Of a stretch of DNA of 64,000 nucleotides, positions 1-64,000 are shown piece by piece (the first letter of the stretch is position 1; the number at the start of each line of letters is the position of its first letter). The translations under genes and the position numbers were made by a program. The notes below the pieces were generated by a model. It saw only the letters and a list, made by a program, of their open reading frames with translations, was not told the origin of the DNA and searched no databases. Origin of the DNA: Candidatus Buchananbacteria bacterium (lineage in GTDB: Bacteria; Patescibacteriota; Patescibacteriia; CAIXNZ01); contig WJKP01000014.1 of NCBI GenBank assembly GCA_014729025.1, positions 543 through 64,542 on the forward strand. Direction: 5' to 3'.

Positions 1-986
1 AACCCCATACCCGCCAGCTTCTCTGACAATAAATGAAACCTGAGCCTGATCATCAACAATTACCGAATTAAAATTTTCTATTTCATCTTCTTCTAAAACA
101 TATGCATTGTCTTTCAAAATATCAGGCTCCCAAACATAAGGTAAATTATAAAAAGTTAATTCCACAGGTACCTGAAAATAACTCATTAATTCCGGGGCTA
201 CCCAAAAATATAAATAATTAAAAGTCATGTAATCGGCGATATTAGCAATAAAATGAACGGCTTCCTCATTGGATAAATCAATCGGTTCTTTAAAAACAAC
301 CTTAACCTTGCCCAAAAGGTCAAGTGTGAAATCTTGCACATTACCGGCATCCTCAATTTCTGACAATTTAGTTGTTTTGGCGCCTTCCTGATAAAATAAT
401 TCATTAATCATAACCTGGCTAATCTCTTCTGCTTTAACCTGTCCTTCATTGATTACGCTTTCTGGAATTAAAACTTCATCAGATTCTTCTTCCAATTGAA
501 TAAAATAATCATTGGCATTAAACGCCAACTCTCTTTGCGGATATTTAGAACTAAAAACATTAATAAAATTTATACCAGTCTGGCCTTGCTGATCAGGATT
601 TATCACATTAGTTAAAGTAAAAACAATATAACTTCCGGCCTTAACATTGACCGGACTGTCAAAATAATAACGGATATCATCACAATTAGAAACGCAATTA
701 GGATTAGTCTTGCCGACTTTAGCTGTTCCTTTTGGCAAACCAGAGACATTTAGTTGCGCTTGGCTTAAATCAGGCTGCATACCGGCCAAAGAAACCAAAA
801 TATGACCGACTTGGCTGTCTTGCGGAATATTAAAAGCAATACTCCAGGTGGCCGGACTTTTAATATTTCTTGGCTGAACATCCAAACTAACATTATTCAA
901 ACTTGTTACTGCGGCAGCTTGGTTTAAGGGCGATAAAATAAAACCGAAAATAAATATAATTAAATAAATTTTAAATATTTTTTTCA
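1..986 (-). CDS. Hypothetical secreted protein (N-terminal signal peptide), C-terminally truncated by window edge
   Basis: Minus-strand ATG at 984-986 gives MKKIFKIYLIIFIFGFILSPLNQAAA..., open to position 1; not in ORF track because no stop lies inside the window. Confidence 0.5.
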
Positions 987-997
987 TATGTATTAAA

Positions 998-3403
998 TTA
1001 TTTTCTTATTTGCCCCCCTAATTTTTTTTCTAAATTTTTAATTACTTTATCATGAATGACCTGGACTTCTTGCATGGTTAAAGTTTTATTATCAGAACGA
1101 TATTCAATTCTAAAAGCAATTGATTTTTTACCTGTTGGAATGCCTTTACCCTCATAAACATCAAAAAAAGTCACCTGGCGGATAAGCTCATTATCGGTTT
1201 GTTTAACTATGTCCTGGACTTCTTCCCATAAAATATTCTTATCAATAATCATTGAAATGTCCAAATCAATACTTGGAAATTTAGGAATTTGTTTATACTT
1301 AATTTCATCCGAATAAAACTTGGCTAATTTTGTTAAATTAATTTCAAAAAAAGCCAATTTACTATCAAGATCCAATTTTTCGTATAAATTATCAGCCAAT
1401 TCTGAGATATAACCAAGCTCCTGATCATTAATCATAATTTTGATCGCGCTGGATTTTTTAGCAAAAATAGGCAATTGGTTATTTTTTATTAATTTATAAT
1501 CAAAATGCAGTCTGTTTAATAAAGCTGCCACTATATTTTTAGCAATATAAAATGGTTGATCATTATTTTTTTCTTGTAAAACACCGCCTAGCCATTTATC
1601 TTGCAAAGGTAAATATTTTTCTTGTTTATCAGATACTTTAAACGCTTTTATTTCTTTTAAATAAGTTGAACCAATTTCAAACAAGCTAATATCATCATAA
1701 AAACGATTATTCAAAACCATATTATCCAACAAATTAGGCACCAAATCACGTCTAAGCAATTCTGTTTCTTTGGATAAAGGATTGCTTACTTTAATATACT
1801 GGTTAATTTTTAAACCCAATTTACTAATTTGAGCCACGCTATTAAAAGAATAATTATAAACTTCTGTCATATCAAAACCATAAGCTAAAATATTTTTTAT
1901 TTTACGTTCCAATTCACTTTCCTTATTAACTTCGGGTCGTTCCATTGCTGCCTGTGGCATTTTAACTTCTAAATTATCATAACCGTAAATCCTGGCTATT
2001 TCTTCGACCAAATCTTCGGGAATTGCCACATCCTTAGTAGCCCGCCAAGTCGGTACCGTAACTTCAATACCATTTTTTTTCTTTTTTACTGTAAACCCCA
2101 AACTGCTTAAAATATCAATAACTTTTTTAGGCTCAATCTCTTGACCGATTTTTTTATTAATAAAATCAAAACTTAATTCAATTGGACCTTGAGCTAATTT
2201 GAATTTTTTAACATCTTCAATTCGCGAGACCAATTTAGCCTGAGGACAAACCTGTAAAATTAATTCCATTGCCTTTTTAATCCCCAATTCGCTTATATTT
2301 GGATCTAAAGATTTTTCAAATCTGATTGAAGCTTCCGTTCTTAAACCTAATTTGGCCGAAGTTTTACGAATCGAAACATGATTAAAATTAGCTGATTCAA
2401 TAATAATTTTTTGAGTCTTATTATCTATTTCTGTATTGGCACCACCCATGACACCGGCAATAGCCACTGGTTGTTTGGCATCAGCAATTACCATCATTTC
2501 TTGATCAAGTTTTCGGGTTTCATCATCCAAAGTCTTAATTTTTTCACCAGGCTCGGCTGTTCTGACTATAATTCTCTGGCCTGCCAATCTATCATAATCA
2601 AAAGCATGTAAAGGCTGACCGATTTCCAGCATTACATAATTGGTAATATCAACAATATTATTAATTGAGCGCATACCAACTGCTTCAACTCGCCTTTTTA
2701 GCCAATCAGGTGATTCTTCAATTTGAATACCTTCAAGCACTACTCCCATATAACGCGGACAAAGCTGAAAATCATTAATTTTAATCTCTAACTTTTCCCT
2801 GCCATCTTTAAAATTTTTAACTTTATAATCAGTCAATTTTTCACCCAAAATCGCTGCTACTTCCCTAGCCACGCCATAATGCGACCATAAATCAGGCCGA
2901 TGAGTTAAACTTTTATTATCAATTTCATAAATAATATCTGATAAATCCAAAGCTTTGGCCAAGGAAGTGCCGGGCACTAATTTTTTATCCAAAATCAAAA
3001 TGCCGGAATGATCAGAGCCTAAGCCCAATTCATCTTCAGCACAAAGCATACCTTCAGAAACTTCGCCTCTTACTTTAGCTTTGGTAATTTTTAAACCATT
3101 AGCCAAGGTAGTACCGACCAAGGCTACTGGAACTTTCTGCCCTTTGGCTATATTGGGAGCGCCGCAAACAATATTTAATTTTTTATCATCAATATCAACT
3201 ACTGTTAATTTTAATTTATCAGCATTGGGATGTTTTTTTATTTCCAAAATTTCTCCAACCACAACTCCCTGCAAACTTTCTTTTTGATCAATAAAACCCT
3301 CGACTTCAGCCATTGCCATGGTCAATTTCAAGCCTAACTCTTGAGCGCTTAAAGCGTCTGGTATTTTTACAAAATCTTTTAACCAATTGCGGGATATATA
3401 CAT
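998..3403 (-). CDS. pheT: Phenylalanine--tRNA ligase beta subunit
   Basis: 801 aa; N-terminal tRNA-binding region, B3/4 and B5 regions, C-terminal FDX-ACB-like end; directly downstream of pheS. Confidence 0.93.
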   Translation of the reverse strand: MYISRNWLKDFVKIPDALSAQELGLKLTMAMAEVEGFIDQKESLQGVVVGEILEIKKHPNADKLKLTVVDIDDKKLNIVCGAPNIAKGQKVPVALVGTTLANGLKITKAKVRGEVSEGMLCAEDELGLGSDHSGILILDKKLVPGTSLAKALDLSDIIYEIDNKSLTHRPDLWSHYGVAREVAAILGEKLTDYKVKNFKDGREKLEIKINDFQLCPRYMGVVLEGIQIEESPDWLKRRVEAVGMRSINNIVDITNYVMLEIGQPLHAFDYDRLAGQRIIVRTAEPGEKIKTLDDETRKLDQEMMVIADAKQPVAIAGVMGGANTEIDNKTQKIIIESANFNHVSIRKTSAKLGLRTEASIRFEKSLDPNISELGIKKAMELILQVCPQAKLVSRIEDVKKFKLAQGPIELSFDFINKKIGQEIEPKKVIDILSSLGFTVKKKKNGIEVTVPTWRATKDVAIPEDLVEEIARIYGYDNLEVKMPQAAMERPEVNKESELERKIKNILAYGFDMTEVYNYSFNSVAQISKLGLKINQYIKVSNPLSKETELLRRDLVPNLLDNMVLNNRFYDDISLFEIGSTYLKEIKAFKVSDKQEKYLPLQDKWLGGVLQEKNNDQPFYIAKNIVAALLNRLHFDYKLIKNNQLPIFAKKSSAIKIMINDQELGYISELADNLYEKLDLDSKLAFFEINLTKLAKFYSDEIKYKQIPKFPSIDLDISMIIDKNILWEEVQDIVKQTDNELIRQVTFFDVYEGKGIPTGKKSIAFRIEYRSDNKTLTMQEVQVIHDKVIKNLEKKLGGQIRK

Positions 3404-3433
3404 AATTGTTTATCTTAATCTCTGCATTATTAA

Positions 3434-4186
3434 TTAAATTTCACAAGGCACATCAACAAACTCCACATCTACTCCAAATTTATCTGCTAAAACTTTTCCT
3501 AGATTCTGTACACCCAATTTTTCAGTATTATAATGCCCTGCGTTTATAAAATTAATACCTATTTCTTCTACTGCGCGAACAACTGACTCGCGCACATCAC
3601 CTGTTAAAAAAGTATCACAACCGGCTTGAGCAAAAGCTTTAAAATCTGGAGAGGCACCACCGGAAATAACACCGATTTTTTTTACTTTATCAGGTCCGGC
3701 AGCAATAGAATATGAATCAGTCTGCAGCTTTTCATTAACCAATTTAACAAAATCAGTCAAATTCATTTCGGTTTTTAATTCTCCGATAAAACCAATATCA
3801 AGCGGTTCTGTTTTTTGAGTAATACCCAAAATTTTACAAAGACTAATATTATTACCGATTTCCGGATGAGCATCCAAAGGCAAATGAAAGCCCATTAAAT
3901 TCAATTCATTTTCCAATAATAATTTTAATCTATTTTTATACAAACCGGTTATTTGTAGGCTGCTTCCCCAAGTACCAGAAAAAAGCCCATGATGAACAAT
4001 CAGCATATCAGCTTTTTTAGCAATCGCCTGTTTGATTAATTTTTGTGATAAACTGACTCCAGTTATAATCTTGTTTATTTCTAACTTGCCTTCAACTTGC
4101 AAACCATTATGACATTTATCTTCAAACTCATTCACCCTCAAATATTCCTCACAAAATTTTACAATTTTATTTCTCTCAACAGTCAT
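3434..4186 (-). CDS. Nif3-family dinuclear metal center protein (YqfO/YbgI-like)
   Basis: 250 aa; NGLQVEG...ADMLIVHHGLF motif typical of the NIF3 family. Confidence 0.8.
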   Translation of the reverse strand: MTVERNKIVKFCEEYLRVNEFEDKCHNGLQVEGKLEINKIITGVSLSQKLIKQAIAKKADMLIVHHGLFSGTWGSSLQITGLYKNRLKLLLENELNLMGFHLPLDAHPEIGNNISLCKILGITQKTEPLDIGFIGELKTEMNLTDFVKLVNEKLQTDSYSIAAGPDKVKKIGVISGGASPDFKAFAQAGCDTFLTGDVRESVVRAVEEIGINFINAGHYNTEKLGVQNLGKVLADKFGVDVEFVDVPCEI

Positions 4187-4187
4187 A

Positions 4188-5228
4188 TTAAAATTGATTT
4201 AAAAATCTCAAATCCCCTGATTGTAATAATCTAATATCATCAATGCTATATTTCATCATTACCAGCCTGGTAGTGCCCAAACCAAACGCGAAACCAGACC
4301 ATTTATCAGGATCAATCCCACCGTATTTTAAAACATTAGGATGCACCATACCAGAACCAACAAATTCAATCCAGCCTGTTTGTTTGCAAACCGAACAACC
4401 ATTACCCTGACAAATCAAGCAGCCAAAATCCAATTCAAAACCAGGCTCAACAAAAGGAAAATAACCCGGTCTTAAACGAACCTTAACTTCTTGTTTAAAA
4501 ATCGCTGATAACATTTCTTTCATAACTGCCACCAAATTGGCAATGGAAATATCTTTATCAATCATTAAACCTTCCAATTGATAAAAAGTATGATCATGAG
4601 AAGCATCAGTTGCTTCATTACGAAAAACCCGGCCTGGCACAACACAACGCAAAGGCGCTCCGTATTTTTGCATAGCCCTTACCTGAACCGGTGAAGTATG
4701 CGTACGTAAAACTAATTTTTCTTTACCTGAATTTGGTAATTCTTCTACATAAAAAGTATCCTGAGCATCACGCGCCGGATGCCAAGACGGAATATTCAGA
4801 GCTTCAAAATTATAATAATCAGATTCCAATTCTGGTCCGTCCAAAATCATAAAACCCATTGACTTGAAAATATCTTCCAGTTCAGTCTGAATTTGAGTCA
4901 TGGGATGTAAATGGCCTAATTTATATTTATCAATATTCAAAGTTACATCAATAAAATCTTTGTCCAAATTTTTACTTTGATCTTTTTCCAATTCAGCCCA
5001 TTTTTGATCCAAAGCCGAACCGATTTCTTCTTTAACTTGATTGACTAAAGTACCAAATTTGGGCTTCAAATCATCTGAAACTTCTTTAACATCTTTAATT
5101 AATTTTGCTAATTCCCCGCTTTTTCGGGAAAAATATTTATTACGAATCTCTTGCCATTCCTCTGAGCTTTTTATTTCTTCAATTTCCTCAAAAGCTTGCT
5201 CTTTTATTTTTTTTATATTTAACTCCAT
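4188..5228 (-). CDS. pheS: Phenylalanine--tRNA ligase alpha subunit
   Basis: 346 aa; class II aaRS motifs (FRNEATDASHDHTFYQLEGL, GSGMVHPNVL). Confidence 0.93.
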   Translation of the reverse strand: MELNIKKIKEQAFEEIEEIKSSEEWQEIRNKYFSRKSGELAKLIKDVKEVSDDLKPKFGTLVNQVKEEIGSALDQKWAELEKDQSKNLDKDFIDVTLNIDKYKLGHLHPMTQIQTELEDIFKSMGFMILDGPELESDYYNFEALNIPSWHPARDAQDTFYVEELPNSGKEKLVLRTHTSPVQVRAMQKYGAPLRCVVPGRVFRNEATDASHDHTFYQLEGLMIDKDISIANLVAVMKEMLSAIFKQEVKVRLRPGYFPFVEPGFELDFGCLICQGNGCSVCKQTGWIEFVGSGMVHPNVLKYGGIDPDKWSGFAFGLGTTRLVMMKYSIDDIRLLQSGDLRFLNQF

Positions 5229-5242
5229 ATATCCTTAATTGC

Positions 5243-5285
5243 GTCCGCCGAAGCTTTATGCAAAGGCGGACTCTTTTATTTTTTT
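5243..5285. terminator. Hairpin GTCCGCC-loop-GGCGGAC with T-run on the plus strand; on the minus strand it sits 13 nt upstream of the pheS ATG
   Basis: 7-bp GC stem, 15-nt loop containing TTTATGCA, then TCTTTTATTTTTTT; a related hairpin is at 55358..55384. Confidence 0.4.
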
Positions 5286-5333
5286 AATATCTACTTCCAT
5301 ACGAATTTATGAATATTTACAAATATGCTAATA

Positions 5334-6443
5334 CTATTGAAAAAAACCGCCAAAAATTCCAGCAAAATCAACGTAACGCAAAACGTCCTGAAAAGTTACC
5401 ACAATTACCAATAACATTAAAAGTGAAAAACCAATCATGTGGATCAAACCTTCAACTTTTTGACTGACTGGTTTATTACGAATTTTTTCAATTGCCAAAA
5501 ATACCAAACGACCACCGTCCAAAGCCGGAAAAGGTATAAAATTGATTATAGCTAAATTTAGAGATAATAAGGCAGTAAATTGCAATATATAAATAAAACC
5601 TAATTGGGCCACCTGACCTGTTAAAACTGCTATACCAACCGGACCAGAAACCTGGACGCCGACTGGCTGGCCAATCACTAAATTTTTAATTATACCGCCA
5701 AAAGCAAAAACGATTTCTTTGGTTAAAACTCCGGTTAATTTAAAACCATGCCAAACTGCTTGATGAATAGGATAAGACACTATGCCAGTCTCAACTAAAC
5801 CAATGCCAACGCCACCTCGGCCATTACCAATATCAACTACTTCTATTTCTTTAGTTAAAACCTGATCATCTCTGGCAATTTTATAAGTAACTGTTTGCCC
5901 GATTTTATCAGAATTATATTCAATTAAATTACTAACACCCTTGATTTCCTGTCCGTCAACTGCCAAAAGCTGATCTCCCAAGTCAACCCCGGCTTCTTGA
6001 GCTGGTTTATCATCTAAGACAGAAACAACTTGCACCCGATAATCTTTAACTAATCCTTGTTCCAACGCTTCTTGATCTACAGCCTGTGGCAAACCAATCA
6101 AAAAACCAATTGACAATAAAACAGCACATAATAAAAAATTCATAAAAACACCGGCTGATAAAACAATCGCCCTTTTCCACGGCTTTTTATAGGCAAAACT
6201 ATCTGGATCTTCTCTATTACCGCCTTCTTCACCTTTAATTTTGACAAAACCGCCCAAAGGTATCCAATTAACTGAATAAACAACTCCATCCTTGCCTTTT
6301 TTAGACCAGGCTCGAGGCGGAAAACCAAAGCCAAATTCCTCAACTTTCATGCCCATTTTTTTAGCAGTAATAAAATGGCCAAATTCATGAACAAAAACTA
6401 ATAAGCCCAGTATAATTATAAAAATCAATACAGTTGTAAGCAT
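5334..6443 (-). CDS. rseP: RIP zinc metalloprotease RseP (site-2 protease)
   Basis: 369 aa; HEFGHF zinc motif in TM1, PDZ domain, C-terminal NFIPFPALDGGR motif. Confidence 0.85.
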   Translation of the reverse strand: MLTTVLIFIIILGLLVFVHEFGHFITAKKMGMKVEEFGFGFPPRAWSKKGKDGVVYSVNWIPLGGFVKIKGEEGGNREDPDSFAYKKPWKRAIVLSAGVFMNFLLCAVLLSIGFLIGLPQAVDQEALEQGLVKDYRVQVVSVLDDKPAQEAGVDLGDQLLAVDGQEIKGVSNLIEYNSDKIGQTVTYKIARDDQVLTKEIEVVDIGNGRGGVGIGLVETGIVSYPIHQAVWHGFKLTGVLTKEIVFAFGGIIKNLVIGQPVGVQVSGPVGIAVLTGQVAQLGFIYILQFTALLSLNLAIINFIPFPALDGGRLVFLAIEKIRNKPVSQKVEGLIHMIGFSLLMLLVIVVTFQDVLRYVDFAGIFGGFFQ

Positions 6444-6568
6444 GTATTTTTTAAATTAGATTATTAAAAATTATAAATTAAATATTATACTTAATTCCCA
6501 ATTTTCAATACCTAATTAATAAATTAATTTTAACTTAAATAAACACAAAAATCAAATCTTTAATTTTC

Positions 6569-7375
6569 TTATCTTAATTCTACTTTTTCAAACTTAATAT
6601 CTTTACCAAACCAAGTTTGGCCTAATTTTTGATAATGTTCTGACCAATCAGTTACAAAAAATTTATAATTTATTTTTTTATCTAATTTTTCTTCAATTTC
6701 CGGATGTCTAACCAAATAATCGGCCAATGATTCTGCCACGATTTGACCTGAATGTAAAACTTTAATTCTTTTCCCAACAATCGATTGAATCGGCTTATAT
6801 AAAATCGGATAATGAGTACAGCCTAAAATCAAAGTATCAATCTTAGAGAGTTTTAAAGGCCTTAAATATTTACGTAAAATTTTTCTGTTTATAGCAGATT
6901 TTTGCCAGCCTTCTTCAACTAATGGTACAAGCAAAGGGGTTGCCTGCTGGATAACTTCAATTTCTGATTTTAATTTGGCAATTTCTTTAATATAAGCCTG
7001 GGAATTAATTGTTGCTTTAGTACCGATTACGCCAATTTTACCACCAGAAACTTCTACGGCTTTTTCAACAACCGGACGGATCACTCCCAATACTCTGCGA
7101 TCCGGATAATTTTTAGGTAGCCATTGTTGCTGAATTTTTCGCAAAGCTTCAGCTGAAGCAGTATTACAAGCAATAATAATTAATTGACAATCTTTTTTAA
7201 ATAAAAAATCAACCGCCTGTCTGGTAAAATCATAAATCACTTCCTGTGAACGATTGCCATAAGGTGTTCTGGCATTATCACCCAAATAAACATAATCATA
7301 TTGAGGCAGTTGCTTGATAATTTCTTGTAAAATTATTAAACCACCTAAACCTGAATCAAAAATACCTATTTTCAT
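6569..7375 (-). CDS. murI: Glutamate racemase
   Basis: 268 aa; MKIGIFDSGLGG start and IIACNTAS and GCTHYP catalytic Cys motifs. Confidence 0.88.
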   Translation of the reverse strand: MKIGIFDSGLGGLIILQEIIKQLPQYDYVYLGDNARTPYGNRSQEVIYDFTRQAVDFLFKKDCQLIIIACNTASAEALRKIQQQWLPKNYPDRRVLGVIRPVVEKAVEVSGGKIGVIGTKATINSQAYIKEIAKLKSEIEVIQQATPLLVPLVEEGWQKSAINRKILRKYLRPLKLSKIDTLILGCTHYPILYKPIQSIVGKRIKVLHSGQIVAESLADYLVRHPEIEEKLDKKINYKFFVTDWSEHYQKLGQTWFGKDIKFEKVELR

Positions 7376-7381
7376 TTTTAT

Positions 7382-8725
7382 TTATTTAATTAATTGCAAA
7401 ATTTCTTTAGTTTTTTGATCAACCAATTTTTGTGTTTTGGCTTCAAGATTTAAACGGATAACCGGTTCAGTATTTGATTTGCGTAAATTAAAACGCCAAT
7501 CATCATATTCAACGGAAACACCGTCAATATGATCGACTTTCCCGTCTTGATATTCTTTTTCAATTTTTTGCAAAACAGCATCTTTATCTTTGACTTGTTT
7601 ATTGATTTCACCTGAATTAGGATAATTTTTACGATAATAATCAGCTATCTGGGAAATTTTTTTATCTGACAAACATAATATTTCTAAAATCAATAAAAAA
7701 GGGATCATACCATTGTCAGCATAAAAATTATCTTTAAAATAATAATGACCGGATGTTTCTCCTCCAAATAAAATATCTTCTTTTCTCATCGTATCTTTAA
7801 TAAAAGCATGGCCCGGTTTATTAATAATCAATTGCCCGCCTAATTCATTGACCACATCTTCAATTGCCCAAACCAATCTGACATCACATAAAACTTTTTG
7901 CTTGGGCTGTTTGCCTAAATAATGCTTAGCCAAAATAGCTGTAATATAATAAGCGTCAATATGCTCTCCTTTTTCATCAAAGAAAAAACAACGATCAGCA
8001 TCAGCATCCCAAGCCACTCCAAAATCAACTTGTTCTTTTTTTACCAAACTTCCCACTTCTTTTCTTCGTTCAAAAATTTTGGGATCAGGTCTGCCTTTAG
8101 GAAACCCCCCGTCAGGCTGAAAATTCAATTCAACTATTTCGATTGGCAGACCTTCTAAGATTTTTTTCAAAACAATTCCAGCCATACCAAAATTCGCATC
8201 AGCCACAATTTTCATTGGTTTGATTTGTGTAATATCAATAAAAGCAAGACAATGATTAATATAATCGTTTAAAATATCTTTTTTTATAATTTGACCTTTA
8301 GTCGGCTCTATTATTTCTTCTTCCTTTAAGGCTTGTTTTTTTATATCCATAATACCAGTATCAGCTGAAACGGCTATGGCTTTTTCTCTGACAAATTTCA
8401 TACCATTATATTCAGCTGGATTATGAGAAGCTGAAATTGTAATGCCACCGCCATAACCATAATTAGCTACTGTAAAATACAACATATCAGTTGAAACCGT
8501 GCCAATATCAATAACATCGTACCCGGCATTGGTAATCCCCTTGGCAGCCGCCTGCCATAAACCGGGGGAAGAAAGACGAACATCTTTACCCAAAACAATC
8601 GCCCCGTCAGGCTGAAAAATTTTCAAATAAGCCTGAGCAATTTTATAAGCCGCTTTTTCATTTATTTGTTCTGGATAAAGACCTCTGACATCATAAGCCT
8701 TAAAAATTTCCTGATTAATTGTCAT
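7382..8725 (-). CDS. Phosphomannomutase/phosphoglucomutase (alpha-D-phosphohexomutase family)
   Basis: 447 aa; active-site TISASHNPAEYNGMKF and GDADADR metal-binding loop. Confidence 0.8.
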   Translation of the reverse strand: MTINQEIFKAYDVRGLYPEQINEKAAYKIAQAYLKIFQPDGAIVLGKDVRLSSPGLWQAAAKGITNAGYDVIDIGTVSTDMLYFTVANYGYGGGITISASHNPAEYNGMKFVREKAIAVSADTGIMDIKKQALKEEEIIEPTKGQIIKKDILNDYINHCLAFIDITQIKPMKIVADANFGMAGIVLKKILEGLPIEIVELNFQPDGGFPKGRPDPKIFERRKEVGSLVKKEQVDFGVAWDADADRCFFFDEKGEHIDAYYITAILAKHYLGKQPKQKVLCDVRLVWAIEDVVNELGGQLIINKPGHAFIKDTMRKEDILFGGETSGHYYFKDNFYADNGMIPFLLILEILCLSDKKISQIADYYRKNYPNSGEINKQVKDKDAVLQKIEKEYQDGKVDHIDGVSVEYDDWRFNLRKSNTEPVIRLNLEAKTQKLVDQKTKEILQLIK

Positions 8726-8729
8726 AAAT

Positions 8730-9908
8730 TTATTTTTTGTCTAATTTAAATTGTTTTTTAGCTAAAGTAAGCAAAATACCAACACCCCACAAACAAATGA
8801 TCAGCTTAATCAACATGCCTAAAAACGGAATTGCAAATAAAATATACAAGATAACCAAACCTAAAATCATTGACCAGGCTAATTGAATTTCCTTAACTTG
8901 TTTATTAAATAATTTAATAACCTTATTACCCAAATAAACAGCAATAAAAATTTTACTTATGTATAAAATAATCAGATAAATGGCGGTTGCAATCAAAGCC
9001 AGAGGGATGCCAATTATTGTCATGGCTAAAATAAATATAGCAAAAGGAGTTACGATCAAAAATACTAAGCCTTTCAAAATATGCATTAAAACATTTTTTT
9101 CAGATGATTTAACCGCTTTTAAAGTAAAATCTTTAAATAAAGCAATAATTAATAAACCAACTAACAAAGTGCCCAAAAGCATAACAAACCAAACCAGCCA
9201 ATAAATGCTCTTCAAAATATTTTTAGAAAAAAATTTGGTTTGGTCTTTTACCATTAATTGGCTAAATTTTTCCTGTTGCTGAACCTGAGCACCAGGCTGC
9301 AGTTCTGCAGTCTCCCTAGCGGTATATTCCAAATTACCATAAATATTAGCCTGAGGTAATAAAAGCAAAGTGCCTTCAGGATCAATGCCCAAATAAACAT
9401 TGCCTGAAATTTCATTATTTAAAATAATATTACCACCGCCACCATATAAATTTTTATTTACTTTACCGTTTAACCTGACATTACCAGCTCCAAAAACAAT
9501 ATTTTTACCAATCTCAGCACTTTCTTCAATAGTCAAATCTGCAGCAAAAACCGTTAAATTATTATCAATTTTACCTTTAATTACAACCGTGGCCCCAGCC
9601 ACCCGAACATCACCTTTGACCTCTGCATCTATAACAACATAAGCGCCAGTTGCCATAATATCACCCTCTACTACACCTGAAACCAAAACATTTGTGCCGG
9701 CCAAATAAACATCGTCCTTCATTTGTCCGCTCAGATTAATATTTTGATCCGCTTGAAAAATAATATTTTCATAAACTGGTTCATCTATTTCTATTGAATC
9801 TAAATCATTTTCTTCAGCAGCTACCAAACTATTAAAAGGTAAAAACAAAAAAAACATTAATAAAAATGAGTAATTAATTTTTTTTACTAAATTTAAAGAA
9901 ATTTTCAT
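8730..9908 (-). CDS. Membrane protein with N-terminal polymer-forming (bactofilin-like, DUF583-type) beta-helix domain and C-terminal multi-TM domain
   Basis: 392 aa; signal/TM, repeated G-x-V/I-x-G strands (VSGVVEGDIMATGAYVVIDAEVKGDVRVAGATVVIKGKIDNNL...), then about 5 TM helices. Confidence 0.5.
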   Translation of the reverse strand: MKISLNLVKKINYSFLLMFFLFLPFNSLVAAEENDLDSIEIDEPVYENIIFQADQNINLSGQMKDDVYLAGTNVLVSGVVEGDIMATGAYVVIDAEVKGDVRVAGATVVIKGKIDNNLTVFAADLTIEESAEIGKNIVFGAGNVRLNGKVNKNLYGGGGNIILNNEISGNVYLGIDPEGTLLLLPQANIYGNLEYTARETAELQPGAQVQQQEKFSQLMVKDQTKFFSKNILKSIYWLVWFVMLLGTLLVGLLIIALFKDFTLKAVKSSEKNVLMHILKGLVFLIVTPFAIFILAMTIIGIPLALIATAIYLIILYISKIFIAVYLGNKVIKLFNKQVKEIQLAWSMILGLVILYILFAIPFLGMLIKLIICLWGVGILLTLAKKQFKLDKK

Positions 9909-10065
9909 ATTTTTATTTCCTTTTCTTCCCTCCTAGGCTTAATTTTAATTATTATTAAATACTGTTGATATTTTATTTTGACATTACGAGTTATTTTATA
10001 TTATAATTAAAGCAGTATTACTTATTTTTATTATATAAAATCTAATTAATTTAAGCAAAAAAATT

Positions 10066-10620
10066 ATGACAATTTGGGGCATTATAATTATTTTAATTGT
10101 TATTATTGCTGCTTGGCTGATTGCTGTTTATAATTCTTTGATCAAAAGCCGAAATAGAGTTGAAGAAGCCTGGTCTGATATTGATGTTCAATTAAAAAGA
10201 CGCTATGATTTGATTCCTAATTTAATCGAAACAGTCAAAGGCTATGCTTCTCATGAAAAAGAAACTTTTCAAAAAGTAACGGAAGCCAGAAGTCAAGCCA
10301 TGGGAGCAGAAACAATTGAAGAAAAAACACAAGCTGAAAACATGCTTAGTGAAACATTAAAATCACTTTTTGCCGTGGCTGAAAATTATCCTGATTTAAA
10401 AGCCAGCCAAAACTTTTTAAAACTACAGGACGAATTAACTGATACTGAAAATAAAATTCAGGCCGCTCGCCGATTTTATAACGGCAATGTCAGAGATTTT
10501 AATACCAAAATTCAGATTTTCCCAAATAATCTAATTGCCGGTATGCTTGGTTTTAAAAAATATGACTTTTTTGAAGTTGAGACAGAACAAGAAAAAGAAG
10601 TGCCAAAAGTTAAATTTTAA
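10066..10620 (+). CDS. lemA: LemA family protein
   Basis: 184 aa; N-terminal TM then [32 protein letters not shown] typical of LemA. Confidence 0.8.
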
Positions 10621-10650
10621 GCTATTTGCTTAATTAAATAATTTTCCGAA

Positions 10651-11535
10651 ATGTACCAACAAATTGAAGCTAATAAAAGACGTAGTGTTATCCTGGTAAT
10701 AATTTTTATTGTATTTGTCCTTTTCCTAGGCTGGTTATTTGGTCAATTAACTGATTTTGGCTATTTCGGTCCGGTTATAGCACTAATTATTTCACTAGCC
10801 ATGGCCGCAACGAGTTATTTTGCCGGTGATAAAATCGCCTTAAAAACAGCCGGAGCCAAGCAAATTCAAAAACAGGACAATCCTTATGTTTATCGTTTAG
10901 TTGAAAATTTATGCATTACAGCGGGATTGCCAATGCCTAAAATTTATATTATTAATGATCCCAACATCAATGCTTTTGCCACTGGCCGAGATCCAGATCA
11001 TGCTTCAATTGCCGTCACCCAAGGTGCTATTGATAAATTGGAAAACGAAGAACTTGAAGGTGTTATTGCTCATGAACTTTCACACATTAAAAATTATGAT
11101 ATTCGTTTAATGATGATTGTGATTGTTTTGGTTGGCACTATTGTTTTAATTTCTGACTGGTTAATACGCAGTTTTTTATGGGGTAAAAGTGACCGTGACA
11201 AGGGTCAGCTAGGTTTAGTTTTATTAGTTGCCGGTATTGTTTTGGCAATCTTATCACCTTTAATTGCCAAACTAATTCAACTGGCTATTTCCCGTAAACG
11301 TGAATTTTTGGCTGATGCTGACGGTTCACTTTTAACTAGATACCCTCAAGGTTTGGCTAACGCCTTAAAAAAAATAGCCAATGAAAACAGACAGCCTTTA
11401 AAAAAAGCTAATAATGCTACAGCTCATTTATATATTGCTAATCCGTTTGGTCAATCAAAAAAATTTTTAAGTAAACTTTTTGCCACTCACCCGCCAATTA
11501 ACGAACGAGTTGAAAAATTACAACAAATGGCCTGA
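10651..11535 (+). CDS. htpX: M48-family zinc metalloprotease HtpX
   Basis: 294 aa; HELSHIKNYD HExxH motif between TM helices, GLANALKKI region; LemA-HtpX pairing is common. Confidence 0.8.
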   Translation: MYQQIEANKRRSVILVIIFIVFVLFLGWLFGQLTDFGYFGPVIALIISLAMAATSYFAGDKIALKTAGAKQIQKQDNPYVYRLVENLCITAGLPMPKIYIINDPNINAFATGRDPDHASIAVTQGAIDKLENEELEGVIAHELSHIKNYDIRLMMIVIVLVGTIVLISDWLIRSFLWGKSDRDKGQLGLVLLVAGIVLAILSPLIAKLIQLAISRKREFLADADGSLLTRYPQGLANALKKIANENRQPLKKANNATAHLYIANPFGQSKKFLSKLFATHPPINERVEKLQQMA

Positions 11536-11571
11536 TTAGCTATTTTAAATTAATGATTAATAATTTTAAAA

Positions 11572-12312
11572 ATGTCTAAGCTTAATTTAATTTCTCTTTT
11601 TTGGCAATCATTAAAAAAGAGCTGGCTCGATCTCCTTTTAATTATATTTTTTATTTTTTGTTTACTTTTAGCTTTTTTATTAATTGCTTTTTTTACCTAT
11701 ATTGCCTTACTTTATTACGGAGTGGTTAGTTTTAATATTATCTTTACTTATCGCCTAATTTGGACTATTGTTACATATTTAGTTACGTTTATTATTGCTG
11801 TAATCGCTCAGTTATTAATAATTAATTCTCTTTTAAAGCCTCGGAAAAAATTCATTGAAAACTTAAATTCAATAAAAAAATATTTTTGGCAATTTTTAAT
11901 TTTAACAATTATTATTAATATTCTTTTTGTTATTTTTAATATCCCCATTTATGTTTCAATTTTCTTTTTTGCTTTAGATAATTTGATATTGGGTATTATT
12001 TCTTTAATCTTTGGACTTATTATTACTATATTATTGACCAGTTATCTTATTTTTAGCCCTTTTTTATTAATTGATAAAAATACTAGCTGGTTTGAATCAA
12101 TTAAAAAATCTTTTTCGCTAACAGAAAAAAAATTATTCCAAGTTATTTTTAATGTAATTATTTTAGCTTTAATTATTTTAATTCTGAATACTATTTCGGT
12201 TCTAGTTTTACAACTTGATATAATTGGTTTGGTTTTAAGCACTATAATTTTTATTATTATGGTCTTTACTGCGTTTATCTATCTTTTTGCCATGTATCAA
12301 AAATTCAAATAA
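11572..12312 (+). CDS. Hypothetical polytopic membrane protein
   Basis: 246 aa, about 6 predicted TM segments, no recognisable motif. Confidence 0.4.
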   Translation: MSKLNLISLFWQSLKKSWLDLLLIIFFIFCLLLAFLLIAFFTYIALLYYGVVSFNIIFTYRLIWTIVTYLVTFIIAVIAQLLIINSLLKPRKKFIENLNSIKKYFWQFLILTIIINILFVIFNIPIYVSIFFFALDNLILGIISLIFGLIITILLTSYLIFSPFLLIDKNTSWFESIKKSFSLTEKKLFQVIFNVIILALIILILNTISVLVLQLDIIGLVLSTIIFIIMVFTAFIYLFAMYQKFK

Positions 12313-12318
12313 TTCAAA

Positions 12319-14772
12319 ATGTCTAATAATATCCTTCAAAATTTTTCAACCAATTACAAGCAAGTTTTAATTAAATCAATTAATTTGGCTTGGCAATTAA
12401 ATACTGAGATTATTAAACCTGAATATATTTTATATTCTTTAATTTCACAAAAAGGCAGTATTGGCTCAGAAATATTATTAAAAGCTAAATTAAAAGAGGC
12501 TGATATTAAAAAAAAGCTAATTAAATCAAATGGGCCGCAAAAAAATGATTTTTTACCTTACTTTACAGATGAAACAGTTCAATTAATTGAAAAATCAGCG
12601 GCTTTGGCCTTTAAAAATAATCATCCTTATATTGCCACGGAACATTTACTTTTAGCTATTATTGAAAGTCAAGAAACTGAATTACAAAAAATTCTTAACC
12701 AGCAAAAAATAAATTTAGATTTCATTAAAAATCAAATTCAAATAATTTTTAATAGTACCTCTAAATTTCACGATTTTACTTCATCTTTTGATGAGCTGCC
12801 AGAACAAAATTACCACGAATTAAGAGAAACGTCGTATCCAACGGCAACAAAAACATCATTATTAAAAGCTTTTACGACTGATTTAACTGATAAACAAATA
12901 CAAAAAAATATTGATCCTTTAATCGGGCGTGAAGAAGAAATTAGCCGTTTAATTGAAATTTTAATGAGACGAACAAAAAATAACCCTTTAATCTTGGGTG
13001 ATCCAGGCGTAGGTAAAACTGCTTTAGTTGAAGGCTTGGCTAAAAAAATCATAACTGGTCAAGTGCCTGAAATATTAGCTGATAAAAAAATCTTAGCGTT
13101 GGATCTTGCCTTGGTTATAGCTGGCACTATGTTTCGCGGTGAATTTGAAAATAGAATGAAAAATATTCTGGATGAAATAAAAAAAGACCCCAATATTATT
13201 ATTTTTATTGATGAAATTCATAATATTATCGGTGCTGGCTCAACACAAGGAGCTATGGATGTGGCCAATATTTTAAAACCGGCTCTAGCCAGAGGAGAAA
13301 TACGCTGTATTGGCGCTACTACTTATGAAGAATACAAAAAACACCTAGAAAACGACGCGGCTTTGGAAAGAAGATTTCAATTAGTTAAAATGCAAGAACC
13401 GTCAGCTGACGAAACTTTCACAATTATTCAAGGCATAAAATCTAATTATGAAAATTATCATAATGTTAAAATAACTGACCAAGCTATTGCTACTGCAGTT
13501 TATTTAAGTGAAAAATATATAACTGATCGTTTTTTCCCTGATAAAGCTATTGATTTAATTGACGAATCAGCCTCCAGCCTTAAAATCAAACAAAAAACCA
13601 ATAAATTAACCGCTCAATTAAAACAGGCTAAAAAAGAATTAGAGCAAATTCAAAATGATAAAGAAAAAAATATTATTCAAGAAGATTTTAAGCAAGCTAT
13701 TTTATTAAAAATAAAAGAAAAAGAAAAAAAGGAGCAAATTCAAAAAATCAAAAATTTAAACAAAACAAAAAACAAAAAACAAATAGTTACTAAAAATGAA
13801 ATCACTCAAATTGTTTCCAAAATTACCAATATTCCTAATAGTGAATTACTGCTACAAGAAAAGAAAAAATTTTTAAATTTGGAAAAAAATTTAGCCAAAC
13901 ACATAATCGGACAAGATAACGCTTTGAATATTTTAGCCCAGTCAATCAGAAGAAACAAAGCCGGTATTGCTGAACAAAATAAACCCTTGGGCGCTTTTAT
14001 TTTAATTGGGCCCAGCGGAACCGGCAAAACTTATACTGCCAGGATTTTAAATCAAATTTTATTTGAAAATCAAAATAGTCTGATAAAAATTGATATGTCG
14101 GAATTTTCAGAAAAATTTAATATTTCAAAATTAATCGGTGCACCGGCTGGCTATGTCGGCTACAAAGAAAGCGGTAAATTAACTGATGCAGTAAAAAGAA
14201 ATCCTAATTCAATTGTTTTATTTGACGAAATAGAAAAAGCCCATTCTGATGTCTTTAACTTACTTTTACAAATTCTTGATGACGGCTATTTAGCTGATGC
14301 CACAGGTAAAAAAATAAATTTCAAAAATACTTTGATTATCATGACCTCAAATCTCGGCTCAAAAAACTTATCACAAATCATGGGTTTTGATAAAAATGAT
14401 AGTCAGCAAAATGATTTAACTTTGGAAAAAGAAATTAAAAATTTTTTCCCACCGGAATTTGTCAATCGGTTGGATAAAATTATTATTTTTAACCAGCTGG
14501 ATAAAAAATCATTAAATAAAATTATTAAAATTGAACTTGAAAATTTACAAACCCGATTAAAAAAACAAAATATTGAGTTGAATTTTGAGCCTAAAATTAT
14601 TAATTTTTTATTAAATACTAATTTCCGGCAAGAACAAGGCGCCCGTTTTATAAAACAAAACATTGAAGAATTGATTGCCAATCCATTATCAGAAAAATTA
14701 TTTCAACAAAATACAGATCATAAATATAAAATTAAGATCAAAAATAATAATTTACAAATAATCAATGCCTGA
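12319..14772 (+). CDS. clpC: ClpC-like AAA+ ATPase, two nucleotide-binding domains
   Basis: 817 aa; Clp_N repeats, Walker A GDPGVGKT (D1) and GPSGTGKT (D2), short coiled-coil middle domain. Confidence 0.85.
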
Positions 14773-15754
14773 AGCAGTATCACAACCTAAAAATCAGTCA
14801 ATTGGTGATTCAGCCCCGCCCCGACAAGAAAGGCTTCAGCCAGAAGAAGAAACCGGAGTACGCAGAAATTTGCAATCAGCCCAAAAAACCACAAAAAGAG
14901 CCGGACAAGGCATGAAAGCCGCTGGCACTGGCATGAAAGCCGCTGGCACTGGCATGAAAGCCACGGGTACTGGCATGCAAGTCGCTGGAAAGGGAGCACA
15001 GGCTGCGGGTAAAGGTTTACAAGCAGGTGGCAGAGGCATGATGTCTGCTGGCTCAGCTCTTAGCAGTACAGGCGCGGGTGCTATTGCTGGAATACCTTTA
15101 ATGGCAGCCGGTGGTGCGACATCAGCAGCCGGCGTAGGTACTCAAGTCGCTGGTAAAGGTACTGAAGTCGCTGGTAAAGGCGTTAAAGCGACTGGTAAAG
15201 GTATGAAAAAAGCTGGCAAGGGTATGAAAAAAGCTGGCAAGGGTATGAAAAAAGCTGGTAAAGGTATAGAAAAACAATCTAAATTACTTAAAATGGATCC
15301 CAAAAAACAAAAGCCTACTGCTCGAGCATTAAATAAGGCTAAATCAGTAAAGCAAAAAACAAAACAAGCCAAAGAAGCAGTTCAGCAAACTAAAGAAGGA
15401 GTGAAAAAATTTAGCCAACAAGGCACAGCTAAAGCATTAAAACTATCATGGCTTAATTTAATTGATAGCTTTGGTTTAACTCTTTTATATATAAATTTTC
15501 ATTTTATTGCAAAATATATTGGTGGTATAAAATTATTTTGTGATTTTGGTGAGGAATGGGTTTCAAAAATGGATAAATTAGCTCAGGCTCCTGGAGGCGG
15601 TAAGATGATAAAAACAGCCAAAACCGGACTAAAATATGGGGAAATAATAGCTGTTATTGGACTGGATATACTCGTGTTACTTTGTTTGGTTATAGGCATA
15701 CTAATAATTTTAACACCAATAATACTTATTATAGCCGCTTTTCTCTCTATATAG
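14765..15754 (+). CDS. Repeat-containing membrane protein (Gly/Ala/Lys heptad-like repeats AG-x-GMK, C-terminal TM helices)
   Basis: 329 aa; ATG overlaps the clpC stop (ATGCCTGA); KAAGTGMKAAGTGMKATGTGM and KKAGKGMKKAGKGMKKAGKG repeats; locally GC-rich. Confidence 0.5.
   Translation: MPEAVSQPKNQSIGDSAPPRQERLQPEEETGVRRNLQSAQKTTKRAGQGMKAAGTGMKAAGTGMKATGTGMQVAGKGAQAAGKGLQAGGRGMMSAGSALSSTGAGAIAGIPLMAAGGATSAAGVGTQVAGKGTEVAGKGVKATGKGMKKAGKGMKKAGKGMKKAGKGIEKQSKLLKMDPKKQKPTARALNKAKSVKQKTKQAKEAVQQTKEGVKKFSQQGTAKALKLSWLNLIDSFGLTLLYINFHFIAKYIGGIKLFCDFGEEWVSKMDKLAQAPGGGKMIKTAKTGLKYGEIIAVIGLDILVLLCLVIGILIILTPIILIIAAFLSI
14909..14992. repeat. Four tandem copies of a 21-bp unit GGCATGAAAGCCGCTGGCACT inside CDS 14765..15754
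   Basis: Units 1-2 identical; units 3-4 carry a few substitutions. Confidence 0.8.
15200..15262. repeat. Three tandem copies of a 21-bp unit GGTATGAAAAAAGCTGGCAAG inside CDS 14765..15754
   Basis: Units 1-2 identical; unit 3 has 2 changes; degenerate copies flank. Confidence 0.8.
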
Positions 15755-15812
15755 TATTGACAGCATAGTATTGACAGCAAAATTTAATTTAATATATTAA
15801 TCATTCTAAATT

Positions 15813-17072
15813 ATGTCACCAAAAACAAAAAAAATACTTTTAATTATAATCTTTGTTATTGTTACAATTGCCATTGCTTTAGTGCTTTATTTTGTCTTTT
15901 TCCAACCATTTGTTTCACCTCCTGAACCACCAGTTGCACCTCCGGCTGTTGCCCCACCAGTCGGGCTACCAGAAGTACCACCTGCTTTAAATATCCCGGT
16001 TGCCCCGCCTTCAGTTAATATTCCTAGCGTATTACCTCCTGAAGTAACCGTCCCCGTTACTCCGACTGTACCAGGACCGGTTATTTCTCCTCAAGCTAGT
16101 GGCGGTATAACTTCTTTTGATACAATAGAAACAAACCCGGCTCAAAGTCCGACTCTAGCTAATAATGGCAGGGATTTAATTTATCATGATAAAGAAACCG
16201 GTTTCTTTTACAGTATTACGCCTGACGGTGAAAAACAACTTTTTTCAGATACTACTTTTAAAAATGTAGAAAATGTAACTTGGTCACCTAATACTCAAAA
16301 AGCAGTCATGGAATACCCTGACGGGTCAAATATTATTTATGATTTTCAACAGCAAAGATCAGTTACTCTACCTGCTCAATGGAAAGATTTTACTTTTTCT
16401 AATACTGGTGAACAAATTGCTTTTAAAGATATGAGATTGGATCCAGAAAACCGCTATATTGCTGTTGCCAATACTGATGGCACTGGTTATCGTAAAATTG
16501 AAAAAATGGGTGATAATGATGAAAGTGTTTATGTTGATTGGGCGCCTAATAATCAATATATTGCTTTATATAGCGAATCAATTGACGGTTCCAGAGCAGA
16601 AGTTTATCCAATTGGTTTTAATAGTGAAAATTTTAGAAAATTCAGAGTTGAAGGCCGTGATCTAAGATTTGAATGGTCGCCTAGCGGTGATAAAATGGTT
16701 TATAGCGTTTTTAATTCACGTTCAAATTATAATCCATCTCTTTGGGTTGTAAATACTAACCCGGAATTATTAGCTACTGGCCGTAATCAATTGGAACTAA
16801 ATACCTGGGCTGATAAATGTACTTTTGCTGCGGAATCAACAATTTACTGTGCCGTACCACAAAACCTAGAAACCGGTATGGGTTTTCGGCCTGATTTAGC
16901 CAATAAAACGCCTGATGATATTTATAAAATCGATCTAACTACCGGTACAAAAGAATTAATTGCTGAACCGCTTTATCCTTCAACAATCAATCAAATTATT
17001 ATTAGTGAAGACGGACAATATTTATACTGGATAGAACAAGGCACTGACCAACTTAAAAAAATGAATTTATAA
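15813..17072 (+). CDS. Membrane-anchored protein: Pro-rich linker plus TolB-like (PD40) beta-propeller
   Basis: 419 aa; N-terminal TM, PPEPPVAPPAVAPPVGLPEVPP linker, WSPN/WAPN/WSPSGDKMVY PD40-like repeats. Confidence 0.5.
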   Translation: MSPKTKKILLIIIFVIVTIAIALVLYFVFFQPFVSPPEPPVAPPAVAPPVGLPEVPPALNIPVAPPSVNIPSVLPPEVTVPVTPTVPGPVISPQASGGITSFDTIETNPAQSPTLANNGRDLIYHDKETGFFYSITPDGEKQLFSDTTFKNVENVTWSPNTQKAVMEYPDGSNIIYDFQQQRSVTLPAQWKDFTFSNTGEQIAFKDMRLDPENRYIAVANTDGTGYRKIEKMGDNDESVYVDWAPNNQYIALYSESIDGSRAEVYPIGFNSENFRKFRVEGRDLRFEWSPSGDKMVYSVFNSRSNYNPSLWVVNTNPELLATGRNQLELNTWADKCTFAAESTIYCAVPQNLETGMGFRPDLANKTPDDIYKIDLTTGTKELIAEPLYPSTINQIIISEDGQYLYWIEQGTDQLKKMNL

Positions 17073-17076
17073 CTAT

Positions 17077-17772
17077 ATGCCTAATAAACAAAAAAATTCA
17101 CAAACTAAAAAGAAATTCCAATTTGTTTATTTTATAGTTTTTTCAATTATTATTTTACTTATTTTTGTTGTTATAATTATCGGCTCTTTTTGGGATTATC
17201 AGGCGCAAATAAAAAAAATGGAAGATTATTATCAAGAACGTTTAGCCAAAACCAGCCAAGCTAAACCGCAAATTAATAAATTTGATCCAATTAAAGGCTC
17301 ATTAACCTCTGAAATAACTTTATTTGAATACAGTGATTTCTTTTGTCCAGCCTGCCAAAACCTGCAAAATGATTTGCAAGCTTTGGAAAAGCTTTATGGT
17401 AATAATATCCGTTTTGTTTTTAAATCATTACCAATTACTGCTCATCCGGAAAATCGTCCATCTTTAAATGCCGCCTATTGTGCCTGGGAACAAAACAAAT
17501 TCTGGGAATATAAAAAATTATTATATCAAGAACCGAAAATGTTAAATAAACAAAAATACCGCCAATATGCCGACCAATTAAACCTAGATCTGGAAACTTT
17601 TAATCAATGTTTGGAGGATAATAAATATTACCCGGTTATAGAACAAAATATTGCCGAAGCTTTAAGTTTAAATATTACTTCTATTCCAACTGTTTTTATT
17701 AATGGTGAACGAGTAGAAGGCTTTATTAATTATAATACTTTAAAGAATCTAATAGATCAACAAATCAGATGA
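17077..17772 (+). CDS. DsbA/thioredoxin-fold thiol:disulfide oxidoreductase, membrane anchored
   Basis: 231 aa; N-terminal TM, active site FFCPACQ (CxxC), DsbA-like C-terminal region. Confidence 0.7.
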   Translation: MPNKQKNSQTKKKFQFVYFIVFSIIILLIFVVIIIGSFWDYQAQIKKMEDYYQERLAKTSQAKPQINKFDPIKGSLTSEITLFEYSDFFCPACQNLQNDLQALEKLYGNNIRFVFKSLPITAHPENRPSLNAAYCAWEQNKFWEYKKLLYQEPKMLNKQKYRQYADQLNLDLETFNQCLEDNKYYPVIEQNIAEALSLNITSIPTVFINGERVEGFINYNTLKNLIDQQIR

Positions 17773-17781
17773 TTTGAAATT

Positions 17782-18324
17782 ATGCCTAAAATAAACTTTT
17801 CAAAACTTATTTTTGTTATATTTTTTTTATTTAATCTAATAATCATAAGTTGTTTAATTGCTCCTTTTGCCCTGGCAACTGAATTACAATTACAAATTCC
17901 CATTGGTGACCGACAAAGTTTTACAGTTTCTGGATCAACTATTGGAGAATATATACAGGCAATTATTGTGTTTGCTTCAGGGGCAATTATTTCATTAGCT
18001 ATTGTTATGATTATAGTTGGCGGTATCCAATGGATAATTTCCGGTGGTGTGCCTAATAAAATTAGCAATGCTAAAAATACGATTTTAAAAGCTTTTTTAG
18101 GTATGTTTATTGCTATTTTTGCTGTTTTCATCTTAGAAACAATTAATCCGAATTTAGTACAATTTAAATCATTAAGTCCCAAAACTCAAGAAAAATTGCC
18201 TTGTTGTGAATATTCAGAATCTGGAAGTAAAGATAAATTGTATAATTTTATGTCCGAAGAAAAATGCCTTAATAAAAAACCTCCGGGAAAAATAGTTAAT
18301 AATTCACAATGTTTAAATAATTAA
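17782..18324 (+). CDS. Secreted two-helix hydrophobic protein with Cys-rich C-terminus; possible TrbC/VirB2-like pilin
   Basis: 180 aa; signal peptide ending ALA-TE, two hydrophobic helices separated by a short polar loop (VirB2/TrbC topology), C-terminal CCEYSES...C...C. Confidence 0.3.
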   Translation: MPKINFSKLIFVIFFLFNLIIISCLIAPFALATELQLQIPIGDRQSFTVSGSTIGEYIQAIIVFASGAIISLAIVMIIVGGIQWIISGGVPNKISNAKNTILKAFLGMFIAIFAVFILETINPNLVQFKSLSPKTQEKLPCCEYSESGSKDKLYNFMSEEKCLNKKPPGKIVNNSQCLNN

Positions 18325-18335
18325 TATTAATAAAA

Positions 18336-18375
18336 AATGTCTACTTGCTTAATAATAGAGTAGACATTTTTATAA
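18336..18375 (+). terminator. Rho-independent terminator
   Basis: AATGTCTACT-loop-AGTAGACATTTTTAT immediately after CDS 17782..18324. Confidence 0.55.
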
Positions 18376-18439
18376 TACTTGAAAAATTAACAATTTAGCT
18401 TTAAAATAATTATATAAAAACATTAATCCAATAACTCAA

Positions 18440-19774
18440 ATGCCTAAGCAAAATTCAATAATTTATAATTGTACAAAATGTGGCGCTCAATCAGCTAAAT
18501 GGACTGGGCGCTGTATTGAATGTGGTTCTTGGGGTACTATGCTTCAAGAATTATCGGAAAATCAATCAGCAGACAAGCGAAAAATTAAAATTGATAAAAA
18601 TCAATTAATTGATTTTCAAAAAAAACAGCCGGAAAATTTTAGCCGTTTACAGACTCAAATTAGTGAATTTGATCGGGTCGTTGGTAATGGTTTAGTGCTT
18701 GGCAGTTTAACTTTATTGGGCGGCGAACCAGGTATTGGCAAATCAACTCTAATCTTACAAATCAGTCAGCAAATCAAACAGCCGGTTTTGTATGCTTCCG
18801 GTGAAGAATCAGCCAGCCAAATCAAAATGCGTATTGACCGTTTAAAATTACCTTTACAAAATCTTAAATTTTTAGCTACTAATAATATTGAAAAAATAAT
18901 AGCCTTTGCTATTGAAGAAAAACCCAGTCTTTTAATTATTGATTCTATTCAAACATTGTATTCCAATGAATTGCCATCCGAAGCCGGTTCAGTTAATCAG
19001 GTTCGTATCTGCACGGTTAAACTTTTAGAAATTGCCAAAAAACACAATCTATCAATTATTATTATCGGTCATGTAACCAAAGACGGCCAAGTTGCCGGCC
19101 CCAAATCACTGGAACACCTGGTTGATACCGTGCTTTATTTGGAAGGCTCTAAGACTGATAATTATCGACTTTTGCGTTGCGTTAAAAACCGTTTTGGCTC
19201 AACTAATGAATTGGGAATTTTTGATATGACCGGCCAAGGCTTAATTGAAGTCAAAAACCCTTCTGAACTTTTTTTCAGCCAAAAACAAGAACCAATCTCC
19301 GGTTCGGCTATTACTTGTATTATGGAAGGCAGCCGGCCTTTTTTAATTGAAATTCAGGCTCTAGTCAGTAAAACTTTATTTGGCTATCCGCAAAGAAAAA
19401 CAGCCGGTTTTGATTTAAATCGCTTGCAAATGTTAATTGCGGTTTTAATTAAACGCGCTGATACTCCTTTAGTCAACCAAGATACACATTTAAATATTGT
19501 CGGCGGTTTAAAAATAACTGAAACAGCGCCTGATCTGGCTGTTTGTTTGGCAATTATTTCTTCTTTAAAAAATAAAATTATTTTGCCAGATACTTTAATT
19601 TTAGGCGAAGTCGGCTTAGGCGGTGAAATCAGGCCGGTTTATCAAATAGATAAAAGAATCGAAGAAGCCCAAAAATTAAAATTTAAAAATATTATTACAC
19701 CGGTTATTAAAACCAATAAAAGCGGTTTGATTATGGTCAAAAATATAAACGAAGCCATTAAACAAATATTTTAA
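18440..19774 (+). CDS. radA: DNA repair protein RadA (Sms)
   Basis: 444 aa; N-terminal C4 zinc finger (CTKCGAQ...CIECGSWG), Walker A GGEPGIGKST, KNRFG motif, Lon-like C-terminal domain. Confidence 0.92.
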   Translation: MPKQNSIIYNCTKCGAQSAKWTGRCIECGSWGTMLQELSENQSADKRKIKIDKNQLIDFQKKQPENFSRLQTQISEFDRVVGNGLVLGSLTLLGGEPGIGKSTLILQISQQIKQPVLYASGEESASQIKMRIDRLKLPLQNLKFLATNNIEKIIAFAIEEKPSLLIIDSIQTLYSNELPSEAGSVNQVRICTVKLLEIAKKHNLSIIIIGHVTKDGQVAGPKSLEHLVDTVLYLEGSKTDNYRLLRCVKNRFGSTNELGIFDMTGQGLIEVKNPSELFFSQKQEPISGSAITCIMEGSRPFLIEIQALVSKTLFGYPQRKTAGFDLNRLQMLIAVLIKRADTPLVNQDTHLNIVGGLKITETAPDLAVCLAIISSLKNKIILPDTLILGEVGLGGEIRPVYQIDKRIEEAQKLKFKNIITPVIKTNKSGLIMVKNINEAIKQIF

Positions 19775-19817
19775 TTAAAAAAAATACAGCCTCAATTTTT
19801 ACCGCTGTTTTTATTTT

Positions 19818-20444
19818 ATGAAAAATAAGTTAAAAAGATTAAATATTGATTTTTTCCAAAAACCAACTTTAAAGCTGGCGCCTGCCTTGCTTGGTAAATA
19901 TATTATCAGGCAATTTAAAAATCAAACGTTAATTGGGAAAATAAGCGAAACAGAAGCTTATTATGGCTCCCATGATTTGGCTTCACACGCTTCAAAAGGC
20001 AAGACTAAAAGAACCAAATTAATGTTTGATCAGCCAGGTTTAGCCTATATTTACTTAATTTATGGCATGTATTATTGTTTTAATATTGTGACAGAAAAAA
20101 AAGACTTCCCAGCTGCTGTTTTAATCAGATCAGTTGAACCGATTGAAGGTTTAAAAACAATACATAAAAACAGAAAGTTGCCTATTGTTCAATCTGAAAA
20201 ATTTCCAACTAGACTAACCAATGGGCCGGGTAAATTTTGCCAAGCTTTTATGATTGATAAAAAACTTAATGGAGAAAATTTAATCAGCAGCCAAAAAATT
20301 TATTTGGCGCAAAATTATCAGAAAACAATAACATCATCCCAAATAAAAAAAACCAAACGAATTGGCATTGATTATGCAGGTTCATATAAAAATAAACTCT
20401 GGCGTTATTATCTAAAAGATAATCCTTTTATCTCTCAAAAATAA
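19818..20444 (+). CDS. mpg: DNA-3-methyladenine glycosylase (MPG/AAG family)
   Basis: 208 aa; GKISETEAYYGSHDLASHASKGKTKRTKLMFDQPGLAYIYLIYGMYYCFNIV matches the MPG family core. Confidence 0.8.
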   Translation: MKNKLKRLNIDFFQKPTLKLAPALLGKYIIRQFKNQTLIGKISETEAYYGSHDLASHASKGKTKRTKLMFDQPGLAYIYLIYGMYYCFNIVTEKKDFPAAVLIRSVEPIEGLKTIHKNRKLPIVQSEKFPTRLTNGPGKFCQAFMIDKKLNGENLISSQKIYLAQNYQKTITSSQIKKTKRIGIDYAGSYKNKLWRYYLKDNPFISQK

Positions 20445-20450
20445 TAAAAA

Positions 20451-22517
20451 TTATTCTAAATGAGCAATTATTTTAATTTGCTCTAATTTATTTTTCAATA
20501 AAGGAAAATTTTTAAAATTATTTTTATCAAAAAATTCCTCAGCTTCTTTTTTAGTCAAATTAATCAAATCCAAATCAGTTAAACTGGCTATTTTTAAATC
20601 CGGCATGCCTGATTGCCTGGTACCATAAACTTCACCAGGTCCGCGAAATTTTAAATCATATTCAGCCAAAGCAAAACCGTCAGCTGACTTAACCAAAGCT
20701 GATAGTCTTTCAGTAGTTTTGTTATTATAATTATCAGTAAACAAAAAACAATAAGATTGATACCCCCCCCTGCCCACTCGACCGCGAAACTGGTGTAATT
20801 GCGCCAAACCAAAACGATCAGCTCCCTCAATCATCATAATAGTGGCATTCGGTATATCAATCCCCACTTCAACTACAGATGTTGAAACTAAAATATTTAT
20901 TTTATTATTTTTAAAATCAAGCATGATTGATTCTTTTTCCTGAGCTTTTAATTTACCATGCAAAAGCCCGATATTGAATTCGGGAAAAATAAATTTATCC
21001 AGCTTTTTAAATTCTTGCTTAACTGATTTAACACCTAATTTATCAGATTCATCAATTAAAGGGCAAATAACAAAAACTTGCCGGCCGTTTTGAATTTCTT
21101 GCCGAATAAACTGATAGGCTTGATTTCTATTTTTTTCAGCAACCAGCTTGGTAATTATTTTTTTACGGCCCAGAGGCATTTGCTTAATCATTGATAATTC
21201 CAAATCACCGTATAAAATCAAGGCTAAAGAGCGCGGTATCGGCGTAGCCGTCATAGAAAGAAAATGAGGAGCTGTTTTATTTAAATTCTTTTCTTTTAAT
21301 TTTTTTCGCTGTTCTACGCCAAAACGATGCTGTTCATCAATAATAACCATGCCTAAATTATTATATTGCAAATCATCCTGAATCAAGGCATGCGTGCCAA
21401 TAATTAAATCCGCCTCACCGTTTTTTATTATTTCTTGAAATTCATCTTTTTTTATTTTTGCTTGGTTATTTAAAATACGCTCGCTACCAGTAAGCAAAAT
21501 AATATTAAAATTAAAATTTTGAAAAAATTTATTTAATGTAATAAAATGCTGTTTAGCCAAAATTTCAGTTGGTGCCATCAAAACAGCCTGTTTCTTATTT
21601 AAAATAACATTTAACATAGCCAGTGCAGCAATCACTGTTTTACCTGAACCCACATCTCCTTCCAATAATCTATTCATTGGTTTGGCTTTTTCCAAATCCA
21701 AAAAAATTTGCCAAGCAGCTTTTTTTTGATCAGCTGTTAATTCAAAAGGTAAAAATTTAACAAAATCAACAATCTCTTTTTCTTTAAATTTAATTTTAGC
21801 CGCCTTATTTCTAGCCAAATAACGCCTAGATAATTGATTATTAGCTTGAATTAAAAAAAGCTCATTAAATTTCAAACGATAAAGAGCTTGCTCTAAAACT
21901 TTAAAATTTTGAGGGAAATGAATTATTGATAAAGCTTGGCTTAAAGATAACAAATTATGTTTTTCTTTAATCTGATTAGGCAACCAATCTTTTATTAATT
22001 TAACTGATTTTAAGGCTTGATTAATTAAAAAACGTATTTGTTTTTGTGTTAAACGACCGGTTACAGAATAAACCGGAATAATTTTTGCGGTATTTAAATT
22101 TTGGCCTTTTTTAGCTTTTTCATAAGCAGGAGAAACAAATTGCAAACCTAAATTATCAAACTCAACTCGGCCTGAAATAAATACTTGATCTCCTGTTTTT
22201 AAATTTTTTATTAAAAATGGCTGATTAAACCAAATAATTTTAATTGAACCGGTTTCATCTTCAATCAAGGCTTCTGTAATAGTTATTTTTTTTCTAAAAC
22301 TACGGCGATTATTAATTAAAATGATTTTACCTTTAACCGTAACTGTTTGATTGGGCAATAATTGATTGATTTTTATAATTTGGCTAAAATCATCATAACG
22401 AAAAGGAAAATAATAAATCAAATCAAAAACAGTATTAATACCGATTTTATTTAAAAGTCGAGCGGTTGTCTTACCAACACTGGTTAATTTTTCAATTGAT
22501 GTCTCTAAATCATACAT
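20451..22517 (-). CDS. recG: ATP-dependent DNA helicase RecG
   Basis: Wedge domain plus helicase motifs DVGSGKT and DEQHRFG. Start moved to the internal Met (MYDLETS...) at 22517; the upstream 17 codons of the track ORF run through a tRNA gene. Confidence 0.9.
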   Translation of the reverse strand: MYDLETSIEKLTSVGKTTARLLNKIGINTVFDLIYYFPFRYDDFSQIIKINQLLPNQTVTVKGKIILINNRRSFRKKITITEALIEDETGSIKIIWFNQPFLIKNLKTGDQVFISGRVEFDNLGLQFVSPAYEKAKKGQNLNTAKIIPVYSVTGRLTQKQIRFLINQALKSVKLIKDWLPNQIKEKHNLLSLSQALSIIHFPQNFKVLEQALYRLKFNELFLIQANNQLSRRYLARNKAAKIKFKEKEIVDFVKFLPFELTADQKKAAWQIFLDLEKAKPMNRLLEGDVGSGKTVIAALAMLNVILNKKQAVLMAPTEILAKQHFITLNKFFQNFNFNIILLTGSERILNNQAKIKKDEFQEIIKNGEADLIIGTHALIQDDLQYNNLGMVIIDEQHRFGVEQRKKLKEKNLNKTAPHFLSMTATPIPRSLALILYGDLELSMIKQMPLGRKKIITKLVAEKNRNQAYQFIRQEIQNGRQVFVICPLIDESDKLGVKSVKQEFKKLDKFIFPEFNIGLLHGKLKAQEKESIMLDFKNNKINILVSTSVVEVGIDIPNATIMMIEGADRFGLAQLHQFRGRVGRGGYQSYCFLFTDNYNNKTTERLSALVKSADGFALAEYDLKFRGPGEVYGTRQSGMPDLKIASLTDLDLINLTKKEAEEFFDKNNFKNFPLLKNKLEQIKIIAHLE

Positions 22518-22527
22518 ATAATTGGGA

Positions 22528-22599
22528 TGCCCCCGGCAGGAATCGAACCTGCATCGCGAGATCCGCAATCTCGTGTTCTATCCGTTGAACTACAGGGAC
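22528..22599 (-). tRNA. tRNA-Arg (anticodon GCG)
   Basis: Hand-folded cloverleaf: acceptor GTCCCTG/CGGGGGC (two G-U), D-arm GTTC/GAAC, anticodon stem CGAGA/TCTCG with loop TTGCGGA, T-arm GCAGG-TTCGATT-CCTGC; CCA not encoded. Confidence 0.65.
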
Positions 22600-22625
22600 T
22601 AAGTAATTTTTAAATTAATAAAGGA

Positions 22626-22658
22626 GATAAAAAATATCTCCCTTTATTTAAAATCTAA
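22626..22658. terminator. Hairpin AAAGGGAGATA-loop-TATCTCCTTT with flanking T/A runs, downstream of CDS 22671..23168 (minus); likely bidirectional
   Basis: 10-bp stem with T-rich 3' side on the minus strand. Confidence 0.4.
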
Positions 22659-22670
22659 ATTTTATAATTA

Positions 22671-23168
22671 TTATAATTTTAAAATAGTCTCCAGCTGATC
22701 ATCTAAAGACTGATTTTCTCTATCCAAGTCTTCATCAATATAATCTAATAATTTTTCACGAATAACTAAAGGGTTCATATCATCCAAAGGTACGGAAAAA
22801 TCAGGCGAAAAACCTTTTAAGGTGAAAAATATTTTCTTAACTTCCGGCGGATCATAAATAAAATAAAAATTTTTAATATTACGATAATTGAAAAATTGGT
22901 TGCCTAATAATATACCGTCTTCTGTTATTTTAAATTTCAGGTTTCTCGGCTTAACATAAATTCTTAAAAAAAGAATAAATACAAATAAAATAATAATCAA
23001 AGCAAACAGAAAATTTTCAGTAAATATGCTATAAATAATAAAAACACCGACTAAAAAAAATGTAGCTGCATACCAAAGATAGCTCCTGGTATGTTCAGGA
23101 AATTCCGGAACTTCCCATTCAAAAAAAGTTTCACCAAAATCTTTTTCTGCCATATTTTTTTGGGCCAT
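22671..23168 (-). CDS. Hypothetical membrane protein (2 TM)
   Basis: 165 aa; two hydrophobic helices near the N-terminus, acidic C-terminus. Confidence 0.4.
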   Translation of the reverse strand: MAQKNMAEKDFGETFFEWEVPEFPEHTRSYLWYAATFFLVGVFIIYSIFTENFLFALIIILFVFILFLRIYVKPRNLKFKITEDGILLGNQFFNYRNIKNFYFIYDPPEVKKIFFTLKGFSPDFSVPLDDMNPLVIREKLLDYIDEDLDRENQSLDDQLETILKL

Positions 23169-23239
23169 AATAATTTATTTAAGTATTATTAATTATATTA
23201 TAACGTAATAATCAATGAATTTCAAGTATTTATTAACAG

Positions 23240-23268
23240 TTGACATTTTCTCTAAACTAAGCTAAAAT
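23240..23268 (+). promoter_or_regulatory. Sigma70-type promoter (TTGACA-17-TAAAAT) for the tRNA-Ser genes
   Basis: Consensus -35 at 23240-23245, 17-nt spacer, -10 TAAAAT at 23263-23268, 17 nt upstream of the tRNA 5' end. Confidence 0.5.
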
Positions 23269-23285
23269 ATAGGTTAAGAAACCCA

Positions 23286-23376
23286 GGAGAGGTACCCAAG
23301 TGGTTGAAGGGGCGGGTTTGCTAAACCTGTAGGTCGGTTTTATGCCGGCGCGGGGGTTCGAATCCCCCCCTCTCCG
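23286..23376 (+). tRNA. tRNA-Ser (anticodon GCT), type II with long variable arm
   Basis: GGAGAGG acceptor pairs CCTCTCC; anticodon loop TTGCTAA; variable arm stem GTCGG/CCGGC; T-loop TTCGAAT; discriminator G. Confidence 0.85.
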
Positions 23377-23469
23377 CCCGAACCAGAACCATTAATTTTA
23401 AAATTGGAAAAGATAAAAAAAAATATATATTGGATATACTGCAAATTTAGAAAATCGATTCCAACAACA

Positions 23470-23556
23470 TATTTTATCATGGAGAGGTGGCAGAGTGGAC
23501 GAATGCACCGGTCTTGAAAACCGGAGCCCCGGCAACGGGGCCGAGGGTTCGAATCC
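23470..23556 (+). tRNA. tRNA-Ser (anticodon TGA), type II
   Basis: GGAGAGG/CCTCTCC acceptor, anticodon loop CTTGAAA, variable arm CCCCGGCAACGGGG, T-loop TTCGAAT. Confidence 0.85.
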
Positions 23557-23691
23557 CTCCCTCTCCGCAGGAAAAATTTTAGCACTTTTGTGGTGAAATT
23601 TTTTCTTATGTGGAGTAGAAAGGCTGCAGAATCCTCCTCCGTTAAGCCATCGGGCATATTTTTAAATCCAATCCTCTCAGCATAAAAAGTA

Positions 23692-24411
23692 TTAATCCTC
23701 TCTTTGGGCTATTACTAAACCATAAATTTCACTAAAACCTTTTTGTTCTAAAGCTTGAGCTGATTCAATTAAGGTACTGCCAGTTGTTACAACATCATCA
23801 ATTAATAAAATTTTTTTATTTTTTATTGATTCCTGATTATTAAAAATAAAGGCATTTTTAAGATTGGTTTGTCTTTCTTGCCGATTCAAATTAACCTGGC
23901 TCATGGTATTAATTTGCCTAATTAATAAATTTCGTGTAGGGATTTTATAATATACACTTAATTTTTGGGCCAAAAGCTCACTTTGGTTAAAGCCTCTGGC
24001 CAAATAACGCTTTTTATGCAAAGGCACGGGACAAATTATAGTATTATCAAAATTAATTTGAAAAATTTTTAAAATATTATTGGCTTTAAGATACCGAATT
24101 ATCAGATCTCCCAAATAATCGCTAATTTCCTCAACAAAATTATATTTTAAATTATGCAATAAATTTTGCAATATTTGATTATTATAATCAGCTACAACAA
24201 AAACAGCTTTTAAAGCTGTCTTTTTTTTACAATTTTCGCAAATTTGACTATGGTTCGTTTGTTTTTTACATAAAACACAATAAAATTGTTTGTTTAATTC
24301 CAAACGTTTAAAACAAGTGTGGCATAAATAAGTTTCTTCCAAGCCACAACTAATGCATTCTTTAGGAAAAATTAAATCAATAAACCAATCTTTCAATTTT
24401 AATATATCCAT
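23692..24411 (-). CDS. comF: ComF family protein (ComFC; double zinc ribbon plus phosphoribosyltransferase domain); last gene of the T4SS-like operon
   Basis: 239 aa; N-terminal CxxC...CxxC...CxxC...CxxC and C-terminal PRTase motif LLIDDVVTTGSTL. Confidence 0.8.
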   Translation of the reverse strand: MDILKLKDWFIDLIFPKECISCGLEETYLCHTCFKRLELNKQFYCVLCKKQTNHSQICENCKKKTALKAVFVVADYNNQILQNLLHNLKYNFVEEISDYLGDLIIRYLKANNILKIFQINFDNTIICPVPLHKKRYLARGFNQSELLAQKLSVYYKIPTRNLLIRQINTMSQVNLNRQERQTNLKNAFIFNNQESIKNKKILLIDDVVTTGSTLIESAQALEQKGFSEIYGLVIAQRED

Positions 24412-24449
24412 ATTCCCAATAACTAATTACCAGTGACTAATGACTCAAA

Positions 24450-25118
24450 TTATTGCCAATAAGCACCGTCTACTTTCCATTCGTCATCAATTTTAACAAA
24501 TGATAATAAAATATCCTGATAAAATACATCGGGATTATTTATATCATTATTAAATTCCTGCCTTTGTGTTTTTACAATGACTTCTGCTTCACCGGCTTCT
24601 TCATCCAAATTTTCCACTTGTTTTGATATAGCTTTAGTTTCAATCGCATAATAAGTATTAAAATCAGGATTTTGTTGCCTTAAATTTTCTTTATAAGTAT
24701 TATTAACCCAATCAGTCATTGATTCAGTCATAAAAACTGATAAATCATCCAAATTAGCATAATTACTCTGATTAGAATAACTGCCAAATCTTTCGGCAAA
24801 TGCTTCGGCTATTAATAAAACGCTTACTTGCTCGGCTTGATTAACTTCCTCAACTTCACCATTTAAAGCCTCCGAATCAGACAAAACCGTCGCATTGGTA
24901 TTATTAAAATTAGTTAAATCAGGTAAAGGCTGATCAGGCAAAGCAGCTGGCTGATTTGTGTTGGCATTTAAATTTGTTTGTGGCGGTGCTTGATCAACAT
25001 TAAAATAAGTTAATAATAAATAAATAATAGCAGCAATAATCAAAAGTAATAATAAAATTACCGCCAAAATAATGATTTTCTTTATTTTTTTTGCTCGTTC
25101 TTTTGACTGTTCAGCCAT
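24450..25118 (-). CDS. Bitopic membrane protein (short cytoplasmic N-terminus, one TM, about 180-aa extracytoplasmic domain); possible VirB8/TcpC-like component
   Basis: 222 aa; topology and size fit VirB8-like proteins; located directly downstream of virB4; no sequence motif recognised. Confidence 0.3.
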   Translation of the reverse strand: MAEQSKERAKKIKKIIILAVILLLLLIIAAIIYLLLTYFNVDQAPPQTNLNANTNQPAALPDQPLPDLTNFNNTNATVLSDSEALNGEVEEVNQAEQVSVLLIAEAFAERFGSYSNQSNYANLDDLSVFMTESMTDWVNNTYKENLRQQNPDFNTYYAIETKAISKQVENLDEEAGEAEVIVKTQRQEFNNDINNPDVFYQDILLSFVKIDDEWKVDGAYWQ

Positions 25119-25154
25119 ATAATTTTATTACTTAATAATAAATTTTATAATAAA

Positions 25155-27101
25155 TTAAATATCAATTTCTTCCACTCCACCGCCTGTTTTAGGCGGAGTT
25201 TTGGGTTGACTTTCAGCAGATTCAGCTACAGCACCGCCTGATTCTTCTTCAAATTCCCTTTTTGAAGCTTCAATCTCTAATAATTGTTTGGGGTCAGTCG
25301 TAATCAATTGATCTTCACTGTATGAAGCCACTATTTTAATTGCCGCATGCTTTCTACCGGCAAAAAAGATACCTTCACCAACACCACATTCCAAAAGTAA
25401 GTATTTCTCGCCTTCAGTCAATAAAAATACTTTTTGAATATTATCAATCGCTGCAGGTGATTGCTTTAATAGTAATTGCAAAGCTGAATTGGTTACAATT
25501 GCGCGGCCATAAGGACTGTTCAAAAAATCATTTACATCCTGGGTAATAGTAGTTACACCTAAATAATATTTTCTACATCTTTTTACTAAAGCATAAATAA
25601 ATTTTGCTGAATCTTCATGTGTCATTAACCACCAAGCTTCATCAATTACTAAAATTCTTTTCTTTACTTGAGAACGTACTACATTCCAAATATAAGTTAC
25701 GATCGTATATATAGCTATTGGCCTTAATTCATCTTCCAAATCTCTAACGCTAAAACAAACCAACTGATTTCTCATATCAACATTAGTCGGCTGATTAAAT
25801 AAGCCGGAAAAAGTCCCTTCAGTATATTTTCTTAAACGTAAACTCAAATCTTCAGCACCTTCCATGCCTTCCAAAATATTCTGCAAATCCTGCATAATTG
25901 GCGGTTCAATTTTTGCTAAATCAGCTTGTGGCGTAATATCTTTTGAAGCATAAGTTTCTATTAAAGCACGATCCAAAATTGAATCTTCTTCGGTTGTTAA
26001 ATCACCGAGCATTAAACGTAACAAACCTTTTAAAGAAATTACACTGCTTCTAATAATATCTTCTGCGCTGGCATCGCCAACTCCTCTTGGCAAATCAAAC
26101 GGATTAATTTTTTCTTTTGACGCCAAAGAAATATTAACATAAGTTCCGCCAACTGCTTCGGATAAATGCGCGTATTCTCTTTCGGGATCAATAATAATTA
26201 CATCTGTACCTAGCATCATACTTCTTAAAACTTCCAATTTTACGGCGTAACTTTTACCGGCGCCCGAGGTAGCAAAAACAACATAATTGGCATTTTGCAA
26301 TGAAAATCTTTCAAATATAATTAAACTGTTATTATGCCTGTTTACACCGTATAAAATCCCCTCATCAGAAGTTAATTCTGATGAAATAAACGGAAAAGAA
26401 GAAGCAACCGGTGAAGTATTCATGTTAAAAGAAATTAAAAGCTCGTCATTAGCTAACGGAATAGTTGAATTTAAACCTTGTTCTGCCTGATATAAAACTT
26501 TTTTAGTATAAATTAGTTTGCCACCAAAAATTGATTCTACTTCTGAAGTCAACTCGTCTAAATCTTCTTCATTGTTGGCATAAATAGTTGTATATAATGC
26601 AAACTGAAAAAATCTTTCTATCCCTTGGGTTAAATCATCTCTTAATTTTTCAATATCTCGTAAAGCTGTTTCCAAAATAGGATCACGTGGCGCGCCTTTT
26701 TCAATATCTGACATTAATTGAGCCTGTAAATTACCCACCCGTTTTTTTAATTGTTTTAAAATTATTTCTGCTTTTACAGGATAAAAAAACATAGAAACAT
26801 CTAAGGTCTTGCTTAAACTAATTATTGGTGTAAACCAGCCAATAGTTATATAACGAGGATAATTTAAGACAAAAATAGTTCTAACATAAGTATCACCCAA
26901 AATAACATAAGTTGGTTTAACCTTAAAAGCAGCCGGCGCAATTAAATCTTTAACACTGACTTGTCCTTTACGATAAACTTTTTCTTCTTCTAAGGTAATC
27001 TCTTCTGCCTTAACGGCTGCTTCTGCGGATTTTTTTTGCTGATTTTTTTCTTCCTCCCCAGAAGATTGATTTTTTTGAGGTGTTGGTACTTCTAAAGCCA
27101 T
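25155..27101 (-). CDS. virB4: VirB4-family T4SS ATPase (Gram-positive TcpF/Orf16/PrgJ-like), ATPase part
   Basis: 648 aa; IAPAAFKVKPTYVILGDTYVRTIFVLNYPRYITIGWFTPIIS block typical of Firmicutes VirB4 homologs, Walker A SGAGKSY, Walker B VIDEAWWLM, TITQDV motif. Confidence 0.8.
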   Translation of the reverse strand: MALEVPTPQKNQSSGEEEKNQQKKSAEAAVKAEEITLEEEKVYRKGQVSVKDLIAPAAFKVKPTYVILGDTYVRTIFVLNYPRYITIGWFTPIISLSKTLDVSMFFYPVKAEIILKQLKKRVGNLQAQLMSDIEKGAPRDPILETALRDIEKLRDDLTQGIERFFQFALYTTIYANNEEDLDELTSEVESIFGGKLIYTKKVLYQAEQGLNSTIPLANDELLISFNMNTSPVASSFPFISSELTSDEGILYGVNRHNNSLIIFERFSLQNANYVVFATSGAGKSYAVKLEVLRSMMLGTDVIIIDPEREYAHLSEAVGGTYVNISLASKEKINPFDLPRGVGDASAEDIIRSSVISLKGLLRLMLGDLTTEEDSILDRALIETYASKDITPQADLAKIEPPIMQDLQNILEGMEGAEDLSLRLRKYTEGTFSGLFNQPTNVDMRNQLVCFSVRDLEDELRPIAIYTIVTYIWNVVRSQVKKRILVIDEAWWLMTHEDSAKFIYALVKRCRKYYLGVTTITQDVNDFLNSPYGRAIVTNSALQLLLKQSPAAIDNIQKVFLLTEGEKYLLLECGVGEGIFFAGRKHAAIKIVASYSEDQLITTDPKQLLEIEASKREFEEESGGAVAESAESQPKTPPKTGGGVEEIDI

Positions 27102-27112
27102 ATTTTATAAAA

Positions 27113-27766
27113 TTATTGTTCTATACGAAGTTTATTAATATCGCGTAATTTTTGATTTTGGCTGGTTCTTGGATTATAAACATTATAATATAATTCAATC
27201 AGACTCTGAGTATCTAAAACAGCGGTTTCTAAACCCATGCCTCTTAAATTTGACTGAATATTATTGATTCTTAAGCGCAAATCCTCTTTATATTCTAAAA
27301 ATTTTTCTCTCTTAATTTTTATCAATTTACCAGGTGTAAATAATTCTTTTAATCTTGTCCAAAAACTTTTGGATTTATCACCTAAAGGATCATAAGGGAT
27401 TACAATAAAAAAGCTTTTAGTCATGATTTCGCCTATTTCAATTAATTCTTGGATATATTCTATATAACTGTTTATTTGTACTTTTAATAGGTCGTTAGTC
27501 TGTTTTTTTCTCGCTTCATTTAATCTTCTTAAATAACCTTCAATATCTAATTGCCTAGACTGAATAACTATTTGCATAGGATGATCTAATGAATTTAAAA
27601 ACTGCATATAACCGCTGATTAAAGCTTTTTGTTCATCTTCTGATTTTAATGCGAAATTAATACTGGAACATAAAATAACTGAACGTAAAGTACCGTCTTT
27701 TAAAATAACCACTCCTTCTCTGATTTCGGCAATATCCAAGTGTTTTTGGGTTGTATTTTTTGCCAT
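27113..27766 (-). CDS. VirB4 N-terminal (CagE/TrbE/VirB-type) domain encoded as a separate ORF
   Basis: 217 aa; ILKDGTLRSVILCSSINFALKSEDEQKALISGYMQFLNSLDHPMQIVIQS resembles the conserved N-terminal block of VirB4 proteins; 11-nt gap and different frame to the ATPase ORF. Confidence 0.5.
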   Translation of the reverse strand: MAKNTTQKHLDIAEIREGVVILKDGTLRSVILCSSINFALKSEDEQKALISGYMQFLNSLDHPMQIVIQSRQLDIEGYLRRLNEARKKQTNDLLKVQINSYIEYIQELIEIGEIMTKSFFIVIPYDPLGDKSKSFWTRLKELFTPGKLIKIKREKFLEYKEDLRLRINNIQSNLRGMGLETAVLDTQSLIELYYNVYNPRTSQNQKLRDINKLRIEQ

Positions 27767-27774
27767 AAATAAAA

Positions 27775-28206
27775 TTATTTAATTATTTCTTCTTCCCTAA
27801 AAGCACCGCCTGTATTAACAACCAAAGATAAAGAAGATAATTTATCACCGACCAAAGGTTCTTTGGGCGTAAATTTTTCTTCCTCTTTTTTTTCTTCTTT
27901 TTTGGGCAATTCAGTTATTTCTGTTTTACCCCATAGTCTTAAATTAGGTCTTTTTAAGGTCTGAACTAAATTTAAAAAGAAATAATGAAAAGGCATACCA
28001 TTGACTTTAAAAAAAGCTATCATGCCAAAAATTGCGGTTGTTAATAAAGCAACAATTATAAAAGTAGTAAAATAAAACATTTTATAAAAAATAAAATCCA
28101 ACATACCGGCCACCATCATAATAAAAAATTGCCGAGTCGTAATTGGACCAATAATTTTACTTTCAACATCAATAAATTGTGGTACTAAAAATTGATCAAA
28201 AGCCAT
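27775..28206 (-). CDS. Small 2-TM membrane protein, VirB3-like by position and topology
   Basis: 143 aa; two adjacent TM helices, charged C-terminus; sits just upstream of the VirB4 ORFs as VirB3 does. Confidence 0.35.
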   Translation of the reverse strand: MAFDQFLVPQFIDVESKIIGPITTRQFFIMMVAGMLDFIFYKMFYFTTFIIVALLTTAIFGMIAFFKVNGMPFHYFFLNLVQTLKRPNLRLWGKTEITELPKKEEKKEEEKFTPKEPLVGDKLSSLSLVVNTGGAFREEEIIK

Positions 28207-28209
28207 AAA

Positions 28210-29760
28210 TTAATATTTTAAATTTTTATTTAATTCCATTATTGATTTAAATTCTAATAATTCTAATTCATCTGTCTCTTCAATCACTTGTTCAAAAGAT
28301 TTACCTTGATTAATTGCCTTATTCATTATATCGGCATAAATTTTATAAAGCGGGCTTTTCTTCAAAGCTTTAATCCCCTCAACTTTTTTAACTAATGATT
28401 CATCTTCCAATAAATTAAGTTTTTCTTTTAATTTAGAAGTTGCTTCCTGGGGATCTTTGGATAAACGCCGAAAATCAGCGATTGTAAAAGACGCTAATTC
28501 TTCAATCGGACCGTATAACCTTGGGGTAAATTTAACATCTTCTACTTTTGGCCGGCCACCTTGTTTTTCTTGTTTTTTAAAAATCGGCTGCTGAGAAACT
28601 TGTTTGTCTGCTGGTGGCGTTTGCGATTCAGCTGGAGCTTGACTTGTTACCTCATTTTTTTTAATTGATTCTTTTTTTGCTACAGTAACTTGAGATTGTT
28701 TATCCTGCGCTATTCCTTTTTTAGCTTTTACTGAAGTAGGTGTATCTTGAATTGAGTTTGGTGCAAAATCAAAATCAGCAAACGGATCTTTTTCTTTAGC
28801 CGACAAATTGACGTTTTTTTCTATACCTGGCTCTTTTTTTTCTTCTTTAGCCGAATCTGACTGAGCTGCCATAGGCGGTGGCGGAGCTAACTCTTCATTT
28901 GTCTCTAAAAAATCTTCTTTATCTTCTATTTTATCAGCTAAATCCGCAGATTCTTCTTTTTTTTCAATAAACTCTTCTTTTTCTTTTAATTCCCGTTTAA
29001 TTGCTTCTTTATGAGCCAATTCTTCAAACTCGACGCCTTGATCTTTTAACAATTGATCAATAGTCACTTCTTCCCCGGTAGTTTTTTCAGGCTTTGTCTC
29101 CGGCTTAACTGGTTTTGATTCAACATCTATATTAGTTTCCTGTACAACATCGGATTTAGGCATAACAAATTCTTCTGGCAAACTTTTTTCATATTCGGCA
29201 ATAACTTCATTAATATCAACATCTTCTTTTTCCATTTCTTCTTTTTTAACTTCTAATAAATCCCGTAATTTATAAAAACTTTCTTCAGGCATACCAACTC
29301 CCCCAATTTTGTCTGAACGGGTCATTACTTCTTTTAATTCAGCAAAATCACGAACATCCTTTAACCAACTAACCAAAGCTTCTAAAAATCTTTGTCTGAT
29401 ATTATCATTTTTAATTTTAAATTCCGGCAACTTGGCTAATAATTCATCGGTCATTATTGGCGGACTGAATTTATTTGCAGTTTTATCTTGTAAATTTTTT
29501 TTGATCGGTTCTAATTTTTCTTGTTTATCAAGTATTGAGGTTTTTAAATCATACGCCAAATCACCGGCTTTATTAAAATCAAGCTCTAATTTATCGCTAA
29601 ATAATTCAATTAAATCAAGTGGTTGCACCTTACCTAAAATAGCGTCAATTAAAATCTCCAATACTTTATCTTTATTTTCTAATTCATAATCTTGTAGAAT
29701 TTTTTTTAAATCATTGCTCAAATCACCGAAATCTTCTATTTTAAATTTATTGTCAGTCAT
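28210..29760 (-). CDS. Hypothetical acidic soluble protein (Glu/Lys-rich, coiled-coil-prone)
   Basis: 516 aa; no TM, no recognisable motifs; 3-nt gap to the next gene. Confidence 0.4.
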   Translation of the reverse strand: MTDNKFKIEDFGDLSNDLKKILQDYELENKDKVLEILIDAILGKVQPLDLIELFSDKLELDFNKAGDLAYDLKTSILDKQEKLEPIKKNLQDKTANKFSPPIMTDELLAKLPEFKIKNDNIRQRFLEALVSWLKDVRDFAELKEVMTRSDKIGGVGMPEESFYKLRDLLEVKKEEMEKEDVDINEVIAEYEKSLPEEFVMPKSDVVQETNIDVESKPVKPETKPEKTTGEEVTIDQLLKDQGVEFEELAHKEAIKRELKEKEEFIEKKEESADLADKIEDKEDFLETNEELAPPPPMAAQSDSAKEEKKEPGIEKNVNLSAKEKDPFADFDFAPNSIQDTPTSVKAKKGIAQDKQSQVTVAKKESIKKNEVTSQAPAESQTPPADKQVSQQPIFKKQEKQGGRPKVEDVKFTPRLYGPIEELASFTIADFRRLSKDPQEATSKLKEKLNLLEDESLVKKVEGIKALKKSPLYKIYADIMNKAINQGKSFEQVIEETDELELLEFKSIMELNKNLKY

Positions 29761-29774
29761 AAAATATATTAATT

Positions 29775-32700
29775 TTAAGGAGTAGAGCCTTTTTTCTTTT
29801 CGCTTACCTTATAACCAATTTTTTTCATTTTACTTTTGAATTTCGCTAATTCACCATTAAAAGCTTTTGAATTAGGAGCTGTTTGTAAAGCTGATATTAA
29901 ATTATTAAATTCCTGTTCTACTAAATTGGGATCGATACTGTCTTCATTGAGAGCACCTCCTGTTATTTCATCTTTCAAATGCTTAATAAGTCCGTCTACT
30001 TTAAATTGCATTCTACTTGGATCTTTATTACCTTTTTCAAACTGCTCTTGAATTGAATCAGCATAATTACGCATTTTAACTGAAGCTGATTTCTTTAATT
30101 CTTCTGTATCTCTATGTCTATCTTTAATTTTTGATTCATTCTCAATTAATACTTCGGCTGTTTTGGTCGCATTAGAACCTTTCAATCCTGTATTATCGGA
30201 AATTTGCTTAGCTATAACTTTTATACGCTCCTGCTTATCTTGCTCCTCCTCAGTTGCTTCTAACATCTCAAAAGCTTCGTCGTCAATATATTTTACAGCT
30301 TGTTGCTTTGCAGTTGCTGAAGCGGCTGGTGGCATAACATTTTTCACATTATCTTCAATAACAGCTCGTGCGCCTTCTTTTTTTCTAATTTTATTAATTT
30401 TTTGGGCAATATTTTTATTTTTCGTACCCTCTTTTTGAACACGACCGTCATCATCATATTCGGCACTGACCGCTTTATATAATTTTTGGTGTCTTTCTAA
30501 TTCTGGGGCTGACAGATTAGCTGTTTGATCATCCATTTTTTTATAATATTTTTCGATCCTGGCTTCCCATTGGCTATCAGTTTCTGATAGACCTGTTGTC
30601 GGATCAATTCTGCGATGTAAGCTTTGATCAAAATGTTGTTTATTGTTTTCAATAATTTCTCTTCGCTCAGCATTATTTTGCGCAAAACGCATTTCTTCTT
30701 TAACTTTAACATTGGCACGCGAAGGATCATCCCAGCCTGAAACACTGGCTACTTTATAAGTCAAGCCGTCCATCTCTGCACCTGCAAAATCTGGAGATTC
30801 ACTTGGATCACCAAAATCTTTTTGCTTGGCTATCTTATTAGCTTGATCATCACTCACACTGGCCGTGCCTTCACGAACTTCTTTCCTTTTACTTTGTAAA
30901 ACATCACCCAATCTGGCCACATTATAAAAATCAGAACCAATATCAGTACCACTGCTTACCAAATTTTGTAAAGCTTCTTGTTTGTCTTGAGATAAATCCT
31001 TAAAAGCCTTTGAGCTTGTATCAAGTTTATAAGTACCGTCGTTATTTTTTTCAGTAATACTTTTCATTTCAACATCACTTAAATCGACTGCGTTACCACT
31101 ATTATCTACGGCATTACGCATAGAAGCCTCGCCTCTTTGTTCTAAGTCACTTAAATCTTCATATTCATTAGTTTCTTCATTATAAACCAATGAAGAAAAA
31201 GCTTTTTTCCTACCAGTTGATTTTTCCACTCGGTCTTCCATGTCTTCTAAAAATAATTGTTTTTCTAATTTATCCTTATCCTTAAAAAAACCTGCTTGTT
31301 GTAGCTGTTTAACTTCTTTATTGGTTAATTTACCATTATCAGCCAACGTCTGAGCATAAAATTCCATGGCTTCTTTATTTTTACTTACTGCATCTAAATC
31401 CTTAACATTACCGTCTTCATCTATATTAGTTTCACCCCCTAAAATTTCTTTTTTAAATTGTTTTTTAACTTCTGCGGCATTTTTTTTATTGATATCCGTC
31501 CTTGTTTCACCATAAGCTTCAGCATGCTTAGCATCAGTCTCTCTTTTTGTTGCACTACCTACAATCGGTTTTTTTATTGCTGCTTGTAATTTTTCCATTC
31601 CTCTAGCCCTTCCTGCCTTAGTTAAATATTTACCCACACGAGACCGTTCTAATCTTTGAGCTCCGGCTTCTCTAGTAGCACCTACTAAAGGCTTGGCTGC
31701 TCTACCAGCCCATCTAGCTGGGGCTGTTACGGCTCTGGCTGATCGTCTAGCACCTCTTTCCAGTGTATTTTGGGCGGTATTTTTCATTTTATCTGCGGCT
31801 CGGCCAGCCATTCCAGAACCAGCTACGGCAAATTCTTGAGAAAATTTTAAACCACCCACTAACATAAGAATCCCCATCATAATAGAAATCATATTATCCA
31901 TGCTACCGGCTTTACTATTAAGAATCTGCTGGCCTTGTCGTTTCCCAAAATCATATTGATCACTTGGTACCATTTGATCATGATTAAGATTAACCATGGT
32001 TAAAAGTGCTAGCCAAAGAAAAAAAGCCATAAAAGGACCGATCATACAATAATTGAAAAATTGCCCCCACCATTTACTGGCCAAAGAACCGACAGTACCA
32101 CCTTGTCCTTGAAAAACCCAAGCAAAAAAAGCTAATGGAGAAAAAACAACCAAAGCCCATAAAGCAACTATTCTAAAAGCCAAAATTATACAAAAAATTA
32201 ATAAAACAATCAAAGTAACTACAGTATAAATTAAACCTAAAATAGATGCAGCTATCATGGTTAGTCCTTCATTCCAATCTATTTTATCTTCTAAAGCACC
32301 AATGGGATCCTCAGCTATTCGAAACCAATCGGTCATGGCTAAACCTTTAAAAATATTACCGGCCGAAATATCCTTATAAGCATTAACAAAAGTTATCATT
32401 AAAACTTGGAAAAAATCTATAATTAAACCGCAAATAGTCTTGCTAAAATTTACCAAAATTGCCATAATCAATAGCCTGGCCAAAAGCTTATTCCATTGAT
32501 ATTTTTCAATTTTTAAAACAGTCACAAAAGCAATAAAAAGTAAGCCTAAAATAAAAAACATGTTAACCAAGTCACGCAAAATTACCCAGCCTTCATTAAC
32601 ATAGGGATTATCAATAAACCGATTATACATACTTATCCATACAATAACTTCCATCAGCAATATAACCAATTCCCCACAGAGCTGTGTCAAAACACCAATC

Positions 32701-32987
32701 AAAAAAACAAGACCACGAATAATAACAGTCCAAGCATTAGTAACGATCGATTTGCCTAATTCAGCAGCACCCTCTTTGACTTTAGCCTTAGCAGCGGATT
32801 GACCGGCACCCAAAAGTGCTTGGCCTATTGTAACGGCCGCTTGGATTTGAGCGTTGGCTTCTTTTATTTCTGATTTAAAATTAAATTCATTATCAATATC
32901 AATACTAATATTAAAAAATGTTAATAAAAAAAGAAAAAATAAAGGTATTATGATTATGTTTTTATGTTTTTTAAAAAAATTCAACAT
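29775..32987 (-). CDS. VirB6/TrbL-like polytopic membrane protein with about 650-aa charged C-terminal extension
   Basis: 1070 aa; signal/TM plus about 8-10 TM helices in the first 400 aa, then a long hydrophilic K/E-rich tail, as in extended VirB6 proteins. Confidence 0.5.
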   Translation of the reverse strand: MLNFFKKHKNIIIIPLFFLFLLTFFNISIDIDNEFNFKSEIKEANAQIQAAVTIGQALLGAGQSAAKAKVKEGAAELGKSIVTNAWTVIIRGLVFLIGVLTQLCGELVILLMEVIVWISMYNRFIDNPYVNEGWVILRDLVNMFFILGLLFIAFVTVLKIEKYQWNKLLARLLIMAILVNFSKTICGLIIDFFQVLMITFVNAYKDISAGNIFKGLAMTDWFRIAEDPIGALEDKIDWNEGLTMIAASILGLIYTVVTLIVLLIFCIILAFRIVALWALVVFSPLAFFAWVFQGQGGTVGSLASKWWGQFFNYCMIGPFMAFFLWLALLTMVNLNHDQMVPSDQYDFGKRQGQQILNSKAGSMDNMISIMMGILMLVGGLKFSQEFAVAGSGMAGRAADKMKNTAQNTLERGARRSARAVTAPARWAGRAAKPLVGATREAGAQRLERSRVGKYLTKAGRARGMEKLQAAIKKPIVGSATKRETDAKHAEAYGETRTDINKKNAAEVKKQFKKEILGGETNIDEDGNVKDLDAVSKNKEAMEFYAQTLADNGKLTNKEVKQLQQAGFFKDKDKLEKQLFLEDMEDRVEKSTGRKKAFSSLVYNEETNEYEDLSDLEQRGEASMRNAVDNSGNAVDLSDVEMKSITEKNNDGTYKLDTSSKAFKDLSQDKQEALQNLVSSGTDIGSDFYNVARLGDVLQSKRKEVREGTASVSDDQANKIAKQKDFGDPSESPDFAGAEMDGLTYKVASVSGWDDPSRANVKVKEEMRFAQNNAERREIIENNKQHFDQSLHRRIDPTTGLSETDSQWEARIEKYYKKMDDQTANLSAPELERHQKLYKAVSAEYDDDGRVQKEGTKNKNIAQKINKIRKKEGARAVIEDNVKNVMPPAASATAKQQAVKYIDDEAFEMLEATEEEQDKQERIKVIAKQISDNTGLKGSNATKTAEVLIENESKIKDRHRDTEELKKSASVKMRNYADSIQEQFEKGNKDPSRMQFKVDGLIKHLKDEITGGALNEDSIDPNLVEQEFNNLISALQTAPNSKAFNGELAKFKSKMKKIGYKVSEKKKGSTP

Positions 32988-32995
32988 AAGTTATT

Positions 32996-35900
32996 TTATT
33001 GGTAATCTTCTAAATTAATTAAAAATGGATAAAAAGTTATACAGGCATAAGGCTGATAATTATTATTCGTATCATATAAATCATTAAAAATGCCGTTATA
33101 AACCGGATTTAAAGTATCAAATTCCAAACACATACCTTCCAACCCATTAACCTCTGTCATGGTCTCTATTTCTGATGTATCCTCACAATCAGGATCTGGT
33201 AATGCTCCTTTTAATGTCTCTGGGGCATAACAAAGATTATTATTGGTTGGCTCATCAGGAAAATAGGTTGTAACTCCGCCGGCTTTAACTTCATAATAAT
33301 TGCACATATTACCCAAGGTATCTGGACTGGTTGACGGACTATAAGTATTTAAAATATTTTTATATTCTTGCTGTTGAGATAATTGAAAGGGCAAGGGTGA
33401 ACTTTTTTCCGGGAATATTTTGCAAATCGGTTCGGTATAGCGTTCATCATCTAAATTGCCTAACTCATTAACAACAGGGTATTGGTCAAATTGTTTATTT
33501 AATTCAGCTTCAATTGGGAATCTTTCCGGAATAGTATACCCTGAATAATCACCAGCTCGCCATTGAGTCAGCCTGGTTAATTCTCCAGCGCCAAAACGAT
33601 AAATATAACCGCTTTTACTTTCATAATCACTTATCCGCTTTACAACAATGGGATCAGAATCTAGATTATAACGCACATTATCTTTTTTAGGTGAAAATTT
33701 GGTACATTCACCGGCAAACTCTTCACGGCATAAATCAATTTCAGTACAAAAACCATTACTATCTTTTTCAGCACAAATTGCCCATTCAGCGCAATTGCGA
33801 TCTTTTTTAACTTTTAAAATCTCATTGGTATTATTAAAAGTATTTAAAAATTCAACACAGCCTTGATTCCAATCAACATTGGTACAAGCTGAACGATTAA
33901 TATCATTACCAGCATCTATTACAAAATAACTGTCTTCTGTATTATCTTTTATCTCTATTTGATCATAAAGAATATAAGAACTTGGACAATTTCCTTCATC
34001 AGTCCTTACATTTTCATTACGCGGCGCATAAATAATCACTTCATAATTTTGCAAATCGTCATATTCAATCCAATCATTAACTGGCTGATTATTTTCATCA
34101 ACAACTGATTCACAGTCAAGTTTGCTTGTAAAATTAGGATCTGAACATTCACCATGAGGAACCGTAAATAAAATCTCTACTTTTTTCCAGTCAGTTTCCG
34201 CCTCATAATTATAAGCTAAACCTGGTTCAGTATTGTTTTGATCAATATAACGATTAATCGCAATTGTCGCTTCAGGCAAAGGACAATCATCACCTTTACC
34301 TTGAGCGTCAGCCGGTACTTTATAATAAAAACTGGCTTTATAAGTTTTACCTTTTTCCAAAAAGGCTACTTTTTGTTTAATGCCAAAACTTGGCACCACA
34401 TCTTCATCCAATTCACAATCAGGATTATCACGAATATAAGTGCTTGGACAATCTTGCGTAGTATTTTTTATTAATTTAACGGCTTTTGAACCCGATTTAA
34501 CATCATCAGTTTCTATTTGTTGATTGCCGGCATCGGCTGCTATAGTTGTCCAACTTGAAAGGCGACCATCTGGATTAAATTCAAAGCTACCATTAGCTAC
34601 ATAATTAGGATTAATATCAACAAATTCATTGCAACCATCCCAGCGGTCATCACATTCACCGACATAACCTTTATATTTATTGGCTTCAAAAACTTTATAA
34701 ATAGTAAAAGGTGTAGCCAAACATTGCCCGCTATCAAGCCATTCGCCGTTTCCTAAAACACAAGATTCCTGATCATTGATATCATTTAAAATAACTGTAC
34801 ATTGATCATAATCAAGACTCCAGCCACCACCATTGGCTTCACACTCTTCTGGAGTATTATAAGCCAAAGAACCGCAACCCAAAGTTTGACTGCCTTTTTT
34901 AAACCAACCTTTAACGTTTTGGTTATTAACGATTTTTTCACCGTATTGACATAATTTAGTCGGTTCAATTTTATAATATTCAGGACTTCCCAATTCATTG
35001 ACTAATTCAGTGCAACCTAAACCTTGGTGACTGCACATAGTTGCTTGAGGTACATTAATATATCGGTCCGGATTATTTTTTAAATATATATCTTCAAAAC
35101 CGGTATTTTGCAAACCTTCAAAAATCGGTCGGCCAAATCTTTGACAACCTTTATTATTAGACGAGCACCGATAATTATCATCTAAAACCAATGTGATTAA
35201 TTCATCGCTTGGGACCTGATAATCATCCAAATAAGTCGTATTATCATTATTAAAATTCTGCTGATTAGGATTGATTGAATTTTGAGTATCCATTAAAACT
35301 TGACAGCCAACCGCACTTTCACGGCATAAATTAGTAAAAGATTTTAAATTATGCCTTTGCCCTAATGAATCATCATAAGCTTGGCAGCCTAACATGGGAT
35401 GGGGATCATTAGGGTCTTTGACGCCAAAAATATTTCTATCACAGCTATCCGGAGTAAACCAGCTATTTTTGAGCACATAAACATTATCGCGAATAACCCT
35501 AAGGGCAATATTATCCAAATAAATCGGTGTATCTATTTCAGTAAAAACTAATCGATTATCAGTTACATCTGACCAGCTAACCAAAACCGGTCCCAGATTA
35601 TAATTTTGCCATTCATCAGTCAATGTAATTTGATTATCAACTGAAGCAAATTCTTCTAAAGTTGTCTGATCTTCATCTGCTGTAGCAGTACTAAATCTTA
35701 TACTTATATCTTCACTTTGACCGGCTGATTTAGCCCAAAATGATAAAGTATAAAGATTACCTTGCTGAATATCAACCTGTTTATTAATACTATTAAATTC
35801 TGAGGGCACAAATAATGAATGGCCACCGACTTGAACTGACTCACCAACCATAGTTAAGCCACTACCTTGCTCAGACAAACCACTATACCAATCCAATTGA

Positions 35901-38900
35901 CCCTGCTCAAAATTGTCAAAAACTTGCATATAAACATTATTCCCCTGATTGCCAATAAAAGCCCGGCAACCATTAGCCTCAGCCCGGCAACTAATACCTT
36001 CGCTAGGAATAGCGTCATAAAGACAAGCATTTATATCACCTTGCCAGCGACCATTAGTAACCAAACAATTTTCTTCTGTTGATTCTGTTTTTCTATAAGG
36101 ATGGCAATCCTCGGATACAGAAATAGTTTTTCTAATATCACGATAATATTCATTGCCTTGATTATCAAAAAAATTAATACAATTAAAATCATTTTCTCCA
36201 ATCGTCAAACGACAATCACCTTCACCATCAATTATTTTTGGGGCGCCGGTCTGCTCATCTTGCTGAAATTCATATCTGACCAATTGCGGCGGGCCGCTAG
36301 ACGAACCTTGCCAACTAAAAAATGTTTTCTCCCCTAAATCAAGGTCAGGCCTAATACATTGTCTTAAATAAGTAAAATATTCTATACCTTCACCGCCTTG
36401 AGCAACTTCGTCTAAATTAGTAAATTGAGCACAACCAACTTCAGCGTAACTACATTGAGTTGCGGTTTCTGGAATAAAATAATGATAAAGCGGATCAGGC
36501 TCTGGTTCATATAAAGCTGCTTCCTGCTTATAAGTATCATAACCAACACATTCCGCGGGGCAATAATCAGTCGCACTAACTACGCCCGGTATATCAGGCC
36601 CGCCAGCTAATGGCGTATAAAGTTGACAGCCAGCTTCCTCTGCTAGACATATTTTGGAAAAATTATCACAAGCATCAGCGTCAGGTGCGTATTGATAACA
36701 ATCAATACTGTCTTTATATATTAATTCTTCATCCCAATAACCATTATTAGCTTGACAATTTTGTTTGGTTAATGGAGAAATATCTAAAACTGGAGCAGGA
36801 TCACCTTCGCCATACCCCTGACAATTTAAACGTTCTGGTGGCTTTTTATAATAAACTTTGCTGTTTAATTCATAATCCTGATACTGAGAAATAAAATTAT
36901 AATTTCTGACCTGTTCAATAGTATTAAGCGACAAATCAAGACCATCAACATAAACCGTGGCACCTGTCTGGCCGCCAGGTAAATTTAACCAAACATCCAG
37001 CTGCGTACCAGCATTAGTAGTAATTAAAGTACTATCAACTTGTGAATAAAATTCCGTGGCATAAATTTCATTACTATTAATTTCCTGATCACCGCCTAAA
37101 TAAGTTTTTACAAGATTAAAACCAATCGGTTGATTTAAGCTTTGATTGGCTGCAATATAAGCTGTTGCCGTATAAACATCACCGCCTTTGGTTAATATTT
37201 TATTATTATCATTAAAACTACTAGTATAGACTAATTGCAATTCTTCATTATCACCTAAATTACTGATATCTATTTCTAGTCGGCTCAACCCGCTATAAAC
37301 ATTAGAACCTTCTTTAGAAACCTGAGCCAAATCACTAAACGGGCCGTATCCGCGCCATTCACCTAAAAAATCATCACATTGATTTTTATTTTGCGGATTA
37401 TTAACTCGGTCATCAGAACCATACAAAGCAGCTCCCTGACAGAATTCTGACCAACTGGCATTATCATTGGCTAAACAATCTGCTTCCGATTGTAATTCGG
37501 GTTCATTTTTAACAACACCTTCAATTTGGCATTGCTCTACCCAAGCACCGCCATGGTTTAAACATTTATCTTCGGCGCTAACACCACCCTCATCAGTAAA
37601 TTGCGGGTTTGCGCATAAATTATATTTTAAAACACTATAAATACACGTTCTTTGATAATTACCGCCAGAGGCCAAACAATCGGTTTCATCAACATCCCTA
37701 TTAACTGCTACCTGACAAACATTAATCCAATTGGCTCCAGCTGCCAAACAATCTGCTTCTGTTTGACTTACCCCATCATTACAAATACTTTCCCAAGTCC
37801 CACCATTATTCAAACAAGTTACTTGATCAGCATAATTATAATCCAAACATATTTCATTATATCTACCATCCAATGATTCGCATTCACCCTCACCAGTAAC
37901 TCTGGCTTTTAATCTTAAATCCCAATTTTGGGGAAAATAACCTTGCTGAGTGTATTCAAAACTAGAATCAGTTACTAAATTATTATTAGGCTCACGATAT
38001 AAGAAAAATTCATTACAGCCCTCTTGATTCCGATCACAAATTTCCGCATAACGATTTAAATAAATTCTTTCAGATGCGCAACCTTGACCTTCTACCCAAG
38101 TCCCGTCAATGGCTGGGTCTGTACAAGTTGAATCATCAAATTCAGAAAAATCTTTCCATAATCCAGCTACGGTTTTAGTTGCATACCAAATACAACCGGC
38201 ATTATAATCACCGCAAGTATCACTACCGCTTAAAGTATTTTTTAAATAAGAAACTGACCGAGTACCTTGAGCATCAGTCAATGTATAGGTCCGACAACTA
38301 TTAAATTCTTCCGGGCAAGAGTCAGCTGTAAACTGCCAACTATTTTCTTCTTTAACACAAATGCCATAATCTTCATCAACACAACCACCTCGATCATCTT
38401 CTTTTAAACAGCTAGCAAAATCAGGACAGCTTGAATATCGCTGACCGGTTGAATTCGTAACCAATAACTCGTTATAAGGCTCCAGATCTGTTTTTAAAGC
38501 GCATTTGGTAGCTGGTAATTTTAAAACCCAATTAGGATCAACTAAATTACAAAACGGCGATTCATCAATATCAAAATCACCGCAACGACCTGAACCAGCT
38601 TTATAAAAACCATTAACTACATCGGCTAAAGTCGCATTAACAACTTGATTTAATTTTTGTTGATTATAAGCTTTGATTTCATCTAAATCTTCTGCGCCAA
38701 ACCCGGCATACGGTTTAAAAATACAATTCCTTAATTTTTGAGTTTTATAAGGTTCAACATCAAATAAATTGTAACCATAACGTGAACAATCAGTCCCAGC
38801 GTCACAAATGTCTTGGAATTCATCATAATCGATTTCTTGCCTATAATTACAATCTCTAATTAATTCAGCTGCCAATTCTAAGCCTAAGGGCACTACTCTG

Positions 38901-40909
38901 GCTTTTCTTAATTTTTTAATATTAGCTAAATGATAAGTACCCGGTTCAGTTTCTTCTCCCCAAGAAAATTTATAATCACCGATTAATTTTCTTTGCTCCA
39001 TTGCCTGCGTAATTGTTAATTCATCATTAATTGCTAAAGCAAAATTAGGGTCTATAACATTATTATAAATATTAGGATTAACCTCCCCTTCAAGGTTTAA
39101 CTGAAATTCTGATAATAAATCCACATCTTTATAAGAATAATTGACCTGATATTGTTTAGCCAATCTTTCCACATAACTCCTTACTCCTTCACCAGTAATT
39201 ACTTCTTGCTCAAATGGATTATAAATATCAAGAAACGGTGCTGGTTCAAAACCAGGTTGTTCCAATTCGCTAGCGGTTTTTTTTAATTTTTTATAAGATT
39301 CTGTTTCCTGTTCCCCGCTATATAATGCTTGTAATAATCTTTGGGTCAATTCGTTCCAAAGTGTTTCCAAAAATACGCCTAAAGCATCAGCAGCAATGTT
39401 TTTTGTATAATAACTGGCTGTTTTTTTACCGGCCACAATATCTTCTTCGGCTTTTTTTCGTATAATATTAGACGGTGTCCTAATAGTATCACCGATTCTA
39501 TCGGTTATTGATTTCCAGCCATTATTAACTGTTGCCTGCAAATGACGATTTAAAGCTTCATTTAAACCGATTGTTGCCATTTCCCTAGATAAAGTCTCAT
39601 AAGCATTAAATTCATTGGCTTCAGGACTAAATAAATCTTTAGCTAAAGCAAAATTATAAGCTGCACTGCCTTCAAAAAAATCAGGGTTAAGTTGTTCACG
39701 AACCTGAGTTCTTAAAAATTCAAAACCACTTTTTAATGAATTAGTCAAATTAATAACATAATTAACTTTAGTAGTATAATCATTTCTAAATGCTCTTTCT
39801 AATTGCTCACCCAATTCTGGGCCAACCCGCGCAGAAGTCGGGGGTGGAGTAACATTTAAATCATTTAAAATTACTTCGCATCTGCCCGGCCGATTAGCCA
39901 ATTCAGCCGGACCTTTGTTTTTACAAAAATTATAAGTATCTTGAATTTGATCAATTTTTTCTATTTGCGGATTAATTTTATTAACCCAAGCTTCTCTAAT
40001 TAATGGAATATTTTCCGGTACTATCCGATAACTGCCAATACCTTGACTTAATTGGGCTTCAGTATCAGATAAAGCATAATTAAGCATTATACTAACATCA
40101 TTTTCCATTTCTTGGGTATTTCTTTTTAAATTATCAGCACTCTCTTTTAAAGCTCTTTGAATACTGTTTTCCGGACAAATAACATTTAAACCTTCATTTA
40201 ATACTGAACAATCAACACTATAACCATTTAACCTAAAATCCCAAATTTGCAAAGTTTGGTCTTGAGTTAAAACTGTTGTCATTAATTCAGTATTTTCTTG
40301 AAATTGTCCGCCAGCGCCAATCCCAAAATCAGCAGAAATAAAATCTTCTAAATTTCTTTGGCCTATCTCTTCCCAGTGGCTTCTTAATTCTGTCCAGGAA
40401 CAATCAGGTTGATAGCCTTGCCATTCCGGAAAGGACGGAATATTTATAGCTAAATCAATTGCAATACTGGGATCAAGAGTACAAACATTAATACCAGTCA
40501 CATCTTGTATTACTGTCTGCACAAAATCACCAATCGCTGCATCGGCATAGCCGGAAACAAACCCCTCAAGATCAGTAATAAATTGAGGTCCCTCACCTTG
40601 ACCGCCACTAGCCACCCAAACCGCTGTTTGCTGCGCCATTAAATTAGCTAAATTCCCCAAAACATTTTTAAAAAAAACCGCTTTAATTTCGTCCCAAATT
40701 TTAGACAGCAATCTGTCAGTTGATTCTTCTGTCTGATAAATCGTATCTATTGCTGTTTTATTTGGCACTGATCCCATTTCAATAACCGGTAAAGGTACTG
40801 GTTGGGCATTAACCTTTGATACATCTACATAAAAATTAGTTAAAATAAAAATTAAAGCAATAATACCAATTATAACTTTTTTAAATTTTGTTAAATTAGG
40901 CTTTAGCAT
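32996..40909 (-). CDS. Giant (2637 aa) secreted/anchored cysteine-rich surface protein with CBM4/9-like (NGSFE...W) beta-sandwich modules and tandem Cys motifs
   Basis: N-terminal signal/TM; Cys-poor first ~700 aa then highly Cys-rich; tandem DCLxxGGxWxxxC repeats (about nt 37430-37880); three segments starting like CBM_4_9 domains (SSFEYTQQGYFPQNW, DNFEQGQLDW, NGSFEFNPDGRLSSW). Confidence 0.6.
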   Translation of the reverse strand: MLKPNLTKFKKVIIGIIALIFILTNFYVDVSKVNAQPVPLPVIEMGSVPNKTAIDTIYQTEESTDRLLSKIWDEIKAVFFKNVLGNLANLMAQQTAVWVASGGQGEGPQFITDLEGFVSGYADAAIGDFVQTVIQDVTGINVCTLDPSIAIDLAINIPSFPEWQGYQPDCSWTELRSHWEEIGQRNLEDFISADFGIGAGGQFQENTELMTTVLTQDQTLQIWDFRLNGYSVDCSVLNEGLNVICPENSIQRALKESADNLKRNTQEMENDVSIMLNYALSDTEAQLSQGIGSYRIVPENIPLIREAWVNKINPQIEKIDQIQDTYNFCKNKGPAELANRPGRCEVILNDLNVTPPPTSARVGPELGEQLERAFRNDYTTKVNYVINLTNSLKSGFEFLRTQVREQLNPDFFEGSAAYNFALAKDLFSPEANEFNAYETLSREMATIGLNEALNRHLQATVNNGWKSITDRIGDTIRTPSNIIRKKAEEDIVAGKKTASYYTKNIAADALGVFLETLWNELTQRLLQALYSGEQETESYKKLKKTASELEQPGFEPAPFLDIYNPFEQEVITGEGVRSYVERLAKQYQVNYSYKDVDLLSEFQLNLEGEVNPNIYNNVIDPNFALAINDELTITQAMEQRKLIGDYKFSWGEETEPGTYHLANIKKLRKARVVPLGLELAAELIRDCNYRQEIDYDEFQDICDAGTDCSRYGYNLFDVEPYKTQKLRNCIFKPYAGFGAEDLDEIKAYNQQKLNQVVNATLADVVNGFYKAGSGRCGDFDIDESPFCNLVDPNWVLKLPATKCALKTDLEPYNELLVTNSTGQRYSSCPDFASCLKEDDRGGCVDEDYGICVKEENSWQFTADSCPEEFNSCRTYTLTDAQGTRSVSYLKNTLSGSDTCGDYNAGCIWYATKTVAGLWKDFSEFDDSTCTDPAIDGTWVEGQGCASERIYLNRYAEICDRNQEGCNEFFLYREPNNNLVTDSSFEYTQQGYFPQNWDLRLKARVTGEGECESLDGRYNEICLDYNYADQVTCLNNGGTWESICNDGVSQTEADCLAAGANWINVCQVAVNRDVDETDCLASGGNYQRTCIYSVLKYNLCANPQFTDEGGVSAEDKCLNHGGAWVEQCQIEGVVKNEPELQSEADCLANDNASWSEFCQGAALYGSDDRVNNPQNKNQCDDFLGEWRGYGPFSDLAQVSKEGSNVYSGLSRLEIDISNLGDNEELQLVYTSSFNDNNKILTKGGDVYTATAYIAANQSLNQPIGFNLVKTYLGGDQEINSNEIYATEFYSQVDSTLITTNAGTQLDVWLNLPGGQTGATVYVDGLDLSLNTIEQVRNYNFISQYQDYELNSKVYYKKPPERLNCQGYGEGDPAPVLDISPLTKQNCQANNGYWDEELIYKDSIDCYQYAPDADACDNFSKICLAEEAGCQLYTPLAGGPDIPGVVSATDYCPAECVGYDTYKQEAALYEPEPDPLYHYFIPETATQCSYAEVGCAQFTNLDEVAQGGEGIEYFTYLRQCIRPDLDLGEKTFFSWQGSSSGPPQLVRYEFQQDEQTGAPKIIDGEGDCRLTIGENDFNCINFFDNQGNEYYRDIRKTISVSEDCHPYRKTESTEENCLVTNGRWQGDINACLYDAIPSEGISCRAEANGCRAFIGNQGNNVYMQVFDNFEQGQLDWYSGLSEQGSGLTMVGESVQVGGHSLFVPSEFNSINKQVDIQQGNLYTLSFWAKSAGQSEDISIRFSTATADEDQTTLEEFASVDNQITLTDEWQNYNLGPVLVSWSDVTDNRLVFTEIDTPIYLDNIALRVIRDNVYVLKNSWFTPDSCDRNIFGVKDPNDPHPMLGCQAYDDSLGQRHNLKSFTNLCRESAVGCQVLMDTQNSINPNQQNFNNDNTTYLDDYQVPSDELITLVLDDNYRCSSNNKGCQRFGRPIFEGLQNTGFEDIYLKNNPDRYINVPQATMCSHQGLGCTELVNELGSPEYYKIEPTKLCQYGEKIVNNQNVKGWFKKGSQTLGCGSLAYNTPEECEANGGGWSLDYDQCTVILNDINDQESCVLGNGEWLDSGQCLATPFTIYKVFEANKYKGYVGECDDRWDGCNEFVDINPNYVANGSFEFNPDGRLSSWTTIAADAGNQQIETDDVKSGSKAVKLIKNTTQDCPSTYIRDNPDCELDEDVVPSFGIKQKVAFLEKGKTYKASFYYKVPADAQGKGDDCPLPEATIAINRYIDQNNTEPGLAYNYEAETDWKKVEILFTVPHGECSDPNFTSKLDCESVVDENNQPVNDWIEYDDLQNYEVIIYAPRNENVRTDEGNCPSSYILYDQIEIKDNTEDSYFVIDAGNDINRSACTNVDWNQGCVEFLNTFNNTNEILKVKKDRNCAEWAICAEKDSNGFCTEIDLCREEFAGECTKFSPKKDNVRYNLDSDPIVVKRISDYESKSGYIYRFGAGELTRLTQWRAGDYSGYTIPERFPIEAELNKQFDQYPVVNELGNLDDERYTEPICKIFPEKSSPLPFQLSQQQEYKNILNTYSPSTSPDTLGNMCNYYEVKAGGVTTYFPDEPTNNNLCYAPETLKGALPDPDCEDTSEIETMTEVNGLEGMCLEFDTLNPVYNGIFNDLYDTNNNYQPYACITFYPFLINLEDYQ

Positions 40910-40948
40910 AGCCGAGAGCTTATTTTATTTAAAATTTGTATATTAAAA

Positions 40949-41812
40949 TTAAGTAGCGTTCAAAGTCTCTAAAAATAACTGCTTCAATGTTTCATCATCA
41001 ATCTGCTCTAATAAACTTTTATCTATACCTCTTTGTTCTAATTCTTGACGAATTTCATCCGGTGATAACTCTTTTAATTCTTCTTTAATGGGTTCTTTTT
41101 CTTCTGAACTTAATTGCTCTGCTTCTTGAGCTTGTAATTCTCTAGCCTGATCAAGCATTTCTTGTAACTGAGGATCATTAAGCCCTAATTCCTCTAAAGT
41201 AATTTCTCCAGATAATAATTGGGTTTGTAATTCTAATAAATCCGAATCTAAAACTGCTGAATCTGATGAACCTAATTCGTCCATTTGATTTGTATTAGCA
41301 AAATTCTCTTGCTCTTGCTCATAAAATTGTTCATTTTCCATATCTGTTGGTGCTTCATCTGTTATTTGCGGCCCATAACATTCTTCTCCTTCGGGACAAG
41401 CCGGATCAGTACCTTGAACAATTTCTTCCTTATCCAAAAGACCATCACCATCAGTATCTTCTAAATAAGCACTGGTTTTATAAAGATAAATTTCACTATA
41501 ATCACTTAATCCATCCAAATCACTATCTTGTTTTTGCAATTTAGCAGTTTCCTCTTCTGTTGTTGCTTCATTTGTATTTGCAACTTGATATTGTTGCCTT
41601 AATTCGCCTCGTTTTTCTCTTAAATAACTGGAATATAAGGGCTCTTCAATATTTTTTTTAAACTGTAAATAACCTAAAACTGCGGCAGAAATTGTAATTA
41701 ATACCAAAAAAAATACGAAAAATTTCTCCATTGGAGTTTTTTCTATTTTATTCGTGATTTTTTCGCTTTTTTGTTCAAAAAAATTTTTAATTCTTTCTTT
41801 TTCTTCTGGCAT
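40949..41812 (-). CDS. Membrane-anchored acidic protein with thrombospondin-type-3-like Ca-binding motif; first gene of the operon
   Basis: 287 aa; N-terminal TM; DSDLDGLSDYSE...DTDGDGLLDKEE (DxDxDG) repeats; acidic coiled-coil tail. Confidence 0.4.
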   Translation of the reverse strand: MPEEKERIKNFFEQKSEKITNKIEKTPMEKFFVFFLVLITISAAVLGYLQFKKNIEEPLYSSYLREKRGELRQQYQVANTNEATTEEETAKLQKQDSDLDGLSDYSEIYLYKTSAYLEDTDGDGLLDKEEIVQGTDPACPEGEECYGPQITDEAPTDMENEQFYEQEQENFANTNQMDELGSSDSAVLDSDLLELQTQLLSGEITLEELGLNDPQLQEMLDQARELQAQEAEQLSSEEKEPIKEELKELSPDEIRQELEQRGIDKSLLEQIDDETLKQLFLETLNAT

Positions 41813-41892
41813 TAAATTAATATTATTATAACATATAAACTTAGATAATTATAACTAATTATCTTAAAATAATTATATCATAAAAAAAATAT

Positions 41893-42762
41893 TTAAACCA
41901 TAAATTGTTGATAAAAATAAGCCCAATTTTCTAAACTTAATTCCTGCGGCCTAATATCTTGCCTTAAACCGTTTTTTTTCAGGATTTTTTTTACTTGCAA
42001 ATTATCCAATTTTAAACCGGCTGCTAAATTATTATGCAACTGTTTTCTGGGTGAACTAAAACCGATTTTAACCAATTGCCAAAATTTTTTCTCTTGAAAA
42101 TTGGCAATTGTTTTTTTATCTAAAACTTTTTTAATTTCATCAGATATAGTCTGCTTATGTATTTTTATCTTTAAAATAGCACTATCAACTTTGGGTTGAG
42201 GATAAAAACTTGATTTCGCAACATAATCAATTAATTTTGGCTGGCCATAAAATAAAACAGTCAAAGCTAAAATATTCATTTGGCCTGGTTTGGCTAAAAT
42301 CTTTTGAGCGACTTCTTTTTGCACCAAAACTATAATTTGACTTGGTTTAGGTTCAAATGATAAAAATTTACGTAAAACCGCCTTAGTAATTGAATAAGGT
42401 AAATTAGCTACCAGCTTATAGTCCTGGCTGCCCAATATTTGGCTTAATTCACTGTTTTTTATAGCTAAAATATCAGCTGGTAAAATTTGTAAATTACTGA
42501 TTCCTTTAAATTGGTGTTGCAAAAAATAAACCAAACTTTTATCTAATTCTACACTAAGCACCTTTTGGGCTGTTTTAATTAATTCTTTAGTCAAAATGCC
42601 AAAACCCGGTCCTATTTCCAAAATATATCCATTTTTTTTAAGCTCTGCTGCTTTGATAATTTTTTGTAAAACTGACTGATCAATTAAAAAATTTTGGCCT
42701 TTTAATTTACTGGGCTTAATTCCGTATTGCCGGCATAAATATTTAATTTGAGCTAAGTTCAT
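41893..42762 (-). CDS. rsmA: 16S rRNA (adenine1518/1519-N6)-dimethyltransferase
   Basis: 289 aa; NFLIDQSVLQKI and SAM motif EIGPGFGILT. Confidence 0.88.
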   Translation of the reverse strand: MNLAQIKYLCRQYGIKPSKLKGQNFLIDQSVLQKIIKAAELKKNGYILEIGPGFGILTKELIKTAQKVLSVELDKSLVYFLQHQFKGISNLQILPADILAIKNSELSQILGSQDYKLVANLPYSITKAVLRKFLSFEPKPSQIIVLVQKEVAQKILAKPGQMNILALTVLFYGQPKLIDYVAKSSFYPQPKVDSAILKIKIHKQTISDEIKKVLDKKTIANFQEKKFWQLVKIGFSSPRKQLHNNLAAGLKLDNLQVKKILKKNGLRQDIRPQELSLENWAYFYQQFMV

Positions 42763-42779
42763 TTAAATAATTTAAAACT

Positions 42780-43124
42780 TTAATCTTTGCTTTCTGTCTT
42801 ATCCTTTTTTTCTGTTAAAGCTATTTCTCTGATTATTTGAGTAATATCTTTTTCGATTTTATCCAAACGCACCAAAATTCTAAAAACCAAATAAAATAAA
42901 ATCAAAATTGAAATATAAATAACCAAATCAACACCTCTGCCCACACCGACCCAATTGGCCACTAGTGCCGTTGACTCGGGAAAAATCACTATAAAGCCGA
43001 CCATTAACCAAAAAATTAACCACAAAATAAATTCCTGTAACGAAATGATTCGATCTTTATAACGTAAACCAACTCTGGAAATAACAAATAAAATAAATAA
43101 AATTAAAAATATTTGAATTAACAT
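42780..43124 (-). CDS. Small membrane protein (DUF2304-like, 3 TM)
   Basis: 114 aa; three TM helices and charged tail; commonly beside glycosyltransferases. Confidence 0.4.
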   Translation of the reverse strand: MLIQIFLILFILFVISRVGLRYKDRIISLQEFILWLIFWLMVGFIVIFPESTALVANWVGVGRGVDLVIYISILILFYLVFRILVRLDKIEKDITQIIREIALTEKKDKTESKD

Positions 43125-43132
43125 AACAATTA

Positions 43133-43939
43133 TTAATTTATTAAACTTAAAGCGCCATAAAGACCGCTTAAATCGCCTTTTTTAGCTTTTTTTAAATCAG
43201 GTATATCGGGAAAAATATTAACAGTCTGCTTTAAATATTTTTTAACTAAACTTAAATTAATACTATCCATCAAAGAACCGCCTAAAATAATTATTTCCGG
43301 TGACCAAAGTACTACCAGATTATTTAAACCATAAGCTAATAAACGGGCTTCATTTTGCCAAATTTTTTGATCCTTTATTTTTTTAGCTGGTCTTTTGTAT
43401 TTTGTTTGCAAATAAGAACCTGAAATATTTTCTTCCAAAGTCTGGCTATTTTTTTTACCATCATAATTTATCAGCTGATGACCTGGTTCAAATCCTAAAC
43501 TGTTTTGCTCAATTTGCCTATTAACTATTTTCGCACCACCGACTCCTGTGCTAATTGTTAAATAAGCAATAATTTTATAACCTTGACCTGCGCCATAATT
43601 AGCCTCGCCCAAACCAGCCAAAGCTGCGTCATTTTCCAAATAAACCGGTACTTTGAATTTCTGCTTTAATTTATTTTTAAAAGGTTTATTAATCCAAGTC
43701 GGCAAATTGGGCGCATTAAGTAGTTTTGATTTGGTTTTATCCAAGGGGCCGGCCAAACCGCCGTAAACCGTTTTGATTTTTTTCCGTTGGCTTAAAACCA
43801 AAGCCTGCTCATAAATTAAATTGCTACCAAATTCAAAATCTTCTGGCGTAGAAAATATTTTCACTTGATCTAATTTTTTACCATTTTTAGTGATTGCTAA
43901 TCTGGTTTTGGTACCGCCAATATCAAAAAGCAAATACAT
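43133..43939 (-). CDS. ROK/BadF-type sugar kinase (glucokinase-like)
   Basis: 268 aa; MYLLFDIGGTKTRLAI phosphate-1 motif, ILGGSLMD near the C-terminus; no ROK zinc motif. Confidence 0.6.
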   Translation of the reverse strand: MYLLFDIGGTKTRLAITKNGKKLDQVKIFSTPEDFEFGSNLIYEQALVLSQRKKIKTVYGGLAGPLDKTKSKLLNAPNLPTWINKPFKNKLKQKFKVPVYLENDAALAGLGEANYGAGQGYKIIAYLTISTGVGGAKIVNRQIEQNSLGFEPGHQLINYDGKKNSQTLEENISGSYLQTKYKRPAKKIKDQKIWQNEARLLAYGLNNLVVLWSPEIIILGGSLMDSINLSLVKKYLKQTVNIFPDIPDLKKAKKGDLSGLYGALSLIN

Positions 43940-43943
43940 ATAA

Positions 43944-45575
43944 TTATTTTTTAAGTTTTAAAACATATCCCTCAAATGGTCTTAAATATAATTTATTCAA
44001 ATTAATTTTTTGACCTGATTTTTTGGTTAAATAAGTATTACAAACCAATTCAGCCTGAGAAAATGGTAATGATAATTTTTTTCTTTTACTGGCAAAATTT
44101 AAAATTATTAAAATTTTTTCTTTGGTCGTTTCCCTGACATAAGCAAAAATATCTTTTGTTCGTATATCCAAAGAATAATAAATACCGTCAGTAATCGCTT
44201 CTGATTTTTTTCTAAAATTAATCAAATTATTATATAAATTTAAAATTGATTTATTATCAGCTAATTCTTTTTTTACATTAAATATTAAATAATTCCTGGC
44301 TACTGGTAGCCAAGGTTTAGTTTTGGAAAAGCCGGCATATTTTTTGGTTGACCATTGCATAGGTGTACGATGACTGTCTCTACCCAAATCAAAACCTGAC
44401 ACATTTTTACCCCAAGGATCTTTTTGTTGACTTGGTTTAATCGGTACATCAGACATGCCAATTTCTTCTCCGTAATAAATAAAAGGCATTCCTTTTAAGG
44501 TTAATTGCAGCATTGCTACTAATCTGGCTTTTTTTCGGCTTTCTAACCGGGAAGCCACCCGGGGTCGGTCATGATTACCTAAAACAAAATTAGGCCAATC
44601 GCCTTCGCTTAAATTCTCTTTATAATTATCCAAAAAATTACGATAAGCCCAGGCACTCCAAGGTAATCTTATAAAATTAAAATTAAACGGCGAGTGCTGA
44701 CCTTTTTGACAAAGTTTATAATATTTTTTGATCTCGGAAATCTTTGTTTTATAAAAAACTTCACTGACTAAAAATTTATTTTTATATTCTCCGACAGTAT
44801 CACAAAATTGATTTAAAATATCCAGAGTTTCTGGCCGGCCTCGATCATAAACATTTAAAAATTGACGATAAGGATCGTCATGTCCGGGAATATAACGAGG
44901 ATTAATAGGATTGTCCCTAAATTTCGCATCTTTAATAATGTGATAGACCGCATCTAAACGAAATCCATCAACTTTTTTATCCAGCCAAAATCTTAAAATT
45001 TTATTCATTTCTTTACGTACTTCAGGATTGCGCCAATTTAAATCAGGCTGACAGGGTAAAAAAGAATGCATATAATATTCCCCTGTTTTTTCATCAAACT
45101 GCCAAGCAGAACCGCCAAAACGGCTTAACCAATTATTAGGCGGTGAACCGTCAGGTTTTGGTTTATGCCAAATATACCAGTTTCTTTTGGGATTTTTCTT
45201 TGCAGATCGTGATTCTATAAACCATTTATGCTGATCAGAAGTATGATTTGGCACAAAATCCATTAAAATTTTAATATTACGACTATGAGCTTCTTTAACA
45301 AATTGATTAAAAATTTTCATATTACCAAAGATAGGATCAACTTGGTAATAATCAGAAATATCATAACCAAAATCTTTCATTGGTGATTTATAAATCGGGG
45401 ATAGCCAAATAGCATTAACCCGTAAAACTTTTTCTAAATAATCAAGTCGGGAAATTACGCCTTGTAAATCCCCTATACCATTACCGGTGGTATCCTGAAA
45501 ACTACGAGGGTAAACTTGGTAAATAATATCATTAATTCCCCAGCTTAATTCTTTTTTATCTTTTTGTTTTGGCAT
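43944..45575 (-). CDS. GH13 alpha-glucosidase/alpha-amylase family protein
   Basis: 543 aa; YQVYPRSFQDTTGNGIGDL, GFRLDAV, NHD regions of the GH13 catalytic domain. Confidence 0.85.
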   Translation of the reverse strand: MPKQKDKKELSWGINDIIYQVYPRSFQDTTGNGIGDLQGVISRLDYLEKVLRVNAIWLSPIYKSPMKDFGYDISDYYQVDPIFGNMKIFNQFVKEAHSRNIKILMDFVPNHTSDQHKWFIESRSAKKNPKRNWYIWHKPKPDGSPPNNWLSRFGGSAWQFDEKTGEYYMHSFLPCQPDLNWRNPEVRKEMNKILRFWLDKKVDGFRLDAVYHIIKDAKFRDNPINPRYIPGHDDPYRQFLNVYDRGRPETLDILNQFCDTVGEYKNKFLVSEVFYKTKISEIKKYYKLCQKGQHSPFNFNFIRLPWSAWAYRNFLDNYKENLSEGDWPNFVLGNHDRPRVASRLESRKKARLVAMLQLTLKGMPFIYYGEEIGMSDVPIKPSQQKDPWGKNVSGFDLGRDSHRTPMQWSTKKYAGFSKTKPWLPVARNYLIFNVKKELADNKSILNLYNNLINFRKKSEAITDGIYYSLDIRTKDIFAYVRETTKEKILIILNFASKRKKLSLPFSQAELVCNTYLTKKSGQKINLNKLYLRPFEGYVLKLKK

Positions 45576-46252
45576 TATTTTCTAAAAAATTTAGCAAAAA
45601 TTAAATCGCGTAAAATTTTAAAACCACTGGAAAATTTTTGTCCGTATTCATGATAAATAATTTCCACTGGCACTTCTTGATAATTTAAATTATGTAATCT
45701 AATTTGGTCTAATATTTCGGTTGCATGAGCCATGCCGTCTTGTTGAATCTCAATTTTTTGAGCCGCCTGCCTGGTCAAAGCCCGAAATCCGCAATGAGCA
45801 TCGGTTAATTTTAAACCAGTTAAAAACCAATTTAAAAGGCTGGCTGGTTTTAAAATAAAATATTTTTTAGTCAATGGTACCTGAGATTTATTATCTAAAA
45901 AACGTGAACCTAAACTAATATCTGCTTCATTATTTAATAACGGCTGAACCGCTTTGCTAATATCATTAATCTGCATTTGACCGTCAGCATCAAAGTGCGC
46001 AATAATCTCAGCACCTTGATTTAAAGCAAACTGGGTGCCGGTTTGCAAAGCTGCACCTTGGCCACGATTAACCAAATGAGTCAAAAAATGAACTGGTAAA
46101 TCATTTAAAATTGTTTGGGTTTCATCAGCTGAACAATCATTAACAACCACAATATTAGAAGTTATAGTTAATAACTCCTCTAAAACCTGCCTAATTTTTT
46201 TTTCTTCATTATAAGCCGGGATAATTACCCAAACTTTTGGATCTAACATCAT
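45575..46252 (-). CDS. Family 2 glycosyltransferase
   Basis: 225 aa; VIIPAYNEE...VVVNDCSAD, FDADGQ GT-A motifs. Confidence 0.8.
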   Translation of the reverse strand: MMLDPKVWVIIPAYNEEKKIRQVLEELLTITSNIVVVNDCSADETQTILNDLPVHFLTHLVNRGQGAALQTGTQFALNQGAEIIAHFDADGQMQINDISKAVQPLLNNEADISLGSRFLDNKSQVPLTKKYFILKPASLLNWFLTGLKLTDAHCGFRALTRQAAQKIEIQQDGMAHATEILDQIRLHNLNYQEVPVEIIYHEYGQKFSSGFKILRDLIFAKFFRK

Positions 46253-46318
46253 AGTTAAAAGTTAAAAAATTTATAAAGTTAGCAAATTATAGATTATACT
46301 TTATAAATTTTTCACTTT

Positions 46319-47416
46319 TCAACTTTTTAACTTTAAATAAGCTTCAATAAATCCTTCCAAATTGCCGTCCAAAACCGATTGGATATCTTTTTCTTCATAT
46401 TTAGTGCGATGATCTTTAACCATTTGATATGGCTGCATTACATATGATCTAATCTGATTACCCCAAACCGCTTCAGAATATTCACCACGCAACTGTTTTT
46501 TTTCTTCTTCTTTTTCAGCTTCAGCCAATTGCTGGAGCTTGGCTTTTAAAATTTTTAAAGCTCTCTCTTTATTTTGCAGCTGCGAACGTTCTGACTGGCA
46601 AGAAACAGTAATCTTGGTCGGTAAATGAGTAAGCCTGACCGCCGAATCAGTAGTATTAACCGATTGACCACCATGACCTGATGATCTAAAAGTATCTATT
46701 TTTAAATCTTCCGATTTGATTTGCAAATCAATTTCCTCATCAACTTCGGGAATCACTTCAACCAAAGCAAACGAAGTATGGCGCATAGCTTCGGCATCAA
46801 AAGGCGAAATGCGCACTAAACGATGTACACCATGTTCTGATTTTAAATTACCATAAGCATAATTGCCCTGCACTTCAAAAAATACGCTTTTAATGCCGGC
46901 TTCAGAACCGGAATTAATATTTAAAATTTTAGTGGTAAATCCTTTTTTTTCGCAAAAGCGTAAATACATGCGTAATAAAATTTCAGCCCAATCCTGGGCA
47001 TCAATTCCGCCTGTGCCGCTATGAATAGCCACCAAAGCATTGCGACGATCATATTTGCCGCGAAATAATAAATAAAATTCCAAATCCGTAAATTTTTTAA
47101 CTAATTCTTGATATTTAGTTTCTATCTCCTTACGTAAATTAACAGTTTGATCTTTTTTATCCAATTGAGCCATTTCTAATAAATTATTGACTTCATCTCT
47201 TATTGTCGTCCAAGTTGCAATTTCTTGCTTTAAATCATTGGCTTTTTGACTGATTTTTTTAGCCTCTTCTTGGTCTTGCCAAAAATCCGGCTGATTCATT
47301 AATTTTTCCAGCTTTTTTAATTCTTCAATTTTATTATCAATTTCAAGAAAACCCCAGGATTGTTTAATTTTAGTTTTTAGGTCCTGAAGTTGACTGACTA
47401 GTTCTTGTTCTTTCAT
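46319..47416 (-). CDS. prfB: Peptide chain release factor 2, single uninterrupted ORF
   Basis: 365 aa; SPF and GGQ motifs (RISPFD, SGHGGQSVNTTDSAVRLTHLPT); no programmed +1 frameshift site. Confidence 0.88.
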   Translation of the reverse strand: MKEQELVSQLQDLKTKIKQSWGFLEIDNKIEELKKLEKLMNQPDFWQDQEEAKKISQKANDLKQEIATWTTIRDEVNNLLEMAQLDKKDQTVNLRKEIETKYQELVKKFTDLEFYLLFRGKYDRRNALVAIHSGTGGIDAQDWAEILLRMYLRFCEKKGFTTKILNINSGSEAGIKSVFFEVQGNYAYGNLKSEHGVHRLVRISPFDAEAMRHTSFALVEVIPEVDEEIDLQIKSEDLKIDTFRSSGHGGQSVNTTDSAVRLTHLPTKITVSCQSERSQLQNKERALKILKAKLQQLAEAEKEEEKKQLRGEYSEAVWGNQIRSYVMQPYQMVKDHRTKYEEKDIQSVLDGNLEGFIEAYLKLKS

Positions 47417-47503
47417 ATCTTTTATTTTAGCAAAAAATCAAACTTTTGCAAAACAAAAACAGTATGCTAAATTAGCATACTGTTTTTTTATTATAAAATT
47501 ACT

Positions 47504-48778
47504 TTATTCTATCTCACGTTCAACTAATTGGACTTTAACGGTTTTCTCTTCGCCATCATGAAAAACTTTTAGCTCTACTTCATCACCTGGGGCATAACGA
47601 GCCAAAACTCTGCCTAAAGAATGATTCTGATCAATTTTTTGCTCATTAACTTGTAAAATGATATCATTTGCTGCCAAGCCGGCCTTATCTGCCGGTGAAC
47701 CTGGCACAACAGCCAAAACATCTGAGTTATTGCCTTGAACAATTAAAGCTCCGTAATCAACCGATAAATCATTGATTTCTGCCATTTTTTTATTAATCAT
47801 TACATATCTTACACCTAAAAAAGGTCTGACAATTTTACCGTATTTTTCAATACTGGTAATTACTTGTTTAGCTTCATTTATAGGAATAGCAAAACCAACC
47901 GATTGGCCGGCTCGAGAAATAGCAGTACTAATACCGATTACTTGGCCTTGAAGATTTAATAAAGGCCCGCCTGAATTGCCAGGATTAATAGCAGCGTCGG
48001 TTTGAATCGCTTCTTCAATAACTTCTGAATAACCTAAATTGCCACCAGCCTCAACTCGACGGCCAATACCACTAATCACACCACGGGTAACTGTATTTCT
48101 AAATTCTGACAAAGTATTGCCAATTGCAATTACTGTCTGGCCGATTTCAATATTATCAGAATCACCCAAAGCTAAAGGCTGCAAATTATCAGCGTCAATT
48201 TTAATAACGGCCAGATCATTAATGGGATCACGGGCCAAAACTTCTGCTTCAAATTTTTCGCCTTCGTTGGTAAGAATAGTATAGTCTGCTTCTTCATCAA
48301 TAACTACGTGTTTATTGGTCAAAATCAAGCCGTCTTCTGAAATAATAAACCCCGTACCACCACCGATTTCTTGTTTTTGCTCTCCATTTTCCGGCAGTTG
48401 CGGCTGAGGTTGTTCAAATCTAAAACCAAACGGACCTAAATTAAAATGATCATCTAAAGGGCCCGTTGAACTATAAATATCTTTTAATTCTTTACTGACG
48501 ATAATACTAACAACCGAAGGACTAGCTGTCTTTACCACCTCAATGGTTGCTGATTCTTCCTCAAGCAAGGAGATTTTCTCTGTCTTAACTTTTTCAATTT
48601 TTAAACCATTATCTCCGACTAATTGATCCAAATTTTGTAAGATCAAAAAACTAGTAGCAGCGCCAGCCAAAGCACCTAAAATTAAACTTAAAACAATCAC
48701 TAAAACCAAAAATCTTTGTTTAAAATTTTTTGCGTTTTTTTTAGGTTCTTGAAAAAACATAATAGCCCCTTTAAACAA
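47504..48778 (-). CDS. htrA: HtrA/DegP-family serine protease with PDZ domain
   Basis: 424 aa; N-terminal TM, catalytic His/Asp/Ser (GNSGGPLLN), C-terminal PDZ. Confidence 0.85.
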   Translation of the reverse strand: MFKGAIMFFQEPKKNAKNFKQRFLVLVIVLSLILGALAGAATSFLILQNLDQLVGDNGLKIEKVKTEKISLLEEESATIEVVKTASPSVVSIIVSKELKDIYSSTGPLDDHFNLGPFGFRFEQPQPQLPENGEQKQEIGGGTGFIISEDGLILTNKHVVIDEEADYTILTNEGEKFEAEVLARDPINDLAVIKIDADNLQPLALGDSDNIEIGQTVIAIGNTLSEFRNTVTRGVISGIGRRVEAGGNLGYSEVIEEAIQTDAAINPGNSGGPLLNLQGQVIGISTAISRAGQSVGFAIPINEAKQVITSIEKYGKIVRPFLGVRYVMINKKMAEINDLSVDYGALIVQGNNSDVLAVVPGSPADKAGLAANDIILQVNEQKIDQNHSLGRVLARYAPGDEVELKVFHDGEEKTVKVQLVEREIE

Positions 48779-48825
48779 AGACAGGAAAATAAAATTTCCC
48801 TGTCTTTAATAATAGTTATAAAAAT

Positions 48826-49149
48826 TTAAACTGTTGGTTCTTGTTTTGTTTCTTCTTCCTCGCTTGTCCCACCTTCAGTTCTTACTTCTTCGGCCATACT
48901 TGAAGTTTCCTCTGTTTCAGCAGGGGTAGCTTCTTCAGCTTGCGCCTCTTCTGTTTCTGCGCTTGTTTCTTCTTCTGTTGATTCAGGAGTAGCAACTGTT
49001 TCTTCACTAACAGATTCTGTACTTTGTTCTTCAGCACATTTATTACAAATTTCCGGATTTTCTTCTGATGGTTTAACACCCATTAATTTACCAATCGTAT
49101 TATACAAAAAACCTTCTAATGGTGCTCCACATTTTTTACATTTTTTCAT
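48826..49149 (-). CDS. Small zinc-ribbon protein with acidic tail
   Basis: 107 aa; CKKCG...CNKC then Glu/Thr-rich tail. Confidence 0.4.
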   Translation of the reverse strand: MKKCKKCGAPLEGFLYNTIGKLMGVKPSEENPEICNKCAEEQSTESVSEETVATPESTEEETSAETEEAQAEEATPAETEETSSMAEEVRTEGGTSEEEETKQEPTV

Positions 49150-49523
49150 ATTAAATTTTCCTTAATAACTAAAATCTAAAAGATTCTAGCTAAATTACTT
49201 AAGTTTAATTAAAAGTTATAAAGGTAGCTAGTAAAATTAGCTATTTTATCTCCCTTTATAGATATACCCTCATTTTGCAATAATTTAATTTTTTTTGCAA
49301 CCCCTAACGGCTAATTTACCACTTTTTGATCATTCCGCACTACTCGGTGACAAGGTATTTTAATTGGTTTTTGTTTTTTTATTTAAAGTATCACCAACTA
49401 CCCTGGCTAGTCTTTTTTGCCTAATTTTAGTATTAAAATAGGATGAATTGTTATTTTTCTCTTAGGTATTTGTTTAAATAAATCAAAAATTTTTAATTCT
49501 AAATCAGTTATTTTTAAATTATA

Positions 49524-49811
49524 TTAAATAGTCCCTAATTGCTGCAAAGTTTCTAAAACTGGCGTATAAATTTTTAAAAAATCCTGAAAAAACGGGATTA
49601 AATATAAAAGCGCTAAAATTATTGGTATTACTACAATTAAAAATCTAAGAAAATTCATAAACTGAAATCTTTTAAAATCTTTTTCTAGCTTTTCGATCTT
49701 ATCAAGTAATAACTCTGTCTTTTGGGTGTTTTGTTTAATTAAAGTTTCTAAATCTTGTTTATCTTGTTTCTTTTTTTGTTTTGGCATTATAAATTTTCTC
49801 TTATTTGACAA
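49524..49811 (-). CDS. Small hypothetical membrane protein
   Basis: 95 aa; one TM, overlaps the nrdG 3' end by 25 nt. Confidence 0.3.
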   Translation of the reverse strand: MSNKRKFIMPKQKKKQDKQDLETLIKQNTQKTELLLDKIEKLEKDFKRFQFMNFLRFLIVVIPIILALLYLIPFFQDFLKIYTPVLETLQQLGTI

Positions 49812-50488
49812 TTTTTAACATATTTTAAAGCAAGTTTTTTTAATTTTTGTAATTCTTGGCCACTAAAAGATTGCTCATTGGCCAAATCAGGATTTAAAGT
49901 AATTTTATTATTAAAATTCTGTAAAAAATAAATTTTAGCTCCTTTTATTATTTTAGCAATTTTTTCTATTTCTTCCAAATTATGGAATTTAGGCAAAACA
50001 GTTGTCCGAAATTCATAATTAAGACCTGAATTCATAATAAGTTTAATTGTTTTTTGAATCTTATTAATATCAACTTTAACTCCACAAACTTGTGAATAAT
50101 TTTCTAAAGAAGCTTTAACATCCATAGCAATAAAATTAATTAATTTTTTATCAATTAATTCCTGTAAAAAATCGGGGCTGGTTCCATTGGTATCTAATTT
50201 AATTTTATAATCTAATTTTTTGATTTTTTGTAAAAAATCAATGACTTCAGGAAATAATAATGGTTCTCCCCCACTTACACAAACTGCCTCCAAAATACCT
50301 TGTCTTTTTTTTAAATAATCAAAAAATGCCTGGTTACTCAAATATTTTTTATCAGGTTCAACTTTTATTAATTCAGGATTATGACAATAATGACAAAGAA
50401 AATTGCAGCCAACCAAAAAAACCGACGCCGCTAATTTGCCGGGGTAATCAATTAAAGTTACTTTTTGCCAACCACCTATTTTAATCAT
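49787..50488 (-). CDS. nrdG: Anaerobic ribonucleoside-triphosphate reductase activating protein (radical SAM)
   Basis: 233 aa; CNFLCHYCHN CxxxCxxC cluster motif. Confidence 0.88.
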   Translation of the reverse strand: MIKIGGWQKVTLIDYPGKLAASVFLVGCNFLCHYCHNPELIKVEPDKKYLSNQAFFDYLKKRQGILEAVCVSGGEPLLFPEVIDFLQKIKKLDYKIKLDTNGTSPDFLQELIDKKLINFIAMDVKASLENYSQVCGVKVDINKIQKTIKLIMNSGLNYEFRTTVLPKFHNLEEIEKIAKIIKGAKIYFLQNFNNKITLNPDLANEQSFSGQELQKLKKLALKYVKNCQIRENL

Positions 50489-50756
50489 AATTTTTGTTAA
50501 TAAATAGCCAAAGAAATTAGTTAAATAAACTAATACCTAACTTTCCAAAAACCTAACTAACATCCTGACCCAAAAAACTAAACATCTAATTTTATCTTAA
50601 ATTAAAAAACCAGCCTCTGCAAGTCAGTTTTAAATACAGCCAACATCTAAAAGTACTAATAATTTTAATACTCTTACAAATTAACTATATCGACTGCCTG
50701 ACCAGAGACTGGTTTTATTTAAAGAACTATAAAATTCCTCCTTAATTTAAAGAACA

Positions 50757-50897
50757 CTACTCGGATAGCTGTTTGTTAAATTCTTTCCTATCAGCAAATT
50801 CTGCGCGTTTTCCTTTGTTCCATTGGTTGACTGGTCTGATATAACCAACTACCCGAGAATAAACCTCGCAAGGTTGTCTTACCATTTTCGTGTTCAT
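50757..50897 (-). CDS. Stand-alone glycyl-radical peptide corresponding to the NrdD C-terminal domain (46 aa)
   Basis: Hand translation MNTKMVRQPCEVYSRVVGYIRPVNQWNKGKRAEFADRKEFNKQLSE; RVxGY glycyl-radical motif and WNxGKxxExxDR tail typical of NrdD C-termini; own SD AAAGGAG 6 nt upstream; below the 60-aa ORF cutoff. Confidence 0.6.
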   Translation of the reverse strand: MNTKMVRQPCEVYSRVVGYIRPVNQWNKGKRAEFADRKEFNKQLSE

Positions 50898-50949
50898 AAC
50901 GCTCCTTTAACTATCTATTTGTAAAAAAACAGATAGTTTATTTTAATAA

Positions 50950-53004
50950 TTATTGATTATTAATAATTGACTGCTCTGCTTCTGCTTTTTCTGTATAACC
51001 TATTTCCTGATCACATTTTGGACAGAAAAAATGCTCACCAGCAATATAACCATGGATCGGACAAATTGAAAACGTCGGCGTAATTGTAAAATAGGGTAAG
51101 TGATAATTTTCAGCGATTTTCTTGATTAATTTTTTGGTTGCTTCTATACTGGGCATTTTTTCACCAATAAAACCATGCATAACCGTACCTCCAGTATAAC
51201 GTGTTTGCAAGCCGTCTTGCAAATCTAAAGCTTCAAAAATATCATCAGTATAATTAACTGGTAATTGTGAAGAATTAGTGTAATAAGGATCAGCGCCTTG
51301 TTCCCGGTAAGCTTTTTCATTAGCGACTATAATATCGGGATATTTTTGTTTATCAGCCTTGGCAAAACGATAAGTCGTACCTTCTCCCGGAGTTGCTTCT
51401 AAATTATATAAATTATTGGTCTCATTTTGATAATCCATTAATTTATCTCTCATAAAATCTAAAATTTCTTGGGCGGCTTTATTACCTTCGGCAGTAGTAA
51501 TATCTTCACCGATTAAATTTAAAACCGCTTCATTCATACCGGCAATACCAATGGTATTAAAATGATTTTTCCAATACTCACCAAATTTACTCTTAATGTC
51601 TTCCAAATAATATTTTGAATAAGGATAAAGACCTTCTTCAGTAAATTTTTCAACAACTTTTCTTTTCAAATCAAGGCTGGTTTGGGCAATTTTCATTATT
51701 ACCTCTAAAGAGTCTAAAAATTCTTTTTTGTCTTTAGCCTGATAACCAAGTCTGGGTAAATTAATTGTGACTACACCAATTGAACCAGTCAATGGATTAG
51801 CCCCAAAAAGCCCGCCACCTCTTTTTCTTAATTCGCGATTATCCAATCTTAAACGACAACACATACTTCGGGCATCTTCTGGTTTCATATCAGAATTAAC
51901 AAAATTGGAAAAATAAGGAATGCCATATTTTGATGTCATCTCCATTATCTTATCAGCGACTTCAGTATCCCATTTAAAATCCTTAGTAATATTATAAGTT
52001 GGAATCGGAAAAGTAAAAACTCTTCCAAACGCATCGCCTTCAGTCATAACTTCAGTAAAAGCCATATTAAAAATATCCATTTCTTTTTGAAATTCTTTAT
52101 AAGTTTTTTCTTGAAACTTACCGCCAATAATTACTGGCTCGTCTTTCATCATTTTAGGCATGCTTAAATCCATTGTAATATTAGTAAACGGCGTTTGAAA
52201 ACCAACTCTGGTCGGTACATTCATATTAAATAAAAATTCCTGAATACATTGTTTAACATCTGCGTATTTAAGATTATCATAAGCAATAAAAGGTGCTAAA
52301 TAAGAATCAAAACTGGAAAAAGCCTGGGCTCCAGCTGTCTCACCTTGTAATGTATAAAAATAATTAACAATTTGACCTAAGGCCGTACGTAAATGTTTAG
52401 GTGGCTTGGAACTGACTTTACCCGATACTCCGCCAAAACCTTTCATTAATAAATCGCGCAAATCCCAACCGCAACAATAAGCTGATAAAGTTTGTAAATC
52501 ATGAATATGTAAATCAGCATTAGCATGGGCATCCCTTACTTCTTCAGGATAAACTTTATGTAACCAATAATGGGCAGAAACAGATGAAGCAACATGATTA
52601 TTCAAACCTTGCAAAGAAAAAGCCATATTAGAATTTTCTTTAACCCGCCAATCACTTTGCACCAAATAACCTTCCATTAAAGCATCAGAATCAATTAATG
52701 ATTTAAAGTCTCTAATTCTGGCATGTTGATCACGGTATAAAATATAAGCTTTAGCTGTCTGAATTTGTTTATTTTTAATCAAAGTCGCCTCCACAATATC
52801 CTGAACTTCTTCAACTGCCGGGATACTTCTTTCATGAAACCTTTTATTCAACTCTTTTTCTACTGCCAACGCCAATTTTTGGGCTTTTTTCTTGCTCGGA
52901 TCACCAATGGCTTCCATTGCTTTATAAATAGCTTCTTCTATTTTAGGCAAATCAAAATCAACAATTCGATCATCGCGTTTTTTTATCTTGAAAATTTTGC
53001 CCAT
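50950..53004 (-). CDS. nrdD: Anaerobic ribonucleoside-triphosphate reductase catalytic subunit (class III), lacking the glycyl-radical tail
   Basis: 684 aa; N-terminal ATP-cone, class III RNR core, C-terminal Zn ribbon (CPIH...CPKC), ends at TAA without the RVCGY motif. Confidence 0.9.
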   Translation of the reverse strand: MGKIFKIKKRDDRIVDFDLPKIEEAIYKAMEAIGDPSKKKAQKLALAVEKELNKRFHERSIPAVEEVQDIVEATLIKNKQIQTAKAYILYRDQHARIRDFKSLIDSDALMEGYLVQSDWRVKENSNMAFSLQGLNNHVASSVSAHYWLHKVYPEEVRDAHANADLHIHDLQTLSAYCCGWDLRDLLMKGFGGVSGKVSSKPPKHLRTALGQIVNYFYTLQGETAGAQAFSSFDSYLAPFIAYDNLKYADVKQCIQEFLFNMNVPTRVGFQTPFTNITMDLSMPKMMKDEPVIIGGKFQEKTYKEFQKEMDIFNMAFTEVMTEGDAFGRVFTFPIPTYNITKDFKWDTEVADKIMEMTSKYGIPYFSNFVNSDMKPEDARSMCCRLRLDNRELRKRGGGLFGANPLTGSIGVVTINLPRLGYQAKDKKEFLDSLEVIMKIAQTSLDLKRKVVEKFTEEGLYPYSKYYLEDIKSKFGEYWKNHFNTIGIAGMNEAVLNLIGEDITTAEGNKAAQEILDFMRDKLMDYQNETNNLYNLEATPGEGTTYRFAKADKQKYPDIIVANEKAYREQGADPYYTNSSQLPVNYTDDIFEALDLQDGLQTRYTGGTVMHGFIGEKMPSIEATKKLIKKIAENYHLPYFTITPTFSICPIHGYIAGEHFFCPKCDQEIGYTEKAEAEQSIINNQ

Positions 53005-53034
53005 TGTTTCAATATTTAATAATTAATTATAATC

Positions 53035-53499
53035 TTATTTTTTTTTCTTTTTTTTAAATACGGCATTGATTTCTTTTTGAAAAGTCGCCAAATCTTTAAA
53101 AGCATGATAAACAGAAGCAAAACGAATATAAGCGACTGGATCTTTCTTTTTTAATTCTTTCATAATAATATCACCTACTTCTTGACTGGTAATCTCAATT
53201 TTTTTGGTAGCTTGAATCTGTCTTTCTATTTTATTAACCAAAATTCGGAAAGCTTCGTCTTTAATCGGCCGTTTTTGAAAAGCTTTTCGCAAACCCTTCT
53301 CTAGCTTCTCACGAGAATAACCTTCTTTATAGCCATTCCGCTTAATAACCATTAATTCCAATAATTCCACTTGCTCATAAGTACTAAAACGAAAACCGCA
53401 TTTCAAACATTCTCGTCTGCGCCTAATAGTAATACCATCAGAAGCCACACGCGAGTCAATTACCTTGGTCTCTTTATAATTACAGACAGGACATTTCAT
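53035..53499 (-). CDS. nrdR: Transcriptional repressor NrdR
   Basis: 154 aa; MKCPVCNYKETKVIDSR zinc ribbon plus ATP-cone. Confidence 0.92.
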   Translation of the reverse strand: MKCPVCNYKETKVIDSRVASDGITIRRRRECLKCGFRFSTYEQVELLELMVIKRNGYKEGYSREKLEKGLRKAFQKRPIKDEAFRILVNKIERQIQATKKIEITSQEVGDIIMKELKKKDPVAYIRFASVYHAFKDLATFQKEINAVFKKKKKK

Positions 53500-53559
53500 A
53501 GCTTTTTTAAAGAAGTAAAAATCTTACAAAATTAATTTATTTTTTATTTTTTCAAATTA

Positions 53560-53575
53560 ACACTATATTTAGTAT
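53560..53575. promoter_or_regulatory. NrdR box 1 (ACACTATATTTAGTAT)
   Basis: Matches the acaCwAtATaTwGtgt NrdR operator consensus; upstream of nrdR-nrdD. Confidence 0.6.
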
Positions 53576-53592
53576 TTCCTGTGATTATTATA

Positions 53593-53608
53593 ACACTATA
53601 TCTAGTAT
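53593..53608. promoter_or_regulatory. NrdR box 2 (ACACTATATCTAGTAT)
   Basis: Near-identical second box 33 bp downstream of box 1 (start to start); tandem arrangement typical of NrdR operators. Confidence 0.6.
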
Positions 53609-53800
53609 GAATAAATCTTTTGTCAATAGCCTGGCAAGGCCTTACTGAAAACTCACTAGAAATTAACTTTAAGACCTAAAAATAGGGTTTTTAAAAGTGT
53701 CGTAAAAATTATTATAAATTATATAATAATAAATCTGTGGATAACTTGCTCAAAATTTATTTTATTTAGTTATGCAAAACTGCACAAATTACAATACTAA

Positions 53801-54181
53801 TTAAAAACAATGCTGCGCTTTTAAATAATCGTCTAAAGTGGGGCTGGCACCTTGTTTAATTTGATTAACTCGTTCGGCGCCTAAAGCTTCTACAGCGCAT
53901 TGTTCTTGTTCCGGTGTAATTTCAGTTGGCAATCCTTGCACGTCAACCCCGGATGTTTCCAACAAAATCTCTTGTTCATTGGAAAGTAAAGGATGATCAT
54001 AACTGCTTGGTTCACCTGATTGTATTTTTGAATAAGCATCTGGAAATTTAGTCACATCAACCCCGTAAGGTTTAATAATAATTAAAGCAATCACGACACC
54101 AATCACTATAATAATAAAAATTACAGCGATGATACCAATTACCATAAAAAATTTTCGCCAAAAATTTGTTTCTTTTGCCAT
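53801..54181 (-). CDS. Hypothetical membrane-anchored protein
   Basis: 126 aa; N-terminal TM, no motif. Confidence 0.35.
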   Translation of the reverse strand: MAKETNFWRKFFMVIGIIAVIFIIIVIGVVIALIIIKPYGVDVTKFPDAYSKIQSGEPSSYDHPLLSNEQEILLETSGVDVQGLPTEITPEQEQCAVEALGAERVNQIKQGASPTLDDYLKAQHCF

Positions 54182-54185
54182 AAGT

Positions 54186-54662
54186 TTAATTTAATAAATA
54201 AAGATAATAATTTAAAACCGCGGCAAAACTGACCCAAGCCAAATACGGGATCAATAAATAAGCGGCTGGCTTAGCTATTTTATAAAAATAAATTATGGTT
54301 AATAATATAAAAAACCATAAAATTAAAATTTCCATAAAACCAGCTAATGGATTTTGTAAATAAAAAAATAAAAACGACCAAGCAATATTTAAAATCCATT
54401 GAATACCAAAAAAAATAAAAGCTTTAGTTTTTACCTCTTGTTTTCCCTTCTTGCTCCAAACTAAATATAAAGCAATACCCATCAACAAAAATAAAGTTGT
54501 CCAAACCGGGCCAAATACCCAGCCCGGCGGATTAAATCCGGGTTTTTCCAGTGTTAAATACCAGGTACTAACTGATTGAGCCGTAAAAATTGAACCAATT
54601 CCTCCGGCTGCCTGACAAATAATCAGCGAGATAATTAGTTTTATCCAATTTATTTTTGACAT
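54186..54662 (-). CDS. tspO: TspO/MBR family tryptophan-rich sensory protein
   Basis: 158 aa, 5 TM, W-rich (WYLTLEKPGFNPPGWVFGPVWTTLFLLMGIALYLVW). Confidence 0.75.
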   Translation of the reverse strand: MSKINWIKLIISLIICQAAGGIGSIFTAQSVSTWYLTLEKPGFNPPGWVFGPVWTTLFLLMGIALYLVWSKKGKQEVKTKAFIFFGIQWILNIAWSFLFFYLQNPLAGFMEILILWFFILLTIIYFYKIAKPAAYLLIPYLAWVSFAAVLNYYLYLLN

Positions 54663-54671
54663 ATTTTTTGT

Positions 54672-55343
54672 TTAATTATTAACACAATCCTGTGGACAAT
54701 TTTCAGCTGTTTCTGCGCAAGGACAGCCACTTCCCAGACAAACAATAGACTGGCAGATACCGTCACCGCACATATCCTGACAAATCAACTCTTCTTCATC
54801 AGTTGTCTCTGATTCTTCAGCGTCAACTAATAAATTATAATCAACTGCCAAATACACTTTATCAACCTCTGAATCTTCATTGGTTTGATAGCCTAAAACA
54901 TTGCCTTCATCTACTGCAACTCCCATAAAATAAGCTTGCAAACCCGGGTTTTGGTTTTTAATTTGCTTGACAATTTCCTGCTCAGCTGAAAAATCAAATT
55001 GACCGGCCTGATCAATATAATCAAAATTATCAATAGCCACATCTTTATCAACCAAACCGCAGCATTCAGTAGCATAAACAATTAAATCTACTTGATCAGC
55101 TAAAAGTTCTCGGATTTTGGTTTTATTATCCTGGTTAACTGCTTGTTCAAATTCTAAAAGTCGACCAGTCGCCTGTGACGGCTGACTCGGTTGATTAAGA
55201 TTGTTATTATTATTCAAATTATTATTGGCTTGATTTAAATTATTAACTTGTTGGTTTAAATTTGAATAAAGATAACCAATAAAAATAACTGTAATAAAAA
55301 TTGCCAAAACAATTAAAACCGTATACAAATAATTTTTAGTCAT
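54672..55343 (-). CDS. Hypothetical anchored protein with Asn/Gln-rich linker and Cys-rich C-terminal module
   Basis: 223 aa; N-terminal TM; C-terminus QDMCGDGICQSIVCLGSGCPCAETAENCPQDC. Confidence 0.35.
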   Translation of the reverse strand: MTKNYLYTVLIVLAIFITVIFIGYLYSNLNQQVNNLNQANNNLNNNNNLNQPSQPSQATGRLLEFEQAVNQDNKTKIRELLADQVDLIVYATECCGLVDKDVAIDNFDYIDQAGQFDFSAEQEIVKQIKNQNPGLQAYFMGVAVDEGNVLGYQTNEDSEVDKVYLAVDYNLLVDAEESETTDEEELICQDMCGDGICQSIVCLGSGCPCAETAENCPQDCVNN

Positions 55344-55414
55344 AATATTTTTCCTAATCCGCCAAAGTTTTATGCAGAAGCGGAAAAAGCTAATTATTAA
55401 TTATATTTTAATAT

Positions 55415-55918
55415 TTATAGTTTTCTAGAATCATAAGCCCAATGTAAAACTGCTTGTCTTTGTTTTTTACGGCAATCCCAGTCTTTTTTAGCACAATTTT
55501 TTTTAATTTGAGCGATATGGCGTTTAAATGATTTCCAACGTTTAATTTGTCGCTCATCGTCAGGACAACGTCTACCTAGATAATACCGGCAATACCATTG
55601 AAACCAGCCACGCGGGTCTTCATGATAAATCCAGCCTTTTTTACGCCAAACTGATAATGGCTGCGAAGCATTAACCCCGAAAAAATTTTTATCAGGATCA
55701 TGTTTTTCCGAATCTAATTTAGCGTTTTTAAACCAGTCTTTAGGAAATTCTGACTGGCAATCAGTCATGTATTTACCGCCAAACACGCCTAATTCTAACA
55801 TTTGCTTGGGAGTTAATTCTGGTTTAAATTCCTGAGCAAAATTTTCACCAGTCGGTTCGGTCAAATAATAAATATAGTTTTTTTGCATTTTATCATTAAC
55901 AACGATTTTTTGTTTCAT
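55415..55918 (-). CDS. Hypothetical protein (Trp/Cys/Arg-rich C-terminus)
   Basis: 167 aa; no recognised motif. Confidence 0.35.
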   Translation of the reverse strand: MKQKIVVNDKMQKNYIYYLTEPTGENFAQEFKPELTPKQMLELGVFGGKYMTDCQSEFPKDWFKNAKLDSEKHDPDKNFFGVNASQPLSVWRKKGWIYHEDPRGWFQWYCRYYLGRRCPDDERQIKRWKSFKRHIAQIKKNCAKKDWDCRKKQRQAVLHWAYDSRKL

Positions 55919-55929
55919 AAAAAGAATTA

Positions 55930-56547
55930 TTATTTGGCCTGGCTAGTAACAGTATAATAACCAAAAATTATTTTAGTAATAAAATCAAGCAATAAATACA
56001 TTAAAGCTGTGATAGCTGGAGTTAAAATTTCAAACCCAGTCGGCGCCAATAACCAAATTATAGGAAAAAAACTCCAGGTTATTGTCACGTACCAGCGAAT
56101 TTGTTTAATGAATTTATTGTCCTTAGCTGAATTTTTATGGATAATTTTTAAAATAATAATAAAAGCCAAACTACTGAGAATGAAAAAAATCCATTTATAA
56201 GGAGCCAAAATTATACTGGCTAAAAATCCGGTTAACATGACGATTGAATTCAAAACTATCATTTCTACAGTTTCAATCTTGGTCTTATTTAAAATCCTGG
56301 CAATTTCATACATTAATAAACCACAGCTTAAAATATAAAATAACCAACGAGTCGGATAAATCGGGTCACCTAAAGGTGAGGCAAAAACACCAACACCAGT
56401 TATTAATACCGCGTAAGAAACAGTAGTAGTAAAAAAAACTAATCGGTTGATAGCCACAAAATCATTTTTTTTCCTTAACAAGGGAAAGAATAAAGCAACT
56501 ATCAAAAATAATAAAAACCCGACTAAAAAAATACTTGTTTGCGTCAT
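55930..56547 (-). CDS. Microbial (type-1 fold) rhodopsin, short schizorhodopsin/AntR-like form
   Basis: 205 aa, 7 TM; helix-F W158-S-F-F-P162-I-I-W165 and helix-G D188-F-I-T-K192 match bacteriorhodopsin WSAYPVVW / DVSAK with identical spacing (W to K = 34); helix C RWLFYILSCGLLMYE gives F/S/E at BR positions 85/89/96. Confidence 0.6.
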   Translation of the reverse strand: MTQTSIFLVGFLLFLIVALFFPLLRKKNDFVAINRLVFFTTTVSYAVLITGVGVFASPLGDPIYPTRWLFYILSCGLLMYEIARILNKTKIETVEMIVLNSIVMLTGFLASIILAPYKWIFFILSSLAFIIILKIIHKNSAKDNKFIKQIRWYVTITWSFFPIIWLLAPTGFEILTPAITALMYLLLDFITKIIFGYYTVTSQAK

Positions 56548-56568
56548 AATTTTTAATTATTTATAAAT

Positions 56569-57150
56569 TTATAATGCTTGTTTTGCTAATTTATTTATTT
56601 TATTTAACCATTTTTGCCTTTTATTTTTGGTTGAATTTTTTATTGGTCCCAAAATTAAAGTTTTAACCGGCCAGACACCAATAAAAAATAAGACTCCGTA
56701 TTTTAATGATTTTAAACCGGAATGACCGAATAATTTATAAAATAAAACCAAACCGTCTACAGTAGTTATTAATCTGGCTGTTTTACCTTTTAAATAACGT
56801 TTAGGTAAAGGTAATAATGAATTTTCTTTATACTTAAAAGCAAAACCAGGTAAAATTGTCCTGTCAATAAAACCTTTTAAAAGCGCCGGATATGAATACC
56901 ACCAGGTCGGAAAAATGAACACCAAATGATCGGCCCAGTCTATTTTTTGCTGCATTTTAACCAAATCAGGTTCTAGTTTTTGGATTTTTTTATAACCTTT
57001 ATATAAAATGGGATCAAATTTTAATTCTCCCAAATAAACTAATTCGACATTATAACCTGATTTTTTAGCAGCTTTTTTATAATGACGGGCAATCGCTCCG
57101 TTAAAACTGTTTTTATCCGGATGACCTAAAATTATCAAGATTTTTTTCAT
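56569..57150 (-). CDS. Flavodoxin-fold NAD(P)H-dependent oxidoreductase (quinone reductase-like)
   Basis: 193 aa; MKKILIILGHPDKNSFNGAIA N-terminus typical of NAD(P)H dehydrogenase (quinone)/MdaB-type proteins. Confidence 0.7.
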   Translation of the reverse strand: MKKILIILGHPDKNSFNGAIARHYKKAAKKSGYNVELVYLGELKFDPILYKGYKKIQKLEPDLVKMQQKIDWADHLVFIFPTWWYSYPALLKGFIDRTILPGFAFKYKENSLLPLPKRYLKGKTARLITTVDGLVLFYKLFGHSGLKSLKYGVLFFIGVWPVKTLILGPIKNSTKNKRQKWLNKINKLAKQAL

Positions 57151-57201
57151 AATAATGTTATAATTAAATTATAACATATAATAACTATTTAACTTAAACT
57201 C

Positions 57202-57540
57202 ATGAAAACACAAAAACGACTTAGTATCGCTTTACTGACCGGTACGGGACTGGGTATTTTATGTATTATCGGTGTTGGTGTCAGGCTAGGATTTGCTGGT
57301 AATGAATTGTTTTTGCTGGCTACTTGGTATAATCGTTTATTAATGGGTTTGGTAATTGGTTTGGCCGGTGCCTGGCAATTAAGTAAAAGTAAAGCTAATC
57401 CTTTATTACGCGGTCTTGTCCTGGGTTTAATGGTTAGTTTAGCTTTATTTTTAAGTACTGAATTAAAAGATCCTGTTGGCTTTTTAGCTGGTATTGTCTA
57501 TGGCATTATTATTGATTTTGTTGCCAGTAAATACGCTTAA
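57202..57540 (+). CDS. Hypothetical 3-TM membrane protein
   Basis: 112 aa; followed by hairpin plus T-run at about 57550-57580. Confidence 0.4.
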   Translation: MKTQKRLSIALLTGTGLGILCIIGVGVRLGFAGNELFLLATWYNRLLMGLVIGLAGAWQLSKSKANPLLRGLVLGLMVSLALFLSTELKDPVGFLAGIVYGIIIDFVASKYA

Positions 57541-57601
57541 TAATTTTTCAATAAAAAAACTCCTGCTTTTTTTAAAAAAACAGGAGTTTTTGTTTTAGCT
57601 T

Positions 57602-57811
57602 CTATTTTCTTTTGACTGCAACTGTTGCCAAATAAATTGTGTACAAAGCAGCTAAACCAACCAAGGCATACACTACTCGGGAGATAGCTGACATGTCACC
57701 AAAAAGAGTTGCCACCAAATCAAAATTAAACAAACCAACTAATCCCCAATTAAGACCGCCAACAATCACTAAAATTAAGGCGATCACATCTAAAGCATTA
57801 AGCTTTTGCAT
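57602..57811 (-). CDS. DUF378-family small membrane protein
   Basis: 69 aa; LILVIVGGLNWGLVGLFNFDLVATLFG signature. Confidence 0.6.
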   Translation of the reverse strand: MQKLNALDVIALILVIVGGLNWGLVGLFNFDLVATLFGDMSAISRVVYALVGLAALYTIYLATVAVKRK

Positions 57812-57869
57812 AAGTTTACGGGTTAATTAATTATATTAATATTATAGCAAAAAAACAGTAAAATAGATA

Positions 57870-58268
57870 TTAATCTTTATTTTTATCAAATTTTAAGGCT
57901 AAAGAATTAATACAATAACGTTTATTGGTTGGCTGAGGGCCGTCTTTAAATAAATGGCCCAAATGGCTACCACATTGCGCGCAAACAACTTCTACCCTGT
58001 CCATGCCATGACTTTTATCAGGTTGCAATTTAACATTGCCTTGTTGTATCACATCATAAAAACTGGGCCAGCCAGTACCTGAATCAAATTTTGTTTCTGA
58101 AGAAAATAAAGGGTTATTGCAAGCCGCACAACTATAAATACCAGTTGCTTTATTGCGCAGTAATTTACCGGAAAAAGCCGGTTCAGTGCCTTTTTCGCGC
58201 AAAATATGGTATTGTTCAGAACTTAATTGTTCTTGCCAATCTTGTTTATTTTTTTTGATTTGTTTCAT
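57870..58268 (-). CDS. msrB: Peptide-methionine (R)-S-oxide reductase
   Basis: 132 aa; CxxC...CxxC zinc site and GTGWPSF active-site motif. Confidence 0.9.
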   Translation of the reverse strand: MKQIKKNKQDWQEQLSSEQYHILREKGTEPAFSGKLLRNKATGIYSCAACNNPLFSSETKFDSGTGWPSFYDVIQQGNVKLQPDKSHGMDRVEVVCAQCGSHLGHLFKDGPQPTNKRYCINSLALKFDKNKD

Positions 58269-58277
58269 ATTTAATGG

Positions 58278-58772
58278 TTAAAAGCCGCAAAGTTTGGCTT
58301 TTAATTTATGTTTTTTATAATAATCCTGATGATATTCTTCAGCCGGATAAAACTCAGCTACTGGTTTGATTTCAGTAACAATCTCTTTTTTATATTGGTC
58401 GGATTGAGCTAAATTTTTTTTTGATTGTTTGGCCAACATTTTTTGTTTTTGATTATGATAAAAAATAACTGAACGGTACTGGCTGCCAATATCAAGACCT
58501 TGTTGGTTTAATTGGGTTGGATCATGAATTTCCCAAAATTTTTCCAATAATTGTTCGTACGATATTTTATTGGGATCATAAATTACCTGGCAAACTTCTG
58601 CATGACCGGTCTGGCCGGTTGAGACTTGTTTATAGCTGGGATCTTTAACGTGTCCGCCCATAAATCCGACGGTTGTTGCTTTAACGCCTTTAAACTGATC
58701 AAAAGCCTGCTGTACGTGCCAAAAACAACCAGCGCCAAAAGTTGCTTTTTGTAAATTAGTTTTATTGGACAT
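58278..58772 (-). CDS. msrA: Peptide-methionine (S)-S-oxide reductase
   Basis: 164 aa; GCFWHVQ active site. Confidence 0.9.
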   Translation of the reverse strand: MSNKTNLQKATFGAGCFWHVQQAFDQFKGVKATTVGFMGGHVKDPSYKQVSTGQTGHAEVCQVIYDPNKISYEQLLEKFWEIHDPTQLNQQGLDIGSQYRSVIFYHNQKQKMLAKQSKKNLAQSDQYKKEIVTEIKPVAEFYPAEEYHQDYYKKHKLKAKLCGF

Positions 58773-58844
58773 GATTTTTATTTAAATTATTATAATCAAA
58801 TCGCCAATTAATCGGATTATTGGCAATATTCATTTTTTTTATTT

Positions 58845-59477
58845 TTAAATTAAATTTTTCAGCTCTTTACCTGATTGTAGGATCCTATCAGCCTGTGAAA
58901 AATCCTGGTCTTGAGTTGTCTTGGTTGGTATAACATAACAAGTCATACCGGCTTTTTTGGCTGCCTGTAAACCGATGCTGGTATCTTCAATTACTAAACA
59001 ATCTTTAGGTTCAAGGTTTAATTTGGCAGCTGCTTTTAAATAACAATCAGGCGCTGGTTTTCTTTGCTCACAATCTTCAAAACTAACAATCGCCTGAAAA
59101 ACATTTTGCAAACCGGCTCTTTGGATAATTTTATCAGTGCTGGGTCTGGCTGACGAAGTCACTAAGCCTAAAGTAATATTTTGCTGAGATAGTTTTTTAA
59201 TCAAATCAATAATCTCATTAAATAAAGGTGCTGTTTCAATACCTTGTAAATATAATTCACGTTTGATTTGCCGGTATTGGGCAAAATCAAAATCAGGATA
59301 TTTTTGTTTAAAATATTCCTGATAATCTACCGGATGAGTGCCAATAATCAGATCTTTTTCCTTTTCAGTCAGCTCAATACCTTGCTGGCTAAAAGCTTTA
59401 ATAGCTGAATCAAGGTTAATTGGTTCAGTATCAATAATCACGCCGTCCCGATCAAAAATAATAGCTTTAAATTGCAT
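58845..59477 (-). CDS. HAD-superfamily hydrolase (beta-phosphoglucomutase-like)
   Basis: 210 aa; motif I FDRDGVIIDTE, motif II VTSS, motif IV EDTSIG. Confidence 0.8.
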   Translation of the reverse strand: MQFKAIIFDRDGVIIDTEPINLDSAIKAFSQQGIELTEKEKDLIIGTHPVDYQEYFKQKYPDFDFAQYRQIKRELYLQGIETAPLFNEIIDLIKKLSQQNITLGLVTSSARPSTDKIIQRAGLQNVFQAIVSFEDCEQRKPAPDCYLKAAAKLNLEPKDCLVIEDTSIGLQAAKKAGMTCYVIPTKTTQDQDFSQADRILQSGKELKNLI

Positions 59478-59488
59478 AAAATATTTCT

Positions 59489-60076
59489 TTAAATTATATT
59501 AAATAAAATTAAAATACCCAATATTAACAAGCCCAAAATTGCGATTTCTTTTTTGTATTTTAATTTGTAAAGTTTCTCTGAAAAATAAATCACCAAAATA
59601 ATCTGCAATATAGTGGCTATGATAATACCACTGGCCACTGCCAGTTTTAAATAAAAATTAAGATTAACAAATAGCCCGGCAAATACAATGCTGTCATCAA
59701 TCAAAGTCACAAAAGCCACAATAAAGCCAGCCAAAATTGTTTGGAAAAATTTTTGTAAAGAAACTTTTTTTATGACTTTTTTTTCAATTTTACTGCTTTT
59801 TTTAGCTTTAAAAACATCAAAGTAAACCAAACCAGCTAAAATAAAAATCAACCCGGCACTGATTATTTTGGTATAAGCAAAAGAGCTTAAAACCCAAGCA
59901 AAAATTATACTGATTACAATCACCAGTAAAACCGCTAAAAAATTACCAATAGAAAAGGCGATCTTGTCTTTACGGGTGCGGGTTAAACTGGCAATCAAAG
60001 GGATTCTGGTCAAAAAATCATCAAAACTGGCAATTGTTTTGGTAAATAAACCTAAAATAATGTATTTATAAAACAT
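59489..60076 (-). CDS. Hypothetical polytopic membrane protein
   Basis: 195 aa; 5-6 TM. Confidence 0.35.
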   Translation of the reverse strand: MFYKYIILGLFTKTIASFDDFLTRIPLIASLTRTRKDKIAFSIGNFLAVLLVIVISIIFAWVLSSFAYTKIISAGLIFILAGLVYFDVFKAKKSSKIEKKVIKKVSLQKFFQTILAGFIVAFVTLIDDSIVFAGLFVNLNFYLKLAVASGIIIATILQIILVIYFSEKLYKLKYKKEIAILGLLILGILILFNII

Positions 60077-60079
60077 TAA

Positions 60080-61309
60080 TTATTTTTTCAATAATTTAAA
60101 AATTAAAATTAAAAGTAACAGCAAAATCACAAAAACGCCAAGCAAAACCAGATAAAACATAGAACCTGTCAGCTGACCGGTTTCTTTTACAAAATCAGTC
60201 TTTTTATCTTTAAAACTAAAATCTTTAATGGCTACTTTTCGAAAACCGTCTTGTTCATAAATTTGGGCGACTTTTTCTCCGTCCGGACTCAGCACGCCGA
60301 CTTGTTCAATATAATCATTATCACTGTAAAGATACCGACTAAAATCACAACAAGGTTTTTGTTCACTTTCACCTAATTGTTCGATCTGATCAGACAATAA
60401 ATCATACTGATAAACCGGGTAATTCACATAAAGATCCTGATCAGCTGAAAATTTTAAATAATCCAAACTTAAACGGTCAAAAGTTAGCAGTAATTCATTA
60501 CGGTTTTGGGAAAAATAATCATCCAAATCAATTGTCTTGGTAATTGATTTTTGAGTATTATAAATTTTGATTTCTTGTAAAGAAGCGTAAATCAAATAAT
60601 TGTTTTGCGGTGACCAAATCGGTTCAGTAATCAAATAACCAGCCACGTTTTCCAATTGTCTGACTTTGTTATTTTGCAAATCATGTAATTCAACCTGCGG
60701 TTGCTGGTTTTTAAATTTTATAACTGCCACGTAATTACTGTCAGCTGACCAGACCGGATTAAAATATCCTTGATACTGTAGAAATTGCTCTATTTCAGGC
60801 TGGTATTTAGTTAAAATCTCGTTACGGTCAACTGTTAGTTCGGTTTGATTAGTATCAAGTTCTTGCAAAGCCAAAACCATGGCTAATAAATCAGTCAAAT
60901 CCTGGGAAAAAGTATCGATTTTATAACAACTGCCAATATTGACTGGTTCGCCGCCTTCATCACCATTAGACAAGATACAATTATCTTTTAATCTTAAATT
61001 TATAATATTAATGTCATTGCCATAAGCAATCGTTGAATCAATTAAAATCTTTTTATCAGTTAATTGGTCGGTTTTGACTAGTTTTTCTCTAGCATAGTCA
61101 AGCACTGCGACATTATTATTAAGCCTGGCAAAAGCTTCGGTTGAAGTATAGCCGCTAAAATAATTTAGATAAACCGAACCGCTTTGAAAAATATCACTGC
61201 CATAAACAGTAGCTTGGCTGGGTAAAACTATACCAAACATTAAAACAAAAATAATAAAACATAAAATTATTTTTTTCATAAATTTGTAATTAATAATTAT
61301 TATTTTCAA
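60080..61309 (-). CDS. Secreted/anchored TolB-like (PD40) beta-propeller protein
   Basis: 409 aa; signal peptide, WSADSNYVAV / WSPQNNYLIYAS PD40-like repeats, C-terminal TM. Confidence 0.4.
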   Translation of the reverse strand: MKIIIINYKFMKKIILCFIIFVLMFGIVLPSQATVYGSDIFQSGSVYLNYFSGYTSTEAFARLNNNVAVLDYAREKLVKTDQLTDKKILIDSTIAYGNDINIINLRLKDNCILSNGDEGGEPVNIGSCYKIDTFSQDLTDLLAMVLALQELDTNQTELTVDRNEILTKYQPEIEQFLQYQGYFNPVWSADSNYVAVIKFKNQQPQVELHDLQNNKVRQLENVAGYLITEPIWSPQNNYLIYASLQEIKIYNTQKSITKTIDLDDYFSQNRNELLLTFDRLSLDYLKFSADQDLYVNYPVYQYDLLSDQIEQLGESEQKPCCDFSRYLYSDNDYIEQVGVLSPDGEKVAQIYEQDGFRKVAIKDFSFKDKKTDFVKETGQLTGSMFYLVLLGVFVILLLLLILIFKLLKK

Positions 61310-61375
61310 TAAATATTCTTTGTACTACTGCCTAATTCCTAATACCTATTGCCTGCCTTAATTTTAACTTTAATT
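61248..61375. repeat. 128-bp direct repeat, copy 1 (covers the first about 20 codons and upstream region of CDS 60080..61309)
   Basis: Identical by eye to 62521..62648. Confidence 0.8.
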
Positions 61376-61394
61376 ATAAGTAAAGTCAAAGATA

Positions 61395-61423
61395 TTGACA
61401 AAAATTAAAATATGTGCTATGAT
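61395..61423 (+). promoter_or_regulatory. Promoter module 1: AGTCAAAG-TTGACA-17-TATGAT
   Basis: Consensus -35, 17-nt spacer, good -10; followed by SD AAAAAGGAGGAAAA and ATG at 61485. Confidence 0.5.
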
Positions 61424-61484
61424 ATAATAATTCATCCTCCTTTACCCTGATTAAAAAGGGATTGTCCCAAAAAAAGGAGGAAAA

Positions 61485-61772
61485 ATGGAACTTCATCTCG
61501 GATTGGAAAATCAGCAGCTGTACAAAGGCTGCGAGGTAACTGAAGTAGCAGGGCGCATGACCCTGACTACTCCGGTTGAGGAAGCGGTCAACATTGTTGG
61601 CCGCAACATTAAGGAAATAGTGGACGCAACAGAGGATCGGGAAGAAATCGTTCTGACTGGTCCTATGGCTGTGTGGAGCTACTTAGTAGTTTTCCACGCA
61701 GTAGTTCACTCTTTCAAAAAAGTCTTTTATGCTGACGGCAAAGGCGATAAAGTCTTGATTGCCATGCATTAA
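61485..61772 (+). CDS. Hypothetical 95-aa protein, GC-rich relative to the genome (roughly 46-48% vs about 30%)
   Basis: Strong SD, intrinsic terminator downstream; no recognised motif. Confidence 0.5.
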   Translation: MELHLGLENQQLYKGCEVTEVAGRMTLTTPVEEAVNIVGRNIKEIVDATEDREEIVLTGPMAVWSYLVVFHAVVHSFKKVFYADGKGDKVLIAMH

Positions 61773-61783
61773 ACAGGTCCGAC

Positions 61784-61813
61784 GAGGGGAACCTTTAATC
61801 CCCTCTTTTTTTA
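61784..61813 (+). terminator. Rho-independent terminator
   Basis: GAGGGGA-loop-TCCCCTC then TTTTTTTT. Confidence 0.65.
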
Positions 61814-61883
61814 TTGGCAAAATTATTTCAAATAAAATTTTAAAAAAACAATTGCTGTTTTAATTTTAGCCAAAGTCAAAGCT

Positions 61884-61912
61884 TGACAATTTATAAAAAT
61901 AAGGTTAAATTA
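61884..61912 (+). promoter_or_regulatory. Promoter module 2: AGTCAAAGC-TTGACA-17-TAAATT
   Basis: Same architecture as modules 1 and 3; followed by SD AAGGAGGAAA and ATG at 61963. Confidence 0.5.
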
Positions 61913-61962
61913 ATATATACGATAATTTTGTAAAAATGATCTTTTTAAAAAAGGAGGAAATC

Positions 61963-62025
61963 ATGGGTAAAGGCGCTAAGTCAAAGGTGAAAAAAATTCA
62001 AGCAAAGATAAAATTTAAATTTTAA
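61963..62025 (+). CDS. 20-aa lysine-rich peptide MGKGAKSKVKKIQAKIKFKF
   Basis: Consensus promoter, perfect SD, terminator immediately after the stop codon; function unknown. Confidence 0.4.
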   Translation: MGKGAKSKVKKIQAKIKFKF

Positions 62026-62056
62026 GCCGCCTGATAAAAAATCAGGCGGCTTTTAC
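62026..62056. terminator. Bidirectional terminator GCCGCCTGAT-loop-ATCAGGCGGC shared by convergent small ORFs
   Basis: 10-bp perfect stem with A-run on one side and T-run on the other. Confidence 0.65.
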
Positions 62057-62062
62057 TTGCTG

Positions 62063-62233
62063 TCATCTACGCGAATACTTTTTTTTATCGCCAGTGCATC
62101 CAAGTATTGTTTTTATACGGCCGCTACCACCACAGGCTGAACAAGTTGTAGTGGTACAGCTATTACTGTCACCACGACTGATAACCTGTTTCTTGCCAGA
62201 ACCACCACAGGAAGAACAACTTTTCCATCCCAT
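62063..62233 (-). CDS. 56-aa DnaJ-type zinc-finger (CxxCxGxG x2) small protein
   Basis: Hand translation MGWKSCSSCGGSGKKQVISRGDSNSCTTTTCSACGGSGRIKTILGCTGDKKKYSRR; SD GAGGAGG 8 nt upstream; below ORF-track cutoff. Confidence 0.5.
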   Translation of the reverse strand: MGWKSCSSCGGSGKKQVISRGDSNSCTTTTCSACGGSGRIKTILGCTGDKKKYSRR

Positions 62234-62520
62234 CTTAATTACCTCCTCAGATGATTTAAAAAATTTAACTATTTCACTTTTTCCATCTATATATAACCTC
62301 CTTCTTAAAAAATAAAGCTAAAAAATGCCCCTTATTAAGGTTACATATAATAAATTAATTTGTCAAGCCCAAAAATAAAATAGCTCATAAGAACTATTTT
62401 TCATATTTTATTTTTATTATAACAAAACAAACATCATATTTTAAAAACCATCTGAAAGATGATATACTTTCTTAGTAATTATCAATTTTATGCAAGTACC
62501 AAGAGGTAAAAATAGATGAT

Positions 62521-62648
62521 AAAATAATAAAACATAAAATTATTTTTTTCATAAATTTGTAATTAATAATTATTATTTTCAATAAATATTCTTTGTACTA
62601 CTGCCTAATTCCTAATACCTATTGCCTGCCTTAATTTTAACTTTAATT
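62521..62648. repeat. 128-bp direct repeat, copy 2 (carries a truncated duplicate of the 5' end of CDS 60080..61309)
   Basis: Identical by eye to 61248..61375. Confidence 0.8.
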
Positions 62649-62665
62649 TTAGTCAAAGTTAAAGC

Positions 62666-62694
62666 TTGACAAAACATAAAGATGATGTTAAATT
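62666..62694 (+). promoter_or_regulatory. Promoter module 3: AGTCAAAGTTAAAGC-TTGACA-17-TAAATT
   Basis: Followed by SD AAAAAAGGAGGAAACA and ATG at 62740. Confidence 0.5.
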
Positions 62695-62739
62695 AGACTA
62701 TTCAATCTTAAACAAAGAACCTTAAAAAAGGAGGAAACA

Positions 62740-63627
62740 ATGTTTAGAAACACATGGGCGATTTGGTTATTAATCTTTCAAATTGGATTGCATTTCCTAA
62801 ACCTTTGGGTCTTACCCCATCGGAACGGCGTGCCAGTTTCTAATCTCAGGATAATCATGAACTTAGTGGCGGGTATTGGGACTATCATATTCGCCTACTG
62901 GGCGTGGCGACAGATAAGCAGAATCTACCTACATTACAAGGTATTGCGCCTTTTCCCCCAGATAATTGGGCATGAACCGGTTTTGGGCGAATTATTTTTC
63001 GCTGCTATCAGTATGAGTGGTTTGGAAATCTATGAGAAATCGAAGCCACATTTTGAACAGAACGAACGAAATATACAGAGAGATAAAAAAATCTCCGCTA
63101 AATTACGAAAAGACCGGCAACGTCTAAAACAACAAACCTTTAAGCAAGCTGAAGTTTATTGGCAAGACCTGGCTGAACTGCATGCTTGGAAAGTTTTTCT
63201 TCAAGAAATCGTACCTGAAACTCTGGCAATTGATATTCAGCCTATCCTGGATAATATTCAGCTCAGCCAAGAGTCACGGCAAGATATCCGTAAGGTCAGG
63301 GACGACCTACAAGCGTGGCAGGACAGAGGCACCTTAAACGGACCCTTTGACTTGGAGCTTTTTAGCCAAGTAGAACACGCCGGCAGGAAATTTGCTGAAT
63401 TGATAGATAAGGCTATTATTGAAAACGACCGGATTAATCAGCTTCGGGCCAGACTCGCTCAGCAAGCTGGAGCCATGCTCAATGATCCCAGTTTAAAGCT
63501 CAAACTGGGCCCTAAAGACATAGAACTTCTGAAAGAGGTCAAAACCAAAGCCAGTCAACCACTTAAACCACGCGACCTCAGAAAAATACAATATAACTTT
63601 GAACGGGTTGCTAAGACTCTAAACTAA
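62740..63627 (+). CDS. Hypothetical membrane-anchored protein with coiled-coil C-terminal region; GC-rich relative to the genome
   Basis: 295 aa; 2-3 N-terminal TM helices (W-rich), Arg/Gln-rich helical remainder; GC about 45%. Confidence 0.5.
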   Translation: MFRNTWAIWLLIFQIGLHFLNLWVLPHRNGVPVSNLRIIMNLVAGIGTIIFAYWAWRQISRIYLHYKVLRLFPQIIGHEPVLGELFFAAISMSGLEIYEKSKPHFEQNERNIQRDKKISAKLRKDRQRLKQQTFKQAEVYWQDLAELHAWKVFLQEIVPETLAIDIQPILDNIQLSQESRQDIRKVRDDLQAWQDRGTLNGPFDLELFSQVEHAGRKFAELIDKAIIENDRINQLRARLAQQAGAMLNDPSLKLKLGPKDIELLKEVKTKASQPLKPRDLRKIQYNFERVAKTLN

Positions 63628-64000
63628 TTAAGCCCAAACCTCAAACCCAAAGCGTCCCTTCTTATAAGGTGGCGCTTTTTTATTTTAAATAAAATTTCCA
63701 ACAACCAAGGTCTAATTACTAACGCCCAATGCCTAACAACTTATCTAGTTTCATACATCTCAACTGCTTCGTCAAGATCATCAATATCATGTTCATACAT
63801 TAAATCAGCTACTTCTTCAGCTGTATAGCGATCCAAGTTATAATTATCCATTAGTTCTAAAATTGTTTCTGGGTCAGGCATAAAAAAATTTTAATGAGAT
63901 TATTTTTATCTTGTGTCATTTTTTATTTCAACCACTTGTCCAGCAACCAATCGATGTCTTGCTTTTTTTGCCAGTTATGCTGCATTTTTTTGATTAGCTT

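Follow-up and report, generated by a model that had tools for sequence, protein, structure and literature searches.

The T4SS loci of Patescibacteria that Quinonero-Coronel et al. surveyed (2025, Microb Genom 11:001409; PMC12102498) combine VirB4, TrsD, PrgI/VirB3, VirB6 and VirB2-like pilins, with VirB8 present mainly in ABY1, and are derived from monoderm MPF-FATA systems. These loci contain no relaxase, their T4CP genes lie elsewhere, in many Patescibacteria far from virB4, and a non-conjugative role was inferred; in ABY1 they often contain comF, recG and radA, and ksgA lies close to virB4. Here, we analyse a 64-kb stretch of DNA (the window) from a Patescibacterium of the ABY1 class with Magasanikbacteria and Uhrbacteria among its relatives, and find that it encodes a comF-linked, non-conjugative CPR/Patescibacteria T4SS of the kind already published in 2025 for ABY1, and no new system. 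The window shares with the published ABY1 loci VirB4, TrsD, PrgI/VirB3, VirB6, VirB8 and a VirB2-like pilin, the lack of a relaxase and of an adjacent T4CP, and the chromosomal comF/recG/radA/ksgA context, so that its gene content is not, as the original prediction had it, outside any standard described arrangement. However, its pilin is encoded by one gene and not by an array, and it adds a giant Cys-rich CBM protein, a TSP3 anchor, a conserved soluble 516-aa protein and a pilin cassette with DsbA-like and PD40-like members, none of which is described in the sections of that publication drawn on here. PrgB-type adhesins were not detected in the catalogued loci (PMC12102498), and the giant sugar-binding surface protein is the one part of the locus that appears to be undescribed.

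The sole genetics for such a system come from Southlakia epibionticum ML1, a member of Saccharimonadia rather than ABY1, whose T4SS corresponds to SEML1_0006–0019 (Wang et al. 2023, Cell 186:4803; PMC10633639). Tn-seq found its extended VirB6, PrgI, the gene in the TrsD position, VirB4 and the pilins to be essential (PMC10633639). The Southlakia cluster shares with the window a one-strand core order of extended VirB6 (1088 aa), soluble protein, PrgI, TrsD-position gene and VirB4 (612 aa), and likewise has an NTF2-like protein, VirB2-like pilins on the opposite strand and a ComF-family gene followed by tRNA-Ser beside the cluster, with no adjacent relaxase or T4CP. However, it encodes six pilins where the window encodes one, its NTF2-like gene, which is non-essential, separates VirB6 from the soluble protein, and its ComF gene, on the pilin strand with Hsp20 in between, does not close the core operon. 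In Southlakia, VirB4 is followed by essential genes for lysozyme-like proteins and peptidases, which have no counterpart in the window; the cluster also adjoins dnaA and is not reported to contain a giant CBM protein.

The operon consists of nine ORFs on the minus strand at positions 23692–41812 of the window, all intact and separated, in 5′-to-3′ gene order, by 39, 8, 14, 3, 8, 11, 36 and 38 nt. The coordinates of these packed genes (gaps of 3–39 nt) are exactly those predicted originally, and each of the predicted gene assignments is borne out by profile or fold evidence. An AT-rich gap of 80 nt lies upstream of the first gene. Housekeeping genes span 22–23 kb on either side of the operon, with KsgA, ROK kinase, amylase, RF-1 and HtrA upstream and tRNAs, RecG, RadA, ClpC and PheST downstream, in what is a reduced CPR genome. 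The GC content is uniform across the window (0.30–0.37). NrdD, NrdG and NrdR, for making dNTPs, are also encoded in the window.

The operon supplies a complete translocon for the cytoplasmic membrane, made up of an extended VirB6, PrgI/VirB3, VirB4 with a separate TrsD, and a VirB8-fold scaffold. The VirB4 ATPase (648 aa; 25155–27101, minus strand, as for all operon genes below) is of the monoderm MPF-FATA/CD1110 type. It matches NF045971 (conju_CD1110) at 365 bits (cut-off 325) over profile positions 170–730 of 752, as well as PF19044 (P-loop_TraG; E = 8e-28), and in the PDB its matches are VirB4 4ag5 (E = 8.9e-46) and TrwK (E = 5e-7). With Walker A (SGAGKSY) at residue 279 and Walker B (DEAWW) at residue 487, both found as predicted, these significant profile matches establish it as the Gram-positive-type VirB4 that had been proposed. 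The N-terminal domain of VirB4 is encoded as a gene of its own, that of the TrsD-like protein (217 aa; 27113–27766), which matches NF041427 with E = 5.8e-9, under the curated cut-off of 200 bits, and also aligns to positions 11–100 of the CD1110 VirB4 profile and 102–287 of VirB4_plasma. Its gene lies 11 nt upstream of virB4, and TrsD immediately precedes VirB4 in 70 of the 80 loci, distant classes included; the split therefore reflects an ancestral state rather than a frameshift.

Two membrane subunits, VirB3/PrgI and VirB6, are both encoded near virB4, which supports membership of the locus among T4SSs. The PrgI family/VirB3-like protein (143 aa; 27775–28206) matches PF12666 at 37.1 bits (cut-off 27; E = 4.6e-9), has a hydrophobic hairpin at around residues 30–70 and has homologues in 47 loci. 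The VirB6/TrbL-like polytopic protein (1070 aa; 29775–32987) consists of a roughly 400-aa TM domain extended by a charged tail of roughly 650 aa. The VirB8-like bitopic protein (222 aa; 24450–25118) has the architecture of its family, an N-terminal TM helix followed by a disordered linker and a C-terminal NTF2-like domain. Between VirB6 and PrgI lies the gene for the soluble, acidic 516-aa protein (28210–29760; D+E 114 versus K+R 86), in which no TM segment was found and which has no significant match in Pfam or the PDB. Its homologues, present in 46 loci, are encoded upstream of PrgI every time, and in their alignment conservation is confined to the C-terminal 115 or so residues.

A VirB2-like T4SS pilin (180 aa; 17782–18324, plus strand) is encoded outside the operon, 5.4 kb from comF. 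It matches PF18895 (T4SS_pilin) at 31 bits (cut-off 26.6) and has a signal segment, hydrophobic helices and a Cys-rich C-terminal tail. Members of the pilin family abut the T4SS core in related loci, directly after the VirB8-like gene in four (L031, L038, L042 and L045), before VirB6 in L023 and before TrsD/VirB4 in other classes (L059–L080), and we therefore regard the pilin as part of the T4SS. Its cassette partners (14765–17772, plus strand) are a DsbA-like thioredoxin (231 aa; PF13462, E = 3.8e-26), a 419-aa protein anchored at its N terminus that has PD40/TolB-like ‘WSPxG’ repeats and weak propeller matches, and a protein of 329 aa with a TM segment at its C terminus, which is matched only in L042 and is the least certain member. 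In L031, L038, L042, L044 and L045, the genes for the 419-aa and DsbA-like proteins are found together with those of the pilin and RadA, and this synteny suggests that the partners are functionally tied to the T4SS. In the window, RadA follows the cassette directly and in the same orientation, with RecG located between cassette and T4SS operon. The cassette, about 5 kb from the operon, had been overlooked in the original prediction.

To follow the locus across relatives, we used the best 80 VirB4 loci, each with 10 kb on either side of VirB4. These best genomic matches are from MAGs titled CPR or with generic or evidently mislabelled titles, and the nearest are MAGs of Magasanikbacteria, Uhrbacteria and Falkowbacteria. 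Compared across CPR genomes, the seven-gene core of VirB6-like protein, 516-aa protein, PrgI, TrsD, VirB4, VirB8-like protein and ComF is syntenic, in identical order and strand, in 27 species-level genomes, so that the arrangement is not due to chance. The surrounding context, with KsgA upstream and ComF, tRNA and RecG downstream, is kept across species whose VirB4 proteins are 67–93% identical; VirB4 identity with class-level relatives is around 40%.

Pfam scans of all window ORFs of at least 100 aa found no VirD4/T4CP, VirB11, relaxase or integrase in the 64 kb, and no match to the lysozyme, SLT, CHAP, NlpC/P60 or M23 families; the VirB9 and VirB10 families likewise had no Pfam match in the window. 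In phmmer searches with a Firmicutes VirD4, an FtsK-like protein and an NlpC/P60 hydrolase, the VirD4 and NlpC/P60 queries had no match in the window or within 10 kb of VirB4 in the 80 loci, and the FtsK-like query gave one weak match, to a roughly 110-aa ORF in L070. Both kinds of search thus agree with the predicted T4SS inner-membrane core that lacks VirD4, VirB11, relaxase and VirB1 in the window. Farther off in the genome a VirD4 or relaxase gene is conceivable, as T4CP homologues lie at a distance from virB4 in many Patescibacteria (PMC12102498). In one relative (L029), an M23 protein is encoded upstream of VirB6.

These absences bear on whether the locus is an integrated conjugative element (ICE) or a decaying remnant of one, with VirD4, relaxase and oriT outside the window or recently lost. 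Its VirB4, PrgI and TrsD belong to the families known from Gram-positive conjugative plasmids and ICEs, PrgI precedes VirB4 as in a Paenibacillus plasmid module, and a few Patescibacteria (15 cases in PMC12102498) have relaxases near virB4. However, no integrase, relaxase, T4CP or repeat boundary occurs in the 22–23 kb of housekeeping genes that flank the operon on either side, the composition is uniform, every ORF is intact, the same block occupies the same chromosomal context across species with VirB4 67–93% identical, and a VirD4 homologue lies within 10 kb in 0 of the 80 loci. An integrated element is accordingly close to refuted, and we consider it extremely improbable.

The CD1110/MPF-FATA systems of Gram-positive bacteria, exemplified by CTn2, pCF10 prgH–L, pGO1 trsC–E and the Paenibacillus plasmid NZ_CP118103, share with the window a VirB4 over the equivalog cut-off, PrgI directly upstream of it, TrsD (as in pGO1), VirB6 and VirB8-fold partners and the lack of outer-membrane core genes. 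In contrast to the window, conjugative CD1110 modules reside on mobile DNA and encode VirD4 (CD1115), a relaxase, an FtsK-like protein and a hydrolase of the NlpC/P60 type, and the nearest plasmid VirB4 genes, of CD1110 type from Firmicutes and Actinobacteria, are just 28–36% identical to that of the window. The window also has a VirB2-like pilin, a component that the T4SSs of Gram-positive bacteria otherwise lack (PMC12857230).

The closest analogue had originally been seen in the Helicobacter ComB DNA-uptake system. Helicobacter pylori ComB and the window both lack VirD4, VirB11 and a relaxase; H. pylori transformation also needs ComEC and ComFC, and comFC is not known to be part of the comB operons. 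However, ComB belongs to the diderm MPF-T systems and has homologues of VirB7/9/10, of which the window has none, and the window VirB4 scores 117 bits against VirB4_CagE (cut-off 643), far under its 365 bits against CD1110. We therefore rejected a ComB-type T4SS, with no match to VirB9 or VirB10 in the window, and the resemblance may be at most functional. The archaeal Ced DNA-import system was also rejected, VirB4 scoring 44 bits against CedB (NF041017; cut-off 700) and 19 bits against CedD, values that reflect only general P-loop similarity.

The giant, Cys-rich, lectin-like secreted protein (2637 aa; 32996–40909) has a signal-peptide-like N terminus, 92 Cys residues (3.5%), repeated C-x2-[NG]-G-x-W-x-C modules and two stretches that match CBM_4_9 (E = 4e-10); no PDB sequence match was found. 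Its homologues occur only in L001, L003, L004 and L081, in the last of which the gene is split (555 + 2052 aa), and for its N-terminal 680 aa just one homologue was detected; the protein is specific to this clade. The first gene of the operon encodes the membrane-anchored, acidic TSP3 protein (287 aa; 40949–41812; D+E 70 versus K+R 26), with a TM segment at residues 31–49 and a match to PF18884 (TSP3_bac) at 32.8 bits (cut-off 25). L081 carries an orthologue with 61% identity at the same place, in the order KsgA–TSP3–giant, and composition and position suggest that the two proteins may be linked. In other ABY1 lineages the slot directly upstream of VirB6 holds different large proteins, most of them Cys-rich (3.2–5.3%) and one Cys-free with three CBM_4_9 domains, and many Magasanikbacteria-like loci have only small genes there. 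The signal peptide, the cysteine content, the CBM_4_9 matches and the large proteins in the same slot elsewhere point to a role for the giant protein that is probably that of a host-surface adhesin or accessory.

The slot upstream of VirB6 also enters into a different reading, that of a T4CP-independent two-step exporter like Bordetella Ptl, in which the giant protein or other exoproteins, once exported by Sec, would be pushed through the wall or S-layer; the substrate would then be presented at the surface or delivered to the host. The absence of a coupling protein near the locus is consistent with such a device, as are the Sec-type signal of the giant protein, the position of its gene directly upstream of VirB6 with an 8-nt gap and the succession of different, mostly Cys-rich large proteins in that slot, and protein exporters without a T4CP are known (Ptl and Brucella VirB, cited in PMC12102498). 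However, the many Magasanikbacteria-like loci with only small genes upstream of VirB6 indicate that a large cis-encoded substrate is not universal, a Sec-exported protein of a monoderm requires no second membrane step, and an adhesin explains the giant protein equally well. We regard such an exporter as unlikely.

The best explanation, and in our judgement a probable one, is a chromosomal, vertically inherited ABY1 T4SS that derives from conjugation (MPF-FATA, CD1110-type) and serves as a host-bridging conduit, with ComF as a passenger. The Sec-exported, disulfide-rich CBM protein would bind glycans of the host cell, and the calcium-binding TSP3 anchor may keep it at the membrane. VirB4/TrsD would dock through PrgI onto VirB6 and VirB8 and power assembly of a VirB2-like pilus or stalk, which would bridge to the host. 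The conduit would serve a host-dependent lifestyle, as does the homologous T4SS of Southlakia, essential for epibiotic growth; a host-contact machine is thus plausible.

ComF, encoded by the last gene of the operon (239 aa; 23692–24411), has the zinc ribbon and type-I PRTase with PRPP loop that characterize its family. It matches PF18912 (DZR_2, the double zinc ribbon) at 32.8 bits (cut-off 27) and PF00156 (Pribosyltran) at 36 bits (cut-off 26.3), contains the motif ILLIDDVVTTGST, and scores E = 3e-32 against TIGR00201 (comF; 112 bits, under the 233.55 cut-off) and E = 8e-34 against GntX, also under the curated cut-off. Its gene begins 38 nt behind the VirB8-like gene, and ComF directly follows that gene in 37 of 44 loci (median gap 27 nt); it is away from the T4SS in L031, L038, L042 and L045. 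Sampled non-ABY1 loci have no clear ComF within 10 kb of VirB4, with one marginal match in L069 (E = 2e-5). The Southlakia homologue SEML1_0021 (K02242), beside the T4SS pilin array and tRNA-Ser, was non-essential by Tn-seq at all time points, with 56–57 insertions (PMC10633639). Characterized ComFC is cited in the same study for a role in ssDNA handling in transformation, and by analogy the window ComF might act likewise.

The position of ComF invites the proposal of contact-dependent DNA or nucleotide import, in which the pilus and VirB6 channel would pass host DNA to the co-transcribed ComFC in the cytoplasm and on to RadA/RecG/RecA recombination or nucleotide salvage, making the system a functional analogue of Helicobacter ComB or archaeal Ced. 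ComF closes the operon and keeps its place behind the VirB8-like gene in most of the loci, RadA directly follows the pilin cassette with RecG between the two units, no T4CP or relaxase is nearby, as in ComB, and the co-localization of comF, recG and radA in ABY1 has been taken to suggest functional coordination (PMC12102498). CPR bacteria, moreover, lack nucleotide synthesis (PMC10633639), and the window has NrdD/NrdG/NrdR for dNTPs. Set against this, ComF (SEML1_0021) and ComEC (SEML1_0777) are non-essential in Southlakia, where the T4SS is essential, and deletion of comEC abolishes transformation, so that Southlakia takes up DNA via ComEC (PMC12857230). The linkage stems from one ancestral arrangement and counts as a single evolutionary observation, ComF is no longer beside the T4SS in the four loci named above or clearly near it in the sampled non-ABY1 loci, and VirB4 is of neither ComB nor Ced type. 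DNA import by an ABY1 T4SS is possible, but as an account of this locus we consider it improbable.

Because the Southlakia T4SS is essential and its neighbouring ComF homologue is not, a functional part for ComF within the machine becomes less likely. The original interpretation holds for its gene calls and window absences and fails on novelty and kinship to ComB, and its working role for ComF finds no support in the available genetics. On the passenger reading that we favour, ComF is most likely a co-transcribed neighbour from an old T4SS/comF/tRNA-Ser neighbourhood and no obligatory subunit. As it was observed in another class and with a single laboratory condition, the non-essentiality would leave room for a conditional role, and three DNA-processing genes (ComF, RadA and RecG) round one machine are more than the passenger reading predicts. 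One could accordingly picture the T4SS, pilus and variable giant lectin as an import device that passes host DNA straight to ComFC, RadA and RecG, a proposal that we hold to be doubtful; if true, it would amount to ComEC-independent or ComEC-assisting nucleotide or gene acquisition by bacteria unable to make nucleotides, with the fast-evolving giant protein setting host range. Beyond comF, two opposite-strand tRNA-Ser genes (GCT, 23286–23378; TGA, 23481–23568; plus strand), found with ARAGORN and Rfam, bound the operon at its 3′ end. A 105-aa ORF at 23340–23657, whose translation holds tRNA-derived motifs, is an antisense artefact of these genes.

The nine minus-strand genes at window positions 23692–41812 encode the membrane core of a monoderm type IV secretion system (T4SS), in which a VirB2-like pilin is present and conjugation-specific genes are absent. 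All nine open reading frames (ORFs) of the original prediction were found at identical coordinates, and its gene calls proved remarkably accurate overall: the genes are packed as tightly as it claimed (gaps of 39, 8, 14, 3, 8, 11, 36 and 38 nt), the VirB4 motifs it quoted lie at residues 279 (SGAGKSY) and 487 (DEAWW), the 2637-aa protein contains 92 cysteines and the 516-aa protein is net acidic. The 3′ limit of the operon is set by two opposite-strand tRNA-Ser genes (23286–23378 and 23481–23568); a 105-aa ORF at 23340–23657 (minus strand) was rejected as a tenth gene because it is antisense to both. Upstream, an AT-rich gap of 80 nt separates the TSP3 gene from ksgA. Scanning the operon for consensus promoters and terminators gave no excess over shuffled sequence (95 versus 85 ± 9 and 15 versus 12 ± 4, respectively) and, as these counts match the shuffled expectation in AT-rich DNA, was uninformative. 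The eight short intergenic gaps are almost pure A/T and, by eye, contain no Shine–Dalgarno-like purine run, which suggests that translation in this organism starts independently of Shine–Dalgarno sequences or is coupled between genes.

The 648-aa ATPase scores 365 bits against the NCBIfam equivalog ‘VirB4-like conjugal transfer ATPase, CD1110 family’, whose curated threshold is 325, confirming its assignment as VirB4; the match spans profile positions 170–730 of 752. Further matches are to Pfam P-loop_TraG (8e-28) and to the solved C-domain of Thermoanaerobacter VirB4 (4ag5; 8.9e-46). The missing N-terminal part is supplied by the 217-aa TrsD (TrsD profile, 5.8e-9), which matches positions 11–100 of the CD1110 profile and positions 102–287 of a mycoplasma VirB4 profile. 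Scanning one genome per species yielded 263 VirB4 relatives, and synteny was counted on the best 80 loci (L001–L080, each ±10 kb around the VirB4 homologue). TrsD lies directly 5′ of VirB4 in 70 of these 80, including classes with just 38–41% VirB4 identity, indicating that the split is ancestral; a frameshift was therefore rejected as its origin. The 143-aa PrgI/VirB3 protein scores over the Pfam threshold for the PrgI family. The closest VirB4 relatives (roughly 50, at 67–93% identity) are MAGs titled Magasanikbacteria, Uhrbacteria, Parcubacteria or ‘Patescibacteria group’. Many TPA records bear evidently wrong placeholder names. The VirB8-like protein has homologues under the names Uhrbacteria, Falkowbacteria and Buchananbacteria; GTDB places these lineages in class ABY1. 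The block from the VirB6-like gene through the 516-aa, PrgI, TrsD, VirB4, VirB8-like and ComF genes is complete and in unchanged order in 27 of the best 80 loci, and the 516-aa, PrgI, TrsD and VirB4 genes occur together in 46. RecG, RadA and a 165-aa membrane protein are found near the locus in about ten, in an arrangement related to that of the window by simple inversion.

The identity of the 222-aa VirB8-like protein (24450–25118) was settled by fold search, where sequence profiles gave transmembrane-segment matches only; the Pfam, NCBIfam and PDB hmmsearch matches (transmembrane regions of FliL, DotF and VirB10) were rejected as composition. The VirB8 and VirB6 assignments in ABY1 thereby have fold-level support, a modestly new element. 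For the extended 1070-aa VirB6/TrbL-like protein, which we denote VirB6ext (29775–32987), a family profile run against PDB sequences returned coiled-coil noise from the charged tail only and was discarded. We also rejected the idea that VirB6ext is VirB6 fused to the roughly 340-aa gene that most relatives carry between VirB6 and their 516-aa homologue, because the tail of VirB6ext has one match, the contig-truncated tail of VirB6 in L002, and none among the roughly 340-aa genes. This extra soluble gene (roughly 320–440 aa) occupies that interval in most Magasanikbacteria-like loci (L005–L034 and L065) and is absent from the window, L001 and L004; L003 carries an unrelated 343-aa gene there, whose N terminus loosely resembles, by eye, that of the 516-aa protein. 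The 516-aa protein itself is soluble, with conservation confined to its last 115 or so residues. Pfam and PDB profiles gave it no credible match, and alignment of its conserved C-terminal domain against PDB and Pfam returned MspI, TMP_2 and fumarase C at E > 1e-4, which are not credible. In Southlakia the corresponding place is taken by SEML1_0011, a soluble protein that is essential. The conserved 516-aa protein is another modestly new element of the locus.

The system was originally bounded by 23692–41812, overlooking a VirB2-like pilin in the window (ORF 17782–18324, plus strand; PF18895 T4SS_pilin over threshold). The pilin belongs to a plus-strand cassette (14765–18324) of four genes followed by RadA: first that of a 329-aa protein, then that of a 419-aa protein, which is N-anchored and has PD40-like repeats, then DsbA and last the pilin. 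In L031, L038, L042 and L045 the cassette lies directly 3′ of the VirB8-like gene, in L023 a pilin is 5′ of VirB6, and in more distant classes (L059–L080) pilin-family genes stand immediately upstream of TrsD–VirB4. Because the cassette or its pilins abut the T4SS core in these relatives, the system reaches past its original coordinates. This gene-order link of the pilin/DsbA cassette to the core is a modestly new element. The window holds two N-anchored proteins of roughly 410 aa (15813–17072, plus strand, and 60080–61309, minus strand) with ‘WSPxG/SPDGEK’ PD40/TolB-like propeller repeats; they share a weak β-propeller Pfam match, their mutual similarity is marginal (E 0.008), and one of them accompanies the pilin cassette.

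As originally predicted, no VirD4/T4CP, VirB11 or relaxase was found when all ORFs of at least 100 aa across the 64 kb were scanned with Pfam, nor was an integrase or wall hydrolase. In the same kind of scan the operon flanks contain housekeeping genes only: PheST, RseP-like, MurI, GlmM, ClpC, RadA, MPG and RecG, together with KsgA, ROK kinase, amylase, RF-1, HtrA, NrdDG/NrdR and MsrAB. With three proteins of a conjugative-type module from Paenibacillus (VirD4, FtsK-like and NlpC/P60) as phmmer queries, neither VirD4 nor NlpC/P60 gave a match in the window and the 80 related loci, and the FtsK-like protein gave a single weak one, in a roughly 110-aa ORF of L070. The annotated TTG start of RecG (22568) falls inside a tRNA-Arg(GCG) gene (22528–22599, minus strand), so the true RecG start lies further in.

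A similar system is known from Southlakia epibionticum (Saccharimonadia), whose unusual T4SS most resembles Gram-positive conjugative systems but possesses pilins and lacks any recognisable coupling protein or relaxase; epibiotic growth requires it (Wang et al. 2023, PMC10633639). No T4SS before the patescibacterial one had been shown to be indispensable for survival of the bacterium encoding it (PMC12857230). According to a survey of Patescibacteria (Quinonero-Coronel et al. 2025, PMC12102498), their VirB4 proteins form a monophyletic clade related to MPF-FATA, the commonest partner is TrsD, accompanied by PrgI/VirB3, VirB6 and VirB2-like pilins, VirB8 homologues are ‘nearly all’ in ABY1, relaxases are rare and T4CP genes are mostly far from virB4. 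A FEMS review of December 2025 counts these systems among recent additions to the superfamily and speculates that the pilus is a conduit for taking up host molecules (PMC12857230). The locus is thus a textbook instance of the published ABY1 arrangement. The suggestion that it was undescribed fails, since the gene set and its ABY1 form are already reported in that survey (PMC12102498), and Helicobacter ComB, proposed as the closest analogue, is not the nearest relative. The window offers no new class of system, but a clean, complete ABY1 example. In Southlakia, SEML1_0012 is listed with a TAT signal, an NTF2-like domain and a match to 4ec6, the VirB8-like structure of pIP501 TraM, and is non-essential (Wang et al. 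2023, Table S2); this entry contrasts with the survey, according to which S. epibionticum yielded no VirB8 homologue at the structural level (PMC12102498).

The operon is headed by a 287-aa protein with a transmembrane anchor and a TSP3 repeat over threshold, and by the giant 2637-aa protein (32996–40909), which has a signal-like N terminus, a CBM_4_9 domain (4e-10) and several copies of a module in which Cys residues bracket G-G-x-W (C-x2-G-G-x-W-x-C). Its sequence finds no match in the PDB, and a homologue search with its N-terminal 680 aa matched one protein and no others. Both genes are kept in the nearest subclade only (L001, L003, L004 and an additional JGI contig, L081), with L081 showing the order KsgA, TSP3 (61%), giant (53–60%), VirB6ext. 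The L081 orthologue (2190–10022; JGI 3300033388, Ga0370355_1002246) is divided into two ORFs of 555 and 2052 aa, 6 nt apart, and the interruption, near the equivalent of residue 568 in the window protein, may mark a boundary between domains or may stem from sequencing or assembly. In other ABY1 lineages large ORFs unrelated in sequence occupy the same slot upstream of VirB6; nine of the 14 slot ORFs examined are Cys-rich (3.2–5.3%), one is Cys-free with three CBM_4_9 domains, and another encodes an M23 peptidase. In one ABY1 sublineage (L029, 1554–3674; also L037 and L044) the slot encodes a very acidic protein of roughly 700 aa, with a Peptidase_M23 domain in L029; it is possibly a VirB1-like wall hydrolase, which is absent from the window's locus. 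Such recurrent, sequence-variable giant exoproteins heading the operon, mostly Cys-rich, are a modestly new element, and these proteins, sometimes carbohydrate-binding, are candidates for the adhesin, or determinant of host specificity, that has been missing.

We infer that VirB4/TrsD hexamers would dock through PrgI onto VirB6ext and VirB8, driving pilus or stalk assembly, and that DsbA may help disulfides to form in the tail of the pilin, which bears Cys, and in the giant protein. The latter would bind host surface polysaccharide and set host specificity, taking the role of PrgB-type adhesins in Gram-positive conjugation, and might be held by the calcium-binding TSP3 anchor. The conduit would then serve a host-dependent exchange, and this would make the homologous T4SS essential in Southlakia. 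Cargo could move either outward (effectors, or proteins that Sec delivers and that leave in a second step, as in Ptl) or inward (host DNA or other molecules).

The 239-aa ComF has a double zinc ribbon and a PRTase domain (TIGR00201, 3e-32, under the curated cut-offs); against PDB sequences it gave PRTase-domain matches only, and no ComFC structure was retrieved. It was originally suggested to mark the T4SS as a possible DNA importer, a reading favoured by its tight packing and conserved position in ABY1 (directly 3′ of the VirB8-like gene in 37 of 44 loci; median gap 27 nt), and by the placement of RadA after the pilin cassette and of RecG between the cassette and the operon. However, the ABY1 linkage is a single inherited arrangement rather than a repeated independent association, and it is lost in L031, L038, L042 and L045. 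In Southlakia the ComF-family gene SEML1_0021 (K02242) lies one gene past the T4SS pilin array and is followed by tRNA-Ser, as in the window (PMC10633639, supplementary tables); this neighbourhood, common to two classes, looks old. SEML1_0021 was scored non-essential at every time point (56–57 insertion sites, rising read counts), as was ComEC, whereas VirB6ext, a 998-aa soluble protein, PrgI, a 293-aa gene at the TrsD position, VirB4, hydrolases and all six pilins were essential (PMC10633639); comEC deletion abolished transformation (PMC12857230). The essential T4SS function in Saccharimonadia is therefore independent of ComF, and the old neighbourhood, the dispensability of ComF and the single inherited linkage, absent from four loci, together make obligatory coupling of ComF to the T4SS improbable. 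Set against the Southlakia Tn-seq data, the comF linkage narrows the speculation to one question, whether ComF is conditionally coupled to the T4SS or a neighbour only.

Elsewhere in the window, an anaerobic ribonucleotide reductase (NrdD, 684 aa), a radical-SAM activase and NrdR (49787–53499, minus strand) would allow dNTPs to be made from salvaged ribonucleotides, in keeping with a cell that scavenges nucleotides. Next to TspO (54186–54662) lies a 205-aa Bac_rhodopsin-family protein (55930–56547, minus strand; PF01036, E 2.7e-23) with the retinal-lysine motif D-F-I-T-K (DxxxK) in its last helix; the region of helix 3 reads P-T-R-W-L-F-Y, which is unusual, and a hand alignment puts a residue other than Asp at the BR D85 counter-ion position. 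A freshwater CPR survey recorded type-1 rhodopsins in Saccharimonadia, Gracilibacteria and Paceibacteria, whereas in ABY1 it recorded heliorhodopsins alone (PMC9166423). A 392-aa protein at 8730–9908 (minus strand) has a weak bactofilin domain (E 1.7e-6), possibly a cytoskeletal element in a CPR cell.

Follow-up and report, generated by a model that had tools for sequence, protein, structure and literature searches.

comF as the last gene of a string of type IV secretion genes in an ultra-small bacterium: an arrangement conserved among relatives that does not prove DNA import

Results

A string of type IV secretion genes ends in comF

The DNA analyzed here (hereafter the window) is a stretch of 64 kb from Candidatus Buchananbacteria, which we take to be a member of GTDB class ABY1 of the Patescibacteria. 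Its reverse strand carries a co-directional string of genes extending over 18 kb and encoding, in order, a giant surface protein, a candidate VirB6-like protein, the conserved protein p516, VirB3, TrsD, VirB4, a VirB8-like protein and ComF. Eight genes lie 5′ of comF on this strand, separated by gaps of 3–39 bp; the eighth gene upstream encodes a 287-aa TSP3-repeat protein. The features of the locus are as follows:

12319–14772, forward strand: clpC
14765–17772, forward strand: genes for proteins of 329 aa (p329) and 419 aa (p419) and for a DsbA-like protein
17782–18324, forward strand: VirB2-like pilin of a type IV secretion system (T4SS)
18440–19774, forward strand: radA
20451–22517, reverse strand: recG
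22528–22599, reverse strand: tRNA-Arg(gcg)
22671–23168, reverse strand: p165, a 165-aa protein with two transmembrane (TM) segments, a conserved partner between comF and recG
23286–23378, forward strand: tRNA-Ser(gct)
23481–23568, forward strand: tRNA-Ser(tga), convergent with comF
23692–24411, reverse strand: comF (ComFC family, 239 aa, ATG start), the string's final protein-coding gene
24412–24449, reverse strand: intergenic gap of 38 bp between the virB8-like gene and comF, with a weak Shine-Dalgarno-like GGGA upstream of the ATG
24450–25118, reverse strand: VirB8-like bitopic protein, 222 aa
25155–27101, reverse strand: VirB4 ATPase, 648 aa; VirB4 is split here, and this is its C-terminal portion with the ATPase
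27113–27766, reverse strand: TrsD-like protein, 217 aa, equivalent to the VirB4 N-terminal domain
27775–28206, reverse strand: PrgI/VirB3-like membrane protein, 143 aa
28210–29760, reverse strand: p516, a conserved protein of 516 aa
29775–32987, reverse strand: polytopic membrane protein, 1070 aa, candidate VirB6/TrbL analogue
32996–40909, reverse strand: Cys-rich surface protein, 2637 aa, with a CBM_4_9 domain, the first large gene of the string

The placing of comF as the last protein-coding gene of a co-directional VirB4 string, as claimed in the initial annotation, is borne out by the gene order, the 38-bp gap and the convergent tRNAs, and the presence of RadA, RecG and three tRNAs (Arg-gcg, Ser-gct and Ser-tga) next to it was confirmed. 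The listed recG reading frame has a TTG start and extends to 22568, overlapping the tRNA-Arg; the true start is probably at 22517, which avoids the overlap. Followed in the direction of comF transcription, the T4SS genes, virB8, comF, p165 and recG face radA, the pilin gene, dsbA, p419, p329, clpC, M48 and lemA on the opposite strand. Both MPG and radA are convergent with the comF–recG block, and the block sets the VirB2-like pilin (PF18895, 31 bits, cut-off 26.6) apart from the VirB4 string.

Components of an MPF-FATA-like T4SS are present: a monoderm-type VirB4 with a separate TrsD, VirB3 (PrgI), a protein of VirB8 fold and a VirB2-like pilin. VirB4 matches the CD1110 family (NF045971, 365 bits, cut-off 325) and P-loop_TraG (97.6 bits). 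The TrsD-like protein (NF041427, E = 6e-9) aligns with the N-terminus of VirB4 models and its homologues are TraC-like; the PrgI/VirB3-like protein matches PF12666 (37 bits, cut-off 27). Neither the 516-aa nor the 1070-aa protein matches a Pfam or NCBIfam family. The former has syntenic homologues in all ABY1-like loci; the latter is conserved in position, and its Falkowbacteria homologue has a weak match to TrbL_3. The 2637-aa surface protein is also found upstream in close relatives.

The 222-aa protein is predicted to comprise an N-terminal TM helix, a disordered linker and an NTF2-like domain. A sequence-profile search of the PDB with its family returned nothing meaningful, and the predicted fold points to a VirB8-like protein; a FliL-like identity, given in the JGI annotation and by weak NCBIfam matches, was rejected for VirB8 on the same basis.

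Pfam detected neither a relaxase nor a type IV coupling protein among the scanned reading frames of the window, although either could be encoded beyond these 64 kb. The T4SS string gave no Pfam or NCBIfam match to VirB7, VirB9 or VirB10. The model for the CedB-type ATPase (NF041017) matched only locally (44 bits against a cut-off of 700). No comEC, comEA or dprA was present among the scanned reading frames of the window, nor was ComFA found there.

The product of the terminal gene is most likely an ordinary ComF

The gene call comF is correct. The protein carries an N-terminal double zinc ribbon (PF18912, DZR_2, 32.8 bits, cut-off 27) and a C-terminal domain of the type-I phosphoribosyltransferase (PRTase) fold (PF00156, Pribosyltran, 36 bits, cut-off 26.3). 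Two NCBIfam models are covered over their whole length at scores below their curated cut-offs: TIGR00201, comF (E = 3e-32, 112 bits against 233.55), and NF008616, GntX (E = 8e-34, 117 bits against 304). In an alignment of 43 homologues seven zinc-ribbon cysteines (C19, C22, C30, C33, C45, C48 and C61) do not vary, and C58 reaches at least 90% conservation; the PRPP loop has four invariant residues (D205, D206, T209 and T213) and three more with conservation of 90% or above (V207, T210 and G211) (the pattern used for the comF scan was DDVxTTG[SAT]T[LM]). A ComF profile searched against the PDB touched Helicobacter pylori ComF (7p0h) at the PRPP-loop motif. The database names of close homologues are 'ComF family protein' or 'competence protein ComFC', and the window protein is 100% identical to a protein from a Candidatus Buchananbacteria metagenome-assembled genome.

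In model bacteria ComF(C) is a membrane-associated factor that binds single-stranded DNA (ssDNA), is a partner of ComEC and delivers incoming DNA to the recombination machinery. H. pylori ComFC is reported to be a membrane-associated, ssDNA-binding protein that is needed for transformation, acts in transport across the inner membrane and passes DNA on to recombination (Damke et al. 2022). For the type species of ABY1 both ComEC and the type IV pilus proteins PilB, PilC, PilM and PilT have been reported, so ComF has its canonical partners in this class. Judged from these features, the product of 23692–24411 is most likely the organism's ordinary ComF(C) competence protein. A T4SS-specific comF paralogue was also considered and rejected: the micro-synteny comF–tRNASer–p165–tRNAArg–recG is the same as that of the comF linked to clpC elsewhere.

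The virB8–comF junction contains no recognizable signal

A terminator or promoter within 24412–24449 had been named in advance as evidence against co-transcription. A consensus scan found no terminator-like or promoter-like site in this gap, although for promoters such a scan is uninformative in DNA of 31% GC (34 matches against 30.9 expected). Nor does RNA folding of the gap region give a stable hairpin: the minimum free energy of −14.3 kcal/mol (z = +0.75) is no better than that of shuffled sequence.

Relatives share the tight junction. Measured in 38 distinct linked loci from the stop codon of the virB8-like gene to the PxxCxxC motif of ComF (residue 16 in the window protein), the distance is 70 nt at the median and does not exceed 100 nt in 33, so that in most of them the untranslated stretch is no longer than about 40 nt. 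At the other end, a convergent tRNA-Ser lies 123 bp beyond the comF stop codon, so that no further protein-coding gene of the unit follows comF. Strand, short gap and absence of a terminator make it most likely that comF belongs to the T4SS transcription unit, and from these we infer that virB8 and comF are co-transcribed. In DNA of 31% GC the 3′-end of virB8 may nonetheless harbor an internal comF promoter.

Linkage of comF to virB4 is conserved in part of ABY1

A scan of metagenomes with the window VirB4 returned 80 loci. We counted as related those with a VirB4 at least 65% identical to that of the window and 1.8 kb or more of sequence downstream (33 loci). In 31 of these comF follows directly after the VirB8-like gene on the same strand, and the general unlinking of comF from virB4 that would have spoken against the arrangement is not seen there. 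By contrast, none of 21 loci with a more distant Patescibacteria VirB4 (39–55% identity) has comF beside it. The adjacency of virB8 and comF is far beyond chance; linkage within the operon is limited to some ABY1 lineages. Lineages with the arrangement include Uhrbacteria, Falkowbacteria and Magasanikbacteria, while the adjacency is absent from basal ABY1 lineages (L112, L114, L168 and L163).

Of particular interest is the persistence of the junction. Among linked ABY1-like loci ComF is 26–60% identical to the window protein, and the junction is kept even at 26–34%. Where VirB4 is 69–75% identical and 8.7–10 kb of downstream DNA is available, comF is kept in 10 of 10 loci and recG or radA in none: the virB8–comF junction outlasts the neighboring synteny.

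A complementary scan of contigs with ComF was seeded on the generic PRTase motif. The matches listed come from a broad range of bacteria (27–39% identity), and the scan served only as background and for the other classes of Patescibacteria. VirB4 lies near comF in three of the 80 comF matches listed; all three loci are ABY1-like, two of them carrying the label 'Gammaproteobacteria'. A rule that the T4SS always lies next to DNA genes across the Patescibacteria was rejected, given the 0/21 distant VirB4 loci with comF nearby; the usual T4SS neighbors in other classes are dnaA, dnaN, rnpA and ksgA (Quinonero-Coronel et al. 2025, Microb Genom 11:001409; PMC12102498).

comF and recG belong to an old block that appears to have been inverted

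In two ABY1 loci (L165 and L167) comF occupies a different position: lemA, M48, clpC, comF, two tRNASer genes, p165, tRNAArg and recG follow one another on one strand and face radA, dsbA, p419 and the pilin gene. The block comF–tRNASer(tga)–tRNASer(gct)–p165–tRNAArg(gcg)–recG is thus found in L165 and L167, and it recurs in part in three Saccharimonadia loci (L019, L023 and L054); most of the scanned loci from ABY1 and Saccharimonadia have a tRNA-Ser gene next after comF. This is an ancient Patescibacteria block, common to ABY1 and Saccharimonadia. It follows that recG beside comF, to which the initial annotation drew attention, is no evidence about the T4SS.

The linkage of comF to clpC is also widespread. 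comF follows clpC in Kerfeldbacteria, in Komeilibacteria (where the T4SS operon is divergent and ∼6 kb off), in Parcubacteria, in Moranbacteria and in one Saccharibacteria locus, and several Patescibacteria classes have comF after clpC with no T4SS within 10 kb. No T4SS gene was found within 10 kb of comF in seven loci of other Patescibacteria lineages (L001, L002, L004, L005, L064, L070 and L166). In one Minisyncoccales genome comF lies among type IV pilus genes.

The opposite end of the segment adjoins virB8 in other ABY1 lineages, where p419 and dsbA, which travel with the pilin gene and radA, come directly after it. In L112 and L114 virB4 and the virB8-like gene are followed by genes for TM or pilin-like proteins, p419, dsbA, the pilin gene and radA, with recG convergent; in L168 the order is virB4, the virB8-like gene, a gene for a 109-aa protein and radA, convergent with recG and p171. 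In the clpC–comF state the T4SS genes (those for the pilins, DsbA and p419) are contiguous with virB8.

A single inversion of the segment running from comF to recG and from radA to p329, between clpC and the T4SS operon, separates the two states. Since comF follows clpC in Parcubacteria, Moranbacteria and Saccharibacteria, and the block is present in Saccharimonadia, the clpC–comF state is probably ancestral, and the virB8–comF junction looks like the product of the block inversion. The non-inverted arrangement is pieced together from halves that lie on different contigs (L165 and L167 end before the T4SS, L112 and L114 within recG), so its continuity is inferred. In a quick neighbor-joining tree of VirB4 one large clade holds the comF-linked loci and, within the ABY1-like group, the remaining states are basal. 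One comF-linked locus (L003) sits near the base, however, and with a tree of this kind the polarity, and hence the direction of inversion that we propose, is insecure. Such an inversion would make the co-transcription of virB8 and comF explicable without a functional link.

comF near a T4SS pilin array in Saccharimonadia

Outside ABY1, a T4SS pilin array lies 0.8–4 kb upstream of comF in four of six Saccharimonadia comF loci, with an Hsp20 gene on the opposite strand in between; in one Saccharimonadia locus (L032) PrgI and a TrsD-like gene are within 10 kb of comF. The same arrangement is seen in the cultured S. epibionticum ML1, the only relative studied by experiment, in which the T4SS comprises SEML1_0006–0019 (Wang et al. 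2023, Cell; PMC10633639). SEML1_0019 encodes a pilin, SEML1_0020 Hsp20, SEML1_0021 ComF (K02242) and SEML1_0022 tRNA-Ser (PMC10633639). Transposon sequencing in this organism found the T4SS genes and Hsp20 essential and comF non-essential at every time point; comEC, comF and dprA made no significant contribution to fitness, and transformation needs comEC (PMC10633639).

Discussion

The above analyses place an ordinary comF in an unusual setting, and we rate as somewhat better than even the prospect that an inversion moved it to the 3′-end of the T4SS operon, with which it is now transcribed. The starting state would have been comF–tRNASer–tRNASer–p165–tRNAArg–recG behind clpC. A segment made up of this block and the convergent radA–pilin–dsbA genes, located between clpC and the T4SS operon, would have flipped in a large ABY1 subclade, such that comF, rather than the pilin/radA end, came to abut virB8. 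Transcribed by read-through from the T4SS string, comF would have become dependent on the T4SS promoter and the junction hard to break; the effect would be a DNA-handling factor co-expressed with the T4SS. Capture into the T4SS transcription unit would thus explain the tenacity of the junction, and shared function is unnecessary.

Among the rival accounts, comF could be adjacent but separately transcribed, from a promoter of its own inside or just after virB8, the linkage being mere conserved gene order in a small and rarely rearranged genome. The gaps that flank virB8 (36 and 38 bp) are near the largest of the string, exceeded only by the 39-bp gap after the 287-aa gene, a few relatives have 120–150 bp between the called reading frames, and the AT-rich virB8 contains many promoter-like sites (for example 24787–24759 and 24927–24900 on the reverse strand). 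These regional matches are not above shuffled controls, however, and the gap itself has no such match; there is no terminator after virB8, and in most relatives the gap is ∼40 nt or less, with called reading frames that touch or overlap in several. We therefore regard separate transcription as unlikely. A dispute about the protein rather than its transcription has still less in its favor. ComF might act as a phosphoribosyltransferase in nucleotide salvage or, like GntX of E. coli, in the use of DNA as a nutrient: the PRPP-binding loop is intact, the best NCBIfam match is 'DNA utilization protein GntX', sequence matches in the PDB are mostly to PRPP synthetases and orotate phosphoribosyltransferases (OPRTases), and nucleotide synthesis is missing in Patescibacteria. 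The combination of zinc ribbon and PRT domain is, on the other hand, the signature of ComF, and we know of no ComF protein for which PRTase activity has been shown. In the H. pylori study the PRT domain of ComFC is called only 'putative', is needed for the activity of ComFC in vivo and belongs to a protein that binds ssDNA (Damke et al. 2022). Such an enzymatic role is scarcely credible.

The alternative that deserves most attention is functional coupling. The ABY1 T4SS would be a contact-dependent machine for DNA acquisition, like H. pylori ComB or the archaeal Ced and Ted systems; ComF would receive ssDNA at the cytoplasmic face, either with ComEC or at a VirB4/VirB6/VirB8 translocon, and RadA and RecG would process it. 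That comF, recG and radA lie within ∼15 kb of the T4SS whichever way the block is oriented, with either comF or radA coming after virB8, and that comF flanks the T4SS pilin array in S. epibionticum as well as in the four Saccharimonadia loci, could reflect function rather than history. The lack of a relaxase or coupling protein among the scanned reading frames, as is general in the T4SS clusters of Patescibacteria, fits this account, as does a junction that outlasts its surroundings; H. pylori, with its ComB T4SS, ComEC and ComFC, supplies a precedent, and the hypothesis has also been voiced by Quinonero-Coronel et al. (PMC12102498). Against it stand the S. epibionticum data, in which the T4SS is essential whereas comF, comEC and dprA are dispensable; transformation there requires comEC. 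The operonic link, moreover, is restricted to part of ABY1 and missing from all 21 other VirB4 loci; basal ABY1 lineages have comF detached from the operon with the T4SS intact; the seven loci of other lineages have no T4SS near comF; and the link between comF and recG is older than, and independent of, the T4SS. We consider functional coupling doubtful but worth keeping in view. Its most far-reaching form, in which the T4SS is a dedicated DNA importer and the terminal-cistron ComF is the translocon's cytoplasmic ssDNA receptor, replacing the coupling protein and feeding RadA and RecG, seems to us quite improbable. If true, it would make this T4SS the bacterial equivalent of archaeal Ced, partly or wholly independent of ComEC.

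The pairing of comF with a T4SS in this ultra-small bacterium is real and conserved in relatives, but it is no proof that the T4SS imports DNA. The conserved operonic link is among the few genomic hints that the widespread, relaxase-less T4SS of Patescibacteria might acquire DNA, a system that in Saccharibacteria is essential for epibiotic growth. The hint is weakened by the antiquity of the comF–recG block, by the probable inversion and by S. epibionticum, which needs its T4SS but not its comF. Co-transcription had been put forward in the initial annotation as what an apparatus that imports DNA would lead one to expect; as stated this is not supported, since an inversion could explain it with no functional link. 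Import of the ComB kind is possible, yet it is neither demonstrated by the linkage nor a new proposal. By itself the finding leaves existing knowledge unchanged.

Comparison with known systems

The closest comparison is with the ABY1 T4SS loci surveyed by Quinonero-Coronel et al. (PMC12102498), who report comF, recG and radA at these loci, a separate TrsD and VirB8 homologues concentrated in ABY1, note that relaxases and coupling proteins are generally absent from the T4SS clusters of Patescibacteria, and propose functional coordination and the possible import of DNA or other macromolecules. Both the linkage of comF to the T4SS and its interpretation as a sign of import are thus already published. 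The window agrees with these loci in its monoderm MPF-FATA-like VirB4, separate TrsD, PrgI/VirB3, VirB8-like protein and VirB2-like pilin, in having no relaxase or coupling protein nearby, in the presence of comF, recG and radA within the locus and in ksgA upstream. The main text of PMC12102498 gives co-localization only, and no searchable counts for comF, recG or radA were found in its supplements. New here are the position of comF as terminal cistron right after the gene of VirB8 fold and the counts (31/33 against 0/21). To these we add the arrangement with radA or pilin genes after virB8, the clpC–comF state, the probable history of inversion, the antiquity of the comF–recG block and the parallel in Saccharimonadia, together with the data on essentiality there.

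In S. epibionticum, as in the window, comF is followed by tRNA-Ser and borders the cluster of T4SS genes; there, however, it stands behind the pilin array and an opposite Hsp20 gene, outside the VirB4 operon. The archaeal Ced and Ted systems likewise have a pared-down machine resembling a T4SS and a VirB4-like ATPase; they import DNA for recombination (PMC12102498). They differ from the window in their other components and in having no ComF, and the CedB model match noted above is partial and weak.

The ComB system of H. pylori is likewise a T4SS without relaxase or coupling protein; it carries out the first step of DNA uptake, with ComFC acting thereafter at the inner membrane together with ComEC. 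ComB, however, is a diderm system (VirB2–4 and VirB6–10) for which uptake has been shown experimentally, whereas that of the window is monoderm-type. To our knowledge the comFC gene of H. pylori (HP1473) is not in the comB operons.

A further parallel is the comFA–comFB–comFC operon of Bacillus and Streptococcus. Its ComFC likewise combines a zinc finger with a PRT domain, and comFC likewise comes last in an operon for membrane-associated, ATPase-driven DNA-transport machinery (PMC12663950). In that operon the ATPase is the DEAD-box helicase ComFA, which acts together with ComEC; in the window the ATPase encoded upstream is VirB4.

Partners of comF and recG

The comF–recG block (comF, two tRNA-Ser genes, p165, a tRNA-Arg gene and recG) includes a protein of ~165 aa with two transmembrane segments, p165, and its counterparts were located in other loci:

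window 22671–23168 (−), p165, with a weak match to DUF5673
L165 (ABY1) 9003–9533, p165 counterpart
L161 (Uhrbacteria) 9213–9722, p165 counterpart
L001 about 15928–16431, p165 counterpart

In ABY1 lineages p165 has comF and tRNA-Ser on one side and tRNA-Arg and recG on the other. A Parcubacteria locus holds a match at 26%, situated ~6 kb away from comF, and matches in Saccharimonadia are weak (about 20%). p165 is a conserved partner, of unassigned function, of the comF–recG block.

The tRNA trio downstream of comF, Ser(tga), Ser(gct) and Arg(gcg) (window 22528–23568), is common to ABY1 and Saccharimonadia (loci L165, L167, L162, L019, L054 and L023); in the window's lineage the two tRNA-Ser genes lie on the opposite strand, their order unchanged. 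A 105-aa ORF at 23340–23657 (−), which overlaps both of these genes, was rejected as spurious. The recG ORF as listed (20451–22568, −) begins at a TTG that overlaps tRNA-Arg, and therefore the true start probably lies nearer 22517, the coordinate of the initial annotation.

Arrangement in related loci

Two loci from an ABY1 lineage with higher GC, L112 and L114, extend the T4SS operon past virB8, and an Uhrbacteria locus carries an additional ORF:

L112 9772–15670, T4SS operon extension past virB8
L114 11635–17497, T4SS operon extension past virB8
L161 14208–14609 (−), 133-aa ORF, with a faint match to Y1_Tnp (IS200-like transposase)

In L112 and L114 virB8 is followed by pilin-like transmembrane proteins, a 417-aa protein, DsbA, a pilin-like protein of 459–469 aa and then radA; this is apparently the T4SS cluster in its undivided form. 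The 133-aa ORF of L161 is flanked by MPG and radA, and is possibly a mobile element within the rearranging block.

An ABY1-type T4SS–comF locus is also found on two MAG contigs titled 'uncultured Gammaproteobacteria bacterium' (L003, CAZSPT010000029.1; L042, CAZUKY010000008.1). Their VirB4 proteins are 68–74% identical to that of the window, and both records probably carry a wrong label or result from a binning error.

Other genes of the window

49787–53499 (−), anaerobic ribonucleotide reductase set: NrdD (684 aa), radical-SAM activase (233 aa) and NrdR (154 aa)
54186–54662, TspO/MBR gene, adjoining the next ORF
55930–56547 (−), 205-aa ORF, Bac_rhodopsin (PF01036, 83 bits)

The reductase set fits a reliance on imported ribonucleotides. 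Judged by its domain match, the 205-aa ORF is a predicted microbial rhodopsin, here in a Patescibacteria genome.

The T4SS gene string

25155–27766 (−), TrsD-like N-terminal protein and VirB4 ATPase
32996–40909 (−), Cys-rich protein of 2637 aa containing a CBM_4_9 domain, at the head of the string

Conservation of the 2637-aa protein in this upstream position is limited to close relatives; the protein may be an adhesin or serve in contact with the host. VirB4 in the window consists of two proteins, a TrsD-like N-terminal part of 217 aa and an ATPase of 648 aa. The same split is present in all related loci, and has been described as general for Patescibacteria (PMC12102498).

Follow-up and report, generated by a model that had tools for sequence, protein, structure and literature searches.

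Two adjacent genes probably encode a naturally split VirB4 ATPase in a Candidatus Buchananbacteria genome

Two adjacent ORFs found in the window (the whole 64,000-nt stretch of Candidatus Buchananbacteria DNA analysed here) are best read, with a probability of roughly 0.9, as a naturally split VirB4, in which a TrsD-like protein supplies the first ~200 residues, a second protein supplies the rest together with the hexameric RecA-like ATPase, and both would reassemble as one unit. This reading draws on the homology and colinearity of the ORFs with VirB4, on the conservation of their split, on selection and on intact motifs, all of which were observed in the present analysis. Earlier work has already described the two-gene VirB4, an ancient and conserved form, in Patescibacteria and in some Gram-positive plasmids; what is added to the published work is incremental, namely the explicit colinearity of the halves, the break point shared with Firmicutes, the diversity of the junctions and a natural fused variant.

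Results

The gene pair and its junction

The pair and its spacer are arranged as follows:
27113..27766, minus strand: N-ORF, TrsD-like, first half of the VirB4 N-terminal domain, 217 aa, ATG start
27102..27112, minus strand: intergenic spacer TTTTATAAAAT, 11 nt, from the TAA stop of the N-ORF to the ATG of the C-ORF
25155..27101, minus strand: C-ORF, VirB4-family ATPase without the first ~200 residues, 648 aa, ATG start

The ORF list returned both ORFs at exactly the coordinates and lengths given in an earlier reading made from the DNA letters (hereafter the sequence-only reading), and the 11-nt gap and the different reading frames of the N-ORF and C-ORF, which it had also described, are seen in the junction. 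The two frames each contain a TAA inside the 14-nt stretch formed by the N-ORF stop codon plus the spacer, that of the C-ORF frame lying within the spacer one codon upstream of the ATG, and the open frames do not overlap. Because the N-ORF frame closes before the C-ORF frame opens, the two ORFs cannot be joined by a single indel or by simple ribosomal frameshifting. No Shine-Dalgarno sequence was found in the 11-nt spacer, and a Shine-Dalgarno-like leader was detected in none of the 13 genes of the operon region.

The sequence-only reading had proposed either a genuine split or a frameshift. [quoted passage not shown] However, fusing the ORFs would take at least two changes at this junction, and the comparison with relatives also speaks against a broken gene.

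Conservation of the split across Patescibacteria

The orthologous loci of relatives, which the sequence-only reading had proposed to check for the same split, all show it: the halves are separate ORFs in 79 of 79 species-representative Patescibacteria loci with both halves, drawn from Buchanan-, Falkow-, Uhr-, Magasanik-, Kuenen- and Kerfeldbacteria, Paceibacterota and Saccharibacteria. The junctions of these loci range from an overlap of 59 nt (-59) to a gap of 171 nt, with a modal gap of 2 nt; the relative frames 0/1/2 of the halves are represented by 19/25/35 loci, and the N-ORF stop codon is TAA in 54 loci, TAG in 19 and TGA in 6. An independent assembly (96%/92% identity) carries the same pair, with 217 and 643 aa. 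The best 120 homologues of each half are all of split length, those of the N-ORF being stand-alone proteins of 192-251 aa and those of the C-ORF measuring 624-691 aa. Among 2548 matches of the N-ORF, 149 of the 150 best representatives of 50%-identity clusters measure 132-443 aa. Besides, in 79 of 80 related loci the TrsD-like gene directly precedes, on the same strand, a VirB4 that is short at its N-terminus; in a Gracilibacteria locus (L064) the TrsD homologue does not adjoin virB4.

Both ORFs are under strong purifying selection, with pN of 0.11-0.29 (0.14-0.29 for the N-ORF) against pS of 0.6-1.0 and dN/dS far below 1. Together with the invariant catalytic motifs of the C-ORF and the same break in Firmicutes plasmids (both detailed below), the junction geometry, the conservation of the split and this selection make a frameshift, a sequencing error or a pseudogene extremely unlikely, and it is the genuine split that stands.

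A second alternative is programmed recoding, in which ribosomal frameshifting or stop-codon read-through would yield a fused VirB4 in addition to, or in place of, the two products. Short gaps are indeed common among the relatives, and the halves share a frame in 19 of the 79 loci, with a single stop codon between them in 11 of those 19; nevertheless, several same-frame loci contain 2-7 intervening stops, the C-ORF has its own conserved ATG, and in the window the open frames are parted by TAA codons in both frames. The junctions of relatives differ without constraint in their length, frame and stop codon, which leaves no room for a conserved slippery site or sequence context, and we consider recoding very unlikely.

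The small ORF is a remote TrsD homologue

The N-ORF matched three NCBIfam models: VirB4_plasma (mycoplasma VirB4; positions 102-287 of 894, E 3e-10), TrsD/TraD NF041427 (positions 21-143 of 201, E 5.8e-9) and the CD1110 VirB4 model (positions 11-100 of 752, E 6.6e-7). Its scores of 36-38 bits are far below the curated cut-offs (200-590) of every NCBIfam model touched, including that of NF041427 (36.1 bits against 200), and the N-ORF may thus be regarded as only a remote homologue of TrsD/TraD, filed here as TrsD-like after the MPF-FATA TrsD profile used by Quiñonero-Coronel et al. (2025, PMC12102498). The sequence-only reading had missed this membership in an already named family. Its concern that the 217-aa protein might lack homology to VirB4 N-domains is settled by the VirB4_plasma match, and the VirB4 peptide blocks that it quoted are present in the translations; its attribution to a VirB4/CagE/TrbE block did not hold, as Pfam CagE_TrbE_VirB (PF03135) matched neither ORF at E <= 0.1. 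In Pfam, the N-ORF gave only a weak match to TraC_F_IV (E 0.0026, below the cut-off).

Searches of the N-ORF against PDB chains, both as a single sequence and as a 115-sequence profile, returned no meaningful match and none to TrwK. A likeness to diderm VirB4 is suggested only at the fold level of the predicted structure: the AF2 model (pLDDT 78) retrieved TrwK/VirB4 chains as the top 14 Foldseek hits in the PDB (probability 0.97-1.00), with a modest query TM-score of 0.34-0.45, E ~1e-3 and the matched part of TrwK unreported.

The large ORF carries the ATPase and part of the N-terminal domain

The C-ORF exceeds the cut-off of NF045971 (VirB4-like conjugal transfer ATPase, CD1110 family; 365 bits against 325, E 7.6e-109), spanning positions 170-730 of the 752 in that model and positions 292-892 of 894 in the mycoplasma VirB4 model. 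The NCBIfam ranges of the two ORFs are complementary, and alignment to full-length VirB4, which the sequence-only reading had suggested, indicates that the homology is real and colinear. Pfam P-loop_TraG also matched the C-ORF (8e-28), as did two PDB entries, namely 4AG5, the VirB4 C-terminal domain of T. pseudethanolicus (C-ORF residues 243-601, E 8.9e-46), and TrwK (residues 272-575, E 5e-7). Walker A (SGAGKS) is at residues 279-284 and Walker B lies in LVIDEAWW at 484-491; G280, A281, G282, K283, S284, D487 and E488 are invariant in 112 C-ORF homologues. For the C-ORF, AF2 produced a poor model (pLDDT 59.7). From the alignments, the C-ORF can be divided into four parts:
C-ORF residues 1-45: variable charged tail; relatives align only from about residue 20-46 onward
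C-ORF residues ~45-242: predicted second half of the VirB4 N-terminal domain
C-ORF residues ~243-601: RecA-like ATPase C-terminal domain (4AG5 alignment)
C-ORF beyond the ATPase domain: acidic/proline-rich C-terminal tail

The first ~45 residues correspond to the charged low-complexity start pointed out previously and are the poorly conserved part of the protein. In TrwK the VirB4 N-terminal domain comprises residues 15-400 (PMC9259494); as the ATPase C-terminal domain begins near residue 243 of the C-ORF, residues ~45-242 would still belong to the N-terminal domain. The C-ORF does not contain the complete ~400-residue domain; what it lacks is found in the ORF upstream. By alignment, the ORF boundary bisects the ~400-residue VirB4 N-terminal domain and does not part that domain from the ATPase. 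The label of an N-terminal domain plus an ATPase given by the sequence-only reading is therefore imprecise.

A natural fusion and the same break point in Firmicutes plasmids

A fused form of 797 aa (P0360) occurs in Candidatus Colwellbacteria on 3 independent contigs. N-ORF residues 6-201 match residues 8-211 of this protein with 38% identity and C-ORF residues 46-610 match its residues 226-791, leaving only 14 residues between both matched segments. The existence of this fused form suggests that the halves are able to act as one chain.

On the plasmids whose VirB4 proteins are the closest relatives, a relative of the N-ORF is likewise encoded nearby on the same strand. The Pontibacillus plasmid NZ_CP062975 encodes a pair of 274 and 621 aa, with 32% identity to the N-ORF and 33% to the C-ORF (31.5% and 33.9% by tblastn) and alignments that end and start within ~13 residues of the termini. 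In C. botulinum pCBG (NZ_CP006909), PrgI is followed by a 257-aa 'TraC family protein' and then by a 620-aa ATPase, and a Planococcus plasmid has the same layout, annotated as TrsD and a DUF87 ATPase. Judging from these alignments, the VirB4 break point is common to Patescibacteria and Firmicutes plasmids.

These data also bear on a third alternative, in which the TrsD-like protein descends from the VirB4 N-terminus and is now an independent accessory factor, for example an assembly chaperone, a regulator or an adaptor. The Gracilibacteria homologues encoded away from virB4 (L064; PMC12102498) would fit such a role, as would the size of many N-ORF homologues, which carry extensions of 100-200 residues and reach up to 443 aa. 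On the other hand, what VirB4 proteins of the C-ORF type lack is exactly the TrsD segment, and the break lies at one and the same point in Patescibacteria and in Firmicutes; the natural fusion restores one colinear chain, and the genes are tightly adjacent in nearly all of the 80 related loci. We therefore view an independent accessory factor as unlikely and favor the split VirB4.

Neighboring genes

Two further genes on the same strand are relevant to the putative secretion machinery:
27775..28206, minus strand: PrgI-family (VirB3-like) membrane protein (Pfam PrgI PF12666, E 4.6e-9, 37.1 bits against a cut-off of 27)
29775..32987, minus strand: 1070-aa polytopic membrane protein in the same operon, VirB6-like candidate by topology and position only

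The PrgI-family protein, encoded immediately upstream of the N-ORF, has one strong hydrophobic segment, and the TrsD-like piece presumably docks on it. The 1070-aa protein contains ~7 hydrophobic segments in its first 330 residues, followed by a long charged tail, and had no Pfam match. No relaxase or coupling protein was found among the window ORFs scanned. The small ORFs at 53.8-60.1 kb were considered as pilins and rejected, their translations resembling housekeeping proteins by eye (MsrA-, MsrB-, TspO- and HAD-like).

Discussion

Among the T4SS components of Patescibacteria, TrsD has been described as the most abundant; it is a remote homologue of the N-terminal portion of VirB4, and its gene usually lies beside virB4 (1664 of the 2272 Patescibacteria homologues, these being matches to the CONJScan/MacSyFinder MPF-FATA TrsD HMM), although in Gracilibacteria the homologue does not adjoin virB4 (Quiñonero-Coronel et al., 2025, PMC12102498). 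The same study assigned no function to TrsD and listed the Southlakia copy as essential; its statement of homology to the VirB4 N-terminus cites Guglielmini 2014 (PMC4027160), in whose main text TrsD does not appear by name. The pair described here agrees with the Patescibacteria TrsD and VirB4 pairs in phylum, chromosomal location and gene order (PrgI/VirB3, TrsD-like, VirB4), and since nothing substantive differs it is one more instance of them. Exact matches of its proteins to those of a Candidatus Buchananbacteria MAG place the window in this phylum.

Outside Patescibacteria, a similar layout, with a small protein just upstream of a VirB4 ATPase of ~620-670 aa, is found in TrsD/TrsE of the staphylococcal plasmid pGO1 and in TraD/TraE-type pairs of MPF-FATA, but those are plasmid-borne conjugation machines with a relaxase and a coupling protein, and the VirB3 homologue of pGO1 is TrsC rather than PrgI (Guglielmini 2014, PMC4027160). 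The closest non-Patescibacteria relatives of both halves are the clusters of PrgI, 'TraC family protein' and VirB4 (CD1110 family) on megaplasmids of Firmicutes and Actinobacteria; those compared (Pontibacillus NZ_CP062975, C. botulinum pCBG NZ_CP006909, Priestia and Miltoncostaea) have an identical break point and gene order, whereas they are plasmid-borne, an 11-nt overlap of their ORFs takes the place of the 11-nt gap seen here, and their small protein is longer (257-274 aa). When concatenated, the two ORFs reproduce the domain order and Walker motifs of full-length VirB4 (TrwK of R388, PDB 7O41/7O43/8RTB; CD1110; mycoplasma ICE VirB4), and the N-ORF model may resemble TrwK in fold; in contrast, those proteins are single polypeptides of 750-900 aa, and the diderm ones have no detectable sequence similarity to the N-ORF.

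In the mechanism that we propose, the genes would form an operon in the order PrgI/VirB3, TrsD-like and VirB4, with the halves translated separately, and their translation is probably coupled because the spacer measures only 11 nt. The halves may reassemble non-covalently into a VirB4-equivalent unit, in which VirB3/PrgI would wrap around a membrane-proximal surface provided by the TrsD-like piece; this docking would tie the ATPase to the translocon of the T4SS that Patescibacteria carry on their chromosomes.

In annotation, virB4 should not be marked as disrupted or as a pseudogene at this locus, and the T4SS motor of this Buchananbacteria genome looks intact. In Candidatus Southlakia epibionticum, the one Patescibacteria species tested, epibiotic growth requires the T4SS locus (Wang et al., 2023, PMC10633639), and for this reason the TrsD-like gene should be annotated as an integral component of the VirB4 motor rather than as a hypothetical protein.

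More tentatively, and at well below even odds, the break point could be a rare genomic change that marks an unmodelled MPF-FATA sub-lineage, characterized by a PrgI-type VirB3, a TrsD-like half-domain and a CD1110-type VirB4, carried on Firmicutes and Actinobacteria megaplasmids and the donor of the Patescibacteria T4SS. The separate half-domain would then be exploited functionally, with a secondary re-fusion in Colwellbacteria and an uncoupling in Gracilibacteria; if so, the separate subunit could, for example, dock on VirB3 by itself, apart from the ATPase ring, or at another stoichiometry.

A possible internal duplication in the VirB4 N-terminal domain, to which a similar succession of secondary-structure elements in the N-ORF and C-ORF residues 59-192 had pointed, was also considered but rejected, as hhalign gave it no sequence support (probability 0.1%).

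Two adjacent genes encode VirB4

The two-gene split of VirB4 is an already known phenomenon, and the locus in the window is one more instance of the arrangement published for Patescibacteria, a phylum for which Quiñonero-Coronel et al. (2025, PMC12102498) place VirB4 in a clade with kinship to the monoderm class MPF-FATA. The increment over published work consists of the explicit colinearity of both products with full-length VirB4, the range of junction geometries seen in 79 loci, the fused variant of Candidatus Colwellbacteria and the break point common to PrgI-using Firmicutes megaplasmids. The genes concerned are:

27775..28206, minus strand: PrgI/VirB3 (Pfam PrgI, E 4.6e-9)
27113..27766, minus strand: N-ORF, TrsD-like protein, 217 aa, ATG start
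25155..27101, minus strand: C-ORF, VirB4-family ATPase, 648 aa, ATG start

Their order in the operon is PrgI/VirB3, TrsD-like, VirB4, with gaps of 8 and 11 nt. The sequence-only reading had described two ORFs of these lengths in different frames, 11 nt apart, and this is confirmed; the spacer reads TTTTATAAAAT. By exact protein matches, the window belongs to a Candidatus Buchananbacteria (Patescibacteria/CPR) MAG, on a contig of 65,992 nt; its G+C content is 32%. In the window, the C-ORF frame contains a TAA one codon 5' of the ATG and additional stops farther upstream, and the N-ORF frame ends ahead of that TAA; consequently, no single indel can fuse the ORFs, and the same junction stops preclude fusion by a simple ribosomal frameshift.

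The C-ORF is a true VirB4-family ATPase: it scored 365 bits against NCBIfam NF045971 (VirB4-like ATPase, CD1110 family), for which the cut-off is 325, and matched Pfam P-loop_TraG (8e-28), while residues 243-601 matched the crystal structure of the VirB4 C-terminal domain (4AG5, E 9e-46) and the Walker A (G280, K283, S284) and Walker B (D487, E488) residues did not vary across 112 homologues. Its matches start at position 170 of 752 in the CD1110 model and 292 of 894 in the mycoplasma VirB4 model, and the N-ORF covers positions 11-100 (E 6.6e-7) and 102-287 (E 3e-10) of these models, respectively, supplying the segment absent from the C-ORF matches. The N-ORF also matched the NCBIfam 'TrsD/TraD family conjugative transfer protein' (E 5.8e-9), and it is a remote relative, since its three NCBIfam matches all fall under the family cut-offs.

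Foldseek searches of the PDB with the AlphaFold2 model of the N-ORF (pLDDT 78, pTM 0.68, with residues 1-8 and 209-217 at the ends disordered) returned TrwK/VirB4 chains of the R388 T4SS as all top 14 matches (probability 0.97-1.00, about 200 aligned columns, query-normalised TM-score 0.34-0.45, matched target range unreported), followed by matches with probability of at most 0.25, which lends modest support to a predicted VirB4 N-domain fold. In TrwK, residues 15-400 form the N-terminal domain, around which VirB3 is wrapped (PMC9259494). Since the ATPase domain starts at about C-ORF residue 243 in the 4AG5 alignment, this N-domain corresponds here to the N-ORF (~205 aa) together with C-ORF residues ~45-242 (~200 aa), so that the cut bisects the VirB4 N-terminal domain at a flexible linker; thus the earlier label 'N-domain plus ATPase' was right about two ORFs and misplaced the cut, as the ATPase starts only near residue 243. 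In the AlphaFold2 models, the N-ORF and C-ORF residues 59-192 show a similar order of predicted secondary-structure elements, a hint of a possible tandem duplication inside the domain, for which hhalign gave no sequence support (probability 0.1%).

Conservation of the split

An independent assembly (96%/92% identity) carries the identical arrangement, with 217 + 643 aa. The best 120 N-ORF homologues (identity of at least 56%) all have 192-251 aa and the best 120 C-ORF homologues all have 624-691 aa. An exhaustive N-ORF search of 1.84 billion cluster representatives yielded 2548 matching proteins, and 149 of the best 150 have 132-443 aa, the exception being the Colwellbacteria fusion. Among 80 loci fetched from species-representative genomes of Buchanan-, Falkow-, Uhr-, Magasanik-, Kuenen- and Kerfeldbacteria, Paceibacterota, Saccharibacteria and Gracilibacteria, the halves are separate ORFs in all 79 that contain both. 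At the junctions, the halves overlap by up to 59 nt or lie up to 171 nt apart, relative frames 0/1/2 are seen in 19/25/35 loci (with 1-7 stops between the halves in same-frame loci) and the N-ORF ends in TAA (54), TAG (19) or TGA (6); this varied geometry means that the split is no single recent lesion and was maintained over long divergence. Purifying selection on both ORFs is strong (pN 0.11-0.29 versus saturated pS 0.6-1.0, nine pairwise comparisons). From the sequence, either a genuine split or a frameshift or pseudogene had been proposed; the former is borne out by the 79/79 separate loci, and frameshift, sequencing error and pseudogene are ruled out by the junction stops, these split loci, the homologue lengths and the purifying selection.

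Two loci look locally degraded or mis-assembled: one (L001) has a truncated TrsD-like ORF of 192 aa with five in-frame stops ahead of virB4, and in a long-read MAG (L010) VirB4 homology begins only at query residue 73 and lies in a short open frame.

Reassembly of the two polypeptides

The fused TrsD-VirB4 protein P0360 (797 aa) aligns at residues 8-211 with N-ORF 6-201 (38% identity) and at 226-791 with C-ORF 46-610 (51% identity), leaving a junction of 14 residues. The fused form is not a one-off artefact, as three separate contigs from Candidatus Colwellbacteria MAGs carry it (P0360, P0391 and P0392). Among the best 150 N-ORF-family cluster representatives it is the sole long protein, apparently a lineage-specific (re)fusion. 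This natural fusion is classic Rosetta-stone support for reassembly of two polypeptides. Most likely, the TrsD-like and VirB4 polypeptides would reassemble into a VirB4-equivalent protomer, in which the TrsD-like half may give the PrgI-contacting surface and so tether the ATPase ring to the translocon in the membrane. No operon gene has a Shine-Dalgarno leader, and the tight spacing suggests that translation of the PrgI, TrsD-like and VirB4 genes may be coupled.

Alternatively, TrsD could act more independently of VirB4, as suggested by the Gracilibacteria, an exception to the published arrangement in which the TrsD gene lies away from virB4 (PMC12102498), and by the long extensions of some homologues. 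At a Candidatus Gracilibacteria locus (L064, JANQKP010000001.1) with a TrsD homologue of 45% identity, no VirB4 homologue was detected within 4 kb on either side by tblastn with code 11 (the lineage recodes UGA), which fits that exception. Many TrsD-like homologues carry an extra 100-200 residues at the N- or C-terminus compared with the compact 217-aa form, e.g., P0247 (443 aa), P0258 (432 aa), P0292 (417 aa) and those of Saccharibacteria loci L066-L071.

The same break point on plasmids

Firmicutes megaplasmids resemble the window in using PrgI and in their identical break point. The N-ORF found relatives by tblastn on 61 plasmids, mainly of Clostridium and Bacillus-group genera, and on plasmids with the closest VirB4 relatives an N-ORF relative lies on the same strand, 16 nt to ~450 nt off. 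A Pontibacillus plasmid encodes a 274-aa 'hypothetical protein' followed, with an 11-nt overlap, by a 621-aa CD1110-family VirB4; C. botulinum pCBG has the order PrgI, 257-aa 'TraC family protein', 620-aa ATPase; and the small gene of a Planococcus plasmid bears the annotation TrsD. N-ORF residues 5-216 align with the Pontibacillus small protein, which ends 13 residues beyond, and the VirB4 alignment starts at Pontibacillus residue 13, opposite C-ORF residue 32. By these alignments and that for pCBG, the pair in the window and the Pontibacillus and pCBG pairs share one break point.

Genomic context

For this type of T4SS locus in Ca. Southlakia epibionticum, Wang et al. (2023, PMC10633639) showed that epibiotic growth depends on it and that it contains no recognisable coupling protein or relaxase. 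In the window, the T4SS locus has chromosomal housekeeping surroundings, and the ORFs scanned include neither a relaxase nor a coupling protein. Neighbouring features are:

22528..22599, minus strand: tRNA-Arg gene
23286..23568, plus strand: two tRNA-Ser genes
23692..24411, minus strand: ComF-like protein, double zinc ribbon and phosphoribosyltransferase domain
24450..25118, minus strand: 222-aa bitopic protein, one N-terminal TM segment, directly 3' of virB4
28210..29760, minus strand: 516-aa acidic low-complexity protein, between the VirB6-like gene and prgI
29775..32987, minus strand: 1070-aa protein, ~7 TM segments in residues 1-330, ~700-residue highly charged tail
32996..40909, minus strand: giant 2637-aa protein, N-terminal anchor, CBM_4_9 carbohydrate-binding domain
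40949..41812, minus strand: 287-aa TM protein, TSP3 repeat

The last two head the T4SS operon, and their products may be surface adhesins tied to the machine. The 1070-aa protein has no Pfam match; its topology and position make it a candidate VirB6-like protein whose C-terminal domain is extended; the 516-aa protein has neither a family match nor a TM segment. The bitopic protein gave only weak matches (IcmG/DotF, Mbov_0395 pilin-like, FliL) and could be an unrecognised T4SS component, e.g., VirB8-like. The ComF-like gene adjoins the T4SS genes downstream on the same strand. A 105-aa ORF (23340..23657, minus strand) is spurious, because the tRNA-Ser genes overlap it, and the listed TTG start of the RecG ORF (20451..22568) falls within the tRNA-Arg gene, placing the real RecG start farther downstream.

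Follow-up and report, generated by a model that had tools for sequence, protein, structure and literature searches.

Much of bacterial diversity belongs to the Patescibacteria, which spend their lives fixed to other microbes. Among the adhesins that form mating pairs, PrgB (aggregation substance) of the MPF-FATA T4SS of Enterococcus pCF10 is a Sec-exported surface protein whose gene is placed upstream of the monoderm T4SS channel genes in the same operon, and whose lectin-like beta-sandwich domain binds a wall polymer of the partner cell. In F-type systems, mating-pair stabilisation involves TraN, a T4SS-encoded and Sec-exported adhesin with many conserved cysteines, whose folding depends on periplasmic disulfide oxidoreductases (its helpers TraF, TrbB and DsbC are thioredoxin-like) and which recognises a surface structure of the partner cell, thereby setting specificity.

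In the Cag T4SS of Helicobacter pylori, the VirB10-like CagY is the largest protein of the locus, with tandem repeats that contain conserved cysteines, vary among strains and modulate the interaction with the host (PMC10706595). In Patescibacterium danicum (ABY1), FhaB-domain exoproteins were predicted to be very large surface adhesins and were proposed for host contact (PMC11809585). A 2025 survey of Patescibacteria T4SS found no adhesin in the loci; it was pointed out that monoderm T4SS rely on surface adhesins, and the functional slot filled by these proteins in Gram-positive T4SS is empty in Patescibacteria (PMC12102498). In Southlakia, epibiotic growth was also shown to require both the T4SS and several envelope proteins that bind polysaccharides (PMC10633639).

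The window analysed here, a 64,000-nucleotide stretch of a Candidatus Buchananbacteria contig (WJKP01000014.1), encodes a 2637-aa protein, hereafter the giant, which is so far the most promising candidate for a protein gripping the host cell. The reading that we prefer, with a probability of roughly 0.55, is that the giant binds a glycan of the host envelope and in this way keeps the channel or the VirB2-like pilus of the epibiont's T4SS in contact with the host. The genes on which this reading bears are the following.

40949..41812, minus strand: 287-aa single-pass membrane protein with an acidic ectodomain and TSP3-type Ca-binding repeats (Pfam TSP3_bac, E 6e-8; TM helix aa 31-49)
32996..40909, minus strand: the giant gene, 2637 aa, intact (ORF list and translation, full-length homologs)
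29775..32987, minus strand: VirB6-like polytopic protein of 1070 aa with a large hydrophilic C-terminal part (7 hydrophobic segments within the first 330 aa)
28210..29760, minus strand: conserved, highly charged 516-aa protein without a TM helix
27775..28206, minus strand: PrgI / VirB3-like protein (Pfam PF12666, E 5e-9)
27113..27766, minus strand: TrsD-like protein (NCBIfam TrsD, E 6e-9; VirB4_plasma N-terminal region)
25155..27101, minus strand: VirB4 ATPase of monoderm type (NCBIfam conju_CD1110, 365 bits, cutoff 325; P-loop_TraG, E 8e-28)
17077..17772, plus strand: membrane-anchored DsbA-like oxidoreductase (Pfam Thioredoxin_4, E 4e-26, and DSBA, E 5e-15; TM aa 17-35)
17782..18324, plus strand: VirB2-like T4SS pilin with 5 Cys (Pfam PF18895, E 3e-7; three hydrophobic segments)

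As the initial annotation had stated, the giant is encoded by one frame of 2637 aa. The frame opens with an ATG. Met1 is invariant among homologs, full-length homologs measure 2590-2780 aa and the alignment covers 100% of the giant, the gene being under purifying selection (dN/dS 0.107 against the L007 ortholog). An exhaustive HMM search (E <= 1e-30) collected at least 1186 clusters at 50% identity, the best 150 of which all scored above 600 bits, and the family was found in at least 293 species-level genomes, as a single, strongly conserved copy per genome. This is a large, unnamed family of ultra-small Patescibacteria, of which a literature search found no earlier description. The P. danicum exoproteins are comparable in being very large and in belonging to the same bacterial class. 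However, they reach 4939-6025 aa, consist of FhaB/COG3210 beta-helix repeats whereas the giant has no FhaB domain, lack full-length homologs in other Patescibacteria whereas the family of the giant occurs in hundreds of species, and were not reported beside a T4SS, with which the giant family is syntenic. Homology to Cry1 protoxin and CDTb/iota-b, suggested by full-length Foldseek comparison, was rejected (TM-scores 0.08-0.18, shared CBM-like sandwiches). A phage tail-fibre origin is not supported, PHROGs having given no match, and a faint NCBIfam match to a GTA spike fibre was dismissed (17.6 bits with a cutoff of 36, E 0.004).

Along the giant, the following regions were delimited.

40805..40909, minus strand: predicted signal peptide, aa 1-35 (KK n-region, hydrophobic core, VNA/Q; hydropathy, invariant Ala35, -3/-1 rule)
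38810..40804, minus strand: Cys-poor, mostly alpha-helical N-terminal region, aa 36-700
37970..38809, minus strand: Cys-rich module I, conserved, aa 701-980 (invariant Cys columns, motif count)
36890..37969, minus strand: first CBM-like beta-sandwich (CBM1), aa 981-1340, split after its first strand by an insertion
37430..37900, minus strand: tandem array of six [ED]-x-x-C-L-x-x-G-G-x-W-x-x-x-C units, aa 1004-1160, inside CBM1 (regex, HMM)
35960..36889, minus strand: Cys-rich module II, aa 1341-1650 (BLASTP, invariant Cys)
35510..35959, minus strand: second CBM_4_9 module (CBM2), aa 1651-1800
34610..35509, minus strand: Cys-rich module III, aa 1801-2100, in which the C-x6-C motif occurs four times and the DCL-GG-W-C unit twice (aa 2017, 2044)
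33920..34609, minus strand: third CBM_4_9 module (CBM3), aa 2101-2330, with Cys-containing loop insertions (Pfam PF02018)
32999..33919, minus strand: C-terminal Cys-containing domain, conserved, aa 2331-2637 (invariant Cys)

An N-terminal signal or anchor had been proposed, and a single hydrophobic segment (aa 6-28) is indeed present and followed by VNA/Q. Ala35, which occupies the -1 position, is invariant in a 22-sequence alignment, and the N-terminus is hydrophobic in 132 of 138 full-length family members. The giant is probably exported, with cleavage of its signal peptide predicted by the -3/-1 rule. In its C-terminal part, neither an LPXTG-like motif nor a hydrophobic segment or TM helix was found. 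The protein is very acidic (net charge -208), and the uneven cysteine distribution described initially was reproduced: aa 1-700 contain 7 Cys, whereas aa 701-2637 contain 85. Cysteine makes up 3.49% of the giant versus 0.86% of the window's other 52 ORFs (binomial p = 5e-28), more than 40 Cys are invariant in an alignment of homologs down to 27% identity, and the Cys count is even in 109 of the 138 full-length family members (p = 2e-12). The ORF at 17077..17772, previously considered DsbA-like, matches Thioredoxin_4/DSBA and carries an N-terminal membrane anchor, and the VirB2-like pilin gene begins 10 nt past it. It is likely that disulfides in the giant are formed by this DsbA, the predicted pairings being C(i)-C(i+7) and C(i)-C(i+11).

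The giant resembles PrgB in being a predicted Sec-exported, lectin-type protein encoded upstream of monoderm T4SS genes. However, it has no LPXTG wall anchor, is twice the size of PrgB, is Cys-rich whereas PrgB is essentially Cys-free, carries three CBM4/9-type modules where PrgB has a GbpC-type adhesin domain and Ig-like domains, and is found in a chromosomal, non-conjugative context; in addition, Pfam and NCBIfam searches revealed no PrgB adhesin or Ig-like family (E up to 1 for the whole protein and 5 for nine segments). The likeness to TraN resides in the conserved Cys pairs, the even-Cys parity and the presence of a DsbA gene beside the pilin gene. Neither the whole protein nor its segments matched Pfam TraN, and whereas TraN is a diderm outer-membrane protein of ~600 aa binding OmpA-/OmpK36-type porins or LPS, the giant is a monoderm protein of 2637 aa with lectin modules. 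As for CagY, it has a VirB10 C-terminal domain and spans both diderm membranes, whereas the giant shows no VirB10/CagY similarity and its repeats constitute a small insertion rather than the bulk of the protein.

Three segments had been said to begin like carbohydrate-binding modules, and such starts were located at aa 981 (DSSFE..NW), ~aa 1666 (FDNFE..DW) and aa 2106 (NGSFE..SW), with the second and third modules detected as CBM_4_9 by Pfam. The whole giant matched CBM_4_9 (PF02018) over two stretches with 40.6 bits (E 4e-10), above the gathering threshold of 25.9; in isolation, CBM3 scored 33.2 bits (E 8e-8) and CBM2 24.0 bits, slightly under the same cutoff. Profile searches against the PDB retrieved CBM4 and CBM22 structures, and the residues conserved in the family (F1667, W1674, Y1720, F1724-W1725, Y1797-D1799) correspond to the structural core motifs of the fold. 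The CBM modules are beta-sandwiches (jelly-rolls) of the CBM4/9/22 type. For CBM1, AF2 modelled ~10 strands at aa 1184-1328 (pLDDT 67-88), and the joined segment from the window gave no CBM match in Pfam. In distant orthologs the module is uninterrupted at the equivalent place, and one of these covered CBM_4_9 positions 2-134 of 136 with 25.5 bits (cutoff 25.9), being the only one of five uninterrupted modules to come near the cutoff. Glycan binding by these modules is a proposed function, the conserved residues being those of the fold and not indicative of a ligand.

The lectin modules are set in a scaffold rich in cystine motifs. Module I contains three C-x6-C hairpin motifs (C865/872, C899/906, C958/965). 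Module II, modelled by AF2 at low confidence, carries one dispersed DCL-GG-W-C unit at aa 1609 and belongs to the best-conserved core of the family, to which distant homologs align in BLASTP (aa 1316-2098). Seven cysteines of the C-terminal domain are invariant (C2342, C2351, C2373, C2379, C2388, C2394, C2402). About half of the modelled residues of the giant had pLDDT < 50, and a profile of the N-terminal region found no sequence match in the PDB. This architecture differs from that of the known CBM4, CBM9 and CBM22 modules, which are appended to glycoside hydrolases, whereas the giant has no detectable catalytic domain, its modules sit inside a cystine-rich scaffold and one of them carries a 157-residue repeat insertion in a loop.

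CBMs are usually found together with enzymes, and the giant could accordingly be conceived as a secreted effector, toxin or polysaccharide-attacking enzyme, in which the CBMs target the host wall and a putative catalytic or pore-forming N-terminal domain does the damage. It would be released after Sec export or would follow a two-step T4SS route like that of pertussis toxin, and the precedent of Sec-exported Ptx subunits has been discussed for Saccharibacteria (PMC7427843). The top full-length Foldseek matches, Cry protoxins and binary-toxin binding components with CBM-like domains, point in the same direction. However, these matches are explained by the common beta-sandwich and by generic helix bundles with poor TM-scores (0.08-0.13), and no catalytic family was found in any segment with Pfam, NCBIfam or PHROGs. 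Moreover, a monoderm requires no further secretion step beyond Sec, and a conserved single-copy gene with no immunity genes or polymorphic C-termini is unlike those of toxins. We consider this explanation very improbable.

The VirB6-like gene was claimed to lie directly downstream of the giant, and it starts 8 nt past the giant's stop codon. The genes of this cluster run on the same strand with gaps of 3-39 nt, and no terminator-like site was found in these gaps; both observations suggest that the giant may be co-transcribed with the T4SS genes. A promoter scan of this 32% GC DNA was uninformative (94 sites versus 86 expected). The T4SS set of the window (PrgI/VirB3, TrsD, VirB6 and a VirB2-like pilin) and its ABY1-type neighbours comF, recG and a radA-like gene match the published description of the ABY1 T4SS locus (PMC12102498). 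Among orthologs of the VirB6-like protein, 7 of 35 matched Pfam TrbL/VirB6 (best E 1e-6), and a PDB sequence search with the protein gave nothing useful. Orthologs of the 516-aa charged protein, which has no family match, were found in 24 loci. The TrsD-like protein resembles the N-terminal part of VirB4.

The linkage also extends to other genomes. The VirB6-like gene follows the giant in 41 of the 46 species-level loci with enough downstream sequence, in agreement with the T4SS association advanced in the initial annotation. In every case in which the downstream flank extended far enough and was not interrupted by an additional gene, VirB4 was found as well, and the gene order was kept in giant homologs at 27-55% identity. 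In the remaining 5 loci, the T4SS genes are missing downstream of the giant and unrelated genes take their place. On the upstream side, all 65 loci for which the sequence extends far enough have an ortholog of the 287-aa partner immediately before the giant, and the order KsgA, small partner, giant holds in all of these. The giant is linked most tightly to these two genes rather than to VirB4.

This pattern is also what would be expected if the giant were a general envelope or surface-layer adhesin that binds glycans independently of the T4SS, the gene order then reflecting operon geography near ksgA and the origin region. The order from KsgA to the giant is stricter than that from the giant to the VirB6-like gene, five loci have unrelated genes downstream, and housekeeping genes, ksgA among them, are known to surround the T4SS loci of Patescibacteria (PMC12102498). 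In addition, the experimentally studied and essential T4SS cluster of Saccharimonadia (Southlakia) has no gene of the giant's size, so a T4SS of this type can function without it. Nevertheless, 89% adjacency at 27-30% identity across at least two classes is hard to maintain without selection, the gap between the giant and the VirB6-like gene is at most 8 nt in the window, and no other function-specific neighbour is conserved. A T4SS-independent adhesin is for these reasons unlikely.

The initial annotation had seen in the giant a structural component of the secretion machine, for instance its tip, an adhesin or a part that binds the host envelope. The T4SS synteny on which this suggestion was built stands, but the structural role itself finds no support. 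Neither by homology nor by fold was the giant matched to VirB5, PrgB, TraN or another component of a T4SS. In such a case, it would be an integral part, either the pilus-tip barb or an extracellular conduit or stalk, replacing the missing VirB5 or VirB7/9/10-type parts. The position of the giant at the operon head directly before the VirB6-like gene would fit, as would the pilin encoded beside DsbA; with no anchor of its own, the giant must dock on something, and its long helical N-terminal region could serve as docking domain. Cryo-ET of another Patescibacterium also revealed a 70-nm tube tipped by a barb density (PMC11880426). Against this, no similarity of the giant to VirB5, CagL, CagY or PrgC was detected, it is absent from the Saccharimonadia T4SS, which has pilins, and 11% of loci lack giant-T4SS adjacency. 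An integral role is therefore regarded as improbable.

Returning to the reading of the giant as a glycan-binding grip for the T4SS, the protein would be exported by Sec and stabilised outside the cell by ~46 disulfides, probably the work of the membrane-anchored DsbA, whose gene lies at a distance of 15 kb. The helical N-terminal region would be followed by a rigid chain in which C-x6-C cystine-hairpin modules alternate with the three lectin modules. Having no wall or membrane anchor of its own, the giant would probably be tethered at the surface by the upstream Ca-binding acidic single-pass protein. Together they head the chromosomal monoderm-type (MPF-FATA-like) T4SS operon of ABY1-/Paceibacteria-type Patescibacteria. 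In this way, functional coupling to the T4SS would consist in binding a glycan polymer of the host cell envelope, which would stop the channel or the VirB2-like pilus of the T4SS from losing contact with the host, a function matching that of mating-pair-forming adhesins such as the Gram-positive PrgB and the Cys-rich TraN of F-type systems. The six-unit array in the CBM1 loop would represent a clade-specific, fast-evolving surface elaboration.

A bolder and rather unlikely extension holds that the giant and its Ca-binding partner are the missing extracellular half of the T4SS in ABY1 and Paceibacteria, a rigid, disulfide-locked lectin stalk by which the channel or pilus is docked to a specific glycan of the host wall. 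If this were true, the barb or conduit densities observed with cryo-ET would consist of this stalk, and host range would be determined by the hypervariable Cys-repeat insertion. The essential secretion system of Patescibacteria would then have its first assigned host-recognition module, and the family would serve as a sequence marker from which hosts of CPR bacteria that have not been cultivated could be predicted.

In the single Patescibacteria species that is genetically tractable, cells cannot grow on the host without the T4SS. The giant family, which heads the T4SS operon in two major classes, offers a concrete, testable candidate for host recognition. The giant and its small partner constitute a defined gene pair for study, and the CBM modules could be produced in isolation and tested on arrays of glycans or cell walls. 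Protein family databases would gain two uncatalogued cystine motifs and a new multi-domain architecture.

Regarding the DCL-GG-W-C repeats, at least five tandem copies had been reported, and six units were found at nt 37430-37900, in close agreement with the position reported, while three more are dispersed, with starts at aa 1609, 2017 and 2044. An HMM built from the units reached a best score of only 2.9 bits across 300 shuffles of the giant, and leave-one-out tests recovered 7 of the 9 units (i-E <= 6e-4). In the AF2 model, the array has pLDDT 80-88, each unit consisting of a 6-residue helix and a 6-8 residue strand. However, the motif stressed in the initial annotation is no hallmark of the family, being absent from 134 of 164 members, and the array is a clade-specific insertion. 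It plausibly tunes host specificity, and its rapid evolution could be correlated with host range. Compared with the closest ortholog, the array is the most divergent stretch of the giant (43% aa difference, dN/dS 0.30), whereas the other 100-residue blocks differ by 3-19%, except aa 1300-1399 at 25%.

The longest ORF of the window, at 32996..40909 on the minus strand, proved to be a genuine single reading frame encoding 2637 aa, as the initial annotation had proposed. It lies in DNA with a GC content of ~32%, among the housekeeping genes PheST, RF-1, NrdD, Clp ATPase, RecG, RadA-like and KsgA, and the locus is therefore chromosomal rather than part of a mobile element. Thirteen homologs of 2591-2781 aa were aligned across 87-100% of its length, and comparison with the closest ortholog for which DNA was available (locus L007) gave a dN of 0.066, a dS of 0.615 and an overall dN/dS of 0.107. 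It is an intact gene on which selection acts.

The protein belongs to a very large family. A core profile (aa 1340-2100) retrieved 1186 cluster representatives (50% identity) at E <= 1e-30, the top 150 of which each scored >600 bits over the entire profile, with lengths mostly of 2000-3900 aa, and two short peptide patterns alone recovered relatives in 293 species-representative genomes. The homologs came from Patescibacteria MAGs, including Falkowbacteria, Buchananbacteria, Uhrbacteria, Komeilibacteria, Magasanikbacteria, Parcubacteria, Paceibacter and Nomurabacteria, and were annotated in databases only as 'hypothetical protein' or 'carbohydrate binding domain-containing protein'. Although the locus is specific to Patescibacteria, many of the contigs that carry it (L007, L009, L011, L016 and ~30 more) are titled 'uncultured Gammaproteobacteria bacterium' in public records; their KsgA/giant/MPF-FATA-like T4SS content and low GC indicate mislabelled MAGs.

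The N-terminal signal or anchor noted earlier was recognized as an n-region containing KK, a hydrophobic core and the sequence VNA|Q, in which Ala35 was invariant in 22 sequences; a hydrophobic N-terminal segment was present in 132 of 138 full-length family members. The protein, with a net charge of -208, would thus be exported and its predicted signal peptide cleaved; neither an LPXTG motif nor a C-terminal hydrophobic anchor was found in it.

Cysteine accounted for 3.49% of its residues, compared with 0.86% in the remaining 52 ORFs (p = 5e-28), and the reported division into a Cys-poor beginning and a Cys-rich remainder was borne out, with 7 Cys in aa 1-700 against 85 in aa 701-2637. A motif C-x5-[GSND]-C, followed by x2-[FYL], occurred in 10 copies between aa 865 and 2093, compared with an average of 2.1 +/- 1.4 and a maximum of 7 among 2000 shuffles, and all ten copies coincided with Cys pairs invariant across the family. 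The commonest distances between consecutive Cys, 7 or 11 residues, are the spacings of this motif and of the DCL-GG-W-C repeat, respectively. The Cys count was even, as expected if every Cys were paired, for 109 of the 138 members of full length (p = 2e-12); the protein of the window has 92. The DsbA gene cited in the initial annotation was confirmed at 17077-17772 on the plus strand, its product being membrane-anchored, and DsbA may well oxidize the giant protein. Only 10 nt behind it lies a gene for a VirB2-like T4SS pilin (PF18895) with five Cys; this pairing (17077-18324, plus strand) suggests that the pilin is also a DsbA substrate. Some 7 kb separates the pair from the T4SS operon's end, and it lies on the opposite strand.

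The tandem repeat was also real: six consecutive copies of the unit [ED]-x-x-C-L-x-x-G-G-x-W-x3-C occupy aa 1004-1160 (nt 37430-37900), and three further units began at aa 1609, 2017 and 2044. Seven of the nine units were recovered by an HMM built without them, and no repeat-HMM score exceeded 2.9 bits in 300 shuffles of the protein. The array is not a family hallmark, since it was undetected (at >=10 bits) in 134 of 164 members and was restricted to the clade of homologs with at least ~47% identity. It was also the most divergent stretch relative to the closest ortholog (43% aa difference, dN/dS 0.30), the other 100-residue blocks differing by 3-19%, except aa 1300-1399 (25%).

In the alignment, the array sits right behind the first beta-strand of the first of three CBM-like modules (..FPQNWDLRLK, array, ..GPFSD..), where distant orthologs carry a normal unbroken module; one of these matched positions 2-134 of 136 of CBM_4_9 with 25.5 bits. 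All three module starts claimed earlier were located, at aa 981, ~1666 and 2106, and Pfam CBM_4_9 matched the second and third. AF2 modelled the array as the best-confidence part of the protein (pLDDT 80-88), each unit alternating a 6-residue helix bearing Cys1 with a 6-8-residue strand bearing Trp and Cys2, and placed ~10 sandwich strands after it; confidence was low outside the CBMs and the array, falling to pLDDT <50 in the conserved Cys-rich linkers. The CBM modules may bind sugars. That the protein is instead a secreted enzyme or toxin appears very improbable: none of its segments matched a catalytic, toxin or phage family or a known adhesin, its only membership being the CBM_4_9 domain superfamily.

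The gene lies in a minus-strand run with the following order:

KsgA
40949-41812, 287-aa membrane protein (the small partner)
32996-40909, the 2637-aa protein
1070-aa polytopic protein (VirB6-like)
28210-29760, 516-aa highly charged protein
PrgI/VirB3
27113-27766, 217-aa TrsD-like protein
25155-27101, VirB4
222-aa single-pass protein
ComF

Gaps within this run were of 3-39 nt, except for 80 nt between ksgA and the partner gene, and contained no terminator-like sites. The same order surrounded homologs at 55%, 31% and 30% identity, and the comF/recG/radA neighbours agree with the T4SS context of class ABY1 (PMC12102498). The label 'VirB6-like' was substantiated through orthologs of the 1070-aa protein, 7 of 35 of which matched TrbL/VirB6 (best E 1e-6); Pfam returned no match for the window's own copy. 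The separate TrsD-like protein resembles the N-terminal region of VirB4, a split present in all relatives examined and previously reported in Patescibacteria (PMC12102498). The 516-aa protein, Lys/Glu-rich, without a TM segment or family match and conserved in 24 loci, could be a cytoplasmic T4SS accessory.

Among 80 species-level loci, with counts bounded by 10-kb flanks, the small partner was immediately upstream of the giant gene in all 65 with sufficient sequence, and the VirB6-like gene was downstream in 41 of 46; of the 8 loci having at least 8 kb downstream, 6 extended as far as VirB4, and in the other two an extra inserted gene would place it beyond the flank. The linkage to the partner is thus stricter than that to any T4SS gene. 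The partner crosses the membrane once, has an acidic ectodomain and carries TSP3-type Ca-binding repeats; it may tether the giant protein. Its Cys pair CPEGEEC directly follows two TSP3-type DxDxDG loops, and its long acidic tail is probably a coiled coil.

Unrelated genes followed the giant gene in five loci (L046, L058, L059, L064, L075), as might be found if it encoded a surface adhesin independent of the T4SS, a reading considered unlikely beside the conserved downstream linkage. In L058, the place of the VirB6-like gene downstream is taken by a gene for a 1009-aa protein (8289-11318, plus strand; 6.7% Cys, signal-like N-terminus), which may be another Cys-rich exoprotein. In L001, a Pacebacteria contig with homolog P0018, the giant gene is soon followed by a pair of small lipoprotein-like ORFs and, where the contig ends, by a Transposase_mut/MULE gene (19868-20530 and contig end) in place of T4SS genes; the locus may have been rearranged, or the assembly may have broken at an IS element.

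The sequence features listed in the initial annotation were thus confirmed and extended, and its interpretation found partial support. The linkage to T4SS genes was upheld; the further reading, that the protein is itself a structural part of the machinery (a tip or a conduit), now seems distinctly doubtful. In Southlakia (Saccharimonadia), no gene of the T4SS cluster validated by Tn-seq exceeds 3.3 kb, so the giant protein is a lineage-specific accessory rather than a universal part of Patescibacteria T4SSs. The best-supported interpretation is an extracellular, disulfide-locked adhesin with several lectin modules, which its small membrane partner would tether and which would be coupled in function to the T4SS, holding the secretion channel or pilus of the epibiont against a host-envelope glycan polymer. 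Of this interpretation, the anatomy, the CBM fold, the conservation, the statistics of Cys pairing and the synteny were shown directly; export with signal cleavage, oxidation by DsbA, tethering, sugar binding and T4SS coupling are inferred.

Such a function resembles that of PrgB of pCF10 and of TraN, the Cys-rich protein of F-type systems, which also have thioredoxin-like helpers, and more loosely that of the repeat-bearing CagY. No homology to these proteins and no LPXTG were found, and the architecture differs. The giant adhesins of Patescibacterium danicum are FhaB-type and unrelated. A survey of Patescibacteria T4SSs detected no PrgB-like adhesins, and those of its supplementary files that were searched mention neither CBM_4_9 nor TSP3 (PMC12102498); full-text searches returned no earlier description of the family. 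The protein is best regarded as a putative T4SS-associated surface adhesin whose family and architecture are both new.

Elsewhere in the window, a 205-aa ORF (55930-56547, minus strand) matched Pfam Bac_rhodopsin (E 2.7e-23), being somewhat shorter than the profile. Genes for a TspO/MBR protein and for an FMN reductase of flavodoxin-like type flank it, with MsrA and MsrB nearby; 54186-54662 and 56569-57150 belong to this neighbourhood. An ABY1-type Patescibacterium would then carry a microbial rhodopsin.
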